From: a virus
Taxonomy: Duplodnaviria; Heunggongvirae; Uroviricota; Caudoviricetes
Direction: 5' to 3' (one strand)
Length of the DNA stretch: 42,656 bases
IMG/VR virus record: IMGVR_UViG_2698536681_000004
Shown: positions 1-42,656 of the stretch, piece after piece
Layout: every line of letters starts with the position of its first letter
How positions within the stretch are numbered: the stretch's first letter is position 1
Position numbers and translations under genes: made by a program
Notes under the pieces: generated by a model
What the model was told of the DNA's origin: nothing
Seen by the model: only the letters and a program-made list of their open reading frames with translations
Databases searched by the model: none

Positions 1-792
1 GCCAACACCTTTTCCGCGTTCCTTGACCGCCTTTCCGATACCGTCTCTGCACGCAATACCTCCGGATTCCGTGAACAGGTCGCTGCATGGCTGGAAAAAC
101 TCAGTGCCTCTGCGGAGCTTCGACAGCAGTCTTTCGCTGTTGCTGCTGATGCCACTGAGAGCTGTGAGGACCGTGTCGCGCTCACATGGAACAATCTCCG
201 GAAAACCCTCCTGGTCCATCAGGCATCAGAAGGCCTTTTCGATAATGATACCGGCGCTCTGCTCTCCCTGGGCAGGGAAATGTTCCGCCTCGAAATTCTG
301 GAGGACATTGCCCGGGATAAAGTCAGAACTCTCCATTTTGTGGATGAGATAGAAGTCTACCTGGCCTTCCAGACCATGCTCGCAGAGAAACTTCAGCTCT
401 CCACTGCCGTGAAGGAAATGCGTTTCTATGGCGTGTCGGGAGTGACAGCAAATGACCTCCGCACTGCCGAAGCCATGGTCAGAAGCCGTGAAGAGAATGA
501 ATTTACGGACTGGTTCTCCCTCTGGGGACCATGGCATGCTGTACTGAAGCGTACGGAAGCTGACCGCTGGGCGCTGGCAGAAGAGCAGAAATATGAGATG
601 CTGGAGAATGAGTACCCTCAGAGGGTGGCTGACCGGCTGAAAGCATCAGGTCTGAGCGGTGATGCGGATGCGGAGAGGGAAGCCGGTGCACAGGTGATGC
701 GTGAGACTGAACAGCAGATTTACCGTCAGCTGACTGACGAGGTACTGGCCCTGCGATTGTCTGAAAACGGCTCACAACTGCACCATTCATAA
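1..792 (+). CDS. ipaH: IpaH-family type III effector, C-terminal NEL E3 ubiquitin ligase domain (5' partial; gene starts upstream of window)
   Basis: Frame 1 is open from base 1 to the stop at 790-792; translation FLDRLSDTVSARNTSGFREQVAAWLEKL...ESCEDRVALTWNNL...LALRLSENGSQLHHS matches the conserved IpaH/SspH NEL domain including the catalytic Cys in the CEDR motif. Confidence 0.85.
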   Translation, partial: ANTFSAFLDRLSDTVSARNTSGFREQVAAWLEKLSASAELRQQSFAVAADATESCEDRVALTWNNLRKTLLVHQASEGLFDNDTGALLSLGREMFRLEILEDIARDKVRTLHFVDEIEVYLAFQTMLAEKLQLSTAVKEMRFYGVSGVTANDLRTAEAMVRSREENEFTDWFSLWGPWHAVLKRTEADRWALAEEQKYEMLENEYPQRVADRLKASGLSGDADAEREAGAQVMRETEQQIYRQLTDEVLALRLSENGSQLHHS

Positions 793-828
793 TCACATCG
801 CATAAACCACAGACCGGACTGACTCCGG

Positions 829-855
829 AAAAACAGAGGCCCGCCCCCGGGCCTC
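829..855 (-). terminator. Intrinsic terminator hairpin between convergent ipaH and tail fibre assembly gene
   Basis: Perfect 8-bp GC-rich stem GAGGCCCG/CGGGCCTC (836-843, 848-855) with CCCC loop; on the minus strand it is followed by a TGTTTTT run. Confidence 0.45.
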
Positions 856-971
856 CCCGGATTCATCCGTTTCCCTGTTCAGCCTGACAGCACGCCCCCG
901 CGGCCGGATGACAGACTCCGCTTCGGTAAGCAAAGCGGTCTTCTGTGATTCCGCCAGTTGCGGCTTATTCA

Positions 972-1535
972 TTACTCAACGTCAAACGCCCGAATTGAAG
1001 CCAAATCATCCAGACCGCTCAGCTCCTCTTTCATTTCACGCTGACGGCGATAAATCTCATCGTTGCGATCGACCTGCGCCTGCACCATTGCTGCCGCCAG
1101 TTCTTCCAGTTCCGGCATCGACAGTTTCACCTGCTGATTATCGGCATCGCTCCACGCCATATGTGTTTGTGCTGTGACAGATTTTGCCAGCATGACTACC
1201 GGGGACAGGCGGCCCAGTGAGTTGGGGCCAGCATTCCAGATACGACCGTTCCATTCAAACGTGAACGGCTTCGCCTCCTGTTCTGTGCGCCATGCTTCAA
1301 TTTCCTGACGTCTGGCCTCTCTGGCCGCTTCCAGCATTTCTGGTGTCACAGTGAATGGGGCTATCTCACCCCATTTGCCACTTTGCAGTTCCTGCCAGAT
1401 TCGCTGACCCGTCGGTGCGACATCATCAGCGGTGGCTGTGTAGGGGACTGCCTGGTCCCTGTCGTCAAAAAAAACGTCACAGTCTACTGCGCCACTTTCG
1501 GTATAACGGGGATTAATGATTTTTTTAATTTCCAC
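972..1535 (-). CDS. Putative tail fibre assembly/chaperone protein (lambdoid remnant)
   Basis: ORF immediately downstream of the side tail fibre gene on the same strand; GTG at 1535 preceded by GAGGAA; longest ORF extends to 1595 but would overlap the upstream gene by 50 nt; family call by position and composition only. Confidence 0.5.
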   Translation of the reverse strand: MEIKKIINPRYTESGAVDCDVFFDDRDQAVPYTATADDVAPTGQRIWQELQSGKWGEIAPFTVTPEMLEAAREARRQEIEAWRTEQEAKPFTFEWNGRIWNAGPNSLGRLSPVVMLAKSVTAQTHMAWSDADNQQVKLSMPELEELAAAMVQAQVDRNDEIYRRQREMKEELSGLDDLASIRAFDVE

Positions 1536-1545
1536 GGTGCATTCC

Positions 1546-2718
1546 TCACGATGTGCGAATAAAAAGCCCGGGCATTGCGCCAGAGACATGAGCATCCGGC
1601 ACCCCGGACAGGGCGCAATATGACCCCGGTAATGAATGCTCTGAACATCCCGTAATGAAAAATTGTGGGGATGCTATATACGTTCCGGTGGGAGTACTGG
1701 GCACTGAAATCCCCACCGGTCCCAGTCGTGAGCCTCTGTATGACTGCCCCCTGACAAGTCTGATGACTTTATCACCGTCAGCTTCTCCCTGGTACGCAGC
1801 AATAATCAGCCCGCCAATGTCAGGGTCTCCCCATCTGTTGCAGACAGAGCTCGCCACGATTCTGTAAATAATATCTTCTGTGGTTATATTTATTTTCACC
1901 CAGCCAGTCAGTCTGGATATGGGCCAGTAGCAGTAGCGGGTGTGATAAATGGGGCCGTTAATGCCGTAAAAAGTAAGGGATTTGGCTCTGTACCTCGGTT
2001 CTGTTGTCTCAGGGCGTGCATCAGTCCACCGGATGCTGAGCACCCCTTCAAACCGTGTGTCGGGTATGATGATGTCGTAGGGGCCAGCAACGGAATATTC
2101 ACCTGGCAGCGCATTCCTTACCCAGGCCAGGAAATCACTCTTAGTGTCAAAACGGATAACATCTTCAGGCAGAAAAGCACACCCAAAGCCGAATGCGCCG
2201 GGTATCGCCAGACGGCCTTTTGTCCGGTCGTAAATGTCGCTCTGTGCTTCCATCGTGGCCGCACTTTTCAGCCCCAGATTATCCCGGGACTTCTGTTGTG
2301 CCTTTTCGCCTGCTGCTGCGATTTCAGACAGATGGTTAGCCGTTTTCAGAGTGCCGGTCAGCGCAGCATCAATGTCATTTTTGGCCTGCTCTGCTGCGCG
2401 GGCATAACCTGCGGCTGCCGCCACATCCTGCGCCGTCTGCTGTGCGTTTCCGGCTGCGGCCCCGGCGCTCTGCTGCGCCTGCGCCACCATTTCCTCAAAG
2501 CGTTTGACGACATCCGGTTTCAGGTCGCCCTCATCAGGAGCAATCAGAAAGTCATTCAGCGTGCCGGGCTTTGAGTCGTCGTATACAGCAATGTCGCCAA
2601 CGTTGTACTCGTTGTGCCAGCCCGGTTTCAGATACACACCATATTTTCCAGTCCGCGCATGGAAACAGTATTCACCATCGTTTCCTGTCATCACATCAGC
2701 AACAGTGTGCATCACCAC
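1546..2718 (-). CDS. stf: Lambdoid side tail fibre protein Stf, probably 5'-truncated by the adjacent IS66 end
   Basis: N-terminal region contains the conserved Stf motif VYDDSKPGTLNDFL followed by Ala/Gln-rich repeats; aligns with lambda Stf from about residue 40 onward; IS66 terminal repeat begins 17 bp upstream. Confidence 0.7.
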   Translation of the reverse strand: MVMHTVADVMTGNDGEYCFHARTGKYGVYLKPGWHNEYNVGDIAVYDDSKPGTLNDFLIAPDEGDLKPDVVKRFEEMVAQAQQSAGAAAGNAQQTAQDVAAAAGYARAAEQAKNDIDAALTGTLKTANHLSEIAAAGEKAQQKSRDNLGLKSAATMEAQSDIYDRTKGRLAIPGAFGFGCAFLPEDVIRFDTKSDFLAWVRNALPGEYSVAGPYDIIIPDTRFEGVLSIRWTDARPETTEPRYRAKSLTFYGINGPIYHTRYCYWPISRLTGWVKINITTEDIIYRIVASSVCNRWGDPDIGGLIIAAYQGEADGDKVIRLVRGQSYRGSRLGPVGISVPSTPTGTYIASPQFFITGCSEHSLPGSYCALSGVPDAHVSGAMPGLFIRTS

Positions 2719-2734
2719 TTCCGGGGTGTTTACC

Positions 2735-3300
2735 GTAAGCGTGCAGCAAGAACCGTATTGACGGGAATGTGTTATTCAGTCGGCAGTGCTACGCGCCAGG
2801 GGAGCAGTTCGCCGACCCGGTTTATCGGCCAGTCGGCTATGACGTCAAGGACATAGCGGAGGTAGCTTTCTGGCTCCACTCCGTTCAGTTTGCACGTCCC
2901 GATCAGGCTGTACAGCAGCGCTCCCCGCTCTCCTCCATGATCCGAACCGAAGAACAGGTAGTTTTTGCGGCCCAGACTGACCATCCGCAACGCATTTTCA
3001 GCGATGTTATTGTCCGCCTCAGCCCAGCCATCATCTGCATAGTACGTCAGCGCCGGCCACTGGTTCAGGGCATATGCGAACGCTTTCGCCAGTTCTGAGT
3101 GTCGCGACAGGGTTTTCATCTTTTCACGCAGCCAGCTTTCCAGGGATTTCAGCAGCGGTTTCGTTTTCAACTGACGTTCGGCAAGGCGCTGTTTCAGCAG
3201 GAAGATGTCGTCAGAAGAGATGTCGTTCATAAGCCCGTATTTTACCGGGCTTATTCTGTGACAACCAGGATAAAGAGATTTACAGCATGGTCAGGGAGGT
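2735..3300 (-). mobile_element. IS66-family element, 3' portion (terminal repeat starting GTAAGCG at 2735 plus tnpC C-terminal region)
   Basis: IS66-family inverted repeats typically begin 5'-GTAA; GTAAGCGTGCAGCAAG at 2735 lies just beyond the transposase C-terminus; upstream boundary with the prophage end is not resolved. Confidence 0.55.
2772..3230 (-). pseudogene. tnpC: IS66-family transposase TnpC (orf3), C-terminal fragment only
   Basis: Translation ...GRKNYLFFGSDHGGERGALLYSLIGTCKLNGVEPESYLRYVLDVIADWP...ELLPW matches the conserved C-terminal region of IS66 transposases; the N-terminal two thirds are absent and the frame closes at a stop at 3291-3293. Confidence 0.7.
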
Positions 3301-3337
3301 CAGCAGCCGCTTAGGCTGTCTATAGCGCGGCGATTTT

Positions 3338-3405
3338 TTTGATACCGATTTGCATTTCATTTGATACCGCTGAAAAACGCCGATACGCAACTTATTTGAT
3401 ACTAA
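3338..3405. repeat. Prophage right end (attR-like): three closely spaced TTTGATAC(C/T) motifs, putative transposase binding sites
   Basis: TTTGATACCG at 3338-3347 and 3360-3369, TTTGATACTA at 3395-3404; the same motif occurs three times in reverse complement at the other prophage end. Confidence 0.6.
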
Positions 3406-3448
3406 ATCGGCGCTTTTCTTTTGAGTTTTAGAATGAGTTTTTAAGCGT

Positions 3449-4186
3449 TCATTCACTCTCTTTCAAACCAGTTTTAACTGTTTGTGGTTTTGGGTAAGGC
3501 TGGACTTTGAATAGCTTTGTGTTAAGGCGTTTTCTGGCTCTCTTGTCCAGAAACCGGATGTAACGAAACTGACGGAATTTATGAACACTGGCTCTGTCGA
3601 TATTAGCCCGCAGATGTTCACCTCGCTGTCCTCCTCGTTTGATTGCATTCTTGCAAATCTCGTGATACCACTCGCCATCAAGTTCATAGAATGTTGTTTC
3701 ATGACTGCCTACATAATCAAAATTGCTTGCCTGGTACACGACACCAAGACAGCCACAACGCTCATCTGCAAACGACTGAACCCACTGCACCTGCGGATAA
3801 AGTTGTCTGATTAGTTTGAGCGCGTAACTGATTGCCCTTGATTCGGAGTTTCTCGGCATACAGTCATGCAGCCATAACCGGTTAAGCTCCATATATTCGC
3901 GGTTCTGCGTGCCAGTTACGACGCGTGCACCATTGTTTGGATTAAGGGCATAACCCCATTGCATTACGCCAACCAGCTCCCGTTCTGAAAATATGCCCAG
4001 ATGAAGGTAGGAATTATTTACGAAACGATGGCTGTAATGTTTATTGACGACGACCAGCCGGGCCAGCCAGCAACTTATTGTCTCAACCCGTAACTCACGG
4101 GAGCCATAACCGACGATATTGTCGTTATAGTGAATAAGTTCAGGCGTGCTGATGATACGGGATGTAACTTGCTTTCTGTTCCCCAC
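3449..4186 (-). CDS. mom: Mom-like DNA modification protein (start internal to the long ORF, approximate)
   Basis: ORF overlaps the 3' end of com exactly as mom does in Mu and is the last gene before the prophage end; the longest ORF (to 4381) would run through com so the true start is internal, candidate GTG at 4186; Mom family assigned by synteny. Confidence 0.55.
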
Positions 4187-4340
4187 GACAGGATTTCCTT
4201 GTGTATGTGGGGTGCTCTGTGGCGCTCTGAGATGTGATTTGATTGAGGGTTTTACAGCGCGGACATTTAACTTCCAGATAACTGAAGCTGGCTCGTGCCA
4301 GTAGCTTGTTACAATGTCGGCACCGTATGTTTCGATACAT
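4140..4340 (-). CDS. com: Com-like zinc-finger translational activator of mom
   Basis: ATG at 4340 preceded by AGGAGG; product [27 protein letters not shown] has the CxxC...CPRC zinc finger and strong similarity to Mu Com as recalled (IRCKNCNKLLFKA...IEIRCPRCK). Confidence 0.75.
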
Positions 4341-4383
4341 GGCCGCATAACCTCCTGCTTTGTTGTTGATATCTTTATCACTC

Positions 4384-4408
4384 AATCGATCGACAAAAAC
4401 GATCGATT
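4384..4408. promoter_or_regulatory. Perfect 9-bp inverted repeat with a GATC Dam site in each arm, upstream of com-mom
   Basis: AATCGATCG (4384-4392), 7-nt spacer ACAAAAA, CGATCGATT (4400-4408); GATC at 4388-4391 and 4401-4404, a third GATC at 4470-4473; sits about 45-70 bp upstream of the com ATG. Confidence 0.4.
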
Positions 4409-4596
4409 TGATTTATTTAATTGATACAACAAATAACACGAAATGTCATTAGCGAAAATTTATGAGTTTGATCACTAATTTTAAACGGTGCTGTAACGCA
4501 TAAGTGCTGAATGATTGTACATTTGAATACCGCAAAGCAAACAAATCAACTAATTTATAGAAGTCAATTGGTTAATTGCCAGCGTAAGAGGCTGCT

Positions 4597-4890
4597 ATGG
4601 ACAATCATGTAACGACGAGAAATCGAAAAATGATTGAAAATGCGGAAATCTATAATGATTATTTTTCCGATTATTCAGATGCCTGCAAATACAGTTCGAG
4701 TGCGGGAGAGTTCATATGCTTCAACTTTTTTATTAAATCTTATGTTTTTCCTCCACAGCAAGAAGATGGAGGTGTGCCACCTCCTGAAATCACTTTGCAC
4801 CGTATAGCCTCCGTCTCAATGATGGAGCAACAGGCTAATGAGCTGTATAGCATTCTGGGAACGATTCTACAAAAGCGTGAATCGGACTAA
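4597..4890 (+). CDS. Hypothetical protein, AT-rich ORF divergent from com-mom
   Basis: 97-codon ORF with AAGAGG 6 nt upstream of the ATG; AT-rich composition unlike the flanking phage genes; no family recognised. Confidence 0.4.
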   Translation: MDNHVTTRNRKMIENAEIYNDYFSDYSDACKYSSSAGEFICFNFFIKSYVFPPQQEDGGVPPPEITLHRIASVSMMEQQANELYSILGTILQKRESD

Positions 4891-5057
4891 TGATACCGGT
4901 TCATTTGCCTGCCCGGATGGGGAAGCAGGATTGACTGCTCCATAAGCAGCTATATTTCTGAATACGAAATACTATCCAGCGATTACATATGGCTGGATAG
5001 CGGCAAAGATGTTTTCATTAGTGTCAAACCGGCAGAGGACACCACCGGTTTGTATTG

Positions 5058-5312
5058 TTACATCATGGTACTGTCAGTTCCGGGCTGAGCCGGGTCTGGT
5101 TGCTCTGGCTGCGCGTCGGTTTTCGGCTCATTATCAGCATCACTGGCCGCAACTGCTGGCCCAATAAGTTTTGCCAGCACTTCATCAACGTAAGTGTCGA
5201 TTTGTGCCTCAAAATCCTTGCGGACCTGCGCTTTCAGCAACTTATTTACTTCACCGGAATACAGTGCCTGTTTTACCAGGTCTTCAGTGACGGTGCCTTT
5301 AATTTCTGGCAT
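5058..5312 (-). CDS. Hypothetical small acidic protein
   Basis: 84-codon ORF with AGGAGG 6 nt upstream of the ATG at 5312; no family recognised. Confidence 0.5.
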   Translation of the reverse strand: MPEIKGTVTEDLVKQALYSGEVNKLLKAQVRKDFEAQIDTYVDEVLAKLIGPAVAASDADNEPKTDAQPEQPDPAQPGTDSTMM

Positions 5313-5347
5313 GTATATCCTCCTTATGCGGGAATAAAGCCCTGCAA

Positions 5348-5530
5348 TCAGGGCTGGGTCGGGTCTTTTGGGAGCGGAGTTACCTGCGCTGTTTTACTGA
5401 GTTTTTCAGCTGCTGCGTCCTCAATTTTGCGGCGAACATAATTTCTGATGGCCTTATAACCACCACTCACCAGATATAACGCACATACTGCCGTGCAGAA
5501 ATACAATAAAATAAGCTGTAAAAATGTCAT
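5348..5530 (-). CDS. Hypothetical small membrane protein (single N-terminal transmembrane helix)
   Basis: ATG at 5530 preceded by GGGAGGG; product MTFLQLILLYFCTAVCALYLVSGG then a basic tail; no family recognised. Confidence 0.45.
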   Translation of the reverse strand: MTFLQLILLYFCTAVCALYLVSGGYKAIRNYVRRKIEDAAAEKLSKTAQVTPLPKDPTQP

Positions 5531-5579
5531 TATCCCTCCCAATTATTGACATGGTGTTGACACCGGTAATATCTGTTAG

Positions 5580-5667
5580 GTAAAAAGGTGCACTGCATTT
5601 TTTGCTTTGGATATAACGATCTTTTTGCCGCCGGTTTCTTGTTTTCCCTTACCGGCGGCATTTTTTT
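5580..5667 (+). ncRNA. Candidate small RNA (promoter-like hexamers plus strong intrinsic terminator, no ORF)
   Basis: TTGACA at 5546-5551 and 5557-5562, TAATAT at 5567-5572, then about 85 nt downstream a terminator; lies in the intergenic space between two minus-strand genes. Confidence 0.25.
5626..5667 (+). terminator. Rho-independent terminator, plus strand
   Basis: Perfect 10-bp stem TGCCGCCGGT (5626-5635) / ACCGGCGGCA (5651-5660), 15-nt loop, followed by TTTTTTT (5661-5667). Confidence 0.6.
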
Positions 5668-5674
5668 ATCCTGC

Positions 5675-7729
5675 TTACGCGTTATTCACTTCCACCACGA
5701 TACTGTCAATCAGTACCGGGTAAGTCGCATTTTTAGTGATATCGGTCACGCGCAACTTGTCTGCCGTAAACGTGCCGACCGGAGACTGCGACAGCATGAA
5801 TGGTGTCCCGTCCTTACCATCAATGACCGGCGTCACCTCAATACTGTTGTTACCGGCAAAACGGAAGCCCAGCGTATGCCATTCGTTATTAAATGCGCCG
5901 AATGACCCCAGCTTCGTGTTCTGCGCCGTGTTTCCTTTGTGATACATCACGTTAAGGTCTGTGGCATCGCTCTGTACGTAGAACGATGCCAGCAGGTTAT
6001 GACCGGCATTTCCTTCCAGAGTAACCCCTTGCGGCAGGGCAGAAACCGGCCAGTACAGCGCCAGTGCGTACTGATTAGCCGTAAGCGCGCCATCGAGTTT
6101 AAAACGACAACTGACAAGACCACCTTTACCCAGCAGGTCCGCACCATTACCAGCATCATGCTCAAGGTACCAGGGGGCTCTTCCTGTTTCCTTGGTCAGT
6201 TTCATTGCCTTACCCCCGCTGGCTCCGGCATCATCCACGATTTGAGCCTTGCCACCTCCGGCAGCCCAACCCTGTGGTGTCAACCGTCCTTCAGACTCAG
6301 ATGCCCGGTAAGCAAATAGCGTACTCATCGTCGTGGTGTCTGCGGGTGGCGTGGACGGTTTTGATGGTGTATCAGGTGACGGCTTCTCATCCGGTGGTGT
6401 CACGGTCTGCCCACGCATCAGTTCAGCCGTGCGCCCTGCATGGAGCATAATAGCTGAGGCCAGACGGTCTGAAATGACGCCCCTGCGTGCCCATGAGCTG
6501 AAATGGCTGTCACGCTGTGTCGAAACAAAACTGCCCTGGGTTCGGGATGCTGCACCGTAATACCCGACAGCCACAATATCCGGGTCTTCCGCCGGAGCAT
6601 TCGTTGGCGTGCTCTGTCCATTCTCATCCGTCAGGAACGGTACAAAGAAAATTTTCTGTGCTTCCTTGCCTTTGTAGCCACCGTATACTGCCTCATATTT
6701 ATCGGTGCCAGCGTTTTTCCAGTAATACGTGGTATCACCGCAAATCCACGGCACCGTGGTGGCATTTCCACTCACGCACTGCGCAGCAAGCGGAGCCAGG
6801 TCAGTTCTGAACTGCTGAACCATGGCCGTGAATAAACTATTATGCTGCTGGCTTCCTGAGGCAAGGTCTGCCTCTCCCTGCATCCAGACCACAGCCAGAA
6901 GTTTGTTTTTCGGGTTTTTCGCCAGCGCGACTTTGGTGCGGCTTACCAGGTCCTGATACAGAGGTTTACCGGCCCCCCAGCGTGAAGAATCAGCGGAAGC
7001 ACCGCTGGCCTCACTGAATGAGCCGTCGGCTCCAGTGGTGAATGCTGACCCGCCACGACAACAGGGCACCAGAAGTATCCCGGCATTCTGTGGGATATAG
7101 GGAAGCAGTTTTTTGGCAATATGCAACCCCTGACCGACAGTCCCGTACTGGCCTTTTGCCAGATCAGCTTTCGGGTGGTTTATCCCGCTCATATCCTGAA
7201 CATCATGCAGGCAGTGGTCTGCCGGAATGATGTCGTTGTATGTACACGACGTACCGTTGGGCGTTACCGTACTGCGGCGTGCCAGTTGCTTAATGCGTGG
7301 GTCCGGGCGGTCAAACGAATCCGGTAACGGCAGCCCCTCGCCGTAGGCCATGCCATTTGACTGACCCGCGAGAATGACAACAAAGTAATATTCCGGCTCT
7401 GAACTGCTGCCATTCGTGCTACCGGAAGGCCCGGCGTTATCCGGTGCATTCCAGTCGGAGGGCGTGAGCGTTCCGGCCACGTCAGATGTGATTGGAATGA
7501 TGCCAGTCACGCCTGAACTGGTGATTTCTGCACTGGGATTACCGGATACCGGCATTACCCATAATGGCTCTTTCGTGCTGAAGCGGATCACGCAGTCTGC
7601 GAAGGTGATCCCCCCTTTATTACCCGAAGGGCGGAAAGGGCTTTCAATAAATGCCACCGTGCCACCGGCAACCTTGACTGAAAACTCTCCGGGCATGGCG
7701 GAGAGCATTTTCCACTTGGAGTCTGACAT
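5675..7729 (-). CDS. NanS-p-like sialate O-acetylesterase family protein (SGNH/DUF303 esterase with C-terminal lectin-like domain)
   Basis: Catalytic-type motifs VVILAGQSNGMAYGEG and VVWMQGEADL typical of SASA/DUF303 esterases; 684 aa, comparable to prophage NanS-p esterases. Confidence 0.65.
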   Translation of the reverse strand: MSDSKWKMLSAMPGEFSVKVAGGTVAFIESPFRPSGNKGGITFADCVIRFSTKEPLWVMPVSGNPSAEITSSGVTGIIPITSDVAGTLTPSDWNAPDNAGPSGSTNGSSSEPEYYFVVILAGQSNGMAYGEGLPLPDSFDRPDPRIKQLARRSTVTPNGTSCTYNDIIPADHCLHDVQDMSGINHPKADLAKGQYGTVGQGLHIAKKLLPYIPQNAGILLVPCCRGGSAFTTGADGSFSEASGASADSSRWGAGKPLYQDLVSRTKVALAKNPKNKLLAVVWMQGEADLASGSQQHNSLFTAMVQQFRTDLAPLAAQCVSGNATTVPWICGDTTYYWKNAGTDKYEAVYGGYKGKEAQKIFFVPFLTDENGQSTPTNAPAEDPDIVAVGYYGAASRTQGSFVSTQRDSHFSSWARRGVISDRLASAIMLHAGRTAELMRGQTVTPPDEKPSPDTPSKPSTPPADTTTMSTLFAYRASESEGRLTPQGWAAGGGKAQIVDDAGASGGKAMKLTKETGRAPWYLEHDAGNGADLLGKGGLVSCRFKLDGALTANQYALALYWPVSALPQGVTLEGNAGHNLLASFYVQSDATDLNVMYHKGNTAQNTKLGSFGAFNNEWHTLGFRFAGNNSIEVTPVIDGKDGTPFMLSQSPVGTFTADKLRVTDITKNATYPVLIDSIVVEVNNA

Positions 7730-7800
7730 CGTCTTTTCTGCCTGTTTCTGAATTAAACAGAGTCAGAATAGCGACCGCTGAAAAATATGTGTTTTGCGGA

Positions 7801-7834
7801 AATTCAAAAAAGCGTCACGGTACTTTTGGTGACG
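7801..7834 (-). terminator. Intrinsic terminator overlapping the invertase stop codon
   Basis: Stem CGTCAC (7813-7818) / GTGACG (7829-7834) with a 10-nt loop; on the minus strand followed by CTTTTTTGAATT. Confidence 0.5.
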
Positions 7835-8391
7835 GAGCTGGTGAGGCAGGAAAATAACGATAAAGGGTGGAAAGGCCAATATCAAATATCAGTGCGATTT
7901 GTTTACGGGACTCGCCATTAGCCAGCAAACGGGCGATTTGCTCCCGCTCTTTCTCTGTCAGTTTCTGAGGTCTGCCGCCATGACGCCCCTGAGCACGGGC
8001 AGCAGCAAGACCCGCGCGTGTACGTTCAATAATGAGTTCCCGCTCCATTTCCGCCAGCGCGCCCATTATATGGAAAAAGAAACGTCCCATGGGAGTGGAT
8101 GTATCAATATTGTCCGTAATGCTGCGGAAGTTAACGCCGCGTTGCCGGAGTTCTTCTGTTAAAAGGACAAGGTGCTGCATACTGCGTCCAAGGCGATCCA
8201 GTTTCCAGACCAGCAGGGTATCCCCTGGCCGGAGTCGCTTTAATGCGCGTTTAAGTCCGGGACGCTCCCTTGTCTTACCGCTTATTCTGTCTTCGAAAAA
8301 CAGCTCACATCCTGCACATTCCAGCGCATTTCTTTGTAGCGCCGTATTCTGGTCATTTGTTGACACCCTGATATACCCAATNNNNNNNNNN
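7815..8391 (-). CDS. gin: Serine recombinase, DNA invertase of the Gin/Pin/Hin family (first codons lost in the assembly gap)
   Basis: Translation IGYIRVSTNDQNTALQRNALECAGCELFFEDRISGKTRERPGLKRALKRL...GRFFFHIMGALAEMERELIIERT is near-identical in pattern to Gin/Pin; reading frame runs into the N-run at 8392. Confidence 0.9.
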
Positions 8392-8723
8392 NNNNNNNNN
8401 NNNNNNNNNNNNNNNNNNNNNNNNNNNNNNNNNNNNNNNNNNNNNNNNNNNNNNNNNNNNNNNNNNNNNNNNNNNNNNNNNNNNNNNNNNNNNNNNNNNN
8501 NNNNNNNNNNNNNNNNNNNNNNNNNNNNNNNNNNNNNNNNNNNNNNNNNNNNNNNNNNNNNNNNNNNNNNNNNNNNNNNNNNNNNNNNNNNNNNNNNNNN
8601 NNNNNNNNNNNNNNNNNNNNNNNNNNNNNNNNNNNNNNNNNNNNNNNNNNNNNNNNNNNNNNNNNNNNNNNNNNNNNNNNNNNNNNNNNNNNNNNNNNNN
8701 NNNNNNNNNNNNNNNNNNNNNNN
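8392..8723. other. Assembly gap (332 N)
   Basis: Uninterrupted run of n characters. Confidence 1.
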
Positions 8724-8883
8724 CAGGCAGGTAATGTACGGTGGGGCATATTACTCTGCGTACGGTAATGTTATGGCAGGCCTGCAGATTGACAGTAAAG
8801 TTGATGCTTCAAACGATTTTATAGCATTCAGACCCCTGCAAAAATTAGTCGGAGGTACATGGATTACGGTATCTCAGTTATAA
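8724..8883 (+). CDS. C-terminal fragment of an alternative tail fibre variable domain (5' part in gap)
   Basis: Last 52 codons before TAA at 8881-8883 end ...FRPLQKLVGGTWITVSQL, homologous to the C-terminus of the minus-strand tail fibre (...[18 protein letters not shown]). Confidence 0.45.
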
Positions 8884-8934
8884 ATAGTCAGTAAATAATA
8901 TATTTTAAAACAGATTTATTTCCAGGAGGATTTT

Positions 8935-9456
8935 ATGGAACTAAAAAATATAACCCGTTATTATCCTGAAAATATGCCATATGGTAATAATGTTCAGTAT
9001 TTCCAGAGTGAAGATGGTAAGGATTTCTACGAATCCCTGCCATTATTCACCAAAAAATATAAACTTTGCATAACACCTGACAGCGGCGTTATCTGCTCAA
9101 TATCACAGGACGCCTCGGCGCTGTATCCTGCGGGGTTTTCTGTGGTTGAGGTCGATGAACTCCCTGAAGGCACGGATATTTCAGGAAACTGGAAGTTTGA
9201 TAATGGCATAATCTCCCGTATTCCGGTTAACTACGCAAGAAAACTGGAAGCAATGCGCCAGTCATATCTTAATCAGGCATATGAAAAAATTAATGACTGG
9301 AGAACGGAGCTACAACTGGGCACCATCAGCGATGAAGACAGAGCAGCACTTACCCAATGGATGGCATACATCAGTCAGGTGAAGAAAATGGAACTACCCG
9401 CCATTAAAACAGAAGCTGAATTTAACGCCATTAAATGGCCTGAGCAGCCACAGTAA
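8935..9456 (+). CDS. tfa: Tail fibre assembly protein (Tfa/U-like)
   Basis: CAGGAGG 7 nt upstream of the ATG; C-terminal region LTQWMAYISQVKKMELPAIKTEAEFNAIKWPEQP resembles the conserved Tfa C-terminus; follows the alternative fibre tip on the same strand. Confidence 0.75.
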   Translation: MELKNITRYYPENMPYGNNVQYFQSEDGKDFYESLPLFTKKYKLCITPDSGVICSISQDASALYPAGFSVVEVDELPEGTDISGNWKFDNGIISRIPVNYARKLEAMRQSYLNQAYEKINDWRTELQLGTISDEDRAALTQWMAYISQVKKMELPAIKTEAEFNAIKWPEQPQ

Positions 9457-9459
9457 TAA

Positions 9460-9479
9460 AGAAGGCCGGAAGGCCTTCT
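9460..9479. terminator. Hairpin between convergent tfa and tail fibre genes
   Basis: Perfect 8-bp stem AGAAGGCC/GGCCTTCT with GGAA loop; weak flanking T-runs. Confidence 0.35.
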
Positions 9480-9487
9480 GAATATCA

Positions 9488-10369
9488 TTATATACTTGCA
9501 GCCGTCACCCATGCTCCATTTAACAGATACTGCAACGGCCGGTAATACACGCCGCCGACGTTATCTGCCGTATTCTTACCGACATCCTGTACTTTAATTC
9601 CGGTAAGAACATTGCCGCCCCCCAGATTCAGATCCCAGCTTTCCCATGTTCCGGGCATATGTGCGGTCACCGACCCCAGTCTTATGGCGGTTACTGTTCC
9701 TGATGAGATAGTGATATCCTGCGTCCCGTCAAAGGGAACACCATTAATTGTGTGGGCATTTGCCAGCCTGTTCGCGGCAACGGCGGTGCCGTCCGATGGC
9801 AGGGCATTCGCCGCCCTGTTTACCGTTTCCCGTAAACCGACGTTATCGATAAAAGCCCCTTTATCCGGAATGTCTGCGCCGTTCTGCTCCCTGCGCAGGT
9901 AACGGTTATCACCTTCGCTTTTGCTGTAAACATCCAGATTATTACGGGCGGTTCCCTTATTCTCCAGGTCGGCGAGATTCTGATCCTTCGCCAGGGCATT
10001 AACGTCAGCGGGACCAAGACTGTTTTTTGTGGCAAGCGTCCCCAGACCAAGATAACCACGGGCCAGACGCTGGGCCTCCGCACCGGCATCAGCAATTTCT
10101 TTCAGGTTATTTTTCCGGGAAAAGGCATTCGCAGCGATAATGGCTTTAATGGACAGCGTAAGCTGGTTTAACTGCGCCTTATCCGGCTGAATACTGGCTT
10201 CAGCCAGAATATTCAGCAGTTCGGCCTGGAGAATATTCAGCCAGTCCTGACCAATCCAGCTGATACCTTTTTGTCCGTCACCTTCGGTAAACCAGGTGGT
10301 GGTATTACTCTGCGCCGGTGCCAGCGCAGGCATATTCGCCACGCCGGAATTATTATCAACATGAAACAT
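9488..10369 (-). CDS. Tail fibre protein (Mu S-like; constant N-terminal part joined to a variable C-terminal part)
   Basis: Last gene of the tail/baseplate operon, followed by tfa and invertase; contains an internal gix-like recombination site. Confidence 0.75.
9827..9852. other. Candidate Gin/Pin-type recombination site (gix-like) inside the tail fibre gene
   Basis: TTCCCGTAAACC GA CGTTATCGATAA compared with gixL as recalled TTCCTGTAAACC GA GGTTTTGGATAA; encodes residues about 171-180 of the fibre. Confidence 0.55.
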
Positions 10370-10929
10370 TAAATAGTCTCCTCTTCATGGCTGTTTGCAT
10401 AAACGTAAATAAACGTCTGCCATGCAGGCTTATAACGGTTCAGAATACATTCCAGCGCACCGCCTTCATAAATACGCAGCGGCGTGAGAATATCATCCAG
10501 CACATTCATATTCCGGTAGCCGGTTTCACTGTTAATCGTGACAATACTGACCCACTGCGAATCCGGTGAGGGCTGAATGTCAATCTGATAACCAAACTCC
10601 GCCGCAAACCGGATATAAAATTCACGGTTCAGCGAGGGCTTCATCCGGTATTTATTTCCGGCATAACGCTGTCGCTCCGTGAGGGTGGCTCCGGCCATAT
10701 CACACTCGGGAAGCCCGAGATAACGCTCCCAGTCTTCCAGCAGCAGGCGCGACGTGTCAGGGAAACGCTCGGCAAGCAGCTGTTTACCCGTCCAGGATAC
10801 ACGCGCTGTCGAATGACTGAGGCCCAGACATAATGATGCCAGTACGGATGACGGACGCTTGTCCCATGCCAGCCCGTCAGGCAGTAACTGCAACAGGGCG
10901 CGCTGATGCGGGGTCAGGGTTACAGCCAT
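10369..10929 (-). CDS. Mu gp48-like tail protein (DUF2313-like)
   Basis: Position between baseplate J-like gene and tail fibre; overlapping start/stop with neighbours. Confidence 0.6.
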
Positions 10930-12002
10930 GTGATTTCTCCTACCGTCAGCAGCTCACTGTCTCCCGCCTGAACTGACGTCAGCGGACTGCGCACTTCAAA
11001 ATCCTCCAGATTTTTCACCCCTGCCACCGCCCGCCAGAAAGACGACGGCAGAACCAGACCGCCGGGCCGGGATTCGTTATACAACAGGTCGGTCAGCGCC
11101 TGTTTTACGGCCGCCTGATTCTCCGGTGTTTTCGGGATGATCCTGATGCTGAAGGGCACCGGCTTATTGGTCAGTTTAAACACGGTCACCGTCGGCCCCA
11201 GAGGCTGTCCGACAGGCTGGCCGGTCGCCGGATCATCATGACTGCGGATATAATCCGCCACCCGCTGAACATCACCGTCACCGGGGAAAATATCCGGGTT
11301 ATTATCCTGAACAAACGTTACCCCCACGCTGCCCGCCTGCGGCCATTCCGGGCGGCACCATGCCCGCGTCACGCCCGGCACTTCACGCGCCCAGCGTTCA
11401 AAATCATACTGCGTGCCGCCGGACGGTGGATTCTGCACCCGGAAAACCAGACGGGAAAGCAGCTCCGGCACGGTTTCCACATCCGCACCACCGGTGATCC
11501 CCGTTCCGGTCACCGTGGCCGTCTGGTTGATCCCCGCCTGCGGTGTGATAAATGTCAGTTTTGTCCCTGCCGGGGCATTCCCCGCACGACCGGCACTTTC
11601 GGCTTCCACACTGACATTCAGCGTACCGGCCTTACCGGTCAGGGAGGTGGTGATACGGTAAACCACGCCATCACTTCGCTGGAGAAGCACACCTTCCTTG
11701 ATCCCCGCATCCGTGGTCAGCATCAGCTGAACCGGCCCGTCCCCCCGAGAGGCAGGCTTACGCATGACGCCCCAGAATGCACAGTGTTTCAGCAGTTCGG
11801 CTTCATCGGCTTCGGTCGGGATGATCTGACGCGCAATCCAGGCCAGATGCTCATGCTCCTGAGCAGATAACCCTGCCTGAGCGTAAGCAATGGCATTCAG
11901 GGTGGTTTCATTCACACCCGGCTGCGAGCCGGGCAGGCGCTGGCTGATATCCTGCTGTGTCTGCGTGATTAACTGTGCCAGCGGTAAAGGCTGATAAGGC
12001 AT
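10920..12002 (-). CDS. Baseplate J-like protein (Mu gp47-like)
   Basis: 360-aa product in the conserved position of the Mu baseplate module; overlaps neighbours. Confidence 0.7.
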   Translation of the reverse strand: MPYQPLPLAQLITQTQQDISQRLPGSQPGVNETTLNAIAYAQAGLSAQEHEHLAWIARQIIPTEADEAELLKHCAFWGVMRKPASRGDGPVQLMLTTDAGIKEGVLLQRSDGVVYRITTSLTGKAGTLNVSVEAESAGRAGNAPAGTKLTFITPQAGINQTATVTGTGITGGADVETVPELLSRLVFRVQNPPSGGTQYDFERWAREVPGVTRAWCRPEWPQAGSVGVTFVQDNNPDIFPGDGDVQRVADYIRSHDDPATGQPVGQPLGPTVTVFKLTNKPVPFSIRIIPKTPENQAAVKQALTDLLYNESRPGGLVLPSSFWRAVAGVKNLEDFEVRSPLTSVQAGDSELLTVGEITWL

Positions 12003-12439
12003 TACTCCCCCTTAAGATCAGCATAAAAAATCATGGGCCTCACTGAACCATCAGGCAGGGTTATGCGCACCGAAAGCGCCAGCCGCGCGTGTCCCACACG
12101 TTCTGCATGACAGACCACGGATGACGCCACGCCATCCTGACTGAGCCAGCCCAGCGCCTCATCCGCGTAAGCACGGGCACGGCTTATCACCGAGGCCAGC
12201 GTTTTTTCCCGGCTGAGAAGCCACAGACGGGAGCCAATGGGGCGCGGGCGAAAACTGTCTCCCCACCATCCCCGGCGGTCGCGCGTACCGTCAGGGATTT
12301 CATCCGATGCCAGCGCCCGGCGGTCAGTAAACAGCGAAATCAGAACGGCCGTCAGCAGACTGTCATCCGTCAGCAAGTCGGCACCGTTCAGTTGCAGCGA
12401 ACCGCACCCCTGATCCCATACAATTGCAATATCAGCCAT
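12002..12439 (-). CDS. Mu gp46-like baseplate protein
   Basis: ATG at 12439 overlaps the stop of the upstream gene (ATGGCTGA); longest ORF to 12583 would overlap it by 150 nt. Confidence 0.65.
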   Translation of the reverse strand: MADIAIVWDQGCGSLQLNGADLLTDDSLLTAVLISLFTDRRALASDEIPDGTRDRRGWWGDSFRPRPIGSRLWLLSREKTLASVISRARAYADEALGWLSQDGVASSVVCHAERVGHARLALSVRITLPDGSVRPMIFYADLKGE

Positions 12440-13046
12440 TCTCCGGCGCTCCTGTCTTACTGCCTTTGCCGTTATCCTGATGCACATGGCCGGAATAGGT
12501 GATCCCGGCAATAACGGCATCAGACATCGTGAACAGCCCGTCTGATTTACCTGTACCATCAAGCACGAAATTACCCTTAACATGCAGGTTTTTATCCACC
12601 GTCACATTGCCCGTAAAGGTGGCCTCCGGCGTATCCACCCGCATCCCCTCATCGGCGTAAATCTCCAGCATTTTGCATGTCACAATAATGCGACCATCCT
12701 TTGTTAACCGTATCCGGTGCCCCTCATGGTGATACACCCCCGTATCTCCGGCTGTGAGTCCGGTCGGGCGGCTGCGCCGGTCTTCCACCACAAGCACCAC
12801 AGTCTGATCCCGCTGTCCGCCCAGACAGGCAAAAAAGGTTTCCGCACCCGGCAGGGGAACGCTGATCTGCCCGTACTGCTGGGGACGCTCCACATCATCA
12901 AAGGTTTCGCCGTCCATGCCGGTGAGCTGCACATTCTGCATTTTCAGTTCGTCATGTGTGCCGGTCAGAACGCCCCGGCCAAACAACAGGCGAATACCGC
13001 GCGTTACCGGGGCAATCAGGCGGCTGAACACTTCATCATTCATCAA
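12432..13046 (-). CDS. Baseplate assembly/spike protein (Mu gp45-like, gpV family)
   Basis: 204-aa product in the conserved baseplate position. Confidence 0.7.
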   Translation of the reverse strand: MMNDEVFSRLIAPVTRGIRLLFGRGVLTGTHDELKMQNVQLTGMDGETFDDVERPQQYGQISVPLPGAETFFACLGGQRDQTVVLVVEDRRSRPTGLTAGDTGVYHHEGHRIRLTKDGRIIVTCKMLEIYADEGMRVDTPEATFTGNVTVDKNLHVKGNFVLDGTGKSDGLFTMSDAVIAGITYSGHVHQDNGKGSKTGAPENG

Positions 13047-14160
13047 AGCTGATCCCCTGTTTTTTCATCTGCTGGCGAATAAAGGCATCAACATCGTCAC
13101 CGGAACCACCCCGGCCCTTACTGTCCGGCTCTGCCGGAACGATAAAGCCGTCACGCGGTGCCAGTACCAGCCGGGTGACTTCCCCGTTATGTTCATCAAG
13201 TAAAAACTCCACCTGACAGACCAGCAGTTCAGTCTGTTCTATACCGAAACGCAGGGCTGAAACACCGGTCAGCAGATTGACATCCCATAACCGGCCATCA
13301 TCCCGGAACCAGCCACGCACGGTGGCAGAAAACCGTTCTGAACGGGCAATCGCACGGCGCATTTCACGCAGGGCACGCTGCCGTGCACCGGTGGTGTCTG
13401 TCTGTTGATCGGCGAGGATGATTTTCGACCGGTAGCGGCCGATCTGCTCATCACTGATGACGCCCACAGGTGCTGCCAGACGGGCGGCGGATTCGCTGTC
13501 TCCCCGTTTGCCACCACCGCGCCCGTGTCCCCGGACACGGTATTCGCTGTATCGTCCTCGCCAGTCCGTGTTGTAATCGGCATCAAGCAGGTTATCTCCC
13601 AGCACCAGTCTGTCCGTCTGCTGGCTTCCTGCCTGGGTGAACACCAGATCGCCGTCAGCATTACTGGTCACCAGCACCCCGCGATGCCGGGCAGCACGGG
13701 TCAGCGCATCCGCCACGGTTTCTGAGTTTTCCAGCGTAAAAGAGCTGAAGGGGCGTGCAGCCGTGTCGTCGTTAACCTGCCAGCGCACGGCTATCCCGAA
13801 GGGCGCACATAAATCTGCGGCAATCTGTGCCAGCGTCCGGTTGCGCCACTGGCTGCCGGGATGGATGGCGGCACAGTCCACCAGGTCGCCGGTTTTATCC
13901 CGACCGCTGATGCTGATCTGATGACGGGTTGCACTGATCCGCTGACTGACCTGATCCAGCCAGCCACTGATGACCGTCTGCCCGTTAATTCTGAGCGTCA
14001 GGGACTGACCGGTTCGCAGGGCTGAGGGGATGCGCTCACCGGGCAGCATCAGCCCCAGTTCAAACGACCCGGCCAGATGCTCCAGCGAGCGACGGACGCT
14101 GACCGTCAGCCAGCCGGAAAAAATACTGCCACCGATATACAGTTCAATCCTGCTGCTCAC
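13036..14160 (-). CDS. Baseplate hub protein (Mu gp44-like, late control gene D family)
   Basis: 374-aa product following the DNA circularisation gene. Confidence 0.7.
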   Translation of the reverse strand: MSSRIELYIGGSIFSGWLTVSVRRSLEHLAGSFELGLMLPGERIPSALRTGQSLTLRINGQTVISGWLDQVSQRISATRHQISISGRDKTGDLVDCAAIHPGSQWRNRTLAQIAADLCAPFGIAVRWQVNDDTAARPFSSFTLENSETVADALTRAARHRGVLVTSNADGDLVFTQAGSQQTDRLVLGDNLLDADYNTDWRGRYSEYRVRGHGRGGGKRGDSESAARLAAPVGVISDEQIGRYRSKIILADQQTDTTGARQRALREMRRAIARSERFSATVRGWFRDDGRLWDVNLLTGVSALRFGIEQTELLVCQVEFLLDEHNGEVTRLVLAPRDGFIVPAEPDSKGRGGSGDDVDAFIRQQMKKQGISFDE

Positions 14161-15502
14161 TGATCACCTCCACGCTGCGGCCACCCGGAACAAAAACCGG
14201 ATCGGGGATATTGTTTCTGCGGACAAAATACTGCCAGCGACTGCTGTTGCCGGTGGCACGGTACAGCGTGACCAGTGCCGGTTCGGTGGTGCGAACCATG
14301 ACCTGAAAAGCACCGGGAAGATGCACGCTCCGTGTGGTTAAATCTTCTGTCAGCGCAAGCCCTGCATCACGTAATGCAAGGGCAGTCCCGGTATAGCCCT
14401 GTGCGGACAGATCCAGCACCTGTTGTTCCATGGCATCGCTCAAATCCCGGTTGATACGCTGCACATCAGCAGAACTTTCCAGCCAGGCCAGTCCGCCCGA
14501 ACGGTCAGTATCCTGAACGTGCGTCGTATTCTGCCGGATGACCTGATCCAGCAGTTTTCCGAGCGTCTGTGCCTGCGACACCAGGGTTGCACTCTGCATC
14601 ACGCTCCGCAGCAGACGGATATTTTTCTGTGCCGCAGGCGTCAGGCCAATCAGGCGCTGTGGATCATCCTGTTCGCTGAGGGTGTAACGCAGGGAGGAAA
14701 GTGTGCGGTACAGCTGCGGCATGGCCTGCTCTGCCATGCTGTCACGGTTTGTGGTCAGGCTGCCGGACGGCGTTCCGGCTTTTCCGGTCAGAGACAGGGA
14801 AGGATCGCCGGGCAGCCCGGTCAGCACGGCAAACATTCCGGCCAGCGATTCAGCCATGCGACGGGGCGCATTAATCAGGGCGGCGGCATTGCCTTTCAGG
14901 GCAGTAAAACTGGCCGTAAAGGCACTGATATCCTGCACAATCCCCATCCCCGAAACGGCATTCTCCAGTGCATCAATCTTATCGCTGATGGTGTCGGTCA
15001 TGGCCTGTACATCATGCAGACCGTCTGAAATCACCGTCCAGCCGTCTGAAAGCGTGTTAAACAGCTGATTCATTGCTGAGCCGCTTTTCTGCTCCAGCGC
15101 AGCTGCCGTATCTTCTGCCACCGCAGGGGCGGTATCGTCACTGGCGGGGATCACGTTGATCGTGAACTCAACCGTTCCCTGCTCGCTGGCGTTATAACGG
15201 CTTTCAAAGCTGTTTATCAGCACGTTTAACGTGCCGTAATCCGGGTGCATCAGTTCACCGGCACCGGGTGCACGCAGCGCATCACGCAGGCGGCTTCGCT
15301 GTGTCTGAAGATCGTCTCCGGTCACCAGAACCGTGAATGTGAACTCCGGGAGTTTTGGCCCCAGATCATCCGCACCGCCGCTTTCACGCAGTGGGTATTC
15401 ACGGCGCACAATGTTACGTCCGCCCCGTTCCCGCTGCTCCTGATAAACCAGGAACGGTACGCCACGAAAGGAGCCACGCCCCGGCGTGTCAGTAGAGGCC
15501 AT
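14144..15502 (-). CDS. Mu gp43-like protein (DNA circularisation protein N family)
   Basis: 452-aa product directly downstream of the tape measure gene. Confidence 0.7.
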   Translation of the reverse strand: MASTDTPGRGSFRGVPFLVYQEQRERGGRNIVRREYPLRESGGADDLGPKLPEFTFTVLVTGDDLQTQRSRLRDALRAPGAGELMHPDYGTLNVLINSFESRYNASEQGTVEFTINVIPASDDTAPAVAEDTAAALEQKSGSAMNQLFNTLSDGWTVISDGLHDVQAMTDTISDKIDALENAVSGMGIVQDISAFTASFTALKGNAAALINAPRRMAESLAGMFAVLTGLPGDPSLSLTGKAGTPSGSLTTNRDSMAEQAMPQLYRTLSSLRYTLSEQDDPQRLIGLTPAAQKNIRLLRSVMQSATLVSQAQTLGKLLDQVIRQNTTHVQDTDRSGGLAWLESSADVQRINRDLSDAMEQQVLDLSAQGYTGTALALRDAGLALTEDLTTRSVHLPGAFQVMVRTTEPALVTLYRATGNSSRWQYFVRRNNIPDPVFVPGGRSVEVISEQQD

Positions 15503-17546
15503 AGTTCCCTCCGTTCCAGACGTTCACATCCAGGCCATGCTGTGCGGTATCATCCACATCAATACTGCGCGCCCGCCAGCCTTCAGGGGCAACAAGCTCC
15601 ACCCGTGCGGCGGTTTTCGCGGTGGCCTGTCCGCCGTTTTCGTCACTGCCGCCACGCAGTTTCTGCCAGGCCTGCGTCAGCCAGCCCCCCAGATAATCAC
15701 CGAGATAGCTGCCCACCGTGGAACCAATGGCAACCCCGACCGGACCGGCAGCCGCCCCCAGCGCGCCACCGGCGATACTTCCGGCAAGGGAACCCACGGC
15801 ACCGGCTTTATCGGCTGCACTGGCGCTGCTGTCCAGCAGTACAGGAGCCGCCATGGCACCGGCCCACAGGGCACCACCACCCAGCCGACCGGCACCACGG
15901 AACAGCCCGGCAAAACGCCCCAGCCCCATGCGGTTTCCGGCCGCCGTTAGCAGACCACCGGCACGGCTCATCATACGACCGAAGAAGCCCTGTTTACCGG
16001 CACTCTCCGCCAGTTGCTCACCGGCAGTCACGACGGTCGTGACACCCCGTCCACGTCCGGGGCCGCGTTTTTTACGGCCGCGCACGGTTTTGCCGTCACC
16101 GCTGACCACCACATCCCCGCCACCTGAGGCCAGGCCACCCGCAGGCCAATTGGTGACCAGCACGGGCTGAACGGCAGCCGGATTTACCCCGGTAAGGAAA
16201 TTCAGGAACCGGCCAGCGCGTCCGGGCTGCGTTCCCGGTACAGTGGTCTGCGGTTTGCGGAAGGGCGACGTCAGCACGGAGGTCATCGCCATGCCATAGC
16301 GTAAGGGGGTTGCGCCGAGACGTAATGCCCCCGTCCCCGCAAACCTGAGCACCTTCAGCGCACGGGAGGCGAGATACATATACATCAGGTACTTTGCGGC
16401 GGTCTGCGCACCCTGACCAATGCGATCCAGCGCATCGCCATAACCGGCGTCGCGCAGTGCCTGAAGCGTTTCCCTGACTTTCTGAATGACCCGGTAAAAG
16501 CCGGTCGCAGCGTCTCTGGCATACTCAAATCCCTGATTCAGGGCTGAGGCCGTCTGTGTGGCCAGCTTATCCTGTAAGCCGCTTTTCTGTGCCGCATCAG
16601 CATAATCCAGAAAGCCTTTCAGGCTCTTTTTCAGGCTGTCAAACGGTCCCTTTGCCATCACCTCGCGGGCAAATCCGTCCCAGACATCGCCCATCATGGA
16701 CGTCATTCCCGTCCAGGAATTCATGGCGTTTTTCTGGGCACCTTTTGCCTGTTCGGCCATCACCTGAAATAACAGGCGAATGCTGTCCGGTCCCAGTTTT
16801 CCTTTCTCGCCTTTCTCACGGATGATCTTCTGGTTTACACCCAGCTTATCGGCCAGCAACTGGTAAACGTTAATCCCGTATCCGGTCAGAATATTGGCGT
16901 CCGCTGCCTGGATACTCTGGCGGGCAAACATCTGTTTGAGTTGCAGGGACGCACCCTGTGCATCTGACAGTGACCAGCCGTGATAGCCGCCCTGATCCTG
17001 AAGCATGGTAATAAAGCGACGGGCTTCCCTGTCACTCATACCGAACCCGCGACTGGAGGCGTATTCCTGCATAACCCCCGCCAGCCCCCAGGTGGTGTCT
17101 TTGGCGTTCTGTACCGCCCAGGCTTTCACTGCTTCCGTTTTTGCCGTATCGCCATGATTAATGGCGTTGAGACGCAGAATATAGTTCTCCATCTCTGCGG
17201 CCGGGCGGATAAAGGCTTTATTAAACCCGTAGACCGCAGCCCCTCCCGCCAGCATCCCGTAAAGGTTGCTTATCCGCCCGATGGTGCCGGTAATGCTGCC
17301 CTGAAGGCGGTCAAAATCTGACGTCACCGTGCGGATACTGCCACGAACACCGGCAAGCGTTCGCTGCATACGGGAGCCGACAAGTTCTGTCTCCTGACCG
17401 GCACGACGTGCTGCATTTCCAAGACCACCCAGCCCCGTCCTGCCGGAACGGGAGAATGCCCCCAGCTCCTGTGACCACTGGCGGGATTTGGCAGAAATAT
17501 TGCCGAGTAAATCGACAATCAGGGAGGCTTTCAGGTTTTTTGCCAT
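15489..17546 (-). CDS. Tail tape measure protein
   Basis: 685-aa Ala/Gly-rich product with long predicted helical regions between tail chaperone and baseplate genes. Confidence 0.8.
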   Translation of the reverse strand: MAKNLKASLIVDLLGNISAKSRQWSQELGAFSRSGRTGLGGLGNAARRAGQETELVGSRMQRTLAGVRGSIRTVTSDFDRLQGSITGTIGRISNLYGMLAGGAAVYGFNKAFIRPAAEMENYILRLNAINHGDTAKTEAVKAWAVQNAKDTTWGLAGVMQEYASSRGFGMSDREARRFITMLQDQGGYHGWSLSDAQGASLQLKQMFARQSIQAADANILTGYGINVYQLLADKLGVNQKIIREKGEKGKLGPDSIRLLFQVMAEQAKGAQKNAMNSWTGMTSMMGDVWDGFAREVMAKGPFDSLKKSLKGFLDYADAAQKSGLQDKLATQTASALNQGFEYARDAATGFYRVIQKVRETLQALRDAGYGDALDRIGQGAQTAAKYLMYMYLASRALKVLRFAGTGALRLGATPLRYGMAMTSVLTSPFRKPQTTVPGTQPGRAGRFLNFLTGVNPAAVQPVLVTNWPAGGLASGGGDVVVSGDGKTVRGRKKRGPGRGRGVTTVVTAGEQLAESAGKQGFFGRMMSRAGGLLTAAGNRMGLGRFAGLFRGAGRLGGGALWAGAMAAPVLLDSSASAADKAGAVGSLAGSIAGGALGAAAGPVGVAIGSTVGSYLGDYLGGWLTQAWQKLRGGSDENGGQATAKTAARVELVAPEGWRARSIDVDDTAQHGLDVNVWNGGNYGLY

Positions 17547-17673
17547 GGGTTACTGCTTCGTTCTGAGAATTTTTTCGGTCTGTCGGCAGTGCCGGTAAAG
17601 CTGCGATAAGGGGAGGTTAAGCGCCCACTCCGGGCCGCTTTTTGTCACCATCCCCAGCACAATTGCGGCTTCT

Positions 17674-18150
17674 TCAATCTGATCCCGGCACTGCATCTGG
17701 TCGCCCCCGTTCAGCGACCAGCTTTCCGGCCATCGCGGAATCAAGCAGGCTTACTGCCGCCATCAGTCGGGAGAGATCGCGCTCGCTGAGCTGTCCTATC
17801 TGACGCGGAGACAATGGCCCCTCAATCTGGCCGACAGCGGCAATCTGACGGCGCAGCAGCGCAATGCCGCGCAGTGCCGGTGAGGCCACAAGAACCGGAC
17901 CGTTTCGGGTTTCCATAAGACGCTCGGCCTCGCTCTCCGCATCAATGCTGTCTTTTGCCGTCAGTTCGCGGAAGGTGACGCGGTATTCACGGGATTCCCC
18001 GAACGGCAGACCGTCGAGCAGATCCACATAGCCGTTCGCCAGTTGTTCAGCCAGCCCGGCGGTGCGGGGATCGCCGTCTTCAAGTGCATCCCGGATAGCC
18101 TCCATCACGGCCTCGTCAGAAACCGCCGTTTTTTTCTTACGTGTGCTCAT
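17674..18150 (-). CDS. Tail assembly chaperone (Mu gp41-like)
   Basis: Acidic 158-aa product between tail tube and tape measure; an overlapping +1-frame ORF fills the gap to the tape measure start. Confidence 0.6.
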   Translation of the reverse strand: MSTRKKKTAVSDEAVMEAIRDALEDGDPRTAGLAEQLANGYVDLLDGLPFGESREYRVTFRELTAKDSIDAESEAERLMETRNGPVLVASPALRGIALLRRQIAAVGQIEGPLSPRQIGQLSERDLSRLMAAVSLLDSAMAGKLVAERGRPDAVPGSD

Positions 18151-18164
18151 TACATTTTTCCTGA

Positions 18165-18530
18165 TTACTGGACACGGGTACTGGTGGCGCTGGCGAACTT
18201 CGCGGAGATATCACCACCACCGTCAAGCGAGGCCGGTTCACTGCTCCAGGCCTTCGTCATCATGTGGACTTCACCGGTATCGGCCACGAACTCAATCGTG
18301 ACCGCAGTCCAGGTGTTGATTTCATCGGCAGCCGGTGAACCTTCTCCGCCCGCCGGGAATTTACAGTCCAGCGTCGCCTCACGGGGTTTCTCGCGATAGC
18401 CGTAAACTTTCGCGCCTTTCACCACTTCACGCTCAAAGCCGGACGGGGAGAACGTGGCCCCCTCAAGGGTGTCGTACTCCTGCCCGTTCACACGGATGGT
18501 GGCCGTGCCCTGATACTGTTTTCCGCTCAT
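18165..18530 (-). CDS. Tail tube protein (Mu gp40-like)
   Basis: 121-aa product immediately downstream of the sheath gene. Confidence 0.75.
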   Translation of the reverse strand: MSGKQYQGTATIRVNGQEYDTLEGATFSPSGFEREVVKGAKVYGYREKPREATLDCKFPAGGEGSPAADEINTWTAVTIEFVADTGEVHMMTKAWSSEPASLDGGGDISAKFASATSTRVQ

Positions 18531-18538
18531 GCCTTACC

Positions 18539-20041
18539 TCACAAAATGAAACGGATCTGCGCGGCCATGAAGCGGAACTGGTTAACCAGATCCGGTGTAC
18601 ACATCACATCCAGACGGTTACGGTCTTTTGTGTTGCGCTCCACGAGCAGATTCTTTTTAAAGGTGTCCAGATTTTCGACCAGTCCCAGATCCACCCATTC
18701 TTCCCCCAGCGAAATTAACTGAAGTTTCATGATCTCCGGTGTCACGATATTCTGACCGGCACGAACGGGCGTCCCGTCATCAGCCAGTTTATGGCGCGGA
18801 AAACGCTGCGTGATAAAGGTGCGCAGGGAATAACGCAGATATGACAGGGTGTAGATGGTTTCCACATCCAGATAGCTGGGATCGATTTCGCCGTATGCAT
18901 TCTGACGGTACATCGTCACCTGACGTTCAATCTGCACCACATCCGCGGCCGCGACGGTCACCGTGGACATGCCGGTATAAAGCAGGCTGTTTCGCTCTTC
19001 CCGCGTCAGACGATCCGGTGCTTCAGGTGCCATACGGGCAGGCAGCGCCAGTGTCTGTAATGGTCGGGCCGGATCCGTTGACAGGGAGGGCGCACAGACC
19101 GCACAAATGGAGGCAGCCCAGACATAATCCGGCTCTGGTGCTTTAGGAATAGAAGTGCAGGTAAACAGGAAGTCATTACGGGATTCACCAAAACTGGTTG
19201 CCGTACCGAAGGTGCCGGTATGCGCCATCCAGACCATACCGTCCGACATTTTTACCGGTCCCCAGCGTTTCAGCAGTTCATCCGCCAGAATTTTGAGATT
19301 TGCCGCATCCTTATAGGGCATGACGATGTAGTTGTACTGACGATTCCCCATCCCTGAGACGCTACGGGTGATATCGGGGTTTGTTGCCTTCTGTGTTGGC
19401 GCGACGAGCTCCAGCGTAAGACCGGCCGGTGTAGTTTCACCGTCATAATAGTTCACCCGTAAATCATGAGCTGAGCATTCACCGATAAAGCGGGCGTTAA
19501 CCCCCATGCTGCCTTTAAGTCCTTCAGCATTATCACCACTGACTTCAGCTGCGATAGCAGTGAATGGCGCATCAGTGTCAGCGTTAATGACCTTAGCCAG
19601 CTCTTCCACAAGCTCTTTACCTTTTTTCCCCTTACTGACGGGCAGGAGGTAACGGCGACCGCCGATGTAAACACTTAACACCCCGTCTGCCAATGCTGTT
19701 CCAATGATATTCATCACGCATGCCCTGGACTGACCTGTTCCAGCCCCCTGTGCAATGGCATATAACTCTGTGTCAGGGTTAATGGCGATAAATTCCTCTA
19801 CCATCAGTGCAATCATGGAACCTCGCCCCCAGAGTTCTCTTGCTTGTGAAGCTCGGGTAATACGTACTGGTACATCAAGCTGACCGCGCCCCTGAATGGT
19901 AGTGTCTTTCATTGCAGCCTGACCAAACAACAGTACCGCCTGACGCTGTGGTGGAGTGCCGGTCACGGCCATTGAATTATTGATTTCAATCTGTACCAGC
20001 GGAATGCGATTGTTATCGCCGATATAATCAAAGTTAATCAT
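18539..20041 (-). CDS. Tail sheath protein (Mu gp39-like)
   Basis: 500-aa product in the conserved sheath position. Confidence 0.8.
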   Translation of the reverse strand: MINFDYIGDNNRIPLVQIEINNSMAVTGTPPQRQAVLLFGQAAMKDTTIQGRGQLDVPVRITRASQARELWGRGSMIALMVEEFIAINPDTELYAIAQGAGTGQSRACVMNIIGTALADGVLSVYIGGRRYLLPVSKGKKGKELVEELAKVINADTDAPFTAIAAEVSGDNAEGLKGSMGVNARFIGECSAHDLRVNYYDGETTPAGLTLELVAPTQKATNPDITRSVSGMGNRQYNYIVMPYKDAANLKILADELLKRWGPVKMSDGMVWMAHTGTFGTATSFGESRNDFLFTCTSIPKAPEPDYVWAASICAVCAPSLSTDPARPLQTLALPARMAPEAPDRLTREERNSLLYTGMSTVTVAAADVVQIERQVTMYRQNAYGEIDPSYLDVETIYTLSYLRYSLRTFITQRFPRHKLADDGTPVRAGQNIVTPEIMKLQLISLGEEWVDLGLVENLDTFKKNLLVERNTKDRNRLDVMCTPDLVNQFRFMAAQIRFIL

Positions 20042-20319
20042 CAGGACGTCCCCTTATCTGATGCTGCGGTTTTTTCAGCCACCGCCGCAGTTTTTTCTGC
20101 TACCGCTCCCGCTGGTTTTGCCGCCGCGCCGGTATTAGCAGTTGTGGCAGCCGGGGCAGGCTCCGCCGTTTTATCCACCACAATGACGTCGCCATCATTA
20201 AGACGGCGGCACCAGAACGGAGTGAAGGGTTTCTCTTCCCCGTCCTGAGAGAGCGGAGTCATCGTGTCGGGATCGCGGATCAGGCATCCCGGCGCAGGTT
20301 TAATAAAAATGGTTGTCAT
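20041..20319 (-). CDS. Mu gp38-like small protein
   Basis: Conserved position between head-completion genes and sheath. Confidence 0.55.
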   Translation of the reverse strand: MTTIFIKPAPGCLIRDPDTMTPLSQDGEEKPFTPFWCRRLNDGDVIVVDKTAEPAPAATTANTGAAAKPAGAVAEKTAAVAEKTAASDKGTS

Positions 20320-20322
20320 CTG

Positions 20323-20886
20323 TTATTCCTCTGACAGTCCGGCGTTTTCACCGGCGGCAGTTGCACCAGGCAGACGGATGTGTGCCTTAAATTCCGGCGT
20401 GCCTTCCGGTTCGGTAAAGGTTTCGTAATGGCGCAGGAAATCATCCAGCGAGCTGATATCCGTCAGCGGGTCGATCATTTCCTCGCATGAGAAATACAGG
20501 GCGTACATCACGGCACCGCTGCCTGCCTGCGTTTCGGTGTAACCGTTGACCGCCTTTTCAAAGTAAAGCGGTGAGGTTTTTTCTGCTCTGAAGCCGTCCA
20601 GCACGGTAATCAGGCGGGCCACAATCTGATAAAGCCCGGGACGGCTGACCTCACGGCCATTGAGCATGTCGCCGATGACGTAGAACACCCAGTGACTGAC
20701 CAGACGCCCACGGGTACGCCCTTCACCGGCACCCAGCCAGGCAACATAGATAGCCGGGGCGTTAATCAGCATGGTGCGCAGTACGCTGTCGCTCCAGTCG
20801 CCGGGATGTGTGTCAACAGACACCAGTTCATTCCCGAAATACTCACGGATACGGGCGATGTACGCCTGCTCGGTTTCCGTAATCAT
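20323..20886 (-). CDS. Mu gp37-like protein
   Basis: Conserved position; start/stop overlaps with neighbours. Confidence 0.6.
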   Translation of the reverse strand: MITETEQAYIARIREYFGNELVSVDTHPGDWSDSVLRTMLINAPAIYVAWLGAGEGRTRGRLVSHWVFYVIGDMLNGREVSRPGLYQIVARLITVLDGFRAEKTSPLYFEKAVNGYTETQAGSGAVMYALYFSCEEMIDPLTDISSLDDFLRHYETFTEPEGTPEFKAHIRLPGATAAGENAGLSEE

Positions 20887-21302
20887 ATAAAGCCCTTCTG
20901 GTTGCGCCCGAACACCGCCGCATCAGACTGCACCTGCGGTAAATCCCCGGATTCAGGGGCCGCACCGTCTGTATCCACGCCGACCGGCACGTTACCGTTC
21001 ATGACATCTTTCAGCCAGGCCAGCGCCTCACGGTAACGGTCACGCGCCTGATCGGATGCCCGCTGATCGCACAGGTAATAAAAGGCAATCGTGCAGCAAT
21101 GCTGAACAAGGACCGCCGGAACCACCGCCAGCGGCAGCGTGTAACGGGAAGACAGATAGCTGTCGATAAGGGCAGACGCGTCCGTCAGTGCCCGGTTCAG
21201 CTTGCGCGTGTCCGGTTCATCCGAACGGGGCACGGCCAGTAATGGCCTGAGCAAATCCTCGCGGTAACGTGCCCGCATATCGGTTTCGGTGGCGTAATTC
21301 AT
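20883..21302 (-). CDS. Mu gp36-like protein
   Basis: Conserved position; start/stop overlaps with neighbours. Confidence 0.6.
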   Translation of the reverse strand: MNYATETDMRARYREDLLRPLLAVPRSDEPDTRKLNRALTDASALIDSYLSSRYTLPLAVVPAVLVQHCCTIAFYYLCDQRASDQARDRYREALAWLKDVMNGNVPVGVDTDGAAPESGDLPQVQSDAAVFGRNQKGFI

Positions 21303-21658
21303 GCGCGCGCCTTTTTCGCCTGTCTGGCGTTATTGCCGGTCTTTTTCCGGGGAGCATCCTGTACGGTTTCGGCTTCGGCTAAATCTGCACCGGTCTCTGC
21401 ATGAACCACACCCGCCACGGCTCCCGCATCATCACCAGGCGTCTGTAGTATTCGTACAGTGAGGCATGGCTCCGCTTCCAGTCGGGCAAGCTGCTCCGGG
21501 GTGACGTCAACCTGCTGGCGTCCCCGCATGAACAGGAACCCCGCACGACGAAAATGCGTACGACTGCAACGCACTTCTGCCAGTACCGTGACAGGACTGT
21601 CACCACTGACCTGAAGGCCTGAATCATCTGTTGCTGCCACAGTGTGATGTTCATTCAT
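21299..21658 (-). CDS. Hypothetical head-associated protein (Mu gp35 position)
   Basis: Plausible composition; the overlapping alternative-frame ORF 21379-21654 looks non-coding. Confidence 0.5.
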   Translation of the reverse strand: MNEHHTVAATDDSGLQVSGDSPVTVLAEVRCSRTHFRRAGFLFMRGRQQVDVTPEQLARLEAEPCLTVRILQTPGDDAGAVAGVVHAETGADLAEAETVQDAPRKKTGNNARQAKKARA

Positions 21659-21701
21659 ATTTGCCCTCCGCAGGGGCCGGGCCGTAAGCCCGGCTCACCG
21701 T

Positions 21702-22649
21702 TTACAGATAATCCGCGACAACCAGCTCCAGCTTGCCCTTCATCTCGTTAGAGACTGTGGCGTTACCGTCTGCGAACAGCTCGCGCTCCAGCAGCTGCAC
21801 CGCCTGTTTTTCCAGCGAGGTGGGGACAACAATATGGGTGGGTTTGATGCCGAGTTTGCGGCCACCGTCAGCCTTAAAGTCACGCATGGCTGACCAGCCG
21901 TGCCACAGCGCATCCAGCGTCAGCGGTGACTGCATCATGTAGGCCATCTGCCAGAAGCCGTAGCCCACATTGCGACGGGCGGAAGCACCGAACACAAACT
22001 CGTTATCAGTAAACGCACGGCCTTCATCGACTTTTGTCTGGGCAACCAGTTCGGCTTTGCGGCGATCCTGATAAATCAGCGGTTTTACCGCGCGGGAGCA
22101 GTCAAGCAGATACCAGGCCGGGCCGCTGTAATCCGCCTGTGCACCGACAGAGCCGGTTTTTGCCACAAACATATTGCTGACCATCTGTGCATCACCGGAG
22201 CCATCCACTTTGGGGTAAACAGGGTGTTCGGTATCAAAGAAGTTCTGGCCGTCATAGCAGGCCGCATTCAGACCATCACGCAGTGCAGCAAAGACCAGTT
22301 CATCCGGTTGTGCCGCAGCGGCACGACCCATTTCCTGGAATAACGGGGAGTAGATGCCGAGATTGTCGTCTTCAAAGTCATCGCGGCTAATGGCAACGGT
22401 GCCTTCAAAGGTTTTGTTCACGATGGCGTAGCCATAGGCTTTCATCTTCTCGATGACGCGGGAGCCGATCCACTCACGGAACTGCGGGAACTGCCCCAGC
22501 CAGCCGTAGGTGTTGGATTTCGAGGTGGACGGCACGGTCATCGCAATTTTCTGGTACTGCGACGGAGCCATGGACATCCCGGCCTGAAAATCAGAACGGT
22601 AGCCCGTCATCAGGGCGGTGATCATCGCCGGTGTAATCGGGGTAGGCAT
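21702..22649 (-). CDS. Major capsid protein (Mu T/gp34-like)
   Basis: 315-aa product downstream of the protease/scaffold gene. Confidence 0.8.
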   Translation of the reverse strand: MPTPITPAMITALMTGYRSDFQAGMSMAPSQYQKIAMTVPSTSKSNTYGWLGQFPQFREWIGSRVIEKMKAYGYAIVNKTFEGTVAISRDDFEDDNLGIYSPLFQEMGRAAAAQPDELVFAALRDGLNAACYDGQNFFDTEHPVYPKVDGSGDAQMVSNMFVAKTGSVGAQADYSGPAWYLLDCSRAVKPLIYQDRRKAELVAQTKVDEGRAFTDNEFVFGASARRNVGYGFWQMAYMMQSPLTLDALWHGWSAMRDFKADGGRKLGIKPTHIVVPTSLEKQAVQLLERELFADGNATVSNEMKGKLELVVADYL

Positions 22650-23782
22650 TATTGCATTTCCTCTTTCATTTTCAGGAACTCGGCTTCGGTTTTACCCAAC
22701 AGACGTGCGGCGGCGATATCTTCAGCCGACAGCACAGCGGTGGCGGTCTTTTTATCCGGCACGGTTACGGTGTCGGTCTGAAGAGTGGTCAGAGCCGCAA
22801 CCGGCTGGCGGGCGTCAAGCTGTGCAGAAAGTGCCGCGACGCCAATCTGTTGTCCGAGTCCTTCCATGTATCCGCGTTCGCTTTTGAAAATGCGTCCTTC
22901 GGACTCGGCCTTATCCAGCAACTGCTCCAGCGTGGTGCTGCCGTGTTGTGCCGACAGCGCGGCATATTCGGTACGCAGGGCGTTATACGTCTCAACGGGC
23001 ACATATTTCGTCAGATCAATAGTGCCGCCAGTTGGTGTGCCTTTTGCGGTTTCCAGTTCTGCCGACAGGCTGGCAACCTGCGTTTTCAGGGTGTCGTGCG
23101 CATCCGCACGGGTTTTGATCCCGGTAAGGGCAGACAGCGCCGCCGTGCCCAGTTCCGGTGTAAATTCGTCACCGTCAGCCACGGTCAGACCGAGCGCCGT
23201 CAGCAACTGGCGTAATTGCTCATTCATGGGGGATTGCTCCTGAGAAGGGGAAACGACATAGAGATCATCAGCACTGAGTGCCGCGACAGGGTTCATACCC
23301 GTAATACCCGGATCATTCGTCAGGGAAGCCATGCGCAACAGGTAGGGTTCCCCGGTGTCAGCGAAATAATGCATATATGCAGACAGATAGGCATATTCAC
23401 GGTCATCAATATGTTTTTGTGCCTGTGGTGTCCATTCAGGTTTAATGAAAATCCCCTGACCCTCACGCCATTCGATGTTTTCCGGCTTAACCCATCCTGC
23501 AGCAATAGCCTTGAATCCGTTTTTCTGCGCATTCACGGAGTGATGGTCATAATCAATCAGTAACGGCTGATGCAGGGCGGAAAGCCCGGCTTTCATCCGG
23601 TTACAGGCGGATTCGTTAATCAGCCAGCCTTCAGTCGGTTTTTCCGGGCGACCGTCACGGGCCTTTACCCGACCGGCTGGCAGTAACTGACACCATCCGT
23701 CGCCGGATGCAGTCAGCGAAGCTGAAAGCACGGCTAAACCGGAGGGGCGATTTGCGTCTTTTGGGTGATTTTCTGTCTTCAT
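22649..23782 (-). CDS. Head maturation protease/scaffold protein (Mu I/gp32-like)
   Basis: 377-aa product with an Ala/Leu-rich C-terminal scaffold-like region, upstream of the capsid gene. Confidence 0.75.
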   Translation of the reverse strand: MKTENHPKDANRPSGLAVLSASLTASGDGWCQLLPAGRVKARDGRPEKPTEGWLINESACNRMKAGLSALHQPLLIDYDHHSVNAQKNGFKAIAAGWVKPENIEWREGQGIFIKPEWTPQAQKHIDDREYAYLSAYMHYFADTGEPYLLRMASLTNDPGITGMNPVAALSADDLYVVSPSQEQSPMNEQLRQLLTALGLTVADGDEFTPELGTAALSALTGIKTRADAHDTLKTQVASLSAELETAKGTPTGGTIDLTKYVPVETYNALRTEYAALSAQHGSTTLEQLLDKAESEGRIFKSERGYMEGLGQQIGVAALSAQLDARQPVAALTTLQTDTVTVPDKKTATAVLSAEDIAAARLLGKTEAEFLKMKEEMQ

Positions 23783-23959
23783 ACCGGCAGCATAAGCCGG
23801 GTATTTTTGGGGCTGGTTTTGCGGGACTTCAGAAAGTGCTGACAGGGGGGGAATGAGAAAGGCGCTTCACGCAGATTTTAAAGCCCGTTAAATACAGGTT
23901 AGAAAATCACGACACGCGCCTGAAGGGGGTAAGGTAATACGTTTGCATACCTTAAACCA

Positions 23960-24433
23960 TTACGGCGTTTCTGTGGCCTTTTTAAAGCGTTTTCTGATTT
24001 CGTCCATGATCTCCTGTTCTGCCACCTGATCAAAGCCCATATACGGACGTGCGCCAATGGCCGCCGGTCCCGGTGGCATACCAGGCAGGCCACCCCACTG
24101 ATGAATGGCTGCATAAGGTTCATTTGATCCAATCAGCGCCCAGGTATCGCCATAATCCGTGGTCAGGCGGCGGGCCAGATCGCCGTTCAGCGTCAGGATT
24201 TTGCCGGGCGTGTATCCCTTACGGGTACGCCACTCACGGTAAGGATCTGACCAGTCATGCCAGCGTTCACCATCCGGCTCTTTTTCCTGCTCAAACGCCA
24301 TTTCTGACGATGACAGAAGACTCGCCGCCACACTGCGGGCCAGGTCTTTTCCGCCGCCCACAAACTGAAGCCGGGCAAACACTCGCTGGAGACGCGTAAC
24401 GTCAACAACGACAGCTGCATCAATGGATGACAT
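23960..24433 (-). CDS. Virion morphogenesis protein (Mu G/gp31-like)
   Basis: 157-aa product between F and I as in Mu. Confidence 0.7.
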   Translation of the reverse strand: MSSIDAAVVVDVTRLQRVFARLQFVGGGKDLARSVAASLLSSSEMAFEQEKEPDGERWHDWSDPYREWRTRKGYTPGKILTLNGDLARRLTTDYGDTWALIGSNEPYAAIHQWGGLPGMPPGPAAIGARPYMGFDQVAEQEIMDEIRKRFKKATETP

Positions 24434-24554
24434 ATTGCCTCCGCATAAAGGATGAATATAAAATAAACAGGCGGTCAGTGTACGCTTAACTGGTAAAGTC
24501 GGTGCCTGCCTCCGGGTGGATCATGTATGCGGGTTCGACCCCCGCCACTGACCG

Positions 24555-25886
24555 TTAATCAATTTGTCCTTCCAGCACCTCAAGCATTCCGCCCCGGATA
24601 TCCGATTTCAGCTTATCCATATTGATAACCCGGTAAGCATTCACAATCACATCCAGTTTGTCGGGCTGACGTTTCAGACTGTACGGTGCATTAACGGCAA
24701 TCTGCACACTGCCATCCTGATTTTCCACGATATACATCAGATTGTTGTGCCGTTTGTCCCACAGTACCGCTTTTGGCCTTGCCAGCATTGCCGGTAAGCG
24801 CCCGAAGTCCTCCGGCGTCAGAGCGATGCCGTCATTCTGATGTTTCACACTGTCCGCATGGAGCACATTTTTACCGCTCATCGCCAGCAGGCGGGCCGGT
24901 GGCGTTCCCGTCCGGCTTTCCACTGCCTGCGCAATGCTTTCAGTCATAAAGCCCAGCGTGCGGATATCGTTACCACCTCGCCGGGTCTGCATGATGTTTT
25001 TTGCCCAGATGCGGAACGCCAGCTGCCGCTCCGGGCTGTTGTTCATCTCCTGAACCACCATTTCCCGTAACGCCGGGCTTTTCACCTCGATCAGTTTGCG
25101 GATCAGCGCCTGGTCTGTGCCGAACGCTGCCGAGCCGGGGTTATATGACCAGCCCACATCCGGTGTCATGGTTCTGGCGCCATCTGAATATGTGGTCACC
25201 GGCATTTCTCTGACTTCTCCGGTCTGTTTATCCACGCCAGCCTCAACATTGCGGGTGGAGAGATGATCCTCACCGGATGAAACGGATAACCCCATTGCAT
25301 CCAGACGGGCCTGAGACAATGGCCGCACACGGCAGCGGCAGTTCCAGCCATTGGGCGGGTAGTGTGTTTTCCAGAACGGATCGTCATAGCGGAATACCAG
25401 ACCGTTAAGGGCGGAATGCGACGGGCGGGTACGGCTGTCCATGACCGCCACATACTGCCAGAACGGATGCGTGTCCGTGTTGTTCATCATCTGCGTGTAA
25501 CGCCCGGCATTGTAAGCCACACGGGTGTTCACGTTGTAAATCAGCGCCAGACGACGGGGACTGCCCTGCTGCACTTCTTCCGCGTTACCGTCGCTGTCCA
25601 CCACAATCTGCTTTCCCCACCATCCCAGCTTTTGCAGGCGTGGCGTCAGTGTGCGGATAAATTCTTTCTGTGAAATCCCCTCATCAATGGCCCGCTGCAC
25701 TTCGGCCTGTAATGTGGTTACCACATCCAGCCGTGCCGTTTTTGCTGCCGTGAATGAGCGGGCATGAACATCCGCGTCTGTTTCGAACCAGTTCCAGCTG
25801 ATATGCGCCCCTTTGGCGCGGAAGTATGCCACCGTCTCTTTTGAGGGAAGCGTGGCGGCATAACCTAAATCAATCCCCTGAGCCAT
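24555..25886 (-). CDS. Head morphogenesis protein (Mu F/gp30-like)
   Basis: 443-aa product immediately downstream of the portal gene. Confidence 0.75.
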   Translation of the reverse strand: MAQGIDLGYAATLPSKETVAYFRAKGAHISWNWFETDADVHARSFTAAKTARLDVVTTLQAEVQRAIDEGISQKEFIRTLTPRLQKLGWWGKQIVVDSDGNAEEVQQGSPRRLALIYNVNTRVAYNAGRYTQMMNNTDTHPFWQYVAVMDSRTRPSHSALNGLVFRYDDPFWKTHYPPNGWNCRCRVRPLSQARLDAMGLSVSSGEDHLSTRNVEAGVDKQTGEVREMPVTTYSDGARTMTPDVGWSYNPGSAAFGTDQALIRKLIEVKSPALREMVVQEMNNSPERQLAFRIWAKNIMQTRRGGNDIRTLGFMTESIAQAVESRTGTPPARLLAMSGKNVLHADSVKHQNDGIALTPEDFGRLPAMLARPKAVLWDKRHNNLMYIVENQDGSVQIAVNAPYSLKRQPDKLDVIVNAYRVINMDKLKSDIRGGMLEVLEGQID

Positions 25887-27459
25887 CCAGCATCCCCTTC
25901 ATTTCCGCAGCAAACATGGCATCACTGAGCAGCGTCATCAGGCGGGAATCATCCATTTCACGGTAAAGGGCAGGCAGGTCTGCCAGTGCCTCCGCCAGCC
26001 CCCGCGTTCTGATGACATCAATGACCGGCTCCAGCACCGGATCGATGGCCTCCTGTAAGCGGCGGGCAGGCACCGCGTCCCCCATGTCGTCCAGTTCATC
26101 ACGCGGCGTGTTTTTCGCTTCCGGCAGTCGGGCTGAAAGCGCCGTCTGTTCTGTCTTTTCCTGTTTTTCCGGTAGCGTTTCCCTGTCAGGCATGGCCGGT
26201 TCATTACTGCTCTGACGGACACGGAATATGGCTTCACCGGGCGTGGGCTGTGGAATACCGGTCTGATCCCGTACCCAGGGATCAGGAATATCCATCCCCG
26301 CACTGAGTTGCATCACCGCACTGGCTATTTTGGTGATATCCCCCGGTTCTTTGGTCTGGAAACAGATACGCGGCAGGCGACGGATATCAATGGCGTGGGC
26401 GGTGTTCAGGGCATACAGCGGATACACCAGATCGCGGTTCAGGGTTGCAGCCAGCTGGCGTAAATCAGAATCCCTGATTTCCCGGCGCACCTCGTTATGC
26501 ACCTCACCCAGCGAGCGCGCGCCTTTGTCTCCGGCTTCTGTGGTCAGCGTGCCGCCGAGTATTGCTTTGGAGATGGAACGCTCACCCCACGAAATCATGG
26601 TTTCAAACGGATCGGCCTGACCGTTCGCTGCCGCCTGAAACTCCAGCGACATCCCGGCCGGGATGATCCCGCCTGTACGTCGCCCGATATCCATCACCGC
26701 CCGCATCAGGGCACTTTTCTGCTCCGGTGTTGCCCCGGACGGGTATTTCCCGACCTTCATTGGCAGGCCGTACACCTCCAGAAATTCCGCCAGATCGCGC
26801 ACGGAATAGTTTTTGAAAATGAACGGCCAGATAAGCGTTCTGACAAGCCCCGTCGCACCACCGTAGCCGGTGCGTGAACGCGACTGATGCACTATCCAGC
26901 CAAAGGGCTGAAACGCCACCCCGGCATGGCTGCCGTCACGCAGCCGCAGTTCGCTCAAATCATCCGGGTTAAGGCAGAAATGCCCGCTGTCACGCCAGCG
27001 GATGGCGCGGATGATGTGCATTTTACCGAGCATCCCGTGCTCAATTTCCATGCAGGAATAGCCCTTCAGGATGGCATCCGTGGCGTCAAACAGCATGGCA
27101 TCAAACCAGTCTGCGGAATGCAGATATTCGTCGAGCATTTCCGCGTCCTTTTTCTCATTCGCGCTGGCGTTCGGTGGCGGCTCAATACTCCATGGCACCC
27201 CCTGAATGGCAAGACGTCGCTTGCCCAGCTCCGCAAAAAGGTGGGTGTCCTTTTCTTCAATATCAGCGGCCAGATCGGACTGGGCAATCAGATCGCCACG
27301 TTCAGCCCCGCGAAGGCACTGCGCCGCCCGGTTCGGGGTGATACCCGAAGCCGGATGTTCAATATAACGGCTGGCAATCTGCGGAATATCCAGCGCGGCA
27401 CTCTGCATCTCCGGGTCAAAGGAGAAAGGTTTTCCGTCAGTATCAATGATGCGTCCCAC
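25870..27459 (-). CDS. Portal protein (Mu gp29-like)
   Basis: 529-aa product immediately downstream of the large terminase gene. Confidence 0.8.
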   Translation of the reverse strand: MGRIIDTDGKPFSFDPEMQSAALDIPQIASRYIEHPASGITPNRAAQCLRGAERGDLIAQSDLAADIEEKDTHLFAELGKRRLAIQGVPWSIEPPPNASANEKKDAEMLDEYLHSADWFDAMLFDATDAILKGYSCMEIEHGMLGKMHIIRAIRWRDSGHFCLNPDDLSELRLRDGSHAGVAFQPFGWIVHQSRSRTGYGGATGLVRTLIWPFIFKNYSVRDLAEFLEVYGLPMKVGKYPSGATPEQKSALMRAVMDIGRRTGGIIPAGMSLEFQAAANGQADPFETMISWGERSISKAILGGTLTTEAGDKGARSLGEVHNEVRREIRDSDLRQLAATLNRDLVYPLYALNTAHAIDIRRLPRICFQTKEPGDITKIASAVMQLSAGMDIPDPWVRDQTGIPQPTPGEAIFRVRQSSNEPAMPDRETLPEKQEKTEQTALSARLPEAKNTPRDELDDMGDAVPARRLQEAIDPVLEPVIDVIRTRGLAEALADLPALYREMDDSRLMTLLSDAMFAAEMKGMLDGSGD

Positions 27460-29126
27460 TACCAGCCCCCCCGATCAAATTCATGATATGCCTCATCGTC
27501 ATCACGATAACCGCCCTCCATTGCCCGCGACCGCTCCTGTAGCGCCTGACAGGCTGATTCATCCAGGATGAAGCCCTCCATGTATGACGCCCGGTTTGCC
27601 ATACAGAGCGCCACGGCAAAATCACCATGGCGGCGGGCGTTCGCAGCCGTTGCGTTCTGGTCCTTCGTGCGCCCCTTGTCGATTTGCGGGATACCATTCA
27701 CTACCTTCACATGGCGCAAATCATCAAGCGTGGTCTGATGGCGGGCGACGAGGATATTCTGATCTTCAAACTCGGCTTTCAGTTTTGGCATCCACTCGCC
27801 GTACCACTTCGGCGACAACATCACGCAGTCGATGATGTCCGGGCCAAAGGCCAGCAGTGCGGCCTCTGCCAGATAGCCGCCGTTACCGGTGGCGTCGAAC
27901 GCCGCACCGACCAGCGCCGGAACGCGGGTCAGGATGTACATCATCACCTGTTCCTGCTGGGCATACGGCAGGTTGCGCAGCTCCACGCGAAACACCTCGC
28001 GCTTTGCCAGGGATTCGGTGATTTCCAGCAGCACAAAGCAGGACAGGTCACCGGTGCGGGCAAAGTCTTCCCCGAAGCTGAAGCGGGAACGGGGATTTAA
28101 TTTCTCTAAAAGCGGTTTTAAATGTTCTTCACACCAGGTTAAAACTTCCGATTCACGCAGCCATGCGGCACGGCTGATGAAGTTGTCCGGGGCTTCAAAC
28201 GTCAGAATCGGGATGTCGCGGATCATCGCCATTTCAATAAGCGCGTGGGGGATATAGGCACCGCCGGATTTTTTCGGGATACAGCCGTATTCCTCGTCGG
28301 CATCCTCACGGGTCGGGGCGTTTTTGTAGAGATCATCACGCCATTTCTGCTCGCTTTCCGGTGACCATTCCTGATCGGTGACGTAACAGATACGACGGTA
28401 CAGCCCGTCCGCAATGGCATCATCCAGGGTTATGCGGTGGACGCTGTAATCCTTGCGCCCCTCGCGGGCTTCCTGAATGTACTGATTAAACAGATTATCG
28501 ACGCCGTTATGCGTGGAGATAATACGCACGCGCGCGCCCCACATAGTGAGCGCCATTGCCGCCTTGAGAAGCTCATCCAGTGACTCGTGGAACGCGGCTT
28601 CATCAATCACCACATCCCCCTGAAGGCCGCGCAGGTTTGACGGACGGGAAGACAATGCCTGAATTTTGAATCCACTGTTCGGAAAGCGGATCATGTAGGT
28701 CAAAATTTCTTCTTTTTTATCCCGATCCCAGAATGTCTGCTCATACACATCAGCATCTGCCAGCTGGTTAAAGGCACGGGAGAACAGCGCGCAGGCAGAA
28801 ATATATTCCAGCGCCATCTCCTGCTTTGATCCCACATAAAACACATTGCGGCCACCACGACGCTTCGGTTTTGCAGCAGTAATGACGTTACGCCCGGCTT
28901 CCGCCCAGGTAAGACCGGTGCGGCGGGATTTCTCCGCGATGCAGACCTGACTTTCATCTGCAAACCAGCGGGCCTGATAATCCAGAAACACCGGCATATC
29001 ACCGGGCAAATCAAGGCTGTCCGGCACATCCACGCCCAGCAGGGCTTTTTCACCTGACAGATCAATTTTGCGGGGAGGCGTCATTTGCATCAGTGAAGGC
29101 GACGTTTCTCTGGCTTTGTTCATCAT
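27459..29126 (-). CDS. Terminase large subunit (Mu gp28-like)
   Basis: 555-aa product; first large gene of the head module. Confidence 0.8.
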   Translation of the reverse strand: MMNKARETSPSLMQMTPPRKIDLSGEKALLGVDVPDSLDLPGDMPVFLDYQARWFADESQVCIAEKSRRTGLTWAEAGRNVITAAKPKRRGGRNVFYVGSKQEMALEYISACALFSRAFNQLADADVYEQTFWDRDKKEEILTYMIRFPNSGFKIQALSSRPSNLRGLQGDVVIDEAAFHESLDELLKAAMALTMWGARVRIISTHNGVDNLFNQYIQEAREGRKDYSVHRITLDDAIADGLYRRICYVTDQEWSPESEQKWRDDLYKNAPTREDADEEYGCIPKKSGGAYIPHALIEMAMIRDIPILTFEAPDNFISRAAWLRESEVLTWCEEHLKPLLEKLNPRSRFSFGEDFARTGDLSCFVLLEITESLAKREVFRVELRNLPYAQQEQVMMYILTRVPALVGAAFDATGNGGYLAEAALLAFGPDIIDCVMLSPKWYGEWMPKLKAEFEDQNILVARHQTTLDDLRHVKVVNGIPQIDKGRTKDQNATAANARRHGDFAVALCMANRASYMEGFILDESACQALQERSRAMEGGYRDDDEAYHEFDRGGW

Positions 29127-29371
29127 GCTTTACCTGTCAGAATGCTTTTGATTCGGGACTCAAGCTCTTCAGTCATCACGTCCACGCCGCTCAACTCATC
29201 AGTGGCAGCCTCTGCCAGCAGCGAATGCAGTTGTTCCAGGGATATTTCCCCGGCAATGCTGAGTTCAGTCAACTCACGACATACCTTTATGGTTTCAGGA
29301 GGTAACTGTGTTGCAAGACTGAATGCTTTCTGATGGGCACTGCTCATCAGTGAGCGGTTATCTGTTGCCAT
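29123..29371 (-). CDS. Small protein whose C-terminus duplicates the C-terminus of the upstream gene
   Basis: Ends ...ELSGVDVMTEELESRIKSILTGKA versus upstream ...ELRGVDGMSEQIEFRIRQMLLGKA. Confidence 0.45.
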   Translation of the reverse strand: MATDNRSLMSSAHQKAFSLATQLPPETIKVCRELTELSIAGEISLEQLHSLLAEAATDELSGVDVMTEELESRIKSILTGKA

Positions 29372-29381
29372 GATTCACCTC

Positions 29382-29963
29382 CTACGCCTTACCCAGCAGC
29401 ATCTGCCTGATACGGAATTCGATCTGCTCGCTCATGCCATCCACGCCGCGCAACTCATCGGTGACCGCATTCGCCATCTCTTCAGCAAATGCGGCCCGGA
29501 TTTCTTTTTCACGCTTAATGCTGCGCTCGGCGGCACTTTCTGCACGCTGTGCCGACAGGAGGATGTCCTTAATAAGGCGCATATCCACATCGCTGTCGCT
29601 GTTCAGGGATTCGGTGGCGGCACGCAGACGGCGGTACATCAGGGCACGGGACATCTCCAGAATCAGTGCCGTGGTTTCACCGGTCGGCTTATCCCCCAGT
29701 TCGGCCATCATGGCTTTTGTCTGCTCGCGTAAATCACGCAGATTACGGGCAATCAGCTCATTACGGGAGGCTTCCCGGCTGATGGCCGCCGGTGAGAGCT
29801 GCTGCTCTTCCGGCAGACCTGCTTCACGGATCAGACGGTTGATTTCCTCGCGGATCTGGACCTGCGTCAGACGTTTTTCACGCAGCATTTCCAGCAGCGG
29901 CTTACGGATGCTGTCGGGGAGCAAATCCACCTTGCGTACACGGCCACGCGCTGGCTTATCCAT
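29382..29963 (-). CDS. Mu gp27-like protein (putative small terminase subunit)
   Basis: 193-aa helical charged protein directly upstream of the large terminase. Confidence 0.6.
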   Translation of the reverse strand: MDKPARGRVRKVDLLPDSIRKPLLEMLREKRLTQVQIREEINRLIREAGLPEEQQLSPAAISREASRNELIARNLRDLREQTKAMMAELGDKPTGETTALILEMSRALMYRRLRAATESLNSDSDVDMRLIKDILLSAQRAESAAERSIKREKEIRAAFAEEMANAVTDELRGVDGMSEQIEFRIRQMLLGKA

Positions 29964-29965
29964 CG

Positions 29966-30256
29966 TTACCCCCTTGCGCGTGGTTTCTTCACACCCGGAA
30001 CGGTGGCGCGGCCTTCCGCCACATCCTGACCCCGGCCGGTCAGTTCAGCGATGAAATAACCGTTAACAAGCGTGCGCTTACGCACCAGTCCCTGCTCGGC
30101 AAGCCAGGCAATGTGGGTATGAACGGTGTCGCGGGACACGCGGTGACCGTAATCATCCAGGCAGTCCTGAAGCACGGATTCGCCCAGTTCGCCGTTGTAA
30201 TCCGCCAGCGACCGCAGAATGACAAGACGCTGATCTTCAGTAATGAAATCACTCAT
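29966..30256 (-). CDS. Hypothetical protein, possible winged-helix DNA-binding
   Basis: 96-aa ORF in operon context. Confidence 0.45.
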   Translation of the reverse strand: MSDFITEDQRLVILRSLADYNGELGESVLQDCLDDYGHRVSRDTVHTHIAWLAEQGLVRKRTLVNGYFIAELTGRGQDVAEGRATVPGVKKPRARG

Positions 30257-30560
30257 TGTGTTTTTTCCTTACAGCCTGCTCCAGCAGCAGTTCGTTCTGA
30301 TGGGAGACGGATTTCAGGGTGGCATTGGTGGCCTTAAGCTCACCGCGCAGGGTGGTGATTTCGATATTGAGTCTGTTCACCTCCTGCTGCGTGGGCAGGC
30401 CGGAAATCCGGCTCTCCACCCGCTCAACCCGGTCGGAGAGTTTTTCAAAGGCCTCGCGGGGGACAAAGGTTTTGCGCATCAGCGCCATGAAGATCCCCCC
30501 GGCTGTGGCCGTTGCCGACAGGATCGGCACGACATAATCTTTAACGATGCTGACCCACAT
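30249..30560 (-). CDS. Membrane-anchored coiled-coil protein (possible lysis accessory or holin-like)
   Basis: N-terminal hydrophobic segment VVPILSATATAGGIFMALM followed by coiled-coil sequence; lies next to the lysis genes. Confidence 0.45.
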   Translation of the reverse strand: MWVSIVKDYVVPILSATATAGGIFMALMRKTFVPREAFEKLSDRVERVESRISGLPTQQEVNRLNIEITTLRGELKATNATLKSVSHQNELLLEQAVRKKHNE

Positions 30561-30768
30561 GACCGGCCTCCATGATGTTCTGGCAGTTCACACAACGGAT
30601 GGCATCCGGCACGGCAACCAGACGGGCAGCCGGAATGTCACCCCCGCAGTCCGCGCATACACGCCTGCCCGGTGTCTCCGCCACCCGGCGCTTACGTGTC
30701 AGCCGGTCACAAAGGGCGCGTTCTGTTGCACGCTCCATGACTGCCTGAGCACAATCTGAATCATCCAT
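30541..30768 (-). CDS. TraR/DksA-family C4 zinc-finger protein
   Basis: ATG at 30768; CADCGGDIPAARL...AIRCVNCQ matches the TraR/DksA four-cysteine zinc finger. Confidence 0.7.
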   Translation of the reverse strand: MDDSDCAQAVMERATERALCDRLTRKRRVAETPGRRVCADCGGDIPAARLVAVPDAIRCVNCQNIMEAGHVGQHR

Positions 30769-30778
30769 ACCTTTTTCC

Positions 30779-31150
30779 TTACTTCGTCTTTCCTGCCGGA
30801 ACAGCAGTCGTTCCGGCCATATCAGTAAATTCATGCTGTCGCTGTGTCTCCAGACGGCGGATGCTGGCCTTGTCCACGTTGCAGTTTTTAATCACCGCCA
30901 GCAGTTGCAGGTTGTAAGTGACCGATGCACCAAACGTGAACGGCTGCGGCGCGGGAGGGACCAGGCAGTCAGCCAGCCATTCAGCGGGGATCGGCACCGG
31001 CTTCACCGGCACGTATTTCACAGACGGCCCGCCGCACCCGGTCAGCCACATCATCAGGCACAGGCACAGCGGCAGCAGGCACCGTTGCCAGTGACCGGCG
31101 GACAATGCTCTGCTGTTCCTCGCTGTGCTGCATGTTCTGCTGTTTTTCAT
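30779..31150 (-). CDS. Spanin outer-membrane subunit (Rz1-like lipoprotein); start approximate
   Basis: Lipobox LTGC followed by a proline-rich segment (PVKPVPIP, VPPAPQP); overlaps the i-spanin in a different frame. Confidence 0.5.
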   Translation of the reverse strand: MKNSRTCSTARNSRALSAGHWQRCLLPLCLCLMMWLTGCGGPSVKYVPVKPVPIPAEWLADCLVPPAPQPFTFGASVTYNLQLLAVIKNCNVDKASIRRLETQRQHEFTDMAGTTAVPAGKTK

Positions 31151-31322
31151 TCGTGGCCGCCTTGCTGATTTGTGAAATGAGTTGCAGGGTGCGTTGCTGG
31201 TTTGCCAGCACCAGACGGGCTTCGTCCCGTTCACGCACAAGCACATGATTATTGTCCTCAAGGCGCTGCGTCTTCTGGTGCATTCCCCATACCACGGCAG
31301 CCAGCACGCTCATCACCCCCAG
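30981..31322 (-). CDS. Spanin inner-membrane subunit (Rz-like)
   Basis: ATG at 31322; N-terminal transmembrane segment AALGVMSVLAAVVWG then coiled-coil; downstream of the endolysin. Confidence 0.55.
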   Translation of the reverse strand: MGVMSVLAAVVWGMHQKTQRLEDNNHVLVRERDEARLVLANQQRTLQLISQISKAATNEKQQNMQHSEEQQSIVRRSLATVPAAAVPVPDDVADRVRRAVCEIRAGEAGADPR

Positions 31323-31443
31323 CGCCGCCATACAGCCTCCGGCAATCAGGGCCGGTAAGGGATTGTTCACCGCAGACACAGCACACCCCGCAGCAGCACA
31401 ACGGCACACAGCAGCGCAATCATGAGCGGTCGCCAGAAGCGGT

Positions 31444-31944
31444 TCAGACTTTCGGCAAATCGTAACGACATAACCATTCATCCGCCGAACGGCGGGCCTC
31501 AAGACCGGGGAGTTTTACCCCCTTTGAATAAATCCAGCGGATATACTGCTTACAGGACGCGGGCATCTGCCCGGCATTGATAAGGCGCAGGAGCGTGGAG
31601 TTGCGAAAGTTCGTTTCACCGGCCCAGAAAATCCAGGAGGCCAGCGCCACCGTCTGACCACGGGTAAGCGGCACCTGAACATGACGATCGATAGCCGCAA
31701 AGGCCCATTTCATGTCCTTTTCCAGCAGCTCCAGACACTCTTCATCAGTTTTTGTCATCCCCGGTTTCACATCCGGGCCGGTATGGCCGTAACAGATGGT
31801 GGGGGTGCCGGTGGGATCAATGTACGTGGTGTTTTCTTTCCCTTCCCAGTAGCCGGTGTAGTGCGTGGCAATGGTGAACGTCCCGGCTCCGGCCAGAACA
31901 AGGGCAATCAGCTTTTTACGCAGGGGTGCGGGGAGTTTTGGCAT
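31444..31944 (-). CDS. lys: SAR endolysin (phage lysozyme with N-terminal signal-anchor)
   Basis: N-terminal hydrophobic segment KKLIALVLAGAGTFTIA then lysozyme motifs GYWEGKENTTYIDPTGTPTICYGHTG and NFRNSTLLRLIN, as in phage 21 R. Confidence 0.8.
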   Translation of the reverse strand: MPKLPAPLRKKLIALVLAGAGTFTIATHYTGYWEGKENTTYIDPTGTPTICYGHTGPDVKPGMTKTDEECLELLEKDMKWAFAAIDRHVQVPLTRGQTVALASWIFWAGETNFRNSTLLRLINAGQMPASCKQYIRWIYSKGVKLPGLEARRSADEWLCRYDLPKV

Positions 31945-32015
31945 TGTTACGCTGTCTCATGGTGTTCTCTGAGTCAGCGTAACCGTGAGGAAAAGGGGGC
32001 AGGATTTGCGGAATA

Positions 32016-32438
32016 TCAGAAAAGCCGTGGCTGCGTGCGTTCCTGATGCAGGCGACGCTGGTTGCGGATAACGGAGTAAATCTGCGTCTCTGACATCTGG
32101 TAGTGGCGGCGCAGGGTTTCAATTTTTTCGCCCTGGCTCCAGCGGGAAAAAATTTCATTATTGCGCAGTTCGGTGAAAAGGGATTCACCGACCGGGAGAT
32201 AATAACCACGCCCGCCCATGTACCCGGCCTGTGCGGCTGCAACCTTACGGGCAAGCATTCCCGCCTGAGCAGGTTCAATCCCCTGACGGTGCAGTTCAGC
32301 ACTGATCACATCAACCAGGTCCCGCAGCGTGCCGGGCCAGTTCTTTTTCAGCTCATCATCAGGAATATCATCCAGACGGTCAATCAGCGCGTGCAGCTGT
32401 TCGCTGTCACCAAACATGCTCATCTGTGTTTCAGCCAT
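32016..32438 (-). CDS. mor: Mor/C-family transcriptional activator
   Basis: C-terminal region GGRGYYLPVGESLF..NNEIFSRW..ETLRRHYQMSETQIYSVIRNQRR fits the Mor/C family pattern; sits between gemA-like gene and lysis genes. Confidence 0.65.
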   Translation of the reverse strand: MAETQMSMFGDSEQLHALIDRLDDIPDDELKKNWPGTLRDLVDVISAELHRQGIEPAQAGMLARKVAAAQAGYMGGRGYYLPVGESLFTELRNNEIFSRWSQGEKIETLRRHYQMSETQIYSVIRNQRRLHQERTQPRLF

Positions 32439-32508
32439 ACCCGCCTCCGGTCATCATTACACAGGGCAAGTTTAAAATAAAAATCCCGCGCTGTGGCGGG
32501 ATTTGGGG

Positions 32509-33021
32509 TTAACGGGGGAATGATTTTTCATACAGCCTGCAAACACGCTCATAACTCATCACTGCACGTTCCGACATATCCAGGGCTGCCAGCATTTTGC
32601 GGCGGTGCCAGCGTTTGAGACGCTCCAGCACATCAGAGGCCAGCGCGGGTTGTTGCTCCAGCCACTGCCAGTTAGCCACACCTTCGCCGTCGTTCTGCGC
32701 GGCCGTCTGCGATTTCACCCAGCGGTTAAGGGCCGTTTCCCCGCCATCAGAGATAAATCCCTGCCGGTGCATCACTTTCCAGATGGCGCGAATTTTGGCG
32801 GTCACCGTACCCGGTTTTAAGGCCCGGTTAACCGGCTTCTGACGCACTTTAAAACCGCGTTTTTTGAAAACATCCAGCACGCGGGATAACTCACCGGGTG
32901 ACATATCACGGCAACTGGATTTGCCGGTGGCTGCCAGCAGCGCGGATGTATAGGTATCATGGTCAAGCTGTAGATCGCGTTTTGCGACATGTATTAAGGT
33001 AATCAGGGAAGCGCGATTCAT
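32509..33021 (-). CDS. gemA: GemA-like protein (Mu gp16 family)
   Basis: N-terminus MNRASLITLIHVAKRDLQLDHDTYTSALLAATGKSSCRDMSPGELSRVLDVFKKRGFK fits the gp16/GemA family pattern; directly upstream of mor. Confidence 0.6.
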   Translation of the reverse strand: MNRASLITLIHVAKRDLQLDHDTYTSALLAATGKSSCRDMSPGELSRVLDVFKKRGFKVRQKPVNRALKPGTVTAKIRAIWKVMHRQGFISDGGETALNRWVKSQTAAQNDGEGVANWQWLEQQPALASDVLERLKRWHRRKMLAALDMSERAVMSYERVCRLYEKSFPR

Positions 33022-33033
33022 TATCGTGGCTCC

Positions 33034-33063
33034 ATAAAAAATGGGCGGTGTTACCGCACCGCC
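33034..33063 (-). terminator. Intrinsic terminator or attenuator just upstream of gemA
   Basis: Stem GGCGGTG (33044-33050) / CACCGCC (33057-33063), loop TTACCG; on the minus strand followed by ATTTTTTAT. Confidence 0.45.
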
Positions 33064-33091
33064 ATGTCAATTAACATAAAAGGAAAAATCT

Positions 33092-33331
33092 ATGTCAGAT
33101 ATAAAAAATGCACTTGATGTTGCCGCATTCACAATGGCTGGAAATCTTATGGTAACCCTGTTCGATAAGGGGCTGATTTCCCGTGAGGAGGCAATACATA
33201 TTATCAATCTCGCTCAAAAAAACTCTACCCCGGAAAATGCAGAAGATATCCAGGATGGCTCATATATTAATACCGACTGGCATTTCGACAATCTCCGGGC
33301 CTGTATGGGGATTACCGCTGAAAAAGATTAA
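33092..33331 (+). CDS. Hypothetical protein encoded on the opposite strand within the early operon
   Basis: 79-codon ORF with AAGGA upstream of the ATG; AT-rich; 3' end overlaps the 3' end of the convergent minus-strand gene by 20 bp. Confidence 0.4.
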   Translation: MSDIKNALDVAAFTMAGNLMVTLFDKGLISREEAIHIINLAQKNSTPENAEDIQDGSYINTDWHFDNLRACMGITAEKD

Positions 33332-33599
33332 AAATTTTTGCATAATGTTCAGATGTAAGAATTGCTGAACCATCAACACCGAGCCTACGGCGAACGTATT
33401 CCTCGCGGGCTATTTTATTATCCAGAGATACAGCATCCTTAATCAGGTTAATCTCCCGCTCCATTATCAAAAGGGCTTCTCTGGCTGCAAGATTTTCTTT
33501 TATCGCATATTCGATAATGTCCCGCATACGTTCAAGCATGCCGATTTTAGCCAGTTCTTCGTCGATAGATTTAGGCGCAAATTTGATTTCTTTTTCCAT
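33312..33599 (-). CDS. Hypothetical coiled-coil protein
   Basis: ATG at 33599 preceded by GAGGA; AT-rich; longest ORF extends to 33614 with a GTG. Confidence 0.45.
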   Translation of the reverse strand: MEKEIKFAPKSIDEELAKIGMLERMRDIIEYAIKENLAAREALLIMEREINLIKDAVSLDNKIAREEYVRRRLGVDGSAILTSEHYAKIFNLFQR

Positions 33600-33600
33600 A

Positions 33601-33744
33601 TTATTCATCCTCACAATTTATACATGCAGTGTCGTCGCCCATATCGCAGTGGTTACATTTTATCTCACCACAATGTGGGCACTCTTTCAGATACTCCGGG
33701 TCCTCATTTCCACAGGTGGGACATTCAACAATTTGCTCATCCAT
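33601..33744 (-). CDS. Small zinc-ribbon protein (47 aa, four CxxC pairs), not in the ORF track
   Basis: Product MDEQIVECPTCGNEDPEYLKECPHCGEIKCNHCDMGDDTACINCEDE; AGGGGA upstream of the ATG, which overlaps the stop of the upstream gene (ATGGATGA). Confidence 0.5.
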   Translation of the reverse strand: MDEQIVECPTCGNEDPEYLKECPHCGEIKCNHCDMGDDTACINCEDE

Positions 33745-34069
33745 TATGTATCCCCTGTAATTCCGGCAAGGCCGAAAGATGGCACCAGTGCGTCACCTGT
33801 CCGTCCTCATCTTCAAGGCAGGCTCCGGTTTCTTCATCAATAAAAAAGCCTTCATACCCCATATGGCCGATGCGCAGTTCCTGTTGGTCACCATACTGAA
33901 CAATCAGCACGACAGCCTCCATATCAGGCGGAAATGCGTCATCCAGTGAATGCCAGGGATAACCGCGCAAATCCCCGAAATAAACGCCGGTCAGCGTTCC
34001 GCCACAGAGCGGCATTCCGGCGGCACACACAAGAGGTTCATCTGATTCAACAAATAAGGTCGTTATCAT
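33737..34069 (-). CDS. Hypothetical protein
   Basis: 110-codon ORF in early operon with overlapping start/stop. Confidence 0.45.
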   Translation of the reverse strand: MITTLFVESDEPLVCAAGMPLCGGTLTGVYFGDLRGYPWHSLDDAFPPDMEAVVLIVQYGDQQELRIGHMGYEGFFIDEETGACLEDEDGQVTHWCHLSALPELQGIHNG

Positions 34070-34617
34070 GGCGTTAACTCCCGTAATACAGCGTCCTCGG
34101 CAGTCCGGCGACGGTAATAAACTGCGTGAGCAGAATGTTCAGATATTCCAAACTTTTCGCCAATTTCCCGGAATGACAGACGGCGTGGGTAATCGGAATC
34201 ACGCAGCTCACGTATAAGACGTACATCATCATCAGATATGCGCGTGCCGGGGCGTAACTCTCCGCACTTTGTTAATCCAGCACCAATCATTCCTGCCCGA
34301 CATCTGACAGAATCTTTATTACGTCCGAGATATTCTCCCATTTGCTGGCAGGTCATTGTTCTGGCATTTTTTCGAATAAACTTATCTTCATCAGGTGTAA
34401 ATCTTGGGTGTTTATATTTCAGTAACTCCGGGTATGAACTGCGCAATACACCAGTCCGGTTATATACAGCCCAGACAGTTCTTTTTATTCTGGCAGCAAT
34501 ATCCTTAACCGGGGTGGATGAATAAAGCGCAATCAGCAGCGCATCTTCTTCAGGTGTCCACGGACGGACATGAGCGGGGGCGCGACCTTTTAGTCCCATG
34601 GGTTGTAATTTCATCAT
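34066..34617 (-). CDS. Hypothetical DNA-binding protein with possible Mor/C-like C-terminal helix-turn-helix
   Basis: C-terminal VRLIRELRDSDYPRRLSFREIGEKFGISEHSAHAVYYRRR resembles the Mor/C HTH region. Confidence 0.4.
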   Translation of the reverse strand: MMKLQPMGLKGRAPAHVRPWTPEEDALLIALYSSTPVKDIAARIKRTVWAVYNRTGVLRSSYPELLKYKHPRFTPDEDKFIRKNARTMTCQQMGEYLGRNKDSVRCRAGMIGAGLTKCGELRPGTRISDDDVRLIRELRDSDYPRRLSFREIGEKFGISEHSAHAVYYRRRTAEDAVLRELTP

Positions 34618-34620
34618 GCA

Positions 34621-35136
34621 TCACCCCCTGACTCGCTTTTCAGCAGCATAAAACTCATCAGACAGTATTTCGGTCATTTTCTGTTTTGCGGGTTTTACGC
34701 CGCACTGAAGGTAAATCACATCGTCAACGCAGAACCACTTCACAGGGCCAAACAGGATTGCCGAGAAATCAATACCCAACCAGAACAACAGCGCATCGGT
34801 TCTGGCATACGTGACGGGCGAATATTCACGCCACAGACTGTTCAGTTCATCAGAGGCAACACGCAGGGTTTTAGGGATACGTGATGTGCGCGGTGTGCAG
34901 CTCCAGCCATTCGACGCAGTCGGTTTTCGCCATAAGTCGCGATGAAAAGGATATTTGTCCTCCGTAAAACGCAGTCCCTTAAAGTAAAATCCACTGATAC
35001 CGGATACAAATACCGACCGGCACGCAACATTCAGCACGGCCTCAAGGCGTTTTGCCTCATCCTTAACTTTCTGGCAGTCCTGCTGGTATTTTTGCCACGC
35101 AGCCAGCGCGGAAGGGTTTGATGTTTTAAAGAACAT
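34621..35136 (-). CDS. Hypothetical protein
   Basis: 171-codon ORF in early operon. Confidence 0.45.
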   Translation of the reverse strand: MFFKTSNPSALAAWQKYQQDCQKVKDEAKRLEAVLNVACRSVFVSGISGFYFKGLRFTEDKYPFHRDLWRKPTASNGWSCTPRTSRIPKTLRVASDELNSLWREYSPVTYARTDALLFWLGIDFSAILFGPVKWFCVDDVIYLQCGVKPAKQKMTEILSDEFYAAEKRVRG

Positions 35137-35669
35137 TACGCCACCTCCGCAGATATCCCGGCAGGCGCTGCTGTCCGGTCAACAATCAGGTAGCGCAGAA
35201 CATGTTCAGTGATATTCCAGCCGCTTAAACCGCAGATAATGACGCCCAGGCGTATGTCGATATACGCCATCACAAACTGGGGCACGCCTTCTTTCATGGC
35301 CTGCTCATCAACTTCAGCCACCACATAAACGGTTTCACAGGTCAGAACGCCCTGAGCAAATTCCCACGCCATCGACGGAATATCATGCCCCTCAATCCAT
35401 GGCAGGGATTTTCTGAAGCCGCACCACTGAACATCATCAGCCGCAGATTCCTGGCTGCATTTGCGACGAACCGGCTGCACCGGGCGGGGACGCGGAATAT
35501 CATAAAAACCGTTACATTCCGTCAGCACGCCTGCATCAACCGCATCACGCAGAAAATAAACCATGGAGGATGGCGGCATATTCATTTTTTCAGCCAGTAC
35601 ACCGCAGGTCAGGCGGCCATAAATACACAGCCAGTTTTTAACCCCTTCAAGCACTTTTGCATCAATCAT
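35136..35669 (-). CDS. Hypothetical protein
   Basis: 177-codon ORF in early operon. Confidence 0.45.
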   Translation of the reverse strand: MIDAKVLEGVKNWLCIYGRLTCGVLAEKMNMPPSSMVYFLRDAVDAGVLTECNGFYDIPRPRPVQPVRRKCSQESAADDVQWCGFRKSLPWIEGHDIPSMAWEFAQGVLTCETVYVVAEVDEQAMKEGVPQFVMAYIDIRLGVIICGLSGWNITEHVLRYLIVDRTAAPAGISAEVA

Positions 35670-35814
35670 GATTTATTTCCCCACCACATTATTAATGACG
35701 ATATAAACGTATTTCATATTTCTTAACCCTTATTTTCTGTTTTCAGGCGCAAGCAGTCCCCTGACGCGAGCGCCATAATTAAAATGAAGTGATATTTAAT
35801 TGATTAATGCGGTG

Positions 35815-36345
35815 TTATTTATTCAGTCCGGCGTCCTGTTCAAAAGGCTCGACATAAAAACTTTCAGCGCCTTTATTCACCTTGATACCGGCAATGCCTT
35901 TCACAGCATCCGGCTCCGCCAGGACGGCTTCCTTGTTCACTTCCTCTTTCGTGCGGATGAAACGCTCAAGCCCCATACGGCGCAGCATTTCAATCACACC
36001 TTCCACATCACGGCTGACGCTGCATGATGGCGTTCCCAGCCGCCATGACACCGTTCCGGTGGTCAGATTGGCTGTTTTGGTTTTGCCGCCGTTCGTCAGC
36101 TCATCACGGTTGGTTTTGCACCAGTCCTGAATCCCTTTAAAAAGCACTTTGATTTGCTTTTTAAGATTTTCAATCTGCGGCGTATAACGGGCGGTGATTT
36201 CTGCCACTTCGTCATTCATCGCCGTTTCCAGGCGCAGCGCCTCTCGCTGAATATCTCCCAGGGTGCGGATATCACGGCTGACTTCTTCCCGGGTCTGCGG
36301 TGCCGCCTCGGCTGCGGCCTTTAATTTTGTAACGCGTTTAGCCAT
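35815..36345 (-). CDS. gam: Host-nuclease inhibitor Gam (Mu Gam, Ku-like)
   Basis: Translation ...IRTLGDIQREALRLETAMNDEVAEITARY...CKTNRDELTNGGKTKTANLTTGTVSWR...RFIRTKEEVNKEA closely follows Mu Gam as recalled. Confidence 0.8.
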   Translation of the reverse strand: MAKRVTKLKAAAEAAPQTREEVSRDIRTLGDIQREALRLETAMNDEVAEITARYTPQIENLKKQIKVLFKGIQDWCKTNRDELTNGGKTKTANLTTGTVSWRLGTPSCSVSRDVEGVIEMLRRMGLERFIRTKEEVNKEAVLAEPDAVKGIAGIKVNKGAESFYVEPFEQDAGLNK

Positions 36346-36356
36346 TTTGTTTTTCC

Positions 36357-36650
36357 TTATTGCAGTGTGCCTGATGCTTTATGCACGCGGTGGCGTTTAA
36401 TGATGGCATCCGCTCCAAAAGACTGTGCAGATGCCTGAAATTCCGCTGAGAGAAACTGAATAATTGCAGGACTGTGATACTGGAGAATACTTGCATAAAC
36501 GTCACAGAGTGACGTCGGCCTGTTATCCGTATCACGTTCTGTTTTCACATCCACTCCAATCTTTTCATGCACTTCAACACAGTCATTGCCTGCCAACTTT
36601 TCGTCATGCGAAACATGATTAAATTCAAAAATAACGCGTACTTTGCTCAT
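36357..36650 (-). CDS. Hypothetical protein, tandem paralogue A (start at internal ATG)
   Basis: Begins MSKVRVIFEFNH, matching the N-terminus of the adjacent upstream gene. Confidence 0.45.
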   Translation of the reverse strand: MSKVRVIFEFNHVSHDEKLAGNDCVEVHEKIGVDVKTERDTDNRPTSLCDVYASILQYHSPAIIQFLSAEFQASAQSFGADAIIKRHRVHKASGTLQ

Positions 36651-36654
36651 GGAA

Positions 36655-36927
36655 TTACCCCTGTTGATTAAATTCATTACCGTTAATAACCCCGGAAGCC
36701 ATGCCTCTGTCTTTCATGAATGCACTGGCTTTCATTGCCACAAACTCTGCGAAGTTTCTGCTTTCTGCCAGCATAACCACCCCAAAAATCATGGCGGGTC
36801 CATTATCTTTCTTCTTTATTCCGGTTGAACGTATATCCAGACTTACCCCTCTGTGCGTGCTGCCATCAGAGTTTTTGCAGATAACATCTTCCTTGTATTC
36901 GAAAATAATGCGTACGACTTTACTCAT
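36655..36927 (-). CDS. Hypothetical protein, tandem paralogue B
   Basis: Begins MSKVVRIIFEYKED; DNA around both starts is also similar. Confidence 0.45.
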   Translation of the reverse strand: MSKVVRIIFEYKEDVICKNSDGSTHRGVSLDIRSTGIKKKDNGPAMIFGVVMLAESRNFAEFVAMKASAFMKDRGMASGVINGNEFNQQG

Positions 36928-37205
36928 CCTCTGGTCCTCGTTCTGTTTGGATAACTGACCCGGCGTCTAACCTCACGGCAGAACCGAATCATGGCATTAA
37001 AGGCTTCTTCCTCCGTCACCGCTTCCGGTATCCCCGGAACCAGTAACTGCTCCTGTTCATCACGTCCATGACGCGCCATAACCTCAATCACATGCCGTAC
37101 CGTGGCAGGCTTTCCGGCAACTATCGGCAATGCACCTTCCGGCAGGACGTAACCAAACTCAATAAGACCACTCGACCACGCCCATGCAATGAGATTTTTT
37201 TTCAC
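36924..37205 (-). CDS. Hypothetical protein
   Basis: 93-codon ORF in early operon. Confidence 0.4.
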   Translation of the reverse strand: MKKNLIAWAWSSGLIEFGYVLPEGALPIVAGKPATVRHVIEVMARHGRDEQEQLLVPGIPEAVTEEEAFNAMIRFCREVRRRVSYPNRTRTRG

Positions 37206-37206
37206 C

Positions 37207-37473
37207 TCACACCTCCCAGTAAACCGTGCAGCCGCTGATGCGGGTGGCCTTCACACGGCGGCGCAGGCCGTTGGTCTGTATGGTGATTTCAATTTCACCG
37301 GTTCCCTGCACGTTGCCTACCGGCGGCGTGGTTTTCAGTGCAAAACGTTGCGGATAGCGCTTACTGCGTTCCAGTACCGCACCGGCAAGTTCGGTCAGAC
37401 GGCGCGCGCTGTTCAGGGAGTCGAATAAATTCATTTTGTTACCGCAGGATTGCATATTCATATAACACCTCAT
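37207..37473 (-). CDS. Hypothetical protein
   Basis: 88-codon ORF in early operon. Confidence 0.4.
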   Translation of the reverse strand: MRCYMNMQSCGNKMNLFDSLNSARRLTELAGAVLERSKRYPQRFALKTTPPVGNVQGTGEIEITIQTNGLRRRVKATRISGCTVYWEV

Positions 37474-37701
37474 TTAGCTGACTTGTTTCGCACCAACAGA
37501 ACGGCATATTCCGCTGTAAACTTCTGTCGCACCTTCGCGATCAAGTCCGGCAGATATCACCATTCGTGTGCGGTCATTAAATTCAAAAAGTAAATCGCCA
37601 CATTCTTTATTTTCGGCCAGTGAAATCACCTTCACGTTATCGAAATTAACCAGGTAAAAGCGTCCGTAAATATCAGGAATATTAAATACCGCCATAATCA
37701 C
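37474..37701 (-). CDS. Hypothetical protein
   Basis: 75-codon ORF immediately downstream of B. Confidence 0.4.
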   Translation of the reverse strand: MIMAVFNIPDIYGRFYLVNFDNVKVISLAENKECGDLLFEFNDRTRMVISAGLDREGATEVYSGICRSVGAKQVS

Positions 37702-38639
37702 ACCTGTGAGAGTAATTCAGGGTTGGTATAAACCTCTTTAAAGGCCGCATTAATATGTTTTTCTGTCAGCGCCGCGCCTTCACCGCTGGCGGTGAGCCAC
37801 GCCTGGTTAAGCGTATGTGTCAGAACGCGTAACGCTCCCGGCTTTTCAGCGATAGCCTGCATGACGGCCAGCTCGGCCTCACCACTGATCCCCCACGCCA
37901 TGGCAATGGCCAGCACATCCGCCTTTTTGGCCTTGCGAAGTTGTTTTGTACGGGCAAGACGGCTGAACAGGCGCGATAAATCATCAAAGGCGCGGCGTCC
38001 ACCTTTAAACAATCCGCGCGGGTTACCAATAAGCACCATCCCGATCCCCGTGGCGTCCTGAATTGCCCGGAGTTGCTCCAGACCGTCAATACCAAGATGA
38101 TCCGCCTCATCCACAATCACCAGTCCACGCGTTCCCATCAGGCGACGGCGGATGGCGCGGGATAATGCCCCTTTGTTCGCGCGGGTGTAATCAATCCCCA
38201 GCGCATCGGCCAGCTCCAGCAGACACTCCGTGACGCTGGAGTGCGCGGGTGACAGGGTGATCATCCAGGTGTTTGGTTGCTCCTGGCAGTAATTACGGGC
38301 AGTGGCCGTTTTACCCACACCCGGTACGCCCACAATAACGTTAATACAGCCCATCAGGCGAACCGCCTGAAACAGTGCGCGCAGCTCCTGGACTGTCTGA
38401 GTTTCCACAAACTGCGGCGGTTCCGGCAGTGCGCTTTGTTTATTCCAGTTCTCATACCAGGAGCGCAGGGAAGCAGCCACAGCAGCGTTATCGCCTTTAT
38501 ATTTTCCCTTACGGAAAGCCGATAATGTGCCGTCGGAAATTCCCGCCTCTCTGGCGATGGCATACTGCGTCAGTACGCCGCCATCAATAAGTTCATCAAT
38601 GGTCTTGATTACATCGTTAATATCGGTCATATTATTCAC
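37698..38639 (-). CDS. B: Transposition ATPase B (MuB-like)
   Basis: N-terminal helix-turn-helix, Walker A GVPGVGKT, and position directly downstream of the transposase. Confidence 0.8.
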   Translation of the reverse strand: MNNMTDINDVIKTIDELIDGGVLTQYAIAREAGISDGTLSAFRKGKYKGDNAAVAASLRSWYENWNKQSALPEPPQFVETQTVQELRALFQAVRLMGCINVIVGVPGVGKTATARNYCQEQPNTWMITLSPAHSSVTECLLELADALGIDYTRANKGALSRAIRRRLMGTRGLVIVDEADHLGIDGLEQLRAIQDATGIGMVLIGNPRGLFKGGRRAFDDLSRLFSRLARTKQLRKAKKADVLAIAMAWGISGEAELAVMQAIAEKPGALRVLTHTLNQAWLTASGEGAALTEKHINAAFKEVYTNPELLSQV

Positions 38640-38712
38640 CTCGCTTGAGACAGCATTCTCCGAGACTGAAACCTCAAATAACCTGAGTCACCCCTCGGGT
38701 TATTTTTTTATT

Positions 38713-40800
38713 TCAGGCCAGCGGATCACTTTCTTTTAATTTCGCTTCGAGCAGTTGCAATCCCCGCTGGAAATTACGCTCGTATTCTTCATCAGGTTCA
38801 TCGTCAGCGACCGGTTGCTGAACGGTCACCGTATTACCCACAGGGCGGTATATGTTTTCCAGCCAGGGCTCCTGCGGCTTGTGCTCCAGCACGTTGACAA
38901 CCTCATCCTCGGCATCACGGATTTTTTCCTCTGCGCGTTTACGCATGCCTTTAAGGCGCTGCTGCTGTTTGTAGTATTCCGCGCTGACAGGGAAGGCTTC
39001 GCGTTTATTGCCGTCCCATACCGCCTCGCAAATCACGCTGCCATCCGGGCGGCGCACGGTAATTCGTTCGGCATCATGAATGTCATAGCTGATAAGTACC
39101 TTACGGCCATGCTCGTCACGCAGCTCGGGCGCGTAGTAAATATTATTCAGCCAGCGTATTTCACAGCGTCTTACAGGGCGCTCCACCATCGGCCGGAACA
39201 TATCCCGCAGTTCAACATCGGACAGCCATTCAATTTCCGTGTCCTCTTCCGCCAGGCGTTTTTTTCTGAACTCCGCCGGGCTGTAATGTTTACCGTTCGG
39301 CTTCATGGGTAATTCATCGTGCGGCCGGTTGTTGTACCACTCAACACCGTCACGAATGGCATCAATCAGTTCAGACCAGGACGGTAAATCACGCATCGCT
39401 GACTGCTGCCGGGCGTTCAGCCGTTTGCCCTGTTGCAGGGCACTGAATGCCGAGCGTAAATCGCGGTTGGTTTTACGTAACGTCTCGCGATCTGCTCCTT
39501 TCCCGAAATAGGTGCGGTATTTACGGGCTATGCGCATCGGTAATGTGCGGTTAAGCCGTTCGATAATGCCCCGTCCCTGCGGATTACCGGCAATCCCTGT
39601 CGGGTGATTAATCCCCAGTCGTGGCAGTATCCCCACAATCTCCTTATCCAGGACGTCGGCGGTTTCCCCGGAGCCATTATCCGAGTAATACAGAAACGGT
39701 TTGCCATGATGGCGAATACCGTGCTGTATGGCACCGGCTACGGCGAAAACATTTTCAGCCAGGTCAAGGCTCCAGCCCACCACAAAGCGCGTGCCACCGT
39801 CGATAACAAAGGTCACTTCCGGTGCGAATGGCCGCCCGTGAACCGGGTGCGCGCATTTCAGCTTCATGCCGTGACCGTCACCAATCCAGACATAATTCAC
39901 CGGCATTCTGGACCAGTCGCGGCGCGTGAATCCCTCAAGCTGACGGTATTCACTGCCAGTTACCCGGCCTTTTTGTTTCACCACTTCCGGCAGTTTCTTC
40001 ATTGCGCGGCGAATGGTGTCATAAGAGGGCATGATATCGAGCATATAAGGCTCATCAGCGTGCCGGTGCTGCCATTCAGCAACAAAATCCTCGTAAGCCT
40101 CGGTCATTGGTCGGCCGTTTGACTGGCGATACTGCGCCAGAAATTCGGGCAGCCAGTTAATATCTTCGGCTTTTATTTCCTGGCGTTTACCCGGTGCCAG
40201 TAAAAGCAGGCGTTCAGCGGCGTTCTGTGCCTTGTTAAAGGCCGCAATCCAGCGTTTCAGCGTGATTTCACTCAACGCGCGGCTGTTTCCCTTTTTGGCG
40301 TTCGCCGTCTCAACCATTGCCACAATGCGCTCGTCCAGTTGTGATCGTGCCAGGCTGTTAACGAGGAACCGGATAGCTTTAGCGCAGCTGAAACCGGGTT
40401 GTTGCGTGAATTTCAGCACCTCACTGACGATCGCAATGCGTGCGTCTGCCACCTGGCGCTGGTTTTCAGTCAGGGCATTGAGGCGTTCGACCATCAGTTG
40501 TGGTGATCCGCGATATGCCTCCACCGCATCAACCACGGCAGACGAGCGTCTGGCCTTTGTCACCACCGGAGCCGGTGATTCATCGGCTTTTTGCGTCATC
40601 AGTTGCAGGGCATAACGTTCGCGTAATGCCTGCTGTGTCACTTCAGGTAAACAGTCAATGCTGTATTCAAAACCTTTAGCGCCTTTCTTGCGGCGTCTGC
40701 TGGTTTCGCTGGTTGCATACTTCCTGATTGAATAGCGAACGCCTTGCTCCGTTCCCGGCATCCCCGGTAATCCAACCAGTTCTTTAACTGAAGCAAACAT
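38713..40800 (-). CDS. A: DDE transposase A (MuA-like)
   Basis: 695-aa product with N-terminal DNA-binding region and central integrase-like core; follows ner. Confidence 0.85.
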   Translation of the reverse strand: MFASVKELVGLPGMPGTEQGVRYSIRKYATSETSRRRKKGAKGFEYSIDCLPEVTQQALRERYALQLMTQKADESPAPVVTKARRSSAVVDAVEAYRGSPQLMVERLNALTENQRQVADARIAIVSEVLKFTQQPGFSCAKAIRFLVNSLARSQLDERIVAMVETANAKKGNSRALSEITLKRWIAAFNKAQNAAERLLLLAPGKRQEIKAEDINWLPEFLAQYRQSNGRPMTEAYEDFVAEWQHRHADEPYMLDIMPSYDTIRRAMKKLPEVVKQKGRVTGSEYRQLEGFTRRDWSRMPVNYVWIGDGHGMKLKCAHPVHGRPFAPEVTFVIDGGTRFVVGWSLDLAENVFAVAGAIQHGIRHHGKPFLYYSDNGSGETADVLDKEIVGILPRLGINHPTGIAGNPQGRGIIERLNRTLPMRIARKYRTYFGKGADRETLRKTNRDLRSAFSALQQGKRLNARQQSAMRDLPSWSELIDAIRDGVEWYNNRPHDELPMKPNGKHYSPAEFRKKRLAEEDTEIEWLSDVELRDMFRPMVERPVRRCEIRWLNNIYYAPELRDEHGRKVLISYDIHDAERITVRRPDGSVICEAVWDGNKREAFPVSAEYYKQQQRLKGMRKRAEEKIRDAEDEVVNVLEHKPQEPWLENIYRPVGNTVTVQQPVADDEPDEEYERNFQRGLQLLEAKLKESDPLA

Positions 40801-40802
40801 AA

Positions 40803-41033
40803 TTACGCGACCTTACGAATGTAGCGGCTGGGCCAAATCTCCTCGGGCGGCACCCCCAGGCATTCCGCGATAATCCCCTCATACTTGGGAACATGGCGGT
40901 ATACCGCGTTGTACAGATTGTTCTGACCCACGCCAGCTTTACGGGCCAGCGCCCTCATGCTTCCTTCTCTGGCTCTGACTTCCCCCAAAATTCTTTGAGG
41001 ATGCCAATCAGGCTTAACTTCATTTCTCGCCAT
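40803..41033 (-). CDS. ner: Ner-like DNA-binding regulator
   Basis: Translation ...VKPDWHPQRILGEVRAR..SMRALARKAGVGQNNLYNAV...EEIWPSRY parallels Mu Ner as recalled. Confidence 0.75.
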   Translation of the reverse strand: MARNEVKPDWHPQRILGEVRAREGSMRALARKAGVGQNNLYNAVYRHVPKYEGIIAECLGVPPEEIWPSRYIRKVA

Positions 41034-41218
41034 GATTCATCTATCCTAAAAAGTTACGAAATTTGATAACTAAACTTAGTTATCAAGTTTGATATAAGTA
41101 TTGATCCACTTCTGCTTCATGTAAAGCAAAAAAAACATCTTTCTTTTGTCTATTGTGGATCAATGGTTGCTGACAACACTAAAAGTTAATAATTTCAAAT
41201 TGATAGGAAGAAAAGAAA
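41034..41218. promoter_or_regulatory. Divergent early/repressor control region with operator-like palindromes
   Basis: Perfect palindrome TTGATAACTA AACT TAGTTATCAA (41063-41086) and inverted repeat ATTGATCCAC (41100-41109) / GTGGATCAAT (41155-41164), both arms of the second containing GATC. Confidence 0.5.
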
Positions 41219-41764
41219 ATGAACAAGCAAACAACAACATCTCTTTCTTTTCCTGGTGGTAGAAAAGAAAGCATTGCTGAGCGTCTGAAAAGGCTGATTG
41301 GCTCCCGCAGCGTCAGAGCTGCAGCAAGAGATTGGGGGCTTTCATTTTCAACACTAAACAATTATCTGTCTCGTGGCACTGAGCCATCCTTAAGTGTCGC
41401 CCTTCAGATTGCGTCTATCGAAGGAGTAAGTGTTGAGTGGCTATGTGGATTCAGTGATGCATCACAAGTGAATCGGTGTGAGATCAAGGAAAATCAAGAT
41501 GAAAGCAAGAAGATAATTATGACGATTATCAGCGCACTTGATGAAAAAGACTTAGAGCAGCTATCGAAAAATTTGGTTCTGAATGGAGCCAAGTACTTAG
41601 CTCGGTTGTTAGAGCCTGAAAATCAAGATCTAATCCGCTTAGAAGGAAGGAAAAGAATAGCTGCATTACAGCTTGAAGGTATGTCTGACGAACGCGTCAG
41701 AGAGATTTTGGAAGAAACTGAGAGAAGTCGCAAATCTAACGCGGTAGAACCAAAAGCGGGTTAA
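41219..41764 (+). CDS. c: Prophage repressor (c-like, helix-turn-helix)
   Basis: Divergent from ner across an operator-rich region; HTH-like segment WGLSFSTLNNYLSRGTEPSL; last gene before the prophage end. Confidence 0.6.
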   Translation: MNKQTTTSLSFPGGRKESIAERLKRLIGSRSVRAAARDWGLSFSTLNNYLSRGTEPSLSVALQIASIEGVSVEWLCGFSDASQVNRCEIKENQDESKKIIMTIISALDEKDLEQLSKNLVLNGAKYLARLLEPENQDLIRLEGRKRIAALQLEGMSDERVREILEETERSRKSNAVEPKAG

Positions 41765-41836
41765 TAGCATTAGCCCGCATTTTGCACTATATCGAGTATT
41801 TCGCATTGTTTGGAACGCCTTAAAAGACTAAAACCA

Positions 41837-42000
41837 CAGTATCAAATGAGTTGCCGATTTTATAATAAATGACTAATTATTGCACAATCGGTATCAAATA
41901 GACCTTATCCGCACATCTAGCCATCACCTGTTTTATTTCAGTATCTTACAGGTGATTTCACCTCCTTTCACTAAACCCCTTGTCGGTATCAAATGATTCA
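41837..42000. repeat. Prophage left end (attL-like): three spaced copies of the end motif in reverse complement, terminal CA at 42000
   Basis: CAGTATCAAATG (41837-41848), CGGTATCAAATA (41889-41900), CGGTATCAAATG (41985-41996); spread-out spacing contrasts with the compact set at the other end, as for Mu attL versus attR. Confidence 0.6.
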
Positions 42001-42321
42001 CCTGGTTATATGTCGCCAGTCGATACCTTCCAGCAGCATCGCCAGCTGCGCCTGTGTAAGGAACACTTTGCCATCACGGGCTGACGGCCAGGCGAAGCGC
42101 CCACGCTCCAGCCGTTTGGTCAGGAGGCACAGTCCGTCACTGGTGGACCACAGCAGTTTAACCTGACTGCCGCTGCGGCCCCGGAAAATGAAAACATGGC
42201 CGGACATGGGATCGTCTTTCAGCGCCGTCTGTACTTTCGCAGCCAGGCCGTTGAAGCCATTTCTCATATCGGTGATACCGGCAACCAGCCAAATTTTGAT
42301 CCCGGAAGGTAACGGGATCAT
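41998..42321 (-). CDS. tnpB: IS66-family accessory protein TnpB (orf2)
   Basis: Translation MIPLPSGIKIWLVAGITDMRNGFNGLAAKVQ...DGKVFLTQAQLAMLLEGIDWR matches IS66 Orf2; the C-terminus may be altered by the prophage junction. Confidence 0.8.
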   Translation of the reverse strand: MIPLPSGIKIWLVAGITDMRNGFNGLAAKVQTALKDDPMSGHVFIFRGRSGSQVKLLWSTSDGLCLLTKRLERGRFAWPSARDGKVFLTQAQLAMLLEGIDWRHITR

Positions 42322-42548
42322 CGCTTCAGTTCCTGTATCAGCAGAGTCAGGAGCTTTTCGCTGACATTGCCATTGAAGCGGAGCGTCCCGTGCCGGAACG
42401 TTACCTCACAGCTGATACTGAGGGTTTTCGGGTCCTCTGCGAGCGATTCTGGCTGTTCGGCAGCTGCATCGAGAGTCACAGGAAGTAGCTGGGGGCTCTC
42501 TGAAGAAGGTAATAGCTGAGGTGTACTGGCAATAGCGGACACTACCAT
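42318..42548 (-). CDS. tnpA: IS66-family TnpA (orf1), possibly 5'-truncated
   Basis: Overlaps tnpB start as in IS66 operons; ends ...TFRHGTLRFNGNVSEKLLTLLIQELKR; shorter than typical. Confidence 0.65.
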   Translation of the reverse strand: MVVSAIASTPQLLPSSESPQLLPVTLDAAAEQPESLAEDPKTLSISCEVTFRHGTLRFNGNVSEKLLTLLIQELKR

Positions 42549-42559
42549 TTGTTCTTTTT

Positions 42560-42656
42560 TTAAGCAGCCATCTGATGATATTTTTCCCTGAAGGCTGCCG
42601 GGGAGATATTCCCCAGACGAGAGTGACGACGCTGACGATTGTAGAAAATCTCAATG
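42560..42656 (-). CDS. IS3-family transposase (orfB) C-terminal end, partial at window edge
   Basis: Translation IEIFYNRQRRHSRLGNISPAAFREKYHQMAA then stop at 42560-42562 matches the conserved C-terminus of IS3-family OrfB. Confidence 0.65.
   Translation of the reverse strand, partial: IEIFYNRQRRHSRLGNISPAAFREKYHQMAA

Follow-up and report, generated by a model that had tools for sequence, protein, structure and literature searches.

A Mu-like prophage within the tnpB gene of a broken IS66-family remnant in Shigella sonnei

Mu-like phages and Sp18

Insertion of IS66-family elements duplicates 8 bp of target DNA, and for phage B3 a 6-bp duplication has been reported. Mu-type phages can delete adjacent DNA in the course of replicative transposition, and the precise excision of their prophages is very rare. 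The DNA described here—the window, a single stretch of 42,656 nucleotides—contains a prophage that resembles Mu in being transposable, in encoding homologues of MuA, MuB, Ner, Gam, Mor, Com and Mom, in possessing an invertible tail-fibre region, and in using many insertion sites. The two differ at their ends, however: Mu duplicates 5 bp and is bounded by TG...CA (PMC8705779), whereas the window phage duplicates 4 bp and is bounded by TA...TA. When window positions 17100–42010 were compared with a phage collection, no Mu record appeared among the best 12 matches. SfMu is a Mu-like phage of Shigella, as the window prophage is, but only 3% of the query aligns with it, at 71.5% identity, and it was rejected as the identity of this phage.

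Sp18 of Escherichia coli O157:H7 Sakai and its relatives (among them the prophages of strains HH35, PO06021 and 23CRST047) have the same gene order as the window prophage—repressor, Ner, MuA, MuB...head, tail, invertase...Com, Mom—and Sp18 and its E. coli relatives share with it both the terminus at the Mom end, TATAGCGCGG, and the 4-bp target duplication. The HH35 prophage is nearly the same phage, at 99.4–99.96% identity. Sp18 itself is 75–96% identical, with only ~79% in the immunity region, and it occupies sorM in Sakai rather than IS66 tnpB. The DNA of Sp18 undergoes packaging (PMC2669165). The repressor-end terminus differs, too: TATAACC in the window prophage versus TGTAACC in Sp18, which has TG at that end only, and in a prophage of S. 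sonnei 53G.

The prophage

The Sp18-like prophage occupies 3321–42010 on the minus strand (38,690 bp, including a run of 342 Ns) and has the termini TATAGCGCGG...CCTGGTTATA. Its Mom/Com end lies at 3321 and its repressor/Ner/MuA/MuB end at 42010. Pfam identifies MuA, MuB, Ner-like and Mom domains in the interior: the MuA-type transposase at 38713–40800 (PF02316 and PF09299), the MuB ATPase at 37698–38639 (PF09077 and AAA_22), and a Ner-like HTH_35 protein at 40803–41033. MuA and MuB thus adjoin the repressor and Ner at one end of the prophage, the arrangement of a Mu-like transposable phage. The boundaries are exact to the base: at unrelated sites in E. coli, 234 records have the same prophage ends, matching up to the first and the last base. 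A canonical Mu end near 42000 (TGAATCA...) was considered and discarded; the ends common to independent insertions reach 10 bp further, to 42010.

The insertion site

At 3' ends of tnpB, intact IS66 elements read GGCTGTCGCC across the point where the prophage is found. In the window, this sequence is parted. At the left junction GGCTGTC is followed by TATAGCG..., and at the right junction ...GGTTATA is followed by TGTCGCC, so that a perfect 4-bp duplication, TGTC, is present at 3317–3320 and again at 42011–42014, identified by reference to the intact elements and to the empty site alike. The original prediction had found no matching 5-bp flanking duplication; there is one of 4 bp, the length seen in all eight insertions of this phage group that were examined. 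Nor does the prophage lie between tnpB and tnpC, as had been supposed, but inside tnpB, after codon 103 of 115. Codons 1–103 are at 42011–42321, and the last 12 codons plus stop, joined to the remainder of the gene in prophage-free locus L007, have been displaced to 3280–3320, both on the minus strand. The 107-aa open reading frame at 41998–42321 matches Pfam TnpB_IS66 (PF05717) with an E-value of 1.2e-37, as befits a TnpB protein; its terminal HITR-stop is partly read from phage DNA.

The site exists in unoccupied form. An exact-protein look-up with the truncated TnpC described below located the locus in S. sonnei, and in many S. sonnei chromosomes that lack the prophage one flank runs directly into the other, with identities to the window of 100% and 99.9%, and exactly those 4 bp are common to both. 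In L007, for example, 5269–5914 corresponds to window 42656–42011 at 100% identity, and 5911–9221 to window 3320–10 at 99.9%, with exactly 4 bp common to the two alignments. The junction has the same form in eight other prophage-free loci, and all nine, except L014, come from multi-megabase chromosomal contigs. The simplest account is very probably the right one: an Sp18-like phage inserted into tnpB of an IS66 remnant that was already broken, and duplicated TGTC as it did so. The phage would have entered the 3' end of tnpB by simple transposition, at the expense of nothing in the target, which would itself have been an IS66-family remnant within an ipaH-carrying prophage remnant of the S. sonnei chromosome.

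That the phage transposed into one IS66 copy, as was originally proposed, is borne out by these genomes: the flanks adjoin each other in prophage-free S. sonnei and so are parts of a single copy. The prediction thus survives the refuting condition set with it, that the flanks map to different IS66 copies. S. sonnei has many IS copies, and the flanks of a prophage could instead derive from different IS66 copies, joined by recombination—inversion or deletion—between two prophages or two ISs. The remnant looks chimeric, which would suit such an origin, as would draft contigs L018 and L019, in which the same tnpB–prophage junction is followed by an uninterrupted tnpA and IS1, without IS600. This reading is extremely improbable, nevertheless, because the flanks are contiguous, with the 4-bp overlap, in all nine prophage-free loci, and contiguous also in S. 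sonnei 53G; because the chimeric joint is at 3176–3193, and not at the prophage; and because one complete genome, CP176614 (L017), agrees with the right-hand side of the window across IS600, tnpA, tnpB and the prophage end. In L018 and L019 the upstream sequence may truly vary, or the assembly may have been led through a different copy of the element; the prophage junction is unaffected by the difference.

The converse possibility, that occupation is ancestral and that the prophage-free allele arose by precise excision, restoring a single TGTC, deserves mention since the product would be indistinguishable from a site that had never been occupied. It is only marginally less improbable, given the rarity of this event among Mu-type prophages. 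The occupied allele is in the minority, moreover: among the index blocks of the collection, the truncated TnpC occurs in 457 and the phage-fused 107-aa TnpB in 110 only, which is consistent with the occupied allele being a derived sub-lineage. In S. sonnei 53G (L009, source HE616528), tnpB is uninterrupted at the insertion site, and a different Mu-like prophage lies 1.2 kb away. From parsimony and these counts, we infer that the empty site is ancestral and that the event was an insertion and not an excision. Even were it otherwise, the deletion in tnpC would still be independent of the phage.

The truncated tnpC gene

To the left of the prophage, the IS66 sequence was thought to comprise only the C-terminal third of tnpC. 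That third is certainly there, but it is not alone: IS66 sequence runs all the way to 3320, and includes, besides the final 12 tnpB codons with their stop, a 49-nt spacer (3231–3279, minus strand; collinear with L007 5952–6000) and the true start of tnpC with ~18 codons. These ~18 codons are fused in frame to the last ~134, giving a truncated gene of 152 aa at 2772–3230 on the minus strand. What has gone is 360 codons (1,080 bp), and with them most of the Pfam DDE_Tnp_IS66 domain, of which only profile positions 195–283 of 284 are matched, together with DDE_Tnp_IS66_C. To judge from this incomplete domain, the window TnpC is a homologous remnant and not a functional member of the IS66 family.

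The joint lies at 3176–3193, where three-way alignment and overlapping BLAST pieces place an 18-bp stretch, AACAGCGCCT[T/G]GCCGAAC, that encodes QRLAE. The same stretch is present at both tnpC breakpoints, as a repeat with one mismatch. Its 5' side is ISEc8-like and its 3' side is ISEc22.

The age of the tnpC deletion relative to the phage is clear. In the empty-site loci an intact TnpB of 115 aa precedes a truncated TnpC of 152 aa, identical to that of the window; the deletion is therefore older than the insertion. The original prediction had the phage entering an intact IS66 copy, with the adjacent deletion made by the phage itself, either in the same event or in a later phage-mediated rearrangement. 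The gap in tnpC does fall on the Mom-end side of the prophage, and adjacent deletions are within the repertoire of Mu-type replicative transposition. Yet prophage-free genomes have the identical truncated TnpC, beside an intact TnpB; between the joint and the prophage end there are 128–145 bp of intact, collinear IS66 sequence; and a one-sided adjacent deletion would have destroyed the perfect target duplication that is seen. There is next to no chance that the phage was responsible. Simple insertion into a ready-made remnant accounts for the locus, instead.

The IS66-family remnant

With the prophage removed, the genes fall into the IS66 order tnpA-tnpB-tnpC, tnpC following tnpB after the spacer, and Pfam agrees with the original view that IS66 genes, every one on the minus strand, lie on both sides of a Mu-like prophage. 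The open reading frames at 42318–42548 and 41998–42321 overlap by 4 nt, at the tnpA stop and the tnpB start. Of the limits first assigned to the element, 2735–42548, the former holds, being the outer end of a terminal repeat, and the latter does not: IS66 sequence stops at 42516, and beyond it is IS600.

IS600, a member of the IS3 family, interrupts tnpA at 42516/42517. Its right end, at 42517–42656 on the minus strand, runs past the edge of the window, and is 100% identical to the annotated IS600 in L002 and L003. In L007 the whole insert can be seen: 1,264 bp (4145–5408) separate the halves of tnpA, flanked by a 3-bp duplication, GCT. Sequence identity, a TG terminus and this duplication all agree with IS600. 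The window contains the 3' half of tnpA (42318–42516, minus strand; ~65 of 126 codons), which the intact element in L023 matches at 99.2% identity; the 5' half is found in L007, on the far side of IS600, at 3877–4144. Because IS600 begins where it does, the ATG at 42546–42548 of the 76-aa 'tnpA' reading frame is inside IS600.

The right terminal region of the remnant, at 2735–2771 on the minus strand, is of ISEc22 type, with a terminal repeat that starts GTAAGCG. The left repeat falls beyond the window; its counterpart in L007 is without its first 9 bp. Window 2735–3191 (457 bp, including the terminal repeat) is 99.6% identical to the ISEc22 copies in L001 and L022, and 3176–3320 is 97.9% identical to the 3' ends of intact tnpB genes in L001 and L002. 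On the other side of the prophage, 42011–42516 is 98.4% identical to the intact element in L002 and 99.2% to L023, an ISEc8-like element whose 99.2% identity to the window covers tnpA, tnpB and the first 18 codons of tnpC. The remnant thus looks chimeric by sequence, ISEc8-like on its 5' side and ISEc22 on its 3' side. Among 5,426 complete E. coli genomes, no single intact element matches both halves: the best reach ~94% overall, and matches of 99.2% are made up of two adjacent elements, ISEc22 beside an ISEc8-like one. None of the same 5,426 genomes has the junction of tail-fibre gene and IS66, the joint of the tnpC deletion, or the reconstructed prophage-free remnant in one piece.

Compared to ISEc8 and ISEc22, then, the window remnant is without 1,080 bp of tnpC, its tnpA is split by IS600, and its tnpB is split by the prophage. 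Only the last of these would be the work of the phage. Before it arrived, tnpC was already short of its 360 internal codons, tnpA was cut by IS600, and the left terminal repeat, beyond the window, was clipped by 9 bp. The remnant was dead before the phage arrived, and so the insertion was probably neutral. Abutting the IS66 end is a tail-fibre gene of the prophage remnant (1546–2718, minus strand) that is without ~33 N-terminal codons; Pfam phage_tail_N is matched from residue 2, at profile positions 34–131 of 134. Every empty-site locus has this gene after the IS66 remnant.

As a finding, this is an ordinary one, of little biological consequence. The prophage might help to mark lineages of S. 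sonnei, and the locus carries a lesson in method: no deletion should be blamed on a phage until the prophage junctions have been located, base by base, by comparison with an empty site.

Duplication length and termini in the Sp18-like group

Less ordinary, perhaps, is the length of the duplication. Eight independent insertions of the Sp18-like group—in IS66 tnpB, a diguanylate cyclase gene, bcsA, a ydcF-family gene/elyC, sorM, flgL, xdhA and paaA—all have an exact 4-bp duplication. Insertion at so many unrelated chromosomal sites is Mu-like behavior; neither the 5-bp duplication nor the TG...CA termini of Mu are found, the termini in the window being TATAGCG...GGTTATA. We tried to accommodate 5 bp by shifting the boundaries by one base, but such shifts fail in most of the eight insertions, and none gives 5 bp. 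TA is present at the Mom end of all eight copies, and at the repressor end of seven. We found in the literature no described 4-bp duplication for these phages, nor a description of the Sp18 ends. Sp18-like enterobacterial transposable phages might make a 4-bp staggered cut and use TA-3' termini, in contrast to the 5 bp of Mu, the 6 bp of B3 and the TG...CA ends reported for transposable phages, and so represent a previously undescribed variant in the geometry of the Mu-type transpososome; we give this idea slightly less than an even chance. If confirmed by experiment, and if indeed undescribed, the combination of 4-bp duplication and TA termini would be of interest for the mechanisms of transposition.

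Other features of the window

Neither ARAGORN nor Rfam, at its gathering thresholds, identifies RNA genes in the window. The run of 342 Ns, at 8382–8723, is inside the prophage and adjoins the DNA-invertase gene; it stands for masked or unassembled sequence, and its counterpart in L004 is 285 bp long. An apparent dip in GC content at 8–9 kb is an artefact of this run.

Prophage boundaries and target duplication

The window carries a Mu-like prophage of a known kind, inserted cleanly, and between the two copies of a short target duplication, into an IS66-family remnant that was already degraded. When the flanks are compared with intact IS66-family elements by BLAST, the left flank is homologous from 2735 to 3320, well past the tnpC ORF, which ends at 3230, and the right flank from 42011 onward. 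Uninterrupted IS66 elements read ...CTTAGGCTGTCGCCAGTCG... at this point. In the window, ...CTTAGGCTGTC abuts TATAGCGCGG... at the left junction, and ...CCTGGTTATA abuts TGTCGCCAGTCG... at the right, and so the prophage occupies 3321–42010 with TGTC on both sides. The terminal 400 bp at each end match 234 E. coli records from first base to last, at unrelated chromosomal sites, and this confirms 3321 and 42010 as the phage ends.

Prophage-free genomes

By exact-sequence look-up, the 152-aa product of 2772–3230 occurs in 457 blocks of the collection. All 10 of the loci listed have the same arrangement: IS600, the 76-aa tnpA fragment, an intact 115-aa TnpB, the 152-aa TnpC fragment, then a tail-fibre gene, a tail-fibre assembly gene and ipaH. 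One source record among them, HE616528, is S. sonnei 53G. When aligned with L007, a prophage-free S. sonnei locus, window 42656–42011 corresponds to 5269–5914 at 100% identity, and window 3320–10 to 5911–9221 at 99.9%; exactly 4 bp are common to both alignments. It follows that both flanks come from one IS66 copy, that nothing was lost through phage insertion, and that the tnpC truncation is older than the phage's arrival. The original prediction was thus right that the prophage split a single IS66 element, the flanks of which are contiguous in L007. It was mistaken in ascribing an adjacent deletion to the phage—the truncation is present in prophage-free genomes—and in finding no flanking duplication.

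For the phage-fused, 107-aa form of TnpB, the index lists only 110 blocks; among these, the complete genome CP176614 (L017) agrees with the window on the right-hand side. Other assemblies are harder to reconcile. Two draft contigs (L018 and L019) have the same tnpB–prophage junction followed by an uninterrupted tnpA and then IS1, which in L018 lies upstream, and a prophage-free locus, L014, also lacks IS600. Presence and absence of IS600 in tnpA, and of the prophage in tnpB, therefore occur in all four combinations (L014, L018 and L019 versus L007, L017 and L020); at face value, this would not fit simple clonal descent. Most probably, short-read assembly ran into another copy of this IS66 element, although the variation may be real.

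The IS66 remnant

The phage entered tnpB after codon 103 of 115. The resulting 107-aa ORF terminates in HITR-stop, an ending partly encoded by phage DNA; the displaced last 12 codons, the stop and a 49-nt spacer lie at 3231–3320. The tnpC ORF (2772–3230) opens at the genuine tnpC ATG, and fuses ~18 N-terminal codons in frame to the last ~134. Relative to ISEc22 it has lost 360 codons (1,080 bp), and it matches only positions 195–283 of the 284 in the Pfam transposase-domain profile. The deletion joint (3176–3193) consists of 18 bp that both breakpoints share, apart from one mismatch: AACAGCGCCT[T/G]GCCGAAC. This near-repeat encodes QRLAE and is found at TnpC residues ~13–18 and ~373–378.

An intact ISEc8-like element (L023) shares 99.2% identity with the remnant 5′ of the joint, where ISEc22 shares 81%; 3′ of the joint, the values are 86.5% for the ISEc8-like element and 99.6% for ISEc22. 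The remnant (2735–3320 plus 42011–42516) is a chimera, ISEc8-like 5′ of the joint and ISEc22 3′ of it. The joint could have arisen by short-homology deletion across two neighboring elements, or by internal deletion within a hybrid element. A similar pairing, with other breakpoints, is present in E. coli 20AR0300.

The right 650 bp of the window comprise IS66 tnpB, part of tnpA, and one end of IS600 (42517–42656), which cuts tnpA at 42516/42517. The ATG at 42546–42548, taken originally as the tnpA start, begins the 76-aa ORF but lies within the IS600 terminal repeat. The remaining half of tnpA is found, in L007, beyond a 1,264-bp IS600 insert (4145–5408) with a 3-bp duplication, GCT, on either side. 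The left terminal repeat of the IS66 element falls outside the window, and in L007 its first 9 bp are missing. With so many lesions, the element was already inactive on several counts before the phage came. Insertion of a phage into a dead IS remnant is, in itself, of low interest.

Duplication length and termini

The 4-bp duplication and the termini are the only part that may deserve follow-up. We compared eight independent insertions of prophages resembling Sp18, the Mu-like prophage of E. coli O157:H7 Sakai, including that of the window (3317–3330 and 42001–42014). Each is flanked by an exact 4-bp repeat: TGTC in the window, CGTA in HH35, CGTC in S1-CAM-01-A, TCTA in 23CRST047, TTTA in Sakai Sp18, TGCG in M3, CACA in CI5 and TCAC in STEC1587. 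No shift of the boundaries yields a 5-bp repeat across the eight. Mu duplicates 5 bp, whereas these prophages duplicate 4.

The Mom-end terminus is 5′-TATAGCGCGG in 8/8 copies, and the repressor-end terminus is 5′-TATAACCAGG in all but Sakai Sp18, where it is TGTAACCAGG, as it is also in the S. sonnei 53G prophage, outside the eight. Sp18-like prophages thus end TA...TA, with TG at the repressor end only in Sakai Sp18 among the eight. According to a 2021 paper, the target duplications of transposable phages measure 5 bp (Mu) or 6 bp (B3), and TG–CA ends were conserved in all described Mu- and B3-like phages until TA–TA ends were seen in Leptospira (PMC8705779). A literature search of incomplete coverage turned up no report of 4-bp duplications in the Sp18-like group, and so we claim no novelty.

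Gene content and relatives

Window 1–2718 is a lambdoid prophage remnant. It contains the 3′ part (NEL domain; ORF at 280–792) of an ipaH-type E3-ligase gene that extends past the left edge, along with genes for tail-fibre assembly and for a tail fibre (1546–2718). The latter gene, at its boundary with the IS66 element (from 2735), is short of ~33 N-terminal codons. The Mu-like prophage, which has a near-identical annotated counterpart in E. coli, begins on its low-coordinate side with Mom and Com; tail, head and lysis genes and Gam follow, and MuB (37698–38639), MuA (38713–40800), Ner (40803–41033) and the repressor (41219–41764) come last. Its length is approximate because positions 8382–8723, in the invertible tail-fibre region beside a DNA-invertase gene, are 342 N; both a low-GC signal and a 283-aa ORF (8032–8883) are artefacts of this run. 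NCBI annotation of near-identical prophages places an 80-nt ‘tRNA-OTHER’ at 24468–24547 (+), between the virion-morphogenesis and minor-head genes. Its 3′ end looks like a T-arm plus acceptor (GGGTTCGACCCCCGCCA); neither ARAGORN nor Rfam matches it, and it folds no better than shuffled sequence (z = 0.37).

SfMu was rejected as the identity of the prophage (71.5% identity over only 3% of the query). Prophages of E. coli HH35 and related strains are 99.4–99.96% identical to it; Sakai Sp18 is 75–96% identical, with a divergent immunity region. In S. sonnei 53G, tnpB is intact at the same locus, and a related Mu-like prophage lies in the same orientation in the tail-fibre gene, ~1.2 kb away (L009 7125 onward, approximately window position 2107). 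This prophage differs in its immunity region (78.5% identity) and has the terminus TGTAACC. Two Mu-like phages have therefore inserted independently within 1.2 kb of each other, in different S. sonnei lineages.

Follow-up and report, generated by a model that had tools for sequence, protein, structure and literature searches.

Sp18, a Mu-like prophage of E. coli O157:H7 Sakai, is predicted to be intact, and its DNA is packaged efficiently and without circularization, though it is not inducible by mitomycin (PMC2669165). Sp18-like phages occupy variable loci and often lie within other mobile elements (PMC7430833, PMC10132054). Transposable phages more broadly have TG/CA termini as a rule and leave target duplications of 5 bp or 6 bp (PMC8705779). 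The prophage family considered here has been known since the Sakai genome and is already described as mobile, and as a prophage the element adds little. Its ends, the duplications that flank it, and the genes it carries are the subject of this report.

The window is the whole stretch of 42,656 nucleotides that was analyzed. With a probability of about 90%, positions 3321-42010 (minus strand) are a temperate transposable phage that belongs to the Sp18 lineage, is intact, and resides as a prophage within an IS66-family element that is itself defective. The prophage is 38,690 bp long, counting in a run of 342 N, and is collinear with its relatives and with Mu. The end corresponding to the Mu left (c) end is at 42010 and the one corresponding to the Mu right (mom) end at 3321, with the Mu gene order running in reverse in the window. 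The original prediction of a near-complete Mu-like transposable prophage at 3316-42000, with a full Mu-type gene set in Mu order and mostly intact reading frames, came close. The element is in fact complete, every gene named was found, and comparison with 14 other insertions moves the limits slightly, to 3321 and 42010.

Ends, target duplication and insertion site

The right (attR-like) end at 3321-3402 (plus strand) begins 5'-TATAGCGCGG... and holds closely spaced TTTGATAC repeats at 3338, 3360 and 3395. The left (attL-like) end at 41839-42010 (minus strand) reads ...CCTGGTTATA-3', finishing in GGTTATA-3', with TTTGATAC at 41986-41993, 41891-41898 and 41839-41846. This spacing, one copy at the tip and two further in, is the Mu attL pattern. 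The window has seven TTTGATAC occurrences, of which six fall within 175 bp of the termini, three per end and inverted (chance expectation 0.94), and by their arrangement these six are candidate transposase-binding sites at both ends. Transposon-type ends, whose absence would have spoken against the original prediction, are thereby accounted for. The termini themselves, TATA...T(T/C)ATA, carry TA instead of TG/CA, and the combination of TG...CA with 5 bp that marks Mu proper is not what is found here.

The element is bordered by TGTC at 3317-3320 and again at 42011-42014, and removal of 4 bp restores the reading frame of the interrupted IS66 tnpB. The junctions were compared across 15 different insertion sites, made up of the copy here and 14 others. 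All 15 sites are duplicated, with 4 bp in 14 of them and 5 bp in one, and in all eight insertions with 4-bp duplications that were tested, the target gene comes back into frame once 4 bp are taken out. The duplicated targets tend toward Y-N-N-R. A 5-bp duplication with shifted ends was considered and rejected, every alternative placement failing for 14 of the 15. A search of E. coli genomes with the joined flanks for an empty site returned two-piece matches only, and the duplication is therefore established by reading-frame restoration. IS66 matches in strain 23CRST047 had pointed to an identical insertion site but come from IS66 copies that lie inside that strain's prophage. The literature search found no mention of a 4-bp duplication for Mu-like phages, and duplications are not reported in the papers on SuMu and SfMu.

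The insertion point is the 3' end of tnpB in a defective IS66-family element. The left flank (2772-3320, minus strand) holds the last 13 codons of tnpB and, after them, a tnpC with an internal deletion (152 aa). The right flank (42015-42548, minus strand) holds the tnpB of the same element (Pfam TnpB_IS66, 1.2e-37) and the upstream tnpA. The two-piece match suggests that the internal deletion in tnpC removed about 1.08 kb.

Among 5,426 complete E. coli genomes, at least 227 (~4%) carry relatives that are 91-100% identical, at differing loci. Independent copies break sgrR, rhs, a diguanylate cyclase gene, xdhA, elyC, sorM and flgL, and further ones break cheB, bcsA, citF, hsdR, a fimbrial usher gene, motA and a desulfhydrase gene. 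Copies that are 99.6-100% identical disrupt different genes across unrelated strains. These near-identical copies in different genes, the target duplications, and the efficient packaging of Sp18 DNA in Sakai (PMC2669165) suggest that the element may be active. Annotations of the relatives list no tyrosine integrase or excisionase, only a Gin-type invertase.

Gene content and its intactness

The repressor gene (41219-41764, plus strand) encodes a 181-aa HTH_3/CI-type protein; among Mu proteins it has no significant similarity (best E 0.091), and no peptidase domain was detected in it. The divergent regulatory region beside it (41034-41218) contains an early-promoter-like site, TTTACA-17-AATACT, reading from 41125 to 41097 on the minus strand. 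The same region holds a perfect palindrome, TTGATAACTAA-ac-TTAGTTATCAA, which by its position is a candidate operator. Then follows a Ner-like regulator of 76 aa (40803-41033, minus strand; 45% to Mu Ner, HTH_35 1e-21).

Transposase A (38713-40800, minus strand) is a DDE enzyme of 695 aa with Pfam matches to Mu-transpos_C (2.1e-17) and HTH_Tnp_Mu_1 (1.3e-8), the Mu DNA-binding domain. Its residues D308 and D374 align with D269 and D336 of MuA, and E414 lies in GIIER, which fits the canonical G-x-x-E-R motif. Identity is 22.6% to MuA, 43% to the SuMu transposase and 81.6% to that of Yersinia phage vB_YpM_5. The original prediction of MuA and a Mu-type repressor thus holds for the presence of both genes and fails for their sequences, since A is so distant from MuA and the repressor is unrelated to Mu c. 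With TA termini and an A protein only 22.6% identical to MuA, details of the Mu transpososome may not transfer to this system. A scan of genome contigs with the transposase found two loci only, both at 74% identity, and a scan of these contigs for the exact junctions of the prophage gave no match. The adjacent MuB-type AAA+ target-capture ATPase (37698-38630, minus strand) has 310 aa and is 48% identical to Mu B (Phage-MuB_C 7.7e-25, AAA_22 4.3e-18).

The early/semi-essential region (33092-37695, minus strand) contains gp11-, gp12- and gp14-like genes, several small ORFs lacking a Mu homologue, and Gam (35815-36345, minus strand; 57% to Mu Gam). It is followed by a GemA/gp16 homologue (32509-33021, minus strand; 46% identical) and a transcription activator of the Mor/C family (32016-32438, minus strand; 140 aa). 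The latter is the sole Mor-family gene present. The mor gene of the original prediction is accordingly there as a family member, but as a single regulator nearer to Mu C (39.7%) than to Mor (27.8%), and with one such regulator the Mu middle/late cascade is not reproduced.

The lysis, head and tail modules follow the Mu order and lie on the minus strand. The lysis cassette (30249-31944) encodes a lysozyme, Rz, Rz1, a TraR/DksA-like protein and a homologue of gp25 (DUF2730). Its SAR-type endolysin (31444-31944) is a T4-type lysozyme with an E-x8-D-x5-T motif and an N-terminal Gly/Ala-rich, SAR-like segment (LIALVLAGAGTFTIAT), while the Rz and overlapping Rz1 spanins lie at 30779-31379. The packaging and head module (20044-30256; head genes at 20323-29963) comprises gp26, gp27, the large terminase TerL gp28 (72% identical), the portal gp29, F gp30, G, protease I, the major head protein T and homologues of gp35-38. 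The contractile tail and baseplate module (10369-20041) encodes sheath L, tube M, gp41, the tape measure, N, P and homologues of gp45-48, at 34-58% identity to Mu; the contractile-tail genes fall within 9488-20319. Overall, 38 proteins have counterparts in Mu, with 33-78% identity and in Mu order, and Pfam also finds Mor, Mom, Resolvase and Phage_lysozyme. Judged by sequence, the element is a mosaic in which the genes for structure and lysis, together with B, gam, gin and mom, resemble those of Mu (33-78% aa identity) and the module formed by c, ner, A and the ends belongs to a different clade. Yersinia phage vB_YpM_5 and Klebsiella phage Kp4866-3 have a module of the same clade.

Each of the 55 proteins annotated in the closest relative aligns here over its full length at 94.6-100% identity, free of stops, gaps and frameshifts, and the interruptions of A or B that the original prediction had offered as grounds for doubt do not occur. 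The sole hidden coding part among the 55 genes is the first two codons of the invertase, which lie under the N run. These observations bear on whether the prophage is instead a grounded, defective remnant that looks complete and can no longer transpose or form particles. Such a state is common among E. coli prophages (PMC2669165), and some relatives are damaged: JE86-ST05 has frameshifted tail genes, and 23CRST047 has two IS66 insertions and a frameshifted transposase. The N run also conceals 342 nt of this copy. Against this stand the full-length readable genes, the two intact ends with all six of their sites, and the complete identity of A and B to alleles at other chromosomal sites in other strains, which implies recent movement. 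A defective remnant is therefore unlikely, and an intact temperate phage is the preferred reading.

Invertible segment, cargo cassette and tRNA-like element

The tail-fiber host-range segment (8724-10369) contains S (9488-10369, minus strand; 293 aa), a convergent tail-fiber assembly gene (8935-9456, plus strand) and the end part of an alternative fiber tip (8724-8883, plus strand), with a gix-like crossover site at 9827-9852. The Gin-type serine invertase (7815-8381, minus strand; 74% to Mu Gin) has its first two codons masked by the run of 342 N at 8382-8723, a stretch that the first reading of the sequence overlooked. In the closest relative 285 bp stand in place of this run, and there the invertase gene starts, the second gix site lies and the alternative fiber tip begins; in this copy, because of the N run, neither the start of the invertase gene nor that gix site can be read. 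Strain 600029 has these three features in intact form. The low GC content of the bin at 8001-9000 was dismissed as a sign of AT-rich cargo, being an artifact of the N run.

A gap at this place could also mean that two contigs were joined across it by scaffolding and that the prophage is not one contiguous element. The run does fall at an invertible, repeat-bounded segment, and both outer flanks are repetitive IS66 sequence. However, the sequence on both sides of the gap has a collinear counterpart, identically arranged and oriented, in more than 200 genomes, the outer junctions share the 4-bp TGTC and jointly restore one tnpB frame, and the description of the sequence collection states that some stretches are masked as N. 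An assembly artifact is consequently very improbable, and the element is taken as contiguous.

Between the invertase and com-mom, both of which had been predicted and were found, the region carries a cargo cassette (5058-7729, minus strand) that Mu lacks and the original prediction did not mention. It consists of a NanS-p-like sialate O-acetylesterase gene (5675-7729; 684 aa), a DUF1378 gene (5348-5530) and a DUF826 gene (5058-5312), all on the minus strand. The central esterase domain of the NanS-p-like protein matches E. coli NanS (PDB 3pt5, 1.8e-117; Pfam SASA), and the C-terminal domain matches NanS-p (PDB 6yp6, 7.1e-98; Pfam DUF6645). With a NanS-type SGNH/SASA catalytic domain and a NanS-p C-terminal domain, the protein is a predicted NanS-p-type esterase. 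Residues 1-115 match no Pfam family, even at E values up to 10, and DUF1737 is absent. According to a 2026 preprint, DUF1737 is the capsid-binding domain of phi24B gp84 (bioRxiv 10.64898/2026.04.10.717836). The literature search found no NanS-p mentioned together with Mu-like phages.

A small AT-rich ORF of 86 aa (4630-4890, plus strand), with no family match, occupies a slot that varies among relatives, and a PADLOC scan of the cargo and small ORFs for defense systems gave no matches. The last genes before the right end are com (4140-4340, minus strand) and mom (3449-4186, minus strand), the latter 78% identical to Mu Mom.

In the gap between F and G, antisense to the late genes, lies a tRNA-like element (24474-24553, plus strand) with a promoter-like site at 24435-24464. 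It was found by a focused Rfam scan prompted by a "tRNA-OTHER" annotation in relatives and scores 31.0 bits against the Rfam tRNA model (gathering score 29) in that scan of a short stretch only; neither a whole-window Rfam scan at gathering thresholds nor ARAGORN found it. A longer variable hairpin takes the place of the anticodon arm, and CCA is not encoded. The element is conserved in the lineage, including Sakai Sp18, and is a side result of possible interest to specialists.

Proposed life cycle and comparison with known systems

Gene content and intactness, the build of the ends, the 4-bp duplications and the many insertion sites are shown by the sequences compared. We infer the order and regulation of the life cycle, and its present inducibility, from gene content and Mu biology. 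The CI/XRE-type repressor (41219-41764) would hold the leftward early promoter shut, and derepression would lead to transcription of ner, A, B and the early genes. Transposase A would then bind its three sites per end and, on target DNA brought in by the MuB-type ATPase, link the TA-3' termini to strands cut with a 4-bp stagger. Replicative transposition would copy the genome, after which the single Mor/C-type activator would switch on the lysis, head, tail and com-mom genes. The Mu-type terminase, portal and head proteins suggest headful packaging starting at the c end. The Gin-type invertase probably flips a segment of ~1.3 kb and so changes the tail-fiber tip, and the DNA would be modified by Mom. 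The SAR endolysin, the gp25-like protein and the spanins would lyse the cell.

Mu shares the order c, ner, A, B, gam, gemA, Mor/C, lys, packaging, head, tail, invertible fiber segment, gin, com, mom, and likewise has three transposase sites per end with attL/attR spacing. Unlike this element, Mu has TG/CA termini, a 5-bp duplication and two Mor/C regulators, against TA, 4 bp and one here. Its S gene is longer, and here the invertible segment has a single chaperone gene. The NanS-p/DUF1378/DUF826 cassette and the tRNA-like element are extra relative to Mu. Nucleotide similarity to Mu is ~22% (blastn, aligned fraction 0.32 at 69% identity), and megablast gave no match to Mu or D108. Genera are delimited by ICTV at about 70% nucleotide similarity, far above this value.

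The shared gene order and the clear homology of B, gam, gin, mom and the structural genes might suggest a member of genus Muvirus proper, a variant of Mu, D108 or SfMu working exactly like Mu with a 5-bp stagger. The distance to Mu in nucleotide sequence and in A, the unrelated c, the TA termini and the 4-bp duplications at 14 of 15 sites leave this hardly credible. Two further features of Mu proper are not found here either: a repressor with the same DNA-binding domain as MuA, and a cascade in two steps, first Mor and then C. The assignment is already contradicted by the tests run, and a separate Sp18-type phage is the reading kept.

For the cargo, the nearest counterpart is the NanS-p of Stx (lambdoid) prophages, which has the same esterase and C-terminal domains and is also followed by DUF1378 and DUF826 genes. 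In that case the carrier is lambdoid, whereas here it is a Mu-like myovirus and DUF1737 is missing. A predicted NanS-p-type esterase on a transposable phage would mean that a gene for mucin utilization or virion decoration can move outside lambdoid phages.

For the transposase, MuA is not the nearest relative. Those of SuMu (Haemophilus) and Mannheimia 3927AP2 are 43-45% identical to A and those of the Pseudomonas D3112/DMS3-type phages ~30%, all closer than MuA, but these phages have other hosts and other structural modules. The Yersinia phages vB_YpM_5 and vB_YpM_6, isolated as virions and classified in Muvirus, have a transposase 81.6% identical, the same TTTGATAC sites three per end, and TA termini. 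They differ in having late genes of Mu lengths and no NanS-p cassette, with ~26% nucleotide similarity to the element in the window, and because their F and G overlap there is no tRNA-like gap.

TA-3' termini combined with a 4-bp stagger do not appear among the rules given for transposable phages, namely TG/CA ends and duplications of 5 bp or 6 bp (PMC8705779). We suggest tentatively that the c-ner-A-ends module of the Sp18-type phages, vB_YpM_5 and Kp4866-3 may define a Mu-family transposase clade with these two traits, the Sp18-type late operon also containing a conserved and possibly independently transcribed tRNA-like RNA. A natural MuA-family variant with a 4-bp footprint, TA termini and a Mu-like B provides a comparison on how the geometry of the transpososome determines the stagger. 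Such a variant also matters for prophage-finding rules that presuppose TG/CA ends and scars of 5 or 6 bp.

Within the lineage, Sp18-like copies inserted in Stx phages of STEC are 91% identical to the element in the window. Sakai Sp18 has ~76% nucleotide similarity to it (0.895 aligned at 85%) and differs in its alleles for the repressor region, the small early ORFs, the F C-terminus and tRNA-like region, the fiber tip and the com-adjacent small ORF. It sits in sorM, whereas the copy here sits in IS66 tnpB. Gene order, cargo cassette and tRNA-like element are alike in the two, as are the ends (TATAGCGCGG... and ...GGTTA(C/T)A), the left end being identical and the right end one base different, and Sakai Sp18 is also flanked by a 4-bp duplication (TTTA).

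Identity and gene content of the prophage

The region from ~3321 to 42010 is a complete Sp18-type Mu-like transposable prophage, related to Sp18 of E. coli O157:H7 Sakai, and it is probably functional. It lies reversed in the window, with the Mu left (c) end at 42010 and the right (mom) end at 3321. When the window was compared by megablast with phage records and 5,426 complete E. coli genomes, this region matched "Mu-like phage" regions, among them copies within Stx phages, at 91% identity, and E. coli chromosomal prophages, at up to 99.6–100%. In 227 of the genomes, a single locus matches 80% or more of the window's right half. Because the family is already known and common, the element is nothing new as a prophage. 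Its nucleotide similarity is ~22% to Mu and ~76% to Sakai Sp18. The closest copy, from strain 600029, aligns in two blocks (3315–8381 and 8724–42013). Divergent sequence is ruled out for the gap between them, 8382–8723, which is a run of 342 N and also explains the window's low-GC bin.

The original prediction of a Mu-like transposable prophage was right in both observation and interpretation. Its reading of the frames as mostly intact also held: all 55 strain-600029 proteins map to the window with no stop or gap (47 at 100% identity), and only the invertase lacks full coverage, its first two codons lying within the N run. The full Mu-type gene set in Mu order is likewise present, with 38 Mu homologues arranged as in Mu. 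Among the early and regulatory genes, identity to Mu is 45% for ner, 48% for B (a MuB-type ATPase), 57% for gam, 68%, 55% and 49% for gp11, gp12 and gp14, and 46% for gemA. It is 40% for the endolysin, 33–63% for gp25–gp27, 72% for the large terminase gp28, 58% for the portal, 59% and 55% for the head genes F and G, 51% for protease I and 67% for the major head protein T. The tail proteins follow, with the sheath at 50%, tube at 48%, tape measure at 35%, N at 34%, P at 46%, gp45–48 at 50–58% and the S N terminus at 48%; gin, com and mom are at 74%, 45% and 78%. Pfam finds Mu-transpos_C and the Mu DNA-binding domain in the transposase A (38713–40800, −), as well as Phage-MuB_C, Mor, Phage_lysozyme, Resolvase and Mom. 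At its N terminus the endolysin carries a Gly/Ala-rich segment (LIALVLAGAGTFTIAT), followed by an E-x8-D-x5-T motif, a pattern characteristic of SAR endolysins of the Mu gp22 type. The genes after it are Rz, Rz1 (which overlaps Rz) and a homologue of gp25 (DUF2730). Each gene originally listed is therefore accounted for.

Ends and insertion site

The ends were set by comparing the window copy with eight insertions fetched in full and a further six fetched as pairs of ends, 14 in all. All copies start with 5'-TATAGCGCGGCGATTTTTTTGATAC and finish with ...CAAATGATTCACCTGGTTA(T/C)A-3', and the flanks are unrelated across the 15 insertions. These constant termini and unrelated flanks place the ends at 3321 and 42010 (38,690 bp), so the predicted limits of 3316–42000 were nearly right. 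TGTC lies outside both ends (3317–3320 and 42011–42014), and when exactly four bases are taken out, the flanks read as a single frame, which is that of an IS66-family tnpB at its 3' end (...DWRQPKRLLTSLTML, then stop).

Of 15 independent insertions, 14 have a target-site duplication of 4 bp (TGTC, TGTT, CACG, CGTA, CACA, TCTA, TTTA, TGCG, TGTA, CGTC, CGAA, GGTA, CTAA and GGGG); the remaining one, in cheB of TOE17, has 5 bp (TTTGG). For the nine copies fetched whole, the interrupted gene is restored when 4 bp (5 bp for TOE17) are taken out. The 4-bp duplications tend toward Y-N-N-R, with a pyrimidine first in 12 of 14 and a purine last in 11. Duplications of 5 bp for Mu and 6 bp for B3 are given in a 2021 review-style paper (PMC8705779); our literature search found no report of a 4-bp duplication for Mu-like phages.

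The target, an ISEc8/ISEc22-like IS66-family element (2772–3320 and 42011–42548), was probably defective beforehand. Its tnpC has lost ~1.08 kb, which leaves a 152-aa remnant in frame, as seen from two-piece megablast matches and Pfam coordinates. The deletion falls between short repeats. The left-flank genes (280–792, +, and 972–2718, −) comprise an IpaH-type NEL E3-ubiquitin-ligase C-terminal part, a DUF4376 gene and a lambdoid tail-fibre gene truncated at its N-terminal end, a context suggestive of a prophage remnant of Shigella, EIEC or pathogenic E. coli. Given this flank and the IS66 target, the Mu-like phage sits in an IS that itself lies in a prophage remnant. Sp18-like phages of STEC CC119 are described as doing likewise, 6 of 10 being inside mobile elements (PMC10132054).

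Against an expectation of 0.94, the window contains seven copies of the motif TTTGATAC. Six of them are at the ends, three per end and pointing inward, ~18, 40 and 75 bp from the tip for the mom end and ~18, 113 and 165 bp for the c end, a spacing that recalls the attR/attL sites of Mu.

Variable segments and a tRNA-like element

The N run falls exactly on the start of the invertase gene, the alternative fibre tip and the second gix site, and corresponds to 285 bp in the closest relative. A gixL-like 26-bp site (4 mismatches to Mu gixL) lies at 9827–9852 within the tail-fibre gene S, and its partner in the relative adjoins the invertase, in the stretch masked in the window. Between the gix sites are the last ~115 codons of S (−), a convergent tail-fibre assembly gene (8935–9456, +) and the end of the alternative fibre tip (8724–8883, +). 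Flipping of this segment would exchange one fibre tip for the other and place the chaperone gene within the late operon. The CI5 and M3 relatives lack the invertase and alternative tip.

NanS-p genes are known from Stx phages. While Mu has nothing between gin and com, the Sp18-type prophage carries a cargo cassette there, with a 684-aa NanS-p-like sialate O-acetylesterase (5675–7729, −). Its centre matches E. coli NanS (PDB 3pt5, E 1.8e-117) and its C terminus the NanS-p fragment 6yp6 (E 7e-98); a Pfam search matched no family in the first 115 residues. The phi24B homologue is on the capsid, with a DUF1737 anchor (2026 preprint, bioRxiv 10.64898/2026.04.10.717836). Stx-phage homologues have this capsid-binding domain, whereas the protein in the window lacks DUF1737 and its carrier is Mu-like. 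After the esterase gene come DUF1378 and DUF826 genes (5348–5530 and 5058–5312) and then a small variable ORF. Slots at 4630–4890 (+) and 33092–33599 vary among relatives and hold small ORFs without a family match; the genes at these positions are different in Sakai, CI5 and TOE17, the last of which has a DUF2513 gene. PADLOC matched no defence model to the cargo or small ORFs.

A conserved tRNA-like element (24474–24553, +) lies in the F–G intergenic gap, antisense to the late genes, where NCBI PGAP annotates "tRNA-OTHER" in every relative. A focused scan with the Rfam tRNA model (gathering score 29) gives it 31.0 bits; ARAGORN and the whole-window scan missed it. It has a 7–8 bp acceptor stem, canonical D-loop and T-arm sequences, and a long variable hairpin instead of an anticodon arm; CCA is not encoded. 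The Sakai allele (20641–20721, −, in locus L007) is 25% diverged and still scores 31.4 bits. Across seven alleles (window, Sakai and five from IMG/VR), 99.1% of cells are paired, and two acceptor pairs vary on both sides (UA/UG/CG and GC/AU). With 11 of 500 shuffles doing as well, support for conserved pairing in these alignments is suggestive but not strong. A predicted sigma-70-like promoter (TTGCCT-18-TAAAAT) ends 9 nt upstream, overlapping the Shine-Dalgarno sequence of G on the opposite strand. Among 50,697 phage records the region is limited to Sp18-type elements, and Mu and vB_YpM_5 lack it.

The left-end module compared with Mu

The transposase is only distantly related to MuA (22.6% identity, E 1.8e-12), with a DDE triad of D308, D374 and E414. 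Identity is 81.6% to Yersinia vB_YpM_5 and vB_YpM_6, 57% to Klebsiella Kp4866-3, 44.6% to Mannheimia 3927AP2, 43% to Haemophilus SuMu and ~30% to Pseudomonas D3112/DMS3-type phages. The repressor has a CI/XRE-type helix-turn-helix and no detectable similarity to Mu c. Between an early-promoter-like site and ner is a perfect palindrome, TTGATAACTAA-ac-TTAGTTATCAA (41063–41086), which may be an operator for Ner or the repressor.

Mu has separate mor and C genes, whereas the Sp18-type prophage has one Mor-family gene, 39.7% identical to Mu C and 27.8% to Mu Mor, in a position that is both that of mor (adjoining gemA) and that of C (just before lys). The termini also differ: Mu has TG/CA, conserved across all Mu-/B3-like phages described up to 2021 (PMC8705779), and the Sp18-type prophage has TA-3', with TATA at both ends in the window; the c end of some copies, that of Sakai included, reads TACA.

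The non-Mu transposase and repressor, the ends, the duplication, the single regulator and the low nucleotide similarity to Mu therefore make the element a mosaic, with a left-end module that differs from that of Mu on a Mu-like body. What is modestly interesting about the element is this non-Mu transposase module, with its TA ends and 4-bp footprint, together with its NanS-p-type cargo gene and its tRNA-like element. The TTTGATAC sites and TA termini also occur in Kp4866-3 and in the virion genome of vB_YpM_5. The latter (4560–4980 in locus L022), classified as a Muvirus, combines Mu-sized late genes with an Sp18-type c–ner–A–ends module, which shows that Mu-like phages exchange this left-end module as one unit.

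Follow-up and report, generated by a model that had tools for sequence, protein, structure and literature searches.

Six inward-pointing boxes at the ends of an Sp18-type Mu-like prophage are putative recognition sites of its own MuA-type transposase

INTRODUCTION

What are the short repeats crowded at positions 3338-3405 of a Mu-like prophage, and which protein reads them? These positions belong to the window, by which we mean the whole stretch analyzed here (42,656 nucleotides; IMG/VR record IMGVR_UViG_2698536681_000004, Caudoviricetes). An earlier note, made from the letters alone, took the repeats for transposase sites at the right prophage end, spaced as in Mu attR but differing in motif from the Mu consensus. 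In Mu, each end carries three MuA sites with different spacings, the core sites being L1, R1 and R2, with R3 dispensable (PMC3145075). Sp18, a Mu-like prophage of Escherichia coli O157, has been reported as intact, packaged and transposable (PMC2669165, PMC7430833, PMC10132054), as not circularised (PMC2669165), and its location as variable among STEC genomes (PMC7430833, PMC10132054). Six putative transposase-binding sites have already been ascribed to Sp18 in a 2008 paper (PMC2628397), so the six boxes described below are a rediscovery, known in outline.

RESULTS

The window contains an Sp18-type prophage

By sequence comparison, the prophage is an Sp18-type Mu-like transposable prophage of E. 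coli, the type found in O157 Sakai. Its right end shows no difference from that of Sakai Sp18 (NC_002695.2, 5040971..5079729) over the first 110 bp, O157 and STEC copies are about 96% identical to the window over a 580-bp right-end query, and the left-end block is about 91% identical to the Sp18 type. The termini and all six box positions are the same as in Sakai Sp18. The two prophages differ in the repressor/immunity region, the left-end similarity ending at 41837, as well as in the left terminus (TA in the window and CA in Sakai Sp18) and in box L1 (TTTGATACCG and TTTGATACCA, respectively). The window transposase A is 93% identical to a common E. coli cluster (P0001), and a near-identical prophage (L001) is colinear in gene order, with a full Mu-like set of head, tail, lysis, Mor and Gam genes. 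The genes and regions needed below are as follows.

3449-4381 (-): Mom ORF; Pfam Mom, E = 1.6e-77; last gene before attR
37698-38639 (-): MuB-like AAA+ target-capture ATPase, 313 aa; Pfam Phage-MuB_C and AAA_22
38713-40800 (-): transposase A, 695 aa; Pfam HTH_Tnp_Mu_1 and Mu-transpos_C; presumed box binder
40803-41033 (-): Ner-like early regulator, 76 aa; Pfam HTH_35
41034-41218 (no strand): divergent intergenic region, 790-980 bp from the left end; candidate operator/enhancer by position
41219-41764 (+): repressor, 181 aa; Pfam HTH_3; reads toward the left end as in Mu

The prophage thus shares with Mu the gene order repressor, ner, A, B ... com, mom. Mom is the gene nearest to 3338-3405, and repressor, Ner, A and B lie at the opposite end, which confirms that the repeats mark the right prophage end. 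The enhancer of Mu is located to the right of the repressor gene (PMC5977238).

The termini are precise and flanked by a 4-bp target duplication

The host sequence around the prophage allowed both ends to be placed to the nucleotide. The match to ISEc8 ends at 3320, and one ISEc8 copy is split between window regions 3200-3320 and 42011-42516, whose counterparts in an intact copy (MN340231, 7856-7976 and 7973-8478) overlap by 4 bp. Because the flanks are contiguous ISEc8 with this 4-bp overlap, the element extends from 3321 to 42010 and is flanked by TGTC.

3317-3320: target-site duplication TGTC, right flank; the 4-bp overlap in intact ISEc8
3321-3404 (+): attR, right (mom-proximal) end, from the terminal nucleotide of 5'-TATAGCGCGG through R3
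41837-42010 (-): attL, left (repressor-proximal) end, with boxes L1-L3; terminus ...CACCTGGTTATA-3' at 42010
42011-42014: target-site duplication TGTC, left flank; from junction comparison

When region 3321-3900 was searched against 5426 complete E. coli genomes, it matched 283 places in 232 genomes, in many unrelated genes, and all 283 matches begin at the first query base (3321). With the left-end query, the relatives match exactly 41837-42008 in most genomes. We then compared the junctions of 12 independent insertions, 11 of the Sp18 type (Sakai Sp18 included) and one of the S6 type. The 11 Sp18-type insertions, in different genes, all have the same end nucleotides (right 5'-TATAGCGCGG; left ...CACCTGGTTA(C/T)A-3'), and the target duplication is 4 bp in all 12: TGTC, CGAA, AAGA, CGCC, CTAA, CTCG, TAGT, GGTG, GTCG, TGTT and TTTA for the Sp18 type and TTAA for the S6 type. 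A 5-bp duplication, obtained by shifting either terminus by one base, was rejected, as the fifth base is mismatched in most insertions. The duplication therefore differs from that of Mu, which is 5 bp (PMC5357137).

The right terminus is 5'-TA in every Sp18-type copy (11/11) as well as in E. coli S6 and Yersinia phage vB_YpM_5 (YpM5), whereas it is 5'-TG in Mu; some IMG/VR relatives have the canonical TGTAGCG terminus. At the left terminus, eight Sp18-type copies end in CA-3' and three (the window, strain 600029 and FORC_043) in TA-3'. Since the three TA-3' ends occupy different insertion sites, a TA end still transposes.

As to the host locus, the prophage was inserted at the 3' end of tnpB of ISEc8, immediately upstream of tnpC. 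What is left of tnpC is cut short near 2770, where it adjoins a lambdoid tail-fibre gene (1546-2718, -), so the locus is an IS within another prophage. This exact ISEc8 insertion is absent from the 5426 complete E. coli genomes.

Six copies of one box point inward from the two ends

The motifs at 3338, 3360 and 3395 and the three reverse-complement copies at the other end were all recovered at these coordinates, and they are described by the consensus TTTGATACYR.

3338-3347 (+): box R1, TTTGATACCG, exact; bp 18-27 from the right terminus
3360-3369 (+): box R2, TTTGATACCG, exact; bp 40-49, 22 bp past R1
3395-3404 (+): box R3, TTTGATACTA, 2 mismatches, direct orientation; bp 75-84
41984-41993 (-): box L1, TTTGATACCG, exact; bp 18-27 from the left terminus
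41889-41898 (-): box L2, TTTGATACCG, exact; bp 113-122
41837-41846 (-): box L3, TTTGATACTG; bp 165-174

The window contains seven matches to TTTGATACYR, where 100 dinucleotide-preserving shuffles gave an expectation of 0.22 and never more than 2. Six of the seven copies lie within the terminal 174 bp of the prophage ends, all pointing inward. The start-to-start spacings are 22 and 35 bp at the right end versus 95 and 52 bp at the left end, which places the inner edges of the boxes at bp 27/49/84 on the right (mom) side and at bp 27/122/174 on the left (repressor) side.

The seventh copy is an internal exact TTTGATACCG in the major head gene (22229-22238, -), 436 bp off the prophage midpoint. 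It is found in L001 too, and the single internal box of YpM5 lies in a different gene. A functional central site was rejected on account of this lack of positional conservation in YpM5, and the internal box is unexplained or due to chance.

The boxes follow the geometry of the Mu ends but not their sequence

For comparison, the Mu end sequences were fetched and site positions were counted along them by the half-site CGAAA(A/G), which was reportedly defined by Craigie et al. in 1984. At the Mu right end, bp 27 is the last base of GCGAAAG and bp 49 that of GCGAAAA, and an inverted copy lies at about 56-62; at the left end, ACGAAAA ends at bp 27, and further sites end at 132 and about 172. Mu and the window therefore share three sites per end, inverted between the ends, a first site ending at bp 27 at both ends, an R1-R2 step of 22 bp, compact right sites and, at the left, a long spacer between L1 and the other two sites. 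The likeness in spacing to Mu attR and attL suggested by the earlier note was thus borne out by counted positions (27/49/84 and 27/122/174 against 27/49 and 27/132/~172). In the S6 lineage, the inner edges of L2 and L3 fall at 131 and 173, and homology to Mu can be recognised in the L1-L2 spacer (CCGGGAGG...GGGAT.TGATGGGAT).

The sequences read a different way. TTTGATACYR is not present at the Mu ends, even at <=2 mismatches, and when the right ends are aligned, only the terminal AGCG is common, in agreement with the note's remark that the motif departs from the Mu consensus. The conserved box here is about 10-11 bp and has no match to the 22-bp consensus of the bipartite Mu site; the second half-site is weak, only these 10-11 bp being strongly conserved. 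In addition, R3 is a direct copy in the window and an inverted one in Mu.

Among other systems, Tn7 and CRISPR-associated transposons likewise have several asymmetric transposase sites (for TnsB) at each end. They are a different type of element without phage genes, and TnsB is 12-18% identical to A in structural alignments.

Transposase A is a full-length but distant homologue of MuA

A is 23% identical to MuA and the MuB-like ATPase 48% identical to MuB; Pfam DDE_2 and HTH_Tnp_Mu_2 were found in MuA and not in A. Judged from profile alignment, A is a colinear MuA homologue: the hhalign probability was 98.7% for a shallow profile and rose to 99.8% (E = 7.6e-30) once the profile held 116 sequences, and the DDE residues D308, D374 and E414 are invariant in the A alignments. 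A full-length but distant homologue of this kind fits a different box motif. The family of A comprises 467 representative clusters at E <= 1e-30.

An AlphaFold2 model based on the 116-sequence alignment reached a pLDDT of 88.9 and replaced a run with a shallow alignment (12 sequences, >=79% identical), which was unusable at a pLDDT of 42.5. In the predicted fold, residues 1-70 form a winged-helix domain, which is followed by two helical domains (about 85-201 and about 205-290), the core and a beta-barrel. In Foldseek, the model matched MuA best, as seen in the Mu transpososome structure 4FCY (E ~2e-18), and TnsB next (8RDU, 7SVW and 9BW1).

Outside Enterobacterales, the nearest named relatives of A are the transposases of the FluMu/Hin-Mu, SuMu and Pnm1-type elements of Pasteurellaceae and Neisseria, which are 40-43% identical to A, compared with 23% for MuA. 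FluMu is described as having a functional transposase and critical binding sites in a passage of PMC3299994 that cites Saariaho et al. Upstream of the FluMu, SuMu and Pnm1-type A genes we found no TTTGATACYR triplet, and the boxes there must therefore differ.

The boxes are kept in relatives whose spacers diverge

Loss of the motifs at the ends of related phages, or termini placed elsewhere, would speak against the reading as transposase sites. The end alignment with related Mu-like phages showed the opposite, namely the same terminal nucleotide and retained boxes (bp 18/40/75 at the right end; 18 and two spread sites at the left end) among diverged spacers. The E. coli variants 2013C-4081 and strain 107 keep every box amid substituted spacers; one of the two has a cytosine methyltransferase in place of mom, and the other a left end of 84% identity, that of strain 107, in which L2 is still present. 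In a second lineage (E. coli S6 and YpM5), A is 80% identical and the ends have otherwise diverged, and the boxes stand at 18/40/75 on the right and 18/122/164 on the left. The position of R1 is the same across the Sp18, S6/YpM5 and IMG/VR lineages, and R3, amid varying flanks, is retained in many IMG/VR right ends as well as in 2013C-4081, S6 and YpM5.

More distant relatives, with A 55-62% identical over the best tblastn segment, show three TTTGATAC boxes, all inward, at a distance of 1.05-1.4 kb upstream of A; they come from Raoultella, Klebsiella, Edwardsiella, Sodalis and Symbiopectobacterium. Such boxes are also present in one Mixta phage. A scan of IMG/VR for box-N12-box returned many right ends of the form T(A/G)(T/A)AGCGCG..., 17 nt, box, N12, box, and in most of them a third box follows after 35 bp. 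By design, such a scan favours its own pattern, a bias from which the protein-led scan upstream of A is free. About half of the 57 TTTGATACYR-N12 matches in IMG/VR were unrelated GGTATCA/TGATACC iteron-like arrays and were set aside.

All six boxes are swapped together with the N-terminal part of A

The strongest evidence comes from a natural swap, in which, as far as sequences tell, the boxes covary with the N-terminal part of A. In phages of Shigella flexneri SFBU1023, E. coli ECMA0423 and E. coli VL40 (loci L088, L089 and VL40), six of six boxes read TTCAAGATAA/G (L088 2737-2990; L183 180-340, VL40), the right end of this class being taken from E. coli VL40. The terminal 17 bp are kept (left TATGACTAGGTAATTTA, right TAAAGCGCGCAAAATTA), and so is the layout, with right boxes at 18/40/75 and left boxes at 18, +71 and +52. 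Compared with S6 A, the A protein of these phages is 95-100% identical over most of residues 201-640 (two 20-residue bins at 90% and 80%), 70-73% identical in the C-terminal tail after 660, and only 20-85% identical before residue 200, the 85% being reached in the single bin 101-120. The break in identity falls where the model predicts that one helical domain ends and the next begins. An IMG/VR scan for TTCAAGATAA-N12-TTCAAGATAA returned only unrelated A/T-rich iteron arrays.

In the S6 class as in the TTCAAGATAA class, the six bases preceding the boxes are A/T-rich, approximately AAnTYA. It seems that the shared I-gamma-like domain would read this shared half-site, and the swapped I-beta-like domain would read the box. 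In the Mixta relative (L113), however, the box is kept though residues 120-190 are only 32% identical, so the mapping of specificity to these residues rests mainly on the one swap.

A third class, TTCTGGACT, keeps the end geometry, with left spacings of 72 and 51 in Pantoea and Sodalis, and in five IMG/VR contigs its right ends begin with TGTAGCGCGGCGAAATT, followed by boxes at 18 and 40 (loci L106, L116 and L174-L182). The third right-end site of this class is an inverted copy, as in Mu.

Alternative readings of the boxes

The termini, the geometry, the conservation and the covariation with A all support the proposal that the boxes are transposase sites. We consider it very probable that 3321-3404 is attR and that the six TTTGATACYR boxes are the end-recognition sites of the phage's own MuA-type transposase.

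Another reading is that a protein of the immunity module, repressor or Ner, binds the boxes, for example in silencing or insulating the prophage ends. The swapped left end, the repressor, Ner and the 5' part of A adjoin and all differ, and thus covariation alone cannot separate repressor or Ner from A; besides, in Mu the repressor is a DNA-binding protein akin to domain I-alpha of A. The swap replaced domain I-alpha, repressor and Ner as well, which makes their exclusion indirect. However, the window, S6 and 2013C-4081 share one box class, TTTGATACYR, with identities among them of only 35-56% for the repressors and 43-55% for the Ner proteins, and the repressor of the TTCAAGATAA phage is nearer to that of 2013C-4081 (53%) than the latter is to the window repressor (38%). 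Since repressor and Ner types vary within one class, the boxes track neither protein. Moreover, the operator region 41034-41218 is without a box, and the box positions reproduce the geometry of the MuA sites in Mu. We therefore regard a role of the immunity proteins as very improbable.

A somewhat smaller chance still is given to the reading that the right-end copies are a 3' terminator or regulatory hairpin of com-mom and that their likeness to the left end is incidental. It draws on an inverted repeat that encloses R3 and is followed by a T-run on the mom strand.

3372-3418 (-): 13-bp inverted repeat around R3; arms 3372-3384 and 3406-3418, 92% complementary

In the 2013C-4081 variant, the stem has survived substitutions, and the repeat may be the com-mom terminator hairpin. 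Such a hairpin would leave R1, R2 and the three inverted copies 38.6 kb away unexplained, together with the coordinated replacement of all six boxes, and the boxes are retained where a cytosine methyltransferase replaces mom. A hairpin and a binding site can also coexist, and the hairpin around R3 could have a separate role.

Chance or compositional matches, for which the prophage ends, A/T-richer than the phage body, and 62 matches to the 10-mer at <=2 mismatches in the window might speak, can be dismissed in view of the excess over the shuffles and of positions relative to the termini that are identical across lineages.

DISCUSSION

A possible working of the ends

By analogy with Mu, we infer the physical binding of A, the assignment of its domains to half-sites and the order of assembly as follows. 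One A monomer would occupy each box through the helical DNA-binding domains that follow domain I-alpha, the I-beta-like domain (about residues 85-200) reading the class-specific 10-bp box and the I-gamma-like domain reading the A/T-rich flank. The subunits at L1, R1 and R2 would synapse the ends with the help of L2, L3, R3 and the operator/enhancer. The DDE core would then nick the 3' ends (YA-3') and join them, with a 4-bp stagger, to a DNA target that the MuB-like ATPase presents. A duplication of 4 bp suggests that the active sites are spaced differently in the transpososome of this clade.

What is known and what may be new

The box finding is correct but ordinary, and it reveals no new kind of system. 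The source intended for the statement on six sites in Sp18 is probably Morgan et al. (2002). In the searchable literature, we came across no mention of the box sequence, of a 4-bp duplication, of TA termini or of swaps between box classes, and a full-text search for the motif string together with 'transposase' returned primers only. The 4-bp duplication and the 5'-TA right terminus may be new observations.

There is, in our estimate, an even chance that the Sp18/S6/FluMu-related clade is a distinct variant of the Mu type, with a 4-bp stagger, tolerance for YA-3' and interchangeable classes of box plus I-beta-like domain (TTTGATACYR, TTCAAGATAA and TTCTGGACT). As part of the same reading, the specificity classes may have evolved on an unchanged end geometry. 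If this is true, the classes would make co-resident Mu-like prophages mutually orthogonal. The swapped classes would also offer a handle on how MuA-type proteins read their sites, and potential orthogonal pairs of ends and transposases for Mu-based genome engineering. For the prophage itself, the boxes mark the boundary and the putative cis-acting transposition sites of an element that is mobile among STEC genomes and that knocks out genes, other prophages and IS elements.

Further features of the prophage

Several observations on the prophage stand apart from the boxes. A DNA cytosine methyltransferase replaces mom in some Sp18-type prophages (L002 20165-21217; L014), where it lies directly inside attR, itself otherwise conserved. 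RefSeq lists a 'tRNA-OTHER' in L001 (20698-20777), between the virion-morphogenesis and head-morphogenesis genes; ARAGORN over the window returned no tRNA. A 283-aa ORF (8032-8883, +) lies in a stretch of 29% G+C, beside 7815-8366 (-), and neighbours a Gin-like invertase and a tail-fibre assembly gene; it has no match in Pfam and is probably an alternative tail-fibre or host-range segment.

Near the left end, the L1-L2 spacer holds a perfect 9-bp inverted repeat, ATCACCTGT-N16-ACAGGTGAT (41923-41956), with further TCACCT(G) copies at 41998-42004. As guesses, it might serve as pac or bind a host factor. Every Sp18-type left end retains the repeat, even the one that is 84% identical.

Follow-up and report, generated by a model that had tools for sequence, protein, structure and literature searches.

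Among the known systems close to the locus analysed here is the mom operon of Mu, for which Dam/OxyR control has been established (PMC3378877). The RNA site recognised by its translational activator Com was defined by SELEX as the bipartite motif GAGNNCC(N)2-3GAGNNCC (PMC6483171), and a 2026 study listed R111, S124, R151, D149, H58, Y59, Y159, W48 and W181 as residues essential or important for Mu Mom (PMC13219725; the residue numbering of that study equals the annotated Mu numbering plus 10). Homologues of Mom and of its regulator Com are also encoded by Sp18 (PMC3299994), the Mu-like prophage of E. coli O157:H7 Sakai. Two further operators are relevant to the control region. In gtr of P22, single OxyR half-sites enclose pairs of GATC sites 13 bp apart, and OxyR no longer binds once these are methylated (PMC2909390), while agn43 (flu) of E. 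coli K-12, a validated Dam/OxyR switch, carries a perfect 10-bp palindrome (TTATCGATCG-N7-CGATCGATAA) with a 7-nt loop and one GATC in each arm. We compared with these systems a 42,656-nt stretch of caudoviral DNA (IMG/VR record IMGVR_UViG_2698536681_000004; hereafter the window). Our main reading, to which we assign a probability of roughly 0.8, is that the window contains a complete Sp18-like prophage that carries a com-mom operon at its right end, with mom gated both by a Com/hairpin switch and by a bipartite Dam/OxyR operator. Mu positions were taken from AF083977 together with its annotated promoter features, and D108 was represented by NC_013594.

A complete Sp18-like prophage of the Mu type (~3321 to ~41900, minus strand) has the com-mom module at its right end; its genes include MuA, MuB, Gam, Gp11, GemA, one Mor/C-family activator, a lysozyme, Mu-type head and tail genes and a Gin-like invertase. 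The right end itself (3321-3410) contains the motif TTTGATAC(C/T) in repeated copies; leftwards from about 3314-3321 the flanking host DNA changes from one genome to another, and matches to E. coli start at query positions 15-22. Of 5426 complete E. coli genomes, 233 carry the com-mom segment, and its host neighbours differ in every case, as expected because the phage is transposable. The window shares 92% nucleotide identity with the "inserted Mu-like phage" of some Stx phages, and the module 93-96% with its counterparts in O157 genomes; the prophage DNA is not close to that of Mu. The regulatory region occurs in subtypes, with the window type represented by 17 of 235 records (at least 99% identity) and the majority type by 217 of 235 (90-95% identity). 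The window subtype differs from the majority upstream of position 4435 and in 18 nt between the palindrome described below and the com leader.

The mom gene occupies positions 3449-4186 (minus strand, GTG start at 4186-4184) and encodes a 245-aa protein predicted, by family match, to be a tRNA(Gly)-dependent adenine aminoacyltransferase. Within the 310-aa open reading frame 3449-4381, the Mom domain corresponds to residues 96-298 (Pfam PF25680, E=1.6e-77), and the match is full-length (profile positions 1-202 of 202, 260.2 bits versus a cut-off of 27.1). Read from GTG 4186, the product shows 78% identity to Mu Mom and matches the solved structure of the latter (PDB 8bv8, E=2.4e-123) with residues 5-233 covered. 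All nine activity residues of Mu Mom fall in invariant columns of the alignment of the window, Mu and D108 proteins, their counterparts in the window being R103, S116, R143, D141, H50, Y51, Y151, W40 and W173, respectively. The GNAT fold of Mu Mom has an HTH-like insertion (residues ~175-209) that is required for activity; this region aligns without gaps and is mostly identical. Searches with the NCBIfam HMMs returned no match for Mom or Com. The GTG 4186 start is the one used for RefSeq entry WP_000528246.1 in an identical copy of the locus. A long Mom isoform spanning the whole 310-aa frame was considered and rejected: the upstream extension of the mom frame runs into stops after 27 codons in close relatives and has a variable length elsewhere, so that the long frame is an accident, and ATG 4348 lies only 2 nt from the Shine-Dalgarno sequence. 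On its family assignment, the protein would act as a GNAT-fold enzyme moving glycine from Gly-tRNA(Gly) onto N6 of adenine in double-stranded DNA, after which the product would rearrange to carbamoylmethyl-adenine and shield the phage DNA from restriction.

Directly upstream of mom, and overlapping it by 47 nt (4140-4186), lies com (4140-4340, minus strand, ATG 4340), which encodes a putative zinc-ribbon translational activator of mom of 66 aa. A Shine-Dalgarno sequence, AGGAGG (4351-4356, minus strand), was read from the sequence 10 nt before the ATG. The product matches Pfam PF10122 (Zn_ribbon_Com; E=7.5e-13, 48.2 bits versus a cut-off of 22.9), and its cysteine quartet C7, C10, C26 and C29 is invariant with that of Mu Com (positions 6, 9, 26 and 29, respectively); a search of the PDB gave no sequence match for Com. 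RefSeq annotates the same two coding sequences in the identical copy, naming them Mom (245 aa) and Com (66 aa).

The mRNA around the mom start was examined against a comparison set of 102 mom loci drawn from genomes and viral contigs, 57 of them with com, which provided 33 distinct upstream sequences (types numbered with the prefix L). Inside the 3' part of com, the putative Com-binding RNA motif GAGCGCC-ACA-GAGCACC (4211-4227, minus strand) is an exact instance of the SELEX motif, and this motif also stands at the equivalent place in four other upstream types (L051, L056, L011 and L013). It lies directly 5' of a predicted translation-inhibition hairpin (4181-4212, minus strand; RNA fold of -14.3 kcal/mol), the outer stem of which pairs CCCCAC (4212-4207) with GUGGGG (4186-4181), burying the mom GUG in its 3' arm, while the mom Shine-Dalgarno sequence AGGA (4199-4196) is part of an inner stem. 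A start-codon hairpin was found in every com-containing type examined; it is equivalent in Mu, L007, L010, L051, L053, L054, L056 and L071, and has different stem sequences in L008, L011, L012, L013 and L070, the distant types being those that differ. As judged from the sequence, the Mu scheme of translational control is fully present: the hairpin 4212-4181 would lock the mom GUG and Shine-Dalgarno sequence until Com, made from the same transcript, bound the GAGNNCC repeats (4227-4211) just 5' of it and opened it. The original prediction had placed here a Com-like zinc-finger gene overlapping the start of a Mom-like gene, as in Mu, and both assignments are borne out, the former by the Pfam match, the four cysteines, the 47-nt overlap and the conserved RNA switch, and the latter by the Mom family match, the identity to Mu Mom and the retention of the catalytic residues; the GTG start that it had assumed for the 3449-4186 product agrees with RefSeq.

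The control region upstream of com contains a perfect palindrome, AATCGATCG-N7-CGATCGATT (4384-4408), with 9-bp arms at 4384-4392 and 4400-4408 and a 7-nt loop. Each arm holds one Dam site, GATC 4388-4391 and GATC 4401-4404, which are 13 bp apart (GATC-N9-GATC). Taken alone, the palindrome is statistically unremarkable: the window contains 11 perfect inverted repeats with arms of at least 9 bp and loops of up to 12 nt, versus 2.7 expected, and a GATC-N9-GATC pair appears in about half of the simulated windows (~0.66 expected per window of this size). It is more than a chance feature because of its position and conservation. Its two GATCs are among only three in the interval 2943-5617, the third (4470) being outside the conserved block and missing from the majority subtype. 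GATC-N9-GATC was found upstream of com in all 11 distinct enterobacterial upstream types examined, the bases between the GATCs varying among them, and was absent from the marine gamma- and deltaproteobacterial upstream types. A 100-bp regulatory block is at least 91% identical in all 233 module-carrying E. coli genomes, and among window-type variants the GATC pair and its N9 are invariant, the next 18 nt being variable. No second copy of the palindrome with up to three mismatches was detected in any intergenic region of the window, and Rfam contained no family for the com-mom leader or the palindrome.

The GATC pair frames a 15-mer with a moderate match, at 7 of 10 positions, to the OxyR dimer half-site consensus used here, ATAGnTnnnAnCTAT, which is degenerate and has 10 scored positions. 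This OxyR-like half-site 2, ATCGTTTTTGTCGAT (4403-4389, minus strand), thus falls within the palindrome, and half-site 1, ATTTGTTGTATCAAT (4420-4434, minus strand; likewise 7/10), begins 31 bp upstream of it, start to start. Half-site 1 marks the beginning of the conserved block common with O157-type prophages and is devoid of GATC in the window lineage. The window, Mu and most of the remaining upstream types have their best second half-site at exactly 31 bp. When half-site scores were summed over the 11 upstream types, they peaked at offset 31 (61, versus 22-45 elsewhere), a value reached by none of 20000 shuffles, although this test overstates independence because the compared upstream types are related to one another.

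Together, the homology to Mu, the conservation across 11 upstream types, the half-sites 31 bp apart and the parallels with agn43 and gtr mean that the palindrome is best read as the putative proximal half of a Dam-sensitive OxyR operator, and we infer Dam/OxyR control of com-mom in the window. The palindrome (4384-4408) would form the promoter-proximal half of a bipartite operator (4434-4420 and 4403-4389), its two GATCs bracketing the half-site just as they do in Mu mom, agn43 and gtr. When unmethylated, the operator would bind OxyR and the operon would be silent; Dam methylation of both GATCs would exclude OxyR. In a dam+ lysogen, control by OxyR only would leave the promoter unrepressed. 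We infer OxyR binding and its sensitivity to methylation, like the transcription start and the late activator's part considered below, from sequence comparison.

A sigma-70 scan of the minus strand from 3200 to 4700 returned no promoter, so both promoter models considered rest on sub-threshold hexamers. Candidate promoter B (4421-4449, minus strand), read from the sequence, consists of ATGACA (4449-4444), a 17-nt spacer and TATCAA (4426-4421), a -10 that lacks the final T. It is kept in both lineage subtypes, with ATGACA or ATGACT, an equal spacer length and TATCAA. Transcription from it would start near 4414, and the palindrome would then span about +7 to +31, a layout resembling that of agn43. 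Candidate promoter A (4371-4377, minus strand) has a weak -10, TAAAGA/AAAGAT, which aligns with the Mu TAAGAT and comes 10-11 nt after the proximal GATC; here the palindrome would cover the spacer and the -35 region. Good -10 hexamers occupy the promoter A position in L051 and L052 (TATACT), L053 (TATAGT) and L007 (TAGATT), and L007 and L051-L053 have the same short form as the window, with the -10 right after the GATC pair. Close window-type variants are without a good -10 at this position (GAGAAAGGC, GAAGCAAAC), AAAGAT is not conserved among them, and nowhere in the region is conservation lower than in the promoter A segment. Promoter B is favoured, at slightly better than even odds, over promoter A, which we regard as a possible but rather unlikely choice.

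Under either model, the operator probably overlaps the core promoter, covering the -10 and the start site (model B) or the spacer and the -35 (model A), because the C box and -35 region of Mu have no counterpart in the window. A Mu-type C box upstream of com was sought as TTAT-N6-ATAA(CC) and rejected, no minus-strand match with up to two mismatches being present in 4341-4560. With the operator on the core promoter, OxyR would repress by occlusion.

The late activator that could act on such a promoter is encoded at 32016-32438 (minus strand; 140 aa, Pfam Mor E=6.7e-31). It is 40% identical to Mu C and 28% identical to Mu Mor, and is the only Mor/C-family member among the prophage ORFs scanned, which were a part of the total. 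The regions upstream of lys, of the I homologue and of the DUF6645 gene have in common YCCGCAAA-N22/23-TAYNCT, marking candidate late promoters, although the statistics of this pattern are inflated because it was derived after seeing these regions. Upstream of com, the window subtype has only TTCGCTAA-N22-TATCAA, a 6/8 version in register with promoter B, which is not found in the majority subtype. A motif common to the com upstream region and those of lys, I and P was considered and rejected: the sole match is a reversed CCGCAAA ~190 nt upstream of com, facing the plus-strand ORF 4597-4890.

These observations leave room for a tentative reading, to which we give clearly less than even odds, that the mom promoter has been rewired in the Sp18-like lineage. 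The segment with the C box and -35 would be absent and the Dam/OxyR operator would sit on the core promoter, both its arrangement and its palindrome nearly matching those of agn43; whether the two GATCs are methylated would then be the main determinant of transcription, with late-activator input coming via another box or not at all. If this rewired promoter is real, epigenetic switching of the prophage copy, of the kind seen in agn43 and gtr, would in principle be conceivable.

Four alternative explanations of the palindrome were weighed against a Dam-sensitive OxyR operator. The one that survives best, although improbable, is that promoter strength responds directly to Dam methylation, or that SeqA binds the GATC pair while it is hemimethylated after replication, in either case without OxyR. 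Mu-type phages produce large amounts of hemimethylated DNA during lytic replication. Under promoter model A, moreover, the GATCs would lie in the spacer and -35 region, and the activity of the gtr promoter depends directly on whether GATC4 (-33) is methylated (PMC2909390). Such a mechanism, however, leaves unaccounted for both the conserved, GATC-free half-site 31 bp upstream and the conserved consensus positions outside the GATCs, and the register is identical to those of Mu and agn43, which are known to be bound by OxyR.

Slightly less probable still is that the palindrome is the site of the phage's own Mor/C-family late activator (32016-32438), its GATCs being incidental. Mor/C proteins bind dyad-symmetric sites, as at Pm and Pmom of Mu, and the palindrome is a dyad of suitable size; since the C box of Mu is missing, something must also replace it. 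However, Mor and C sites are centred at -43.5, whereas the palindrome centre (4396) can be at most ~35 bp from any start site because of the com Shine-Dalgarno sequence at 4356-4351. What the putative late promoters of lys, I and the DUF6645 gene share is the other motif described above, and the intergenic late regions hold no further copy of the palindrome within three mismatches. In addition, Mu possesses the palindrome plus a separate C box, and the nearly identical palindrome of agn43 functions without a phage activator.

An RNA hairpin or intrinsic terminator is a very unlikely explanation. The palindrome was flagged as terminator-like on the plus strand, where it has a T-rich tail (TGATTTATTT), and its RNA folds at -11.7 kcal/mol (z=-2.9), but the plus strand upstream of it holds only the antisense of com and mom, leaving no gene to terminate, and no U-run follows it in the com direction. 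Furthermore, it is the GATCs and not the stem that are conserved: the arms measure 8 bp in Mu, and L007, L009, L053 and L054 show little or no complementarity beyond the GATCs. Least likely of all is that the palindrome arose by chance in AT-rich intergenic DNA; although the ~2.7 repeats and ~0.66 GATC pairs expected per window would allow it, this is disfavoured by the comparative data, namely the position, the conservation over upstream types and genera, and the homology to Mu.

Preferring the Dam-sensitive OxyR operator on these grounds, we consider the locus to be a known anti-restriction module with a known kind of methylation switch, both genes of which are already annotated. The window thus holds a functional-looking copy of a well-studied system, of little import beyond correct annotation, and the shortened promoter architecture, which appears to be a modest variant, is its only apparently unreported aspect.

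The module resembles that of Mu in several respects. At the corresponding place Mu has AATCGATC-N9-GATCGATT, that is, its second and third GATCs with the same 13-bp spacing, and the flanks of the GATC pair are identical (AAATCGATCG...GATCGATT). An OxyR-like half-site, ATAGAAAACGACGAT, also lies 31 bp upstream, com overlaps the mom start (47 nt in the window, 50 nt in the Mu annotation), and the hairpin that holds the GUG start is immediately preceded, on its 5' side, by the Com site. On the other hand, Mu has three operator GATCs and the window two, the first GATC of Mu being without a counterpart because the equivalent position reads TATT. The palindrome arms are 8 bp in Mu and 9 bp in the window; the last GATC is 40 nt from the -10 TAAGAT in Mu and 11 nt from the aligned hexamer in the window; and the distance from operator to com is ~29 bp shorter in the window. 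The 40-nt stretch in Mu holds the C box TTATgccccaATAA, a poor -35 and a T6 run, for which the window has no counterpart. Elsewhere, the window prophage has four extra genes between the invertase gene and com, and one Mor/C-family activator among the ORFs scanned where Mu has two. Set against the original prediction, the perfect 9-bp inverted repeat with a GATC in each arm is indeed present upstream of com, and its resemblance to the Dam/OxyR-controlled region of Mu mom holds, being homologous to GATC II/III of Mu and near-identical to the agn43 operator; the "different geometry" that was claimed stands for the number of GATCs and the distance to com, but not for the operator spacing, which is that of Mu (GATCs at 13 bp, half-sites at 31 bp). 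The place of the operator differs by lineage: in Mu it precedes the C box, and in the window it abuts or overlaps the core promoter. Such differences provide natural variants for studying how OxyR represses.

The agn43 palindrome is identical to that of the window at 21 of 25 positions, with GATC-N9-GATC in both, and its second half-site lies 32 bp upstream as compared with 31 bp in the window (about three helical turns). If promoter B is right, the two would also be alike in that the operator extends over the -10 and the start site into the early transcribed region, as judged for agn43 by the start of the annotated IsrC transcript. They differ in that agn43 has three GATCs and governs a host adhesin with heritable ON/OFF switching, whereas the window gives no sign of phase variation, and the similarity between them is confined to the palindrome. 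In gtr of P22, a GATC pair at -46/-33 overlaps the promoter much as in window model A, but this operator has four GATCs and three half-sites, at which OxyR takes up either activating or repressing positions, as against the two half-sites visible in the window (PMC2909390). In the comparison set, GATC-N9-GATC with a second half-site 31-32 bp upstream is a conserved signature of enterobacterial com-mom operons; agn43 and gtr share it, and it could help to recognise Dam/OxyR operators.

The bipartite Com-binding motif derived by SELEX, GAGNNCC(N)2-3GAGNNCC (PMC6483171), is matched exactly in the mom leader of the window (4211-4227) and in those of four of the comparison mom loci collected from genomes and viral contigs (L051, L056, L011 and L013), whereas the mom leader of phage Mu itself contains no exact match. 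Other comparison loci, namely L003, L014-L017, L020 and L072-L105, carry mom without com, and no com-like ORF was found in their 1.2-3 kb flanks. These genes lie in a lambdoid setting, with a Q antiterminator and terminator, or tRNA genes, as the 5' neighbour. They are preceded by a conserved, structured leader of ~100-140 nt (L003:1391-1494, and the equivalent position in the other com-less loci), in which GGGYG/CRCCC forms an outer stem around a long hairpin whose sequence varies by lineage, followed on the 3' side by a GUCACGAGYAC...GGAGURC hairpin that contains the SD, beside the start codon. RNA folding gave the same fold independently for every variant, and no matching family was found in Rfam. 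The structured leader may provide Com-independent control of mom.

The Mu-like prophage in the window has at its right end three TTTGATAC(C/T) repeats (3337-3404), which are probably transposase-binding sites. The sequence TTGATACAA (+ strand) recurs at 4421-4429, within the OxyR-like half-site 1 upstream of com, probably by coincidence. The prophage interrupts an IS66-family element (2772-3230 and 41998-42321): one flank holds the C-terminal part of the transposase, the opposite flank IS66 Orf2 (TnpB_IS66). To the left of the IS66 part are tail-fibre genes belonging to a different prophage (972-2718), along with a fragmentary NEL-type E3 ligase effector (280-792).

In Mu nothing separates the invertase gene from com, whereas the window has four additional genes there (4597-7729), encoding a protein of 684 aa in which a sialate O-acetylesterase (SASA) domain occurs together with DUF6645, followed by a DUF1378 and then a DUF826 protein, together with a 97-aa ORF on the + strand with no family match. 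The Gin-like invertase gene (7815-8366) adjoins masked sequence, a run of N at 8382-8723, in the region expected to hold an invertible tail-fibre segment.

Three late-gene upstream regions share the pattern YCCGCAAA-N22/23-TAYNCT, defined post hoc from sites already seen; these precede the DUF6645/SASA gene (7793-7800/7765-7770), the I homologue (23818-23825/23789-23794) and lys (32005-32012/31976-31981). It is a candidate box for the single Mor/C-family activator found among the scanned ORFs of this prophage, whereas Mu has two, Mor and C, and its activator box, CCATAACCCC, is unlike the candidate. Downstream of gemA and ahead of the activator gene, the segment 32441-32510 contains AAATCCCGC-N6-GCGGGATTT, an inverted repeat with perfectly matched arms and an accompanying T-run (32481-32504), similar to the dyad and terminator at the middle promoter of Mu.

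What the first reader, a model, noticed from the sequence alone, without database searches (positions are those of the whole stretch)
4409..5674. Uncharacterised small-gene cargo between com-mom and the esterase
An AT-rich divergent ORF (4597-4890), a small acidic protein (5058-5312) and a small membrane protein (5348-5530) all have good ribosome-binding sites but no recognisable family. In Mu this interval holds no genes, so the block is acquired accessory cargo of unknown function.
Basis: inference. Interest (0 to 1): 0.55.

Follow-up and report, generated by a model that had tools for sequence, protein, structure and literature searches.

The report
Esterase-module tail genes, sRNA, moron slot
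The "unknown small genes" are mostly the tail end of a well-travelled prophage cassette (sialate esterase, an unannotated antisense small RNA, and two small DUF proteins) that Shiga-toxin-type lambdoid phages also carry, here sitting in a Mu-like prophage next to a swap-site holding one small gene of an unnamed enterobacterial family.

Summary
The three ORFs exist at the stated coordinates, have good Shine-Dalgarno sites and evolve under purifying selection. The claim of "no recognisable family" is wrong. ORF 5058-5312(-) is Pfam DUF826 and ORF 5348-5530(-) is Pfam DUF1378. With the upstream SASA/DUF6645 esterase they form the fixed triplet found ahead of the holin in lambdoid and Stx prophages. 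In 80 IMG/VR loci, DUF826 always follows DUF1378. An esterase precedes it in all 78 loci where the contig reaches far enough.

It has a conserved promoter (TTGACA-18-TAAAAA) and a GC hairpin followed by U7. It matches EcOnc33, an Hfq-bound ~71-nt sRNA of E. coli O157 Sakai prophage Sp6, at 68 of 82 aligned positions, and sits where PasA/PasC do.

ORF 4597-4890(+) lies in a ~570-bp AT-rich slot that carries four alternative cassettes among related Mu-like prophages. It belongs to an unannotated ~100-aa family at the tail-fibre ends of enterobacterial prophages. Positions 4341-4449 are the com-mom operator shared with Mu.

This is acquired cargo, but largely of a known kind. The protein functions remain unknown.

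The parts
4341..4449 (-). com-mom regulatory region. It includes the GATC-containing palindrome AATCGATCG-N7-CGATCGATT at 4384-4408. It is not cargo.
   Evidence: It aligns with Mu's gin-com spacer, with the GATC palindrome invariant. It is the only part of the DUF826-com interval shared by all four slot types of Mu-like prophages. Similarity to other Mu-like phages stops at 4435-4449.
4450..5023 (.). Variable 'swap' slot, cassette type A. It is AT-rich at 39.5% GC.
   Evidence: 28 Mu-like loci fall into 4 unrelated cassette types between conserved ends. This type occurs in 19 of 5,426 complete E. coli genomes.
4597..4890 (+). ORF97, acidic (pI 4.7), with no TM segment. RefSeq starts it at 4630, giving 86 aa. 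It belongs to an unannotated ~98-107 aa enterobacterial prophage-end family.
   Evidence: dN/dS is 0.33 in frame. Single-sequence searches find only E. coli and Shigella. The profile search finds Klebsiella, Raoultella, Lelliottia, Enterobacter, Citrobacter and Salmonella members, aligned in A7. There is no Pfam, PHROG, PADLOC, NCBIfam or PDB match. Family members carry 16-18 residues before the IEN motif, which favours the 4597 start.
4888..5057 (.). Hairpin-rich spacer between convergent ORF97 and DUF826. It has a terminator-like site at 4935-4949 (+) and a hairpin at about 5026-5048.
   Evidence: Fold z-scores are -3.7 (+ strand) and -4.9 (- strand). The terminator scan is. The last 34 nt are shared with slot type D.
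5058..5312 (-). DUF826 protein, 84 aa. It has a short helix, a long helix at residues 20-50, and a disordered acidic Pro-rich tail ending in Met-Met.
   Evidence: Pfam PF05696, E 6.4e-16. PHROG 311. AF2 with 25 sequences gives pLDDT 85-97 over residues 11-50. The family comprises 217 clusters; every source name among the 120 listed is E. coli or Shigella. dN/dS is 0.09-0.17.
5348..5530 (-). DUF1378 protein, 60 aa. It is a single-pass membrane protein with a basic C-terminal tail, so N-out/C-in is inferred from the positive-inside rule.
   Evidence: Pfam PF07125, E 1.2e-31. PHROG 494. Alignment A2 has 23 invariant positions. dN/dS is 0.14-0.30.
5557..5586 (+). Promoter of the antisense sRNA: -35 TTGACA at 5557-5562, an 18-nt spacer, and a -10-like TAAAAA at 5581-5586.
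   Evidence: TTGAC[ATG]-17/18-TA[AG]AAA is present on this strand in 36 of 38 distinct esterase-DUF1378 spacers, even though the sRNA bodies are otherwise unalignable.
5590..5667 (+). EcOnc33-type (Pas-like) small RNA, about 75 nt. The terminator stem is 5626-5635/5651-5660 with U7 at 5661-5667. It ends 8 nt from the esterase stop codon and is antisense to the esterase-DUF1378 spacer.
   Evidence: It matches the Sakai Sp6 copy at 68 of 82 aligned positions and 26 of 27 at the 5' end. The published EcOnc33 Northern probe maps to the homologous spacer. The fold is -23 kcal/mol, z -4.6. Stem arms differ compensatorily between module types. It has the same position and orientation as PasA/PasC. 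RefSeq does not annotate it.
5675..7729 (-). SASA + DUF6645 carbohydrate esterase of NanS-p type. It is the head of the same module. Its first ~110 aa are specific to the Mu-like lineage.
   Evidence: Pfam results are. Nucleotide homology to lambdoid modules starts at 7399. It precedes DUF1378 in 78 of 78 loci.

Best explanation
The interval is a composite.

(a) Positions 5058-7729 are one portable late-region module. It consists of a NanS-p-type sialate O-acetylesterase, a convergent Hfq-type sRNA, DUF1378 and DUF826. The module is shared, partly at 76-87% nucleotide identity, with the moron site of lambdoid and Stx prophages. In one lineage of Mu-like prophages it sits between gin and com-mom.

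Shown: the module's composition, order and exchange between the two phage types.

Inferred: in the lysogen, the sRNA is made from its own sigma-70 promoter. It acts in trans through its 5' single-stranded region with Hfq, as its O157 homologue EcOnc33 does in Hfq-CRAC and RNase E-CLASH data. It is also fully complementary to the esterase-DUF1378 spacer of the late mRNA, so it could trigger processing there.

Inferred: DUF1378 (a membrane anchor with a basic cytoplasmic tail) and DUF826 (a cytoplasmic long-helix protein with an acidic tail) are an obligate pair co-transcribed with the esterase. They serve the esterase module, or the host envelope during late growth, rather than the lambdoid holin.

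(b) Positions 4450-5023 are an exchangeable moron slot. Here it holds ORF97, a member of an unnamed family found at the tail-fibre ends of enterobacterial prophages. It is most likely a lysogen-expressed accessory gene.

(c) Positions 4341-4449 are the Mu-type Dam/GATC operator of com-mom.
For: Module composition. The same gene order, esterase-DUF1378-DUF826-holin, occurs in O157 prophages, VT2-Sakai and PhiR12_4. Among 80 IMG/VR loci with DUF1378, DUF826 follows in 80 of 80. An esterase precedes in 78 of 78 where the contig allows. 29 are Mu-like (gin upstream, and com with mom or dcm downstream where the contig reaches) and 49 are lambdoid (Q...holin/lysozyme); L063 and L076 combine both. 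Counts of GenBank phage records are esterase 349, DUF1378 309 and DUF826 307+2, with the same host breakdown.

Exchange between phage types. Nucleotide homology spans 5397-7399. Recombinants L063 and L076 have junctions inside DUF1378.

sRNA. EcOnc33 gave a ~71-nt Northern band and Hfq cross-links (PMC4104026 supplement) and mRNA hybrids through its 5' end (PMC5286369 supplement). PasA and PasC occupy the same site and strand (PMC8550237 Table S6; bioRxiv 10.64898/2026.05.13.724894).

Slot.

Operator..
Against: There are no expression data for this prophage. The -10 element lacks the usual final T. Rfam has no model for this sRNA, and the only hit (Esr41, 22 bits, gathering score 102) is noise.

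Esterases occur without the DUF pair: E2348/69 PP2 and PP5, about 40 phage records and Salmonella L096. The pair is therefore not needed for esterase function. Constant linkage could simply reflect one recombination block.

No ORF97 promoter was resolved. The only consensus-like sites (4576, 4634) overlap or follow the 4597 start. The ORF97 structure model is unusable (pLDDT 55).
Confidence: 0.7

Rival explanations
1. DUF1378 and DUF826 are lysis-timing modulators, acting like antiholins or the RI/RIII pair on the class II holin that follows them in lambdoid phages. In the Mu-like prophage they are passengers carried along with the esterase.
For: They lie immediately upstream of the holin in every lambdoid locus whose contig reaches the holin position. 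A small membrane protein plus a small soluble helical protein is the same make-up as T4 RI/RIII (my own knowledge, not tested).
Against: In Mu-like prophages there is no adjacent holin, yet both genes remain intact under purifying selection, with dN/dS 0.09-0.30 across diverged Mu-like alleles (29 loci). No sequence relation to any holin or antiholin family was seen in Pfam, PHROG or PDB.
Confidence: 0.2
2. The + strand element at 5557-5667 is only a terminator or insulator. It would stop antisense transcription from entering the esterase gene, and it is not a functional sRNA in this prophage.
For: The hairpin plus U7 is the most conserved part. There is no expression evidence for this particular copy. 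The -10 element is non-canonical.
Against: A promoter motif at fixed spacing is kept in 36 of 38 variants whose transcribed bodies differ. The near-identical O157 copy gives a discrete ~71-nt Hfq-bound RNA with mRNA hybrids. The 5' 27 nt differ by one base.
Confidence: 0.15
3. One reading: one acquired block of three novel, family-less genes, for example a defence or toxin system.
For: The block is absent from Mu. It is AT-rich. The functions are unknown.
Against: Two genes are Pfam families tied to the lambdoid esterase module. ORF97 swaps independently of them. There are no PADLOC matches beyond noise. The three genes lie on two strands in two separately inherited units.
Confidence: 0.05
4. 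ORF97 is a chance ORF in AT-rich spacer DNA that serves mom regulation.
For: The region is AT-rich. No promoter was found. RefSeq and other callers disagree on the start.
Against: The frame stays open at 87% nucleotide identity, with in-frame dN/dS of 0.33 against 0.58-1.33 in other frames. Collinear homologues at 24-57% identity occur in six other genera. The mom operator homology ends at 4449.
Confidence: 0.07

Closest known systems
NanS-p region of lambdoid and Stx prophages (933W/VT2-Sakai orf42-orf43-S; Sakai Sp6 ECs_1527-1529)
   Same: The gene order and orientation are the same: SASA esterase, then DUF1378, then DUF826. The same antisense sRNA site is present. Nucleotide identity is 76-87% from esterase codon ~110 to the middle of DUF1378.
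   Different: The host phage is Mu-like. The module lies between gin and com-mom, not between Q/stx and the holin. The esterase N-terminus (~110 aa) is different and gives no DUF1737 hit. DUF826 is only ~40% identical to the lambdoid alleles.
EcOnc33 (Tree et al. 2014, PMC4104026) and PasA/PasC (Pearl Mizrahi et al. 2021, PMC8550237; Zhu et al. 2026 preprint)
   Same: It is convergent with the esterase and its terminator abuts the esterase stop codon. It has the TTGACA promoter and is about 75-85 nt long. The 5' 27 nt match EcOnc33 at 26 of 27 positions.
   Different: Expression and Hfq binding have not been shown for this copy. The loop and the spacer before the stem differ. PasA and PasC share only the architecture and promoter region, not the body. 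No Rfam family exists for it.
Phage morons (Juhala/Hendrix sense) and prophage-end accessory slots
   Same: ORF97 sits in an AT-rich, independently exchanged cassette with terminator-like hairpins. It is absent from Mu and lies beside other accessory genes. Its relatives lie at prophage ends beside retron-type RT, UmuDC and invertase cargo.
   Different: No promoter has been demonstrated. No phenotype is known. Here the gene lacks the 81-aa and 128-aa companions seen in Klebsiella, Enterobacter and Raoultella.
Phage Mu com-mom control region
   Same: The GATC palindrome and flanking bases upstream of com are conserved with Mu.
   Different: Upstream of it Mu has gin after 94 bp, whereas here 3.4 kb of cargo intervenes.

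Membership tests
Pfam DUF826 (PF05696) | Score above the curated gathering threshold | tested here: met
   58.7 bits against a cut-off of 25, E 6.4e-16, profile positions 1-58 of 75
Pfam DUF1378 (PF07125) | Score above the curated gathering threshold | tested here: met
   109.1 bits against a cut-off of 25, E 1.2e-31, profile positions 1-58 of 59
EcOnc33 / Pas-type prophage sRNA | Encoded convergent to, and immediately 3' of, the prophage SASA esterase gene | tested here: met
   U7 ends at 5667 and the esterase stop is at 5675-5677, on opposite strands. EcOnc33 and PasA/PasC have the same layout.
EcOnc33 / Pas-type prophage sRNA | Sequence similarity to the published RNA | tested here: met
   68 of 82 aligned positions and 26 of 27 at the 5' end match the Sakai Sp6 locus that carries the EcOnc33 probe. 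Similarity to PasA and PasC is limited to the promoter and terminator architecture.
EcOnc33 / Pas-type prophage sRNA | Own promoter and Rho-independent terminator with a U tract | tested here: met
   TTGACA-18-TAAAAA. A 10-bp GC stem plus U7, -23 kcal/mol, z -4.6.
EcOnc33 / Pas-type prophage sRNA | Expressed, Hfq-bound, and base-pairs with targets | not testable with these tools
   Shown only for the O157 homologue (PMC4104026 and PMC5286369 supplements).
Rfam Esr41 (RF02676) | Covariance-model score at or above the gathering score | tested here: not met
   22.2 bits against 102, E 0.23. Esr41 lies in SpLE1, not at this site.
NanS-p prophage sialate O-acetylesterase (context gene 5675-7729) | SASA/SGNH catalytic domain plus C-terminal DUF6645 jelly-roll domain | tested here: met
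   PF03629 at 51.3 bits and PF20350 at 226.5 bits.
NanS-p prophage sialate O-acetylesterase (context gene 5675-7729) | N-terminal DUF1737 capsid-binding domain, as in phi24B gp84 | tested here: not met
   No Pfam hit on residues 1-116. Nucleotide homology to lambdoid esterases starts after codon ~110.
Moron | Extra DNA absent from related phages, with deviant base composition | tested here: met
   The Mu gap is 94 bp. The slot is 39.5% GC and the window 53.4%. There are four alternative cassettes.
Moron | Own promoter and terminator flanking the ORF | tested here: inconclusive
   Terminator-like hairpins lie downstream. No convincing promoter lies upstream of 4597.
Known anti-phage defence systems (PADLOC-DB 2.0) | Significant match of any of the three proteins to a defence-protein model | tested here: not met
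   The only hit is PbeC at E 0.0076, 12.9 bits, on a coiled stretch.

The most novel reading that the evidence does not exclude
The DUF826|com junction of this Mu-like lineage may be a dedicated exchange site for small lysogen-expressed genes placed next to the anti-restriction gene mom. The ORF97 family is unannotated, found in at least seven enterobacterial genera, and lies at or near the tail-fibre end of prophages, outermost beside the host junction in most contexts examined. It may be a new kind of superinfection-exclusion, defence or anti-defence protein. Separately, the DUF1378/DUF826 pair could be a membrane-tethered factor that controls release or placement of the phage esterase.
Probability: 0.2. 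Interest if true: 0.6.

Novelty: new member of a known kind. Interest (0 to 1): 0.33.

Why it matters
Three points make this worth recording.

First, a virulence-associated module known from Shiga-toxin-type lambdoid prophages, together with its Hfq sRNA, also travels in transposable Mu-like prophages. It recombines with lambdoid copies in the same chromosome. That is one route for spreading accessory sRNAs and for prophage-mediated inversions.

Second, the sRNA copy is not annotated in RefSeq, so regulators of this type are under-counted.

Third, the work defines two tractable unknowns. One is an obligate DUF1378/DUF826 pair, found with an esterase wherever it could be checked. The other is a widespread but unnamed ~100-aa prophage-end family.

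None of this overturns current views. It mainly reclassifies "novel cargo" as known-kind cargo in a new host phage.

Tried and rejected
- **Rfam, E-value mode.** It gave only a sub-threshold Esr41 hit at the sRNA site and an IS102 hit at com. Both were rejected. The Esr41 hit served only as a pointer to the terminator.
- **ORF97 single-sequence searches.** The 5.8-billion word-indexed search and exhaustive phmmer against 1.84 billion representatives found only its own E. coli/Shigella clade. "ORFan" looked right until tblastn against phages gave a 29%-identity hit and a profile search widened the family.
- **Genome-contig scan with ORF97.** One spurious 23-residue hit.
- **Plasmids.** Nothing.
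- **AF2 of ORF97 without an alignment.** pLDDT 55, so no fold search was run.
- **DUF826 model.** It is essentially one long helix, which is too simple for a meaningful fold search.
- **PDB sequence and profile searches for all three families.** Nothing.
- **PADLOC, PHROG function and NCBIfam.** No function assigned.
- **Apparent DUF1378-DUF826 fusion proteins P0057 and P0114.** These are read-throughs into the alternative frame on single contigs. They were rejected as Rosetta-stone evidence.
- **The 139-aa 'orf43' of VT2-Sakai.** It is an over-extended call of DUF826 that overlaps DUF1378 out of frame.
- **Companion genes of ORF97 relatives (81, 126 and 128 aa).** They have no trace in the window.
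Full report
**Setting.** The window carries a Mu-like prophage on the minus strand. The gene order is gin (7815-8366), a 684-aa SASA+DUF6645 esterase (5675-7729), two small ORFs (5348-5530 and 5058-5312), a divergent ORF (4597-4890, + strand), com (4140-4340) and mom (3449-4156). In phage Mu, gin and com are 94 bp apart with nothing between them.

**Checking the observation.** Each has a readable Shine-Dalgarno site. The 84-aa product is acidic (pI 4.2). The 60-aa product has one strong N-terminal hydrophobic span. Comparison with diverged alleles in other E. coli prophages shows purifying selection on all three. dN/dS is 0.33 for ORF97 in its own frame, against 0.58-1.33 in the other five frames. 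It is 0.09-0.17 for the 84-aa gene and 0.14-0.30 for the 60-aa gene. The genes are real.

The statement that none has a recognisable family is wrong. The 84-aa protein is Pfam DUF826 (58.7 bits, cut-off 25). The 60-aa protein is DUF1378 (109.1 bits, cut-off 25). RefSeq annotates identical copies that way in at least 14 complete E. coli genomes.

**The DUF pair belongs to the esterase module.** In O157 lambdoid prophages the order is Q ... SASA esterase - DUF1378 - DUF826 - holin - lysozyme. The same order holds in VT2-Sakai and PhiR12_4 once over-extended ORF calls are corrected. I fetched 80 IMG/VR loci encoding DUF1378. DUF826 follows in 80 of 80. An esterase precedes in 78 of 78 loci whose contig reaches far enough. 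29 are Mu-like (gin upstream, and com with mom or a Dcm-type methylase downstream where the contig reaches) and 49 are lambdoid; the other two (L063, L076) combine both contexts.

In GenBank phage records, the esterase is found in 349 records, DUF1378 in 309 and DUF826 in 307+2, with matching host breakdowns. The two small proteins are thus an obligate pair, found with an esterase wherever the contig allowed the check. About 40 phages, and E2348/69 prophages PP2 and PP5, have the esterase without them.

At the DNA level, window 5397-7399 is 76-87% identical to lambdoid modules. The homology starts after esterase codon ~110. That N-terminus is specific to the Mu-like lineage and gives no DUF1737 hit. 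The homology ends inside DUF1378. Two IMG/VR contigs (L063, L076) are Mu-like/lambdoid recombinants with junctions inside DUF1378.

No function is published for either family. The only full-text mention in this context simply notes them between nanS-p and S. DUF826 is predicted as a short helix plus a confident long helix (residues 20-50), followed by a disordered acidic tail ending in a conserved Met-Met. There are no PDB relatives.

A weak Rfam hit (Esr41, 22 bits, far below threshold) drew attention to the + strand at 5587-5669. Reading the spacer shows TTGACA (5557-5562), 18 nt, TAAAAA (5581-5586), about 35 nt of unstructured RNA, a 10-bp GC stem and U7 ending 8 nt from the esterase stop codon. 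The fold is -23 kcal/mol, z -4.6.

The homologous spacer of Sakai prophage Sp6 contains, exactly, the Northern probe for EcOnc33. EcOnc33 is an Hfq-cross-linked sRNA seen as a ~71-nt band (PMC4104026 supplement). It forms mRNA hybrids through its 5' end in RNase E-CLASH (PMC5286369 supplement). The window copy matches it at 68 of 82 aligned positions and at 26 of the first 27.

PasA and PasC of EPEC E2348/69 occupy the same position and strand relative to their esterases. They share the promoter and terminator architecture. A 2026 preprint describes the "esterase-PasA-holin" arrangement.

Across 38 distinct spacers, 36 keep the promoter motif at fixed spacing. The transcribed bodies fall into unalignable types. 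The terminator arms change in a compensatory way: GCCGCCGG/CCGGCGGC, CCCGCC/GGCGGG, CCGCCAGC/GCTGGCGG and CACCGGCAG/CTGCCGGTG. RefSeq annotates nothing here. Expression of this particular copy is inferred, not shown.

**The divergent ORF sits in a swap slot.** Among 28 Mu-like loci, the DNA between DUF826 and com falls into four unrelated cassette types. They share only the 109 nt upstream of com (window 4341-4449) and, in one comparison, 34 nt after DUF826 (RefSeq contexts). The shared 109 nt aligns with Mu's mom control region, including the GATC palindrome.

The window's cassette (about 4450-5023, 39.5% GC) holds ORF97, followed by a hairpin-dense spacer (z -3.7 and -4.9). Single-sequence searches suggested an orphan. 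A 29%-identity tblastn hit in phage vB_EcoS-733R5 seeded a profile search that changed this. The search recovered a collinear ~98-107-aa family in Klebsiella (at least 633 contigs), Raoultella, Lelliottia, Enterobacter, Citrobacter, E. coli and Salmonella (57% identity).

The family is absent from Pfam, PHROGs, PADLOC, NCBIfam and the PDB. Its members lie at the tail-fibre end of prophages. In most contexts examined they are the outermost gene, next to the host junction, usually followed by 81-aa and 128-aa ORFs. Beyond that comes variable cargo such as retron-type reverse transcriptase, UmuDC or Pin invertase. In Salmonella the homologue is again convergent with a SASA+DUF6645 esterase. Its function is unknown. 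The AF2 model is too poor to use.

**Interpretation.** The interval is acquired cargo, but most of it is a known-kind module in a new host phage, plus one exchangeable moron and a piece of core Mu regulation.

The best-supported active element in a lysogen is the sRNA. I put about 0.65 on it being expressed and acting as a trans-acting Hfq sRNA.

For DUF1378/DUF826, I favour a role tied to the esterase module or the envelope during late growth, at about 0.3. My reason is that the pair stays intact under selection in Mu-like prophages with no neighbouring holin. A holin-modulating role (about 0.2) is the main rival. Simple linkage cannot be excluded.

For ORF97, I favour a lysogen-expressed accessory function typical of prophage-end morons. 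Defence or anti-defence is a guess.

**Verdict.** Novelty is a new member of a known kind. Interest is modest.

Noticed in passing
window 280-792 (+), 2772-3230 (-), 972-2718 (-): Beyond the mom end of the prophage lie three remnants. One is the C-terminal NEL E3-ligase domain of an IpaH-type effector. Another is an IS66 transposase fragment. The third is a tail-fibre N-terminal gene with a DUF4376 gene. This suggests a Shigella or EIEC-like chromosome with another prophage remnant.
   Followed up: partly
window ~8380-8720: There is a run of N (masked or gap) between gin and the tail-fibre assembly gene, where Mu has its invertible G segment.
   Followed up: no
L063 and L076 (IMG/VR contigs); junction corresponds to window ~5363-5472: These contigs join the Mu-like gin-esterase (96% identity to the window) to a lambdoid DUF1378-DUF826-holin-lysozyme. 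L076 also carries the inverted mom-com-ORF97-DUF826 end. This is consistent with recombination or inversion between a Mu-like and a lambdoid prophage across the shared module. Assembly chimeras were not excluded.
   Followed up: partly
L003 (LC727881, Mu-like phage inserted in an Stx2c phage) 7210-8262: In this relative, com is followed by a 350-aa C5 cytosine methyltransferase (PF00145) instead of mom. The modification gene under Com control is therefore itself exchangeable.
   Followed up: partly
window 7400-7729 (-), esterase residues 1-110: The esterase N-terminus is specific to the Mu-like lineage. It replaces the DUF1737 domain that a 2026 preprint shows to be the capsid-binding part of phi24B gp84. 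It might adapt the enzyme to a Mu-type virion.
   Followed up: no
L008 (E2348/69 PP2) 2450-2760: The esterase-holin spacer holds two tandem promoter-terminator units of the Pas type. PasA is the distal one. The proximal one abuts the esterase stop codon as PasC does in PP5.
   Followed up: no
L098-L103, L106-L109 (Klebsiella, Enterobacter, Raoultella prophage ends): A conserved three-gene cluster (ORF97-family 98-107 aa, then 81 aa, then 128 aa) lies right at the prophage-host junction. It is followed by variable cargo including a retron-type reverse transcriptase. None of the three has a family in Pfam or PADLOC.
   Followed up: partly
window 4140-4385 / L001 5842-6041: The com reading frame is open in the window. 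RefSeq flags com as frameshifted in JE86-ST05, whose sequence is identical to the window over 4300-5800. The difference must lie below 4300 or in the annotation.
   Followed up: no
L002 3756-3922 (+): A strong STnc100 (PasD-like) sRNA match lies just upstream of the lambdoid esterase (101.6 bits). No counterpart exists upstream of the window's esterase, where the gin-esterase gap is only 85 nt.
   Followed up: partly

Follow-up and report, generated by a model that had tools for sequence, protein, structure and literature searches.

Background

In pathogenic E. coli, host regulation is rewired by prophage-borne small RNAs (sRNAs), the majority of which lack annotation. Among the described ones, the closest to the element studied here is EcOnc33 of E. 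coli O157:H7, which Tree et al. (2014; Table S2, PMC4104026) placed on the minus strand of prophage Sp6 with an Hfq-CRAC peak in 5/5 replicates, a predicted Rho-independent terminator and a northern band of ~71 nt, the sequence of the northern probe being given in their Table S3C. An Hfq-binding module composed of a U-rich tract and a U-tail has been described in work that they cite. Moreover, in the RNase E-CLASH data of Waters et al. (2017; PMC5286369), the entries of Table EV7 examined for EcOnc33 give a best-scoring hybrid between its 5' end, CCTGCATGTTTTGCTTTGGAT, and ECs5359 (5 reads, found in replicates and in both orientations, with Hfq-site overlap and an FDR of 2.7e-4) and a second hybrid with ECs0890 (2 reads), both of which use the 5' 20-22 nt of EcOnc33. 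The name 'EcOnc33' itself is absent from the main texts in the literature searched.

PasA and PasC of EPEC E2348/69 are RNAs of ~80-85 nt that are validated by northern blot and depend on Hfq for their stability. Both are located at the 3' end of prophage esterase genes in a '> < >' orientation, antisense to both neighbours; EcOnc51/52 of EHEC are their reported homologs, and the arrangement of esterase, PasA or PasC, and holin has been called typical (Zhu, Shabalina and Storz, bioRxiv 2026).

Herein we describe a stretch of phage DNA at the 3' end of a prophage esterase gene which, as judged from its sequence and its relatives, very probably encodes a small regulatory RNA, namely a variant of EcOnc33 in a Mu-like prophage. 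What is new is the allele in an unusual carrier; what is known is the little-studied prophage sRNA EcOnc33, experimentally detected in O157:H7.

Results and discussion

The intergenic region and its surroundings

The whole stretch analysed, called the window hereafter, has 42,656 nucleotides and, according to Pfam matches and gene content, is almost a whole Mu-like prophage, in which a cargo cassette of esterase, intergenic region, DUF1378 and DUF826 lies between gin and com/mom. The RefSeq record of the identical locus annotates the same genes and nothing in the intergenic region. The genes that matter here are the following.

3449-4156: Mom
4140-4385, minus strand: Com
5058-5312, minus strand: DUF826 gene, last in the cassette (Pfam PF05696)
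5348-5530, minus strand: DUF1378 small protein, 60 aa (Pfam PF07125, E = 9e-32)
5675-7729, minus strand: SASA/DUF6645 carbohydrate (sialate O-acetyl) esterase, 684 aa (Pfam PF03629 and PF20350; RefSeq annotation of the identical locus)
7815-8366: gin-like invertase
18539-20041: tail sheath
25870-27459: Mu portal
37698-38639: MuB
38713-40800: MuA

The original prediction had pointed to two TTGACA hexamers, a TAATAT element and a perfect GC-rich hairpin with a seven-T tail, all on the plus strand between two minus-strand genes. Direct reading of the plus strand finds every one of them in place between the esterase and DUF1378 genes: both hexamers and TAATAT are present, the stem has 10/10 perfect pairs (8 of them G-C), and the seven Ts follow its right arm directly, so that hexamers, hairpin and T-run are confirmed as observations of the sequence. 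The spacing of about 85 nt between hexamers and hairpin needs a correction: the hairpin is 80 nt away from the first TTGACA and 54 nt away from TAATAT. The esterase gene ends 7 nt past the T-tail, with its stop codon at 5675-5677 (TTA as read on the plus strand), and 15 nt separate the DUF1378 start from the upstream TTGACA. The parts of the region, all on the plus strand and including those assigned by the comparisons below, are as follows.

5546-5551, plus strand: upstream TTGACA, one unit of an 11-nt tandem duplication (TTGATA in most variants)
5557-5562, plus strand: likely -35 hexamer TTGACA (conserved in the variants)
5567-5572, plus strand: TAATAT, the -10 candidate of the original prediction (TAATAC in other variants, TAATGC in O170:H18)
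5581-5586, plus strand: likely -10-like hexamer TAAAAA (its 18-nt spacing from TTGACA is kept in all alleles)
5593-5667, plus strand: predicted small RNA of ~75 nt, EcOnc33 homolog (from homology and fold; 5' end +/- ~4 nt)
5593-5612, plus strand: predicted 5'-terminal seed region CUGCAUUUUUUGCUUUGGAU (best-conserved part of the RNA body)
5620-5625, plus strand: U-rich tract UCUUUU just 5' of the terminator (read from the sequence)
5626-5635, plus strand: left arm of the hairpin, TGCCGCCGGT (read from the sequence)
5636-5650, plus strand: hairpin loop, 15 nt (read from the sequence)
5651-5660, plus strand: right arm of the hairpin, ACCGGCGGCA (read from the sequence)
5626-5660, plus strand: terminator hairpin as a whole, 10-bp stem and C/U-rich 15-nt loop, conserved (from its fold and its uniqueness in the window)
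5661-5667, plus strand: T7 tail, the 3' U-tract (read from the sequence)

The hairpin as a predicted plus-strand terminator

Our own hairpin scan covered both strands of the 42.6-kb window and required 8 or more perfect base pairs in the stem, 3-20 nt in the loop and a run of 6 T or more. It returned 5626-5667 as the sole hairpin with a T-run on either strand, compared with a mean of 0.02 such sites expected per window from 300 first-order Markov simulations. The 81-nt stretch folds with -25.2 kcal/mol (z = -4.8) and the terminator hairpin alone with -19.9 kcal/mol (z = -4.4). The GC-rich 10-bp stem with T7 immediately 3' of it on the plus strand is that of a Rho-independent terminator, with a loop of 15 nt that is atypically long. 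On the minus strand, what comes after the hairpin is AAAAAG, with no U-tract; the orientation of the hairpin thus fits the arrest of plus-strand transcription alone, and a role in terminating esterase transcription looks unlikely. A generic scanner called neither a promoter nor a terminator at 5546-5667, because its loop limit is 8 nt and it requires a T at position 6 of the -10 element.

Homology to EcOnc33 of E. coli O157:H7

The 144-nt intergenic region has homologs in 355 of 5,426 complete E. coli genomes, of which 21 match it at 99% or more and about 326 at 80-90%, EDL933 and other listed O157:H7 genomes included; among the matches listed, the identity to EDL933 and other O157 genomes is 80.8% (E = 9e-29). 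The Sakai and EDL933 copies of the locus are identical over 200 nt, and the reverse complement of the EcOnc33 northern probe, GTCCTGCATGTTTTGCTTTGGATATAACGACATTT, is an exact match to both, inside the aligned region. Since the probe fits the O157 homolog base for base, the O157 counterpart of the window element is an experimentally detected, Hfq-bound small RNA. It should be mentioned that the old Sakai coordinates in the 2014 and 2017 tables run ~140 nt below those of NC_002695.2 at this locus, and for this reason the locus was anchored on the probe and read sequences. The EDL933/Sakai homolog sits in the lambdoid prophage CP-933N/Sp6, in the order antiterminator Q, TerB-like, DUF3927, esterase, intergenic region, DUF1378, DUF826, holin, lysozyme.

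Compared with EDL933, the intergenic segments are 76-88% identical, against 70% for DUF1378, 54% for DUF826 and 70% for the whole esterase. The last 300 nt of the esterase gene reach 91%, and the high conservation of the intergenic part could thus be due in part to a recombination boundary. A covariance model built from 8 EcOnc33-type variants, the window included, gives the window element 92.8 bits, which is a match by construction because the element is among the model sequences; the same model detected no further copy elsewhere in the window. Across the 8 variants, the 8-bp core stem, GCCGCCGG/CCGGCGGC, shows no change other than one G-U wobble. The stem, being nearly invariant, lends no covariation support. 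As a separate observation, a C/U-rich motif, CUUGUUUUCCCU, is kept in the terminator loop (5636-5650 in the window) in 7/8 variants, with loop lengths of 15-24 nt, and may serve for contact with Hfq or as another site of pairing.

The expectation of a short non-coding plus-strand transcript at the esterase 3' end is thereby supported through the homologous O157:H7 locus, which makes such an RNA, and for the window copy transcription would follow by homology. More specifically, our main reading, to which we assign a probability of about 0.72, is that of an Hfq-type trans-acting sRNA gene, an allele of EcOnc33, carried antisense to its neighbours in a prophage cargo cassette of sialate esterase, sRNA, DUF1378 and DUF826. 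The element is annotated in none of the RefSeq records examined, and there is no Rfam family for it.

The same variants bear on the coding potential. Open reading frames do exist mechanically in the region, namely one of 43 aa on the minus strand (5530-5661) and one of 38 aa on the plus strand (5607-5723), and either might be supposed to encode a small protein. The frames, lengths and sequences of such ORFs differ among seven variants because of indels, so that no intergenic ORF is conserved, just as the absence of a plausible ORF had been claimed; moreover, the 43-aa ORF has no Pfam match and its ATG is absent from the O157 alleles. The small-protein readings are effectively refuted by this comparison.

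The putative promoter and the predicted ends of the RNA

The plus strand of the window holds 7 TTGACA where ~10 are expected, and a single one is unremarkable. The two of them here, at a distance of 11 nt, have the look of a single tandem duplication (TTGACATGGTG / TTGACA), whose upstream unit, 5546-5551, is by its variation probably not a working -35. In the O170:H18 variant exactly 11 nt are lost, that is one TTGAYA unit, and TTGACA-N18-TAAAAC is still present. TAATAT, which had been taken for the -10 element, sits 4 nt past the conserved TTGACA and 15 nt past the non-conserved one, and reads TAATAC or worse in every other variant; we rejected it on conservation, and it is probably spacer only. 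The comparison of variants favours instead a promoter made up of TTGACA at 5557-5562, an 18-nt spacer and TAAAAA at 5581-5586. Its -35 is perfect, and its -10-like hexamer has 4/6 matches to the consensus and no final T, so that the promoter remains a putative one.

From such a promoter, RNA polymerase would start ~7 nt past TAAAAA, near 5593, and transcription would stop at the hairpin and U7 (5626-5667), giving an RNA of ~75 nt (~5593-5667) in place of the 80-90 nt first proposed. With this predicted start, the RNA would begin with the conserved CUGCAU, and the RNA-seq 5' end of PasA is likewise 6-7 nt past its equivalent hexamer. Applied to the O157 allele, the same reasoning predicts 77-80 nt versus the ~71-nt northern band, and the boundaries given in old coordinates by CRAC and CLASH are a few nucleotides further upstream than the predicted start; for these two reasons the 5' end is given as +/- ~4 nt.

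It could also be supposed that there is no RNA gene at all, that the hairpin and T-run only stop plus-strand read-through, for example from the ORF at 4597-4890, and thus insulate the cassette, and that the hexamers are coincidental. The generic scan, with no promoter called, and the weak -10-like element are in line with this supposition; however, the O157 homolog yields a discrete Hfq-bound RNA of ~71 nt, the layout of TTGACA, N18 and an A-rich hexamer is found in six alleles and survives the 11-nt deletion, and the part 5' of the hairpin is better conserved than the coding DNA of DUF1378 and DUF826. We consider a mere insulator to be quite improbable, and continue with the sRNA gene.

The predicted seed and its possible targets

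The seed CUGCAUGUUUUGCUUUGGAU, which is the part in the CLASH hybrids, is identical between the window and O157 at 19/20 positions. The difference falls on position 7, which is U in the window (CUGCAUUUUUUGC) and G in O157 (CUGCAUGUUUUGC). The resulting run of six U is also found in O170:H18, and one further variant (L106) is likewise without the G, with five U.

By their sequence, the UCUUUU tract and the 3' U-tail jointly resemble an Hfq-binding module, and the U-rich tract, the hairpin and the U-tail of the window copy would bind Hfq, as shown for the O157 homolog, and the single-stranded 5' end, CUGCAUUUUUUGCUUUGGAU, may base-pair with host mRNAs. On checking the gene identities, ECs_5359 is arcA, with the hybrid spanning the arcA Shine-Dalgarno/AUG region, and ECs0890 is dps. 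The tabulated hybrids of the O157 allele with the arcA start region and with dps would suggest translation repression and RNase E-dependent decay, and it is plausible that these targets and this mechanism hold for the window copy too. No reporter validation of the EcOnc33-arcA or EcOnc33-dps pair was found in those parts of the literature that were searched.

The duplex predicted for the 5' 22 nt with the arcA start region has -14.7 kcal/mol in the window versus -19.3 kcal/mol in O157. For a longer arcA target, the duplex is only weakly better than those of shuffled sequences (fraction 0.03 for O157, 0.12 for the window), and the arcA link is therefore taken from the published hybrids and not from the duplex prediction. 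Since the G-to-U change weakens the predicted arcA duplex, the target set of the window allele may differ. If the CLASH link to arcA is true, lysogeny by such phages could adjust the aerobic/anaerobic control of the host.

The same change raises the question whether the window holds a decaying copy, no longer expressed in the Mu-like phage or left without targets owing to the seed substitution. The weaker predicted arcA pairing and a Mu-like setting without the lambdoid late-operon context would fit such decay, but none of the promoter hexamers, the U-rich tract, the perfect hairpin or U7 shows any damage, 21 complete genomes carry the same or nearly the same allele, which recurs in 12 IMG/VR loci, and the G is lacking in O170:H18 and L106 too. 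We regard decay as very improbable, the functional sRNA gene being preferred.

As for targets nearer by, a search of the prophage for an 18-nt complement of the seed with at most 3 mismatches found only the cis site. The RNA might act mainly in cis, controlling the esterase-DUF1378 operon either through an RNA duplex that RNase III cleaves or through colliding transcription, a reading which is compatible with trans action. It is perfectly complementary to the minus-strand transcript at the 132-nt esterase-DUF1378 junction; in EPEC, PasA has the 3' ends of esterase mRNAs among its RIL-seq targets; and convergent sRNA pairs at prophage moron sites are described by Tree et al. However, the predicted RNA ends ~50 nt short of the DUF1378 ribosome-binding site, and the EcOnc33 hybrids among the examined entries of Table EV7 are with the core genes arcA and dps. 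A mainly cis-acting RNA is for us an unlikely reading, and the trans-acting sRNA remains the one we adopt.

The Mu-like carrier and the movement of the cassette

By pattern search, the window allele is found in 12/50 IMG/VR loci, with mom or gin adjoining wherever the flanking DNA suffices, and the O157 allele is found beside holin, lysozyme and Q, with the exceptions of a Mu-like locus (L080) and a composite one (L090); 2 of the 50 pattern matches were set aside as chance matches. L080 carries an O157-type sRNA allele in a Mu-like context. In L090, ~4 kb separate a Mu-like right end (DUF826...mom) from a lambdoid lysis cassette, and the esterase of this lysis cassette is 98% identical to that of the window. 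Both loci give a hint of how the cassette is exchanged between phage types. From the distribution of alleles over carriers, together with a different RNA body in a related Mu-like phage described below (L010), it follows that the cassette has moved between lambdoid and Mu-like phages and that the slot holds different RNAs.

In a phage collection, megablast gave no match, and the distant mode showed that most Stx phages match at the esterase 3' end only, in addition to two Mu-like insertions. A degenerate pattern scan over one genome per species gave 59 matches in unrelated taxa, none of them in Enterobacteriaceae, which is consistent with chance.

Several other observations concern the carrier itself. 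At the same prophage end, rhsC/ybfB form the flank in strain JE86-ST05; in the window, the DNA on the left side of mom codes for a 'prophage tail fibre N-terminal' protein (1546-2718, minus strand, and 3342-3449). The flanks being different, the Mu-like phage sits at different sites in different strains, and that of the window may lie within a second prophage, in the manner of the Mu-like phage found in an Stx2c phage in LC727881. A run of 342 N (masked, 8382-8723) starts 15 nt past the gin-like invertase gene, where the invertible tail-fibre segment is expected to begin. The Com-family gene (4140-4385, minus strand) is frameshifted according to RefSeq at the identical locus, and a 310-aa ORF of the window (3449-4381) runs through the com/mom overlap. 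Between com and DUF826, a 97-aa ORF (4597-4890, plus strand) faces the cassette; it has no Pfam match, a shorter version of it is annotated as hypothetical in RefSeq, and promoter-like sites occur at 4576 and 4634. Between DUF1378 and DUF826, on the minus strand at 5334-5364, a hairpin AGCCCTG-ATTG-CAGGGCT followed by TTTATT spans the DUF1378 stop and may be a weak terminator or attenuator within the cassette.

Comparison with known systems

At gathering thresholds, Rfam has no match in the whole window. A permissive search returned only the sub-threshold models Esr41, STnc480 (on the opposite strand) and SpF51, and we treated them as a resemblance driven by the terminator and not as the identity of the element. 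Esr41 (RF02676), for example, scores 22.2 bits (E = 0.07 in a 551-nt search) against a gathering threshold of 102 bits, and in the other direction the EcOnc33-type covariance model finds no significant match at the Esr41 locus (E = 7.6). Esr41, an Hfq-dependent sRNA of horizontally acquired EHEC DNA, does share with the window element a U-rich single-stranded region followed by a GCCGGC-type terminator and U7 tail, but it lies in SpLE1 with no adjoining esterase.

The anti-sRNAs AsxR and AgvB resemble the window element in being short, convergent prophage sRNAs downstream of a moron gene, and also in the plan of a conserved 3' module with a variable 5' seed. Unlike it, they have 51-60 nt and sponge the core sRNAs FnrS and GcvB, sponge activity being something of which the window element gives no sign; their Rfam models (RF02703/RF02702) have no match at E up to 10 within 5250-5800.

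EvrS/Esr023, STnc100 and PasD flank the same family of prophage esterase genes, but they lie on the other side of the esterase, in sense orientation, with 154-206 nt, and are structurally unrelated to the window element. In CP-933N of EDL933 (L004, 6226-6392, minus strand) an STnc100-family sRNA (94 bits), which is the published EvrS/Esr023, is located upstream of the very esterase that has EcOnc33 downstream. Such an upstream RNA is absent from the window, where gin sits 85 nt upstream of the esterase. As to the possibility of a renamed EcOnc33, HnrS and EvrS were rejected as different loci, HnrS being EcOnc10-12 and EvrS being the STnc100-like RNA upstream of the esterase.

With PasA and PasC the window element has in common the slot at the 3' end of a prophage sialate esterase gene, antisense on both sides. 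In fact, a layout of TTGAC(A/T)-N18-(T/C/G)A(A/G)AAA is found in 6/6 alleles, namely the window, EcOnc33, L010, PasA, a second PasA unit and PasC, the A-rich hexamer being TAAAAA in the first three, CAGAAA in PasA and PasC, and GAAAAA in the second PasA unit. A GC-rich hairpin and U7 adjoin the esterase stop in the window, EcOnc33, L010, PasC and the second PasA unit. The RNA bodies and the terminator stems differ in sequence, however, and the proposed PasA seed is in the terminator stem, whereas that of the window element is predicted at the 5' end. The EcOnc33-type covariance model gives no significant match to the second PasA unit (13.5 bits, E = 0.67), to PasC (8.1 bits, E = 9.9) or to L010 (E = 1.3), and distant-mode blastn against complete E. 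coli genomes has, among the matches listed, only EcOnc33-type loci and no PasA or PasC. As the bodies are not significantly similar, we file the element with EcOnc33; PasA and PasC share its slot without belonging to one alignable family with it.

L010 (5240-5385 in that locus; LC727881.1, a Mu-like phage inside an Stx2c phage) has a different RNA body in the esterase/DUF1378 slot, with TTGACT-N18-TAAAAA and a terminator CCCGCC...GGCGGG and T7 adjoining the esterase stop, and looks like an undescribed allele of the slot. Tentatively, and with more doubt than confidence, one may go further and picture the slot as a modular sRNA cassette of fixed promoter layout and terminator position, with swappable seed bodies (EcOnc33, PasA, PasC, L010), which would accompany the esterase on its way between the unrelated lambdoid and Mu-like phage types. 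In this picture the window allele, with its altered seed, would re-target host regulation, perhaps by way of the global regulator ArcA or of a set of mRNAs other than that of the O157 allele.

Altogether, EcOnc33-type sRNAs are not confined to the lambdoid prophages of EHEC, since they are also found in Mu-like prophages of other E. coli, together with the sialate esterase; natural alleles of this type differ in their seed, and there is a clear case for adding an EcOnc33/Pas-type family to the RNA databases. To EcOnc33 itself the window element is alike in its flanks (esterase and DUF1378), its orientation antisense to both, its promoter layout, its core terminator stem, its loop motif and its U7 tail. 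Against the O157 allele, there are differences in the first 4-5 nt, in the tract that precedes the terminator and in the length of the loop. Moreover, expression and Hfq binding are documented for the O157 copy only, and while the O157 copy belongs to a lambdoid late region, that of the window lies in a Mu-like prophage between gin and com/mom.

Follow-up and report, generated by a model that had tools for sequence, protein, structure and literature searches.

A probable Gin-type invertible tail-fibre switch with two alternative tips and a single assembly gene in a Mu-like prophage

The window, that is, the whole stretch of 42,656 nucleotides that was analysed, contains a Mu-like transposable prophage (Table 1). 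The annotation of an identical prophage comprises Mu A/B transposition genes, Gam, Mor, Mu-type head and tail genes, com and mom, and the Pfam matches in the window include Mom and Mu Gp48. Transposition, Mu-type morphogenesis and com/mom genes are thus combined with the variable insertion sites of Mu-like transposable phages: the same prophage is inserted in rhsC in JE86-ST05 and beside an IS66 fragment here. Positions 7815-10369 are the G-segment equivalent of this prophage, which is related to Sp18 of Escherichia coli O157 Sakai. An invertase gene, an alternative fibre tip, a tail-fibre assembly gene (tfa) and the fibre gene itself are found in this region, which is interrupted by a run of N.

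Table 1. Features of the invertible fibre locus and of the prophage that carries it (window coordinates).
Feature	Coordinates	Strand	Remarks
Mu-like transposable prophage	3321-42010		38.7 kb; mapped onto 100%-identical prophage in NZ_AP022815
Gin-family serine DNA invertase	7815-8381	-	Codons 3-190 and stop; codons 1-2 inside N run
N run	8382-8723		342 N
Tip B (silent), 3' end	8724-8883	+	Last 52 codons and stop; no promoter or start of its own
AT-rich spacer, tip B to tfa	8884-8934	+	51 nt; Shine-Dalgarno AGGAGG at 8924-8929
tfa, tail-fibre assembly (chaperone) gene	8935-9456	+	The only one of the prophage; Pfam Caudo_TAP, E 4.8e-19; PHROG 136
G+C-rich hairpin	9460-9479		AGAAGGCCGGAAGGCCTTCT; between convergent tfa and fibre genes; terminator-like on - strand, just past fibre stop
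Tail fibre, Mu-S-like	9488-10369	-	293 aa; homologue of Mu tail fibre S, E 1e-46 to PDB 5YVQ/8JU3
Tip A	9488-9826	-	Variable tip now joined to the fibre; no tfa behind it
Inverted-repeat arm	9717-9857		gix site and shared start of both tips; 142-bp repeat, 87% identical; other arm in N run
gixL, recombination site within fibre gene	9827-9852	+	TTCCCGTAAACCGACGTTATCGATAA; 26 bp; GA core at 9839-9840
Constant N-terminal fibre part	9853-10369	-	Baseplate-attachment part of Mu S; outside invertible segment; PDB matches 5YVQ/8JU3

The invertase has the architecture of small serine recombinases: an N-terminal catalytic domain (Pfam Resolvase, E 2.5e-51), with the catalytic serine in the motif IGYIRVSTNDQ, is followed by a C-terminal helix-turn-helix domain (HTH_7, E 4.8e-15). 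Over 184 aa, it shares 74% identity with Mu Gin. The reading frame is unbroken in the window, as it is in most relatives; some have a frameshift at an A5 run that is intact in the window. Gin-type systems use a Fis-dependent recombinational enhancer in cis, which for Gin lies in the 5' part of the invertase gene. When this region was scanned with a degenerate Fis motif (GNNYRWWWWWYRNNC), two candidates were obtained in Mu gin, and the homologous positions are only partly conserved here. Fis and an enhancer may assist flipping in the present system.

The fibre consists of a constant and a variable part. The constant part is 47% identical to residues 1-191 of Mu S. Tip A, which follows it at present, has homology to the distal domains of two fibres, Mu S' (8JU3) and a short tail fibre (9CUY); tip B is homologous to the last ~70 aa of Mu S. 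The two tips are 41% identical in their distal 61 aligned residues; judged by sequence, this divergence is consistent with different receptors. The assembled fragment of tip B is identical to the C-terminus of a 296-aa fibre that is expressed in a relative with the opposite orientation (locus L002). The junctions are in frame both ways, in that the 293-aa and the 296-aa reading frames share the same N-terminal part up to GLRETV, and the crossover falls at the Mu-equivalent codons of the fibre gene (...NVGLRETV...). Both tips are under purifying selection, with dN/dS values of 0.07-0.12 for tips that lack a tfa, the same as for tfa-linked tips.

The single Tfa is a homologue of both Mu U (28% identity) and Mu U' (32%), and RefSeq likewise annotates only one tfa in the identical prophage. 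Beyond the fibre stop, the minus strand carries no tfa, its sole reading frame there being one of 60 aa antisense to the plus-strand tfa. Two further genes were considered and rejected. A 684-aa gene downstream of the invertase, taken as a candidate for a second chaperone or fibre, encodes a NanS-p sialate O-acetylesterase; a DUF4376 gene at 972-1595, a candidate for a second assembly gene, lies outside the Mu-like element, in a remnant of another prophage, one that carries ipaH. What the first-pass annotation had described is borne out by these assignments, namely a Gin/Pin invertase beside a segment in which a plus-strand alternative tip and its tfa converge on a minus-strand fibre, a gix-like site inside the fibre gene, and a fibre that, as currently joined, has no tfa downstream. 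It had not recognised the locus as the G-segment homologue of a complete Mu-like prophage from a family with a published invertible region.

The site within the fibre gene, gixL, matches Mu gix (TTCCTGTAAACCGAGGTTTTGGATAA, taken from the Mu genome) at 22 of 26 positions, and the GA core is common to both. It is single in the window (0 of 100 shuffled controls at up to 3 mismatches). No inverted partner site was found in the assembled part of the window when it was scanned with three gix references at up to 7 mismatches. Positions 7539-7564, within the NanS-p gene, were rejected as a second site; this sequence, in direct orientation and with GG at its core, shows 7 mismatches and is treated as a chance match because 1 of 20 shuffles gave a comparable one. 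A local search for inverted repeats between 7700 and 10500 returned only short, chance-level pairs; the real pair was missed because the true partner is masked by the N run.

That the partner is hidden in this gap had been suspected from the outset, and gap-filled relatives agree. In 17 complete E. coli genomes (99.2-100% identity over window 7700-10500), the equivalent of the N run is 285 bp long and contains gixR (TTCCTGAAAACCTCGGTTTACGGGAA) in inverted orientation. In locus L001, the fill corresponds to positions 3683-3967 and gixR to 3754-3779, with the same core as gixL. The fill in relatives also holds the start of the invertase gene, a 65-bp intergenic region, the other repeat arm and the first ~64 codons of silent tip B. 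The inner half-site TTCCCGTAAACC and the GA core are common to the two sites, both have the core and 22 of 26 bases in common with Mu gix, and both 26-bp sites with their GA core are kept across lineages that have only ~80% DNA identity. For the window strain, whose own sequence has the N run at this place, the partner site is assigned by proxy, from genomes with identical flanks, and its presence there is probable.

The gap could instead conceal a deletion or rearrangement that removed the partner site, in which case the switch would be dead in this genome. The N run exceeds the sequence of relatives by 57 bases (342 vs 285), and locked derivatives without invertase and gixR do exist. Lengths of N runs in scaffolds are, however, estimates. 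Both flanks of the gap match the invertible form, with 0 differences over 682 bp on the left and 6 over 4,720 bp on the right, and the window has the invertase gene and tip B, of which the locked form has lost almost everything and the greater part, respectively. A dead switch is extremely unlikely.

The locus is very probably a Gin-type invertible fibre switch of a Mu-like prophage, in which flipping of a segment swaps the tip of the fibre. The Gin-family invertase would recombine the inverted sites gixL, in the fibre gene, and gixR, beside the invertase start, and would thereby flip a segment of 1,317 bp. This would exchange the last ~113-116 codons of the short Mu-S-type fibre between two receptor-binding tips, and since it is the receptor-binding tip that is exchanged, host range should change. 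In the orientation of the window, the late transcript is predicted to reach the stop codon of tip A and the hairpin, and then to run antisense to the only tfa. In the opposite orientation, tip B and tfa would be read in series. The first-pass annotation had expected the alternative tip to gain a tfa upon inversion, and L002 has precisely this arrangement: its fibre has 296 aa, and tfa comes next, in the same direction.

Public genomes, which serve here as a proxy for reads, contain the segment in both orientations and not in the single fixed one that had been named as evidence against a switch. Among complete genomes, 18 have the orientation of the window and 6 the opposite one. Joined fibre isoforms in public assemblies number at least 997 contigs for tip A, against 271 plus 41 for the alternative; assemblies most often show the A orientation. 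Strain DLI.5a carries two copies that are identical over 5.6 kb save for an exact inversion of 3802-5046, and these two positions are the first and last polymorphic sites between the gix pair. L006 and L007, of the Sp18-type lineage, have the two variants of the first base of the inner half-site (A or T) at opposite sites, which is the pattern that exchange at the core should leave.

Not all of these inversions need have the same origin. RecA-dependent homologous recombination at the 142-bp repeats might be the main source of inversion, with invertase and gix sites being vestigial. The arms of the repeat are mosaics, consistent with gene conversion, and contain a perfectly repeated stretch of 23 bp (9717-9739). 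L002 and L004 differ by an exact inversion of 1,071 bp whose crossover lies in this stretch, ~110 bp inside gix. Copies with a frameshifted invertase are present in both orientations, so not every flip needs this invertase. The 23-bp stretch was rejected as a secondary gix site, having neither dyad symmetry nor the AAACC half-site; an exchange between homologous sequences, or else an artefact of assembly, is the likelier explanation.

Gin, Cin, Pin and Hin complement one another in trans, and a frameshifted copy can therefore still be flipped. The L002/L004 chimera, for its part, could have been produced by polishing if orientations were mixed in the culture. The invertase frame, with its similarity to Gin, is intact in the window and most relatives, the sites and their core are conserved across divergent lineages, and exchange at the core is consistent with two comparisons, the inversion that separates L014 from L015 and the swapped half-sites of L006 and L007. 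A predominant role of RecA is unlikely on this evidence, and the invertase, rather than homologous recombination, probably does most of the flipping.

The pairing of every tip with an assembly gene behind it (S-U, S'-U') is not found here; tfa lies behind tip B alone. The same holds for relatives: each of the 11 related loci examined has exactly one tfa, and the tip without it is always of the A/A2 type. The distance between tfa and the tip upstream of it is 51-120 nt across lineages, compared with 2 nt between Mu S and U. In three lineages, the spacer is 88 nt long and diverges by 3-9%, less than synonymous sites; the 51-nt spacer of the window's lineage is unrelated to it. A promoter for tfa on its own strand was sought with sigma-70 consensus scans in four lineages, where matches did not exceed shuffle expectation and had no consistent position. 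The motif TTATN6ATAA, which we take to be the late-activator box, was not found near tfa either; its one occurrence in the window, at 5324-5337, is in an irrelevant place.

How tip A is served by this arrangement can be read in several ways. The single Tfa may be a generalist chaperone that has its own expression signal in both orientations and serves both tips; we regard the chances for and against this as about even. The N-terminal domain of Tfa is 86-96% identical across L001, L009 and L010, while the tips adjoining it are merely 33-46% identical mutually and no closer to one another than to tip A. Tfa does not co-vary with the adjacent tip. A tfa comes immediately after the tip A homologue in SfMu, in a P1-like phage and in a Vequintavirinae phage, which implies that this type of tip is normally a Tfa client.

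A locked lineage is also informative. Invertase and gixR were lost through one shared deletion, and the segment is fixed in the tfa-less orientation. Its tfa is nevertheless intact (dN/dS 0.11-0.16 at dS 0.22-0.43), next to a tip remnant that has decayed. Alleles imported by recombination from invertible relatives could account in part for the purifying selection on tfa in this lineage.

Alternatively, tip A may fold and trimerise without Tfa, whose role would then be confined to the adjacent tip (B, C or D), and inversion would toggle between a bare and a Tfa-capped fibre. With the segment in the A orientation, tfa and the fibre gene converge on a hairpin that lies between them, no promoter was detected for tfa, and this orientation is the most often assembled. 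That the tfa-less tip always belongs to one class (A/A2, motif TGI.VQD.G...ADN.GGVYYRP) suggests a property specific to this class. The tfa genes behind homologues of this tip class elsewhere, the maintenance of tfa in a permanently A-locked lineage and the lack of co-variation between Tfa and its neighbouring tip argue in the other direction, and independence of tip A from Tfa is possible but tentative.

A further reading regards the A orientation as an off state, in which the fibre has no co-transcribed Tfa and stays unassembled, so that particles are non-infective until the segment flips. The Mu fibre requires its Tfa for folding and trimerisation, as summarised in PMC9608196, and in the A orientation tfa lies outside the late operon. 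An unused sequence would not be expected to behave as tip A/A2 does, however: its distal part has dN/dS values of 0.07-0.10 across lineages with a synonymous divergence of 0.35-0.5 or more, and a whole lineage is locked in the A orientation with both fibre and tfa intact. An off state is very unlikely.

The asymmetry itself may be a designed feature, a proposal that we put forward with some reserve. A generalist Tfa, made from an orientation-independent signal inside the segment, would chaperone, and perhaps cap, whichever tip is joined. More radically, the A-type tip could have become independent of Tfa, so that inversion switches both the tip and the presence of Tfa; in Mu, Tfa stays on the fibre tip and contributes to receptor recognition (PMC9608196). 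If either version is true, the specificity of Tfa is uncoupled from the identity of the tip, an outcome not predicted by the paired S-U / S'-U' model.

As a switch, the locus adds little, fibre inversion and an Sp18-like invertible region being known already. Its conserved layout of one chaperone and two tips is a compact natural test system for the specificity of Tfa chaperones, which is relevant to engineering the host range of phages and tailocins, and the locked lineage keeps the chaperone gene even though it is not co-transcribed with the fibre. The locus also breaks or scrambles short-read assemblies, as is apparent from the N run here, from many "partial" fibre proteins in public records and from chimeric repeat arms. 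The orientation in which the segment is assembled should not be taken as a property of the strain.

Gin-type fibre inversion has been textbook knowledge since Mu and P1. The present locus occupies the same genomic place as the G segment of Mu, after gp47/gp48-type baseplate genes and before com and mom. In both, a Gin-type invertase reads away from the segment, 26-bp gix sites with the same GA core lie at the same codons of a homologous fibre gene, and the distal ~70 aa of both tips here are homologous to Mu S and S'. The segment is shorter, 1,317 bp compared with 3,059 bp in Mu, and the variable part of the fibre comprises 113-116 aa instead of ~320 aa. Genes for the NanS-p esterase, DUF1378 and DUF826 are placed between the invertase and com/mom. 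Mu has two sets of fibre and fibre-assembly genes (PMC11915804). The present locus has one tfa instead of two, and its 51-nt spacer with a ribosome-binding site of its own replaces the 2 nt of Mu.

Other Gin-family invertases also exchange alternative C-termini of fibres by inversion, as in the P1 C segment (Cin/cix), the SfMu G segment and the e14 P segment (Pin). The cin gene has 67% DNA identity to the invertase gene described here, and tip A has 47-52% identity to tips of a P1-like phage and SfMu. In SfMu and in the P1-like record, both tips are backed by a tfa of their own, two in each case. In carotovoricin, a tailocin of Pectobacterium and not a transposable phage, Ein flips part of the tail-fibre locus, and a constant N-terminal part receives alternative C-terminal domains (PMC13195805).

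Close counterparts are the Sp18-type loci of O157 and other STEC, with ~86% DNA identity to the window region. They share the invertase, a silent tip, a single tfa, a short fibre, a YmfQ-like gene and a NanS-p gene downstream; they differ in having tips C and A2 instead of B and A, and their Tfa is 61% identical. The O157:H7 loci compared probably are Sp18, with which they were equated from serotype and Mu-like context. The invertible host-specificity region of Mu-like prophage Sp18 of E. coli O157:H7 Sakai has already been published; the excerpts of that text do not mention the single-tfa asymmetry, and no described G segment with a single tfa was found in the literature searched. The system is of an ordinary, known type, and its sole unusual trait is that two alternative tips are accompanied by one fibre-assembly gene.

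A Mu-like prophage of the Sp18 type carries a compact Gin/gix switch for its tail fibre at 7815–10369. This confirms what was observed in the first-pass annotation and supports its interpretation as an invertible tail-fibre segment. As described there, a plus-strand alternative tip with its tfa converges on the minus-strand fibre gene, and the adjacent invertase is indeed of the Gin/Pin type, being 74% identical to Mu Gin. The first ~190 residues of the fibre match Mu tail fibre S (5YVQ) and an S/S' construct (8JU3) with E about 1e-46, and the last ~70 residues give a second, weak match to the same two entries. The proposed site inside the fibre gene (gixL) is also present; 22 of its 26 positions, the central GA among them, are as in the two gix sites of the Mu genome. 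The currently joined tip (tip A) is without a tfa behind it, as claimed: the minus strand beyond the fibre stop has no tfa-like ORF.

Features of the switch region and its surroundings (window positions unless a locus is named)
Feature	Position	Strand	Remarks
C-terminal NEL domain, IpaH-type E3 ligase	280–792		left-flank remnant
DUF4376 protein	972–1595		left-flank remnant
Lambdoid 'prophage tail fibre N-terminal' protein	1546–2718		left-flank remnant
IS66 transposase fragment	2772–3230		left flank; abutted by Mu-like phage
DUF1378 and DUF826 genes	5348–5542 and 5058–5312		small ORFs after esterase
NanS-p-type 9-O-acetyl-sialate esterase, 684 aa	5675–7729	−	between invertase and com/mom
Invertase ORF	8381 down to 7815	−	starts IGYIRVSTNDQ; Pfam Resolvase and HTH_7
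N run, 342 N	8382–8723		read from sequence
Silent-tip ORF end, last 52 codons	ends 8883	+	read from sequence
AT-rich spacer, 51 nt	8884–8934	+	AGGAGG five bases 5' of ATG
tfa, 173-codon ORF	8935–9456	+	Pfam Caudo_TAP (tail-fibre assembly family)
G+C-rich hairpin	9460–9479		read from sequence
Fibre, 293-codon ORF	10369–9488	−	converges on tip/tfa block
23-bp repeat, one copy	9717–9739
gixL 26-mer TTCCCGTAAACCGACGTTATCGATAA	9827–9852		single occurrence in window
88-nt spacer upstream of tfa	L009 4117–4204; L010 4012–4099; L011 3247–3334		positions in homologous loci

The partner site (gixR) had been expected within the N run, and near-identical relatives bear this out by proxy. A megablast search of complete E. 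coli genomes with 7700–10500 as query retrieved 18 records with the window's arrangement at a query coverage of at least 80%, 17 of them with 99.2–100% identity over this interval. One, NZ_AP022815 (locus L001), differs from the window at none of 682 bp in the left flank and at 6 of 4,720 bp in the right flank, and fills the gap with 285 bp; the mismatch with 342 N is as expected of a scaffold-gap estimate. Within this filler lie the first invertase codons (ML), a 65-bp intergenic stretch, the first ~64 silent-tip codons, and a site, TTCCTGAAAACCTCGGTTTACGGGAA, that is inverted relative to gixL. The two sites have the GA core in common, and likewise TTCCCGTAAACC as inner half-site. Since the two tips share a common start, which extends past the sites, each site is part of a 142-bp inverted repeat with 87% identity. 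From these relatives we infer that the window's own strain probably carries the same partner site. The NanS-p gene contains a 26-mer with a weak resemblance to gix, TTACCGGATACCGGCATTACCCATAA (7539–7564, plus strand), which was rejected as a candidate partner: it has seven mismatches, its core is GG, it lies in direct orientation to gixL, and such a match arises at about chance frequency (1 in 20 shuffles).

Both orientations occur in nature. Against the 18 complete genomes of the window type stand six with the opposite arrangement (query: locus L002 of strain NCCP 13983), in which a 296-aa fibre, composed of the same N-terminal part and the silent tip of the window (tip B), is followed by tfa on the same strand, while tip A is silent; inversion thus provides the alternative tip together with tfa, as predicted. 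The clearest case is strain DLI.5a, which harbours two defective copies of the element that are identical over 5.6 kb save for block 3802–5046, an exact reverse complement between them. Moving inwards from the gix pair, this block begins and ends at the first polymorphic position on either side, which places the crossover in an interval containing the gix cores. Loci of the Sp18-type lineage also show a swap at the inner half-site, whose first base (A or T) is found at gixR in L006 and at gixL in L007, as exchange at the core would predict. In exact-sequence look-ups, both joined forms turn up in hundreds of public assemblies: the fibre joined to tip A occurs on at least 997 contigs and that joined to tip B on 271 + 41; in the Sp18-type lineage, the tfa-less form is found on 128 + 840 contigs and the tfa-linked form on 451 + 205. 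Contig ends in these assemblies carry many truncated 'partial' fibre proteins.

Some rearrangements do not fit gix. Between L002 and L004, loci of two strains from a single collection, a segment of 1,071 bp (3890–4960) is exactly inverted; its ends lie not at gix, but within a 23-bp perfect inverted repeat about 110 bp inside it, and the result is a chimeric tip start. Homologous exchange or gene conversion could account for this, as could an artefact of assembly or polishing. Mosaic repeat arms are seen in other strains (L016). In both DLI.5a copies the invertase gene has lost one base of an A5 run, yet both orientations are present; the same deletion occurs in a defective copy in TOE17 (position 3379 in L014, L015 and L017; window ~8078). 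If the frameshift is real, flipping may have taken place earlier or in trans; a homopolymer sequencing error is the alternative. Collectively, the non-gix cases are read as homologous exchange or gene conversion in the 142-bp repeats, as the work of invertases acting in trans, or as artefacts from assembling mixed cultures, and these processes are treated as secondary.

The one real departure from Mu is the single tfa. This layout is not an accident of the window's strain, since exactly one tfa is found in every related locus examined (about 80–100% DNA identity), a sample that takes in STEC (O157:H7 and others) as well as a Mu-like insert of Stx phages. Tips without a tfa are all of a single class by sequence (A or A2; motif ...TGI.VQD.G...ADN.GGVYYRP.Q...), and the tip adjoining tfa is B, C or D. 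The literature searched yielded no text on this asymmetry.

If the tfa-less orientation were an off state, its tips might be expected to decay. They are under purifying selection as strong as that on tfa-linked tips (dN/dS 0.07–0.12 versus 0.11–0.13, at a synonymous divergence of 0.3–0.8), so this orientation is not a dead state, and an off state is very improbable. The N-terminal domain of Tfa is the fibre-binding one (PMC9608196). It is 86–96% identical among the L001, L009 and L010 lineages, in which the tips adjoining tfa are only 33–46% identical to each other, no closer than to tip A (41–48%); Tfa thus does not co-vary with the adjacent tip. A tfa lies directly downstream of each of the tips of SfMu, a P1-like phage and a Vequintavirinae phage that show 45–52% identity to tip A, so tips of the A type are normally Tfa clients. 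That tip A folds by itself is a possibility to which we give the lesser weight.

Four strains, M3 (L011), M18 (L022), CI5 (L020) and S1-CAM-01-A (L021), have one deletion junction in common. Gone are gixR and the greater part of both the invertase gene and the silent tip, which leaves the element locked: a tfa-less tip, A or A2, stays joined to the fibre and converges on tfa. What is left of the silent tip has decayed and shows indels that the strains share, while tfa is intact in all four and under purifying selection (dN/dS 0.11–0.16 at dS 0.22–0.43). The gene has its own ribosome-binding site and lies 51–120 nt from the upstream tip, compared with 2 nt in Mu. Across three lineages an 88-nt non-coding spacer differs by only 3–9%, well below the synonymous divergence of the adjoining gene, and it is 91–100% conserved where that of tfa is 0.22–0.43; this suggests a regulatory element. 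Tip selection, lack of co-variation, client tips, the locked lineage, and the spacer and ribosome-binding site together favour one generalist chaperone that would be needed with both tips and made from a signal travelling with tfa, a model with about an even chance of being correct. Against this model, consensus scans upstream of tfa gave no consistent sigma-70-type promoter, the 51-nt spacer in the window bears no relation to the conserved one, and recombination could be the source of the tfa alleles in the locked lineage.

Window positions 3321–42010 align with an identical annotated prophage; the flanks differ, as expected of a transposable phage. Its RefSeq annotation lists an XRE repressor, Mu transposase, AAA ATPase (B), Gam, Mor and lysozyme, then Mu-type head and tail genes, baseplate gp45–48 homologues, fibre, tfa and recombinase, and closes with Com and Mom. 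In JE86-ST05 the insertion is in rhsC, flanked by a 4-bp direct repeat, CACG; in the window the prophage abuts an IS66 fragment neighbouring an ipaH-carrying prophage remnant, and the repeat is TGTC (3317–3320 and 42011–42014). The Mu target duplication is 5 bp. The element ends are TATAGCG...GGTTATA, unlike the TG...CA of Mu. Positions 1–3320 are a remnant of a different prophage, whose content points to a Shigella- or EIEC-like host.

To a specialist, the switch itself is no surprise; a modest but testable curiosity lies in the conserved design of one chaperone with two tips and in the retention of that chaperone by a locked lineage. The region corresponds to the Mu G segment and lies where that segment does with respect to the baseplate genes and com/mom. 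It shares with Gin-family inversion systems the recombinase type, both orientations in nature and in-frame alternative fibre tips; for the two inverted sites with one core sequence, the near-identical genomes serve as proxy. A scan for a degenerate Fis motif, as a pointer to a Fis enhancer, picked out two candidate sites in Mu gin, and the corresponding positions in the invertase gene here are conserved only in part. The constant part of the fibre has 47% identity to Mu S, and Tfa is 28% and 32% identical to Mu U and U', respectively. From core to core the segment spans 1,317 bp, compared with 3,059 bp in Mu, and the variable fibre part has 113–116 residues rather than ~320. Mu has nothing between invertase and com/mom; here, this place is taken by the esterase, whose catalytic part matches NanS (3PT5, E 1.8e-117) and whose C-terminal domain matches NanS-p (6YP6, E 7e-98), and by the DUF1378 and DUF826 genes. 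The set is typical of Stx and lambdoid phages, so within this Mu-like prophage the block has the look of a moron cassette. The paired assembly genes of Mu-type G segments are absent: Mu, SfMu and the P1-like phage have two tfa genes each, one behind each tip. Among published systems, the closest relative is Sp18, a Mu-like prophage of O157 Sakai for which an invertible host-specificity region has been described, and the O157 loci examined have the same one-tfa architecture.
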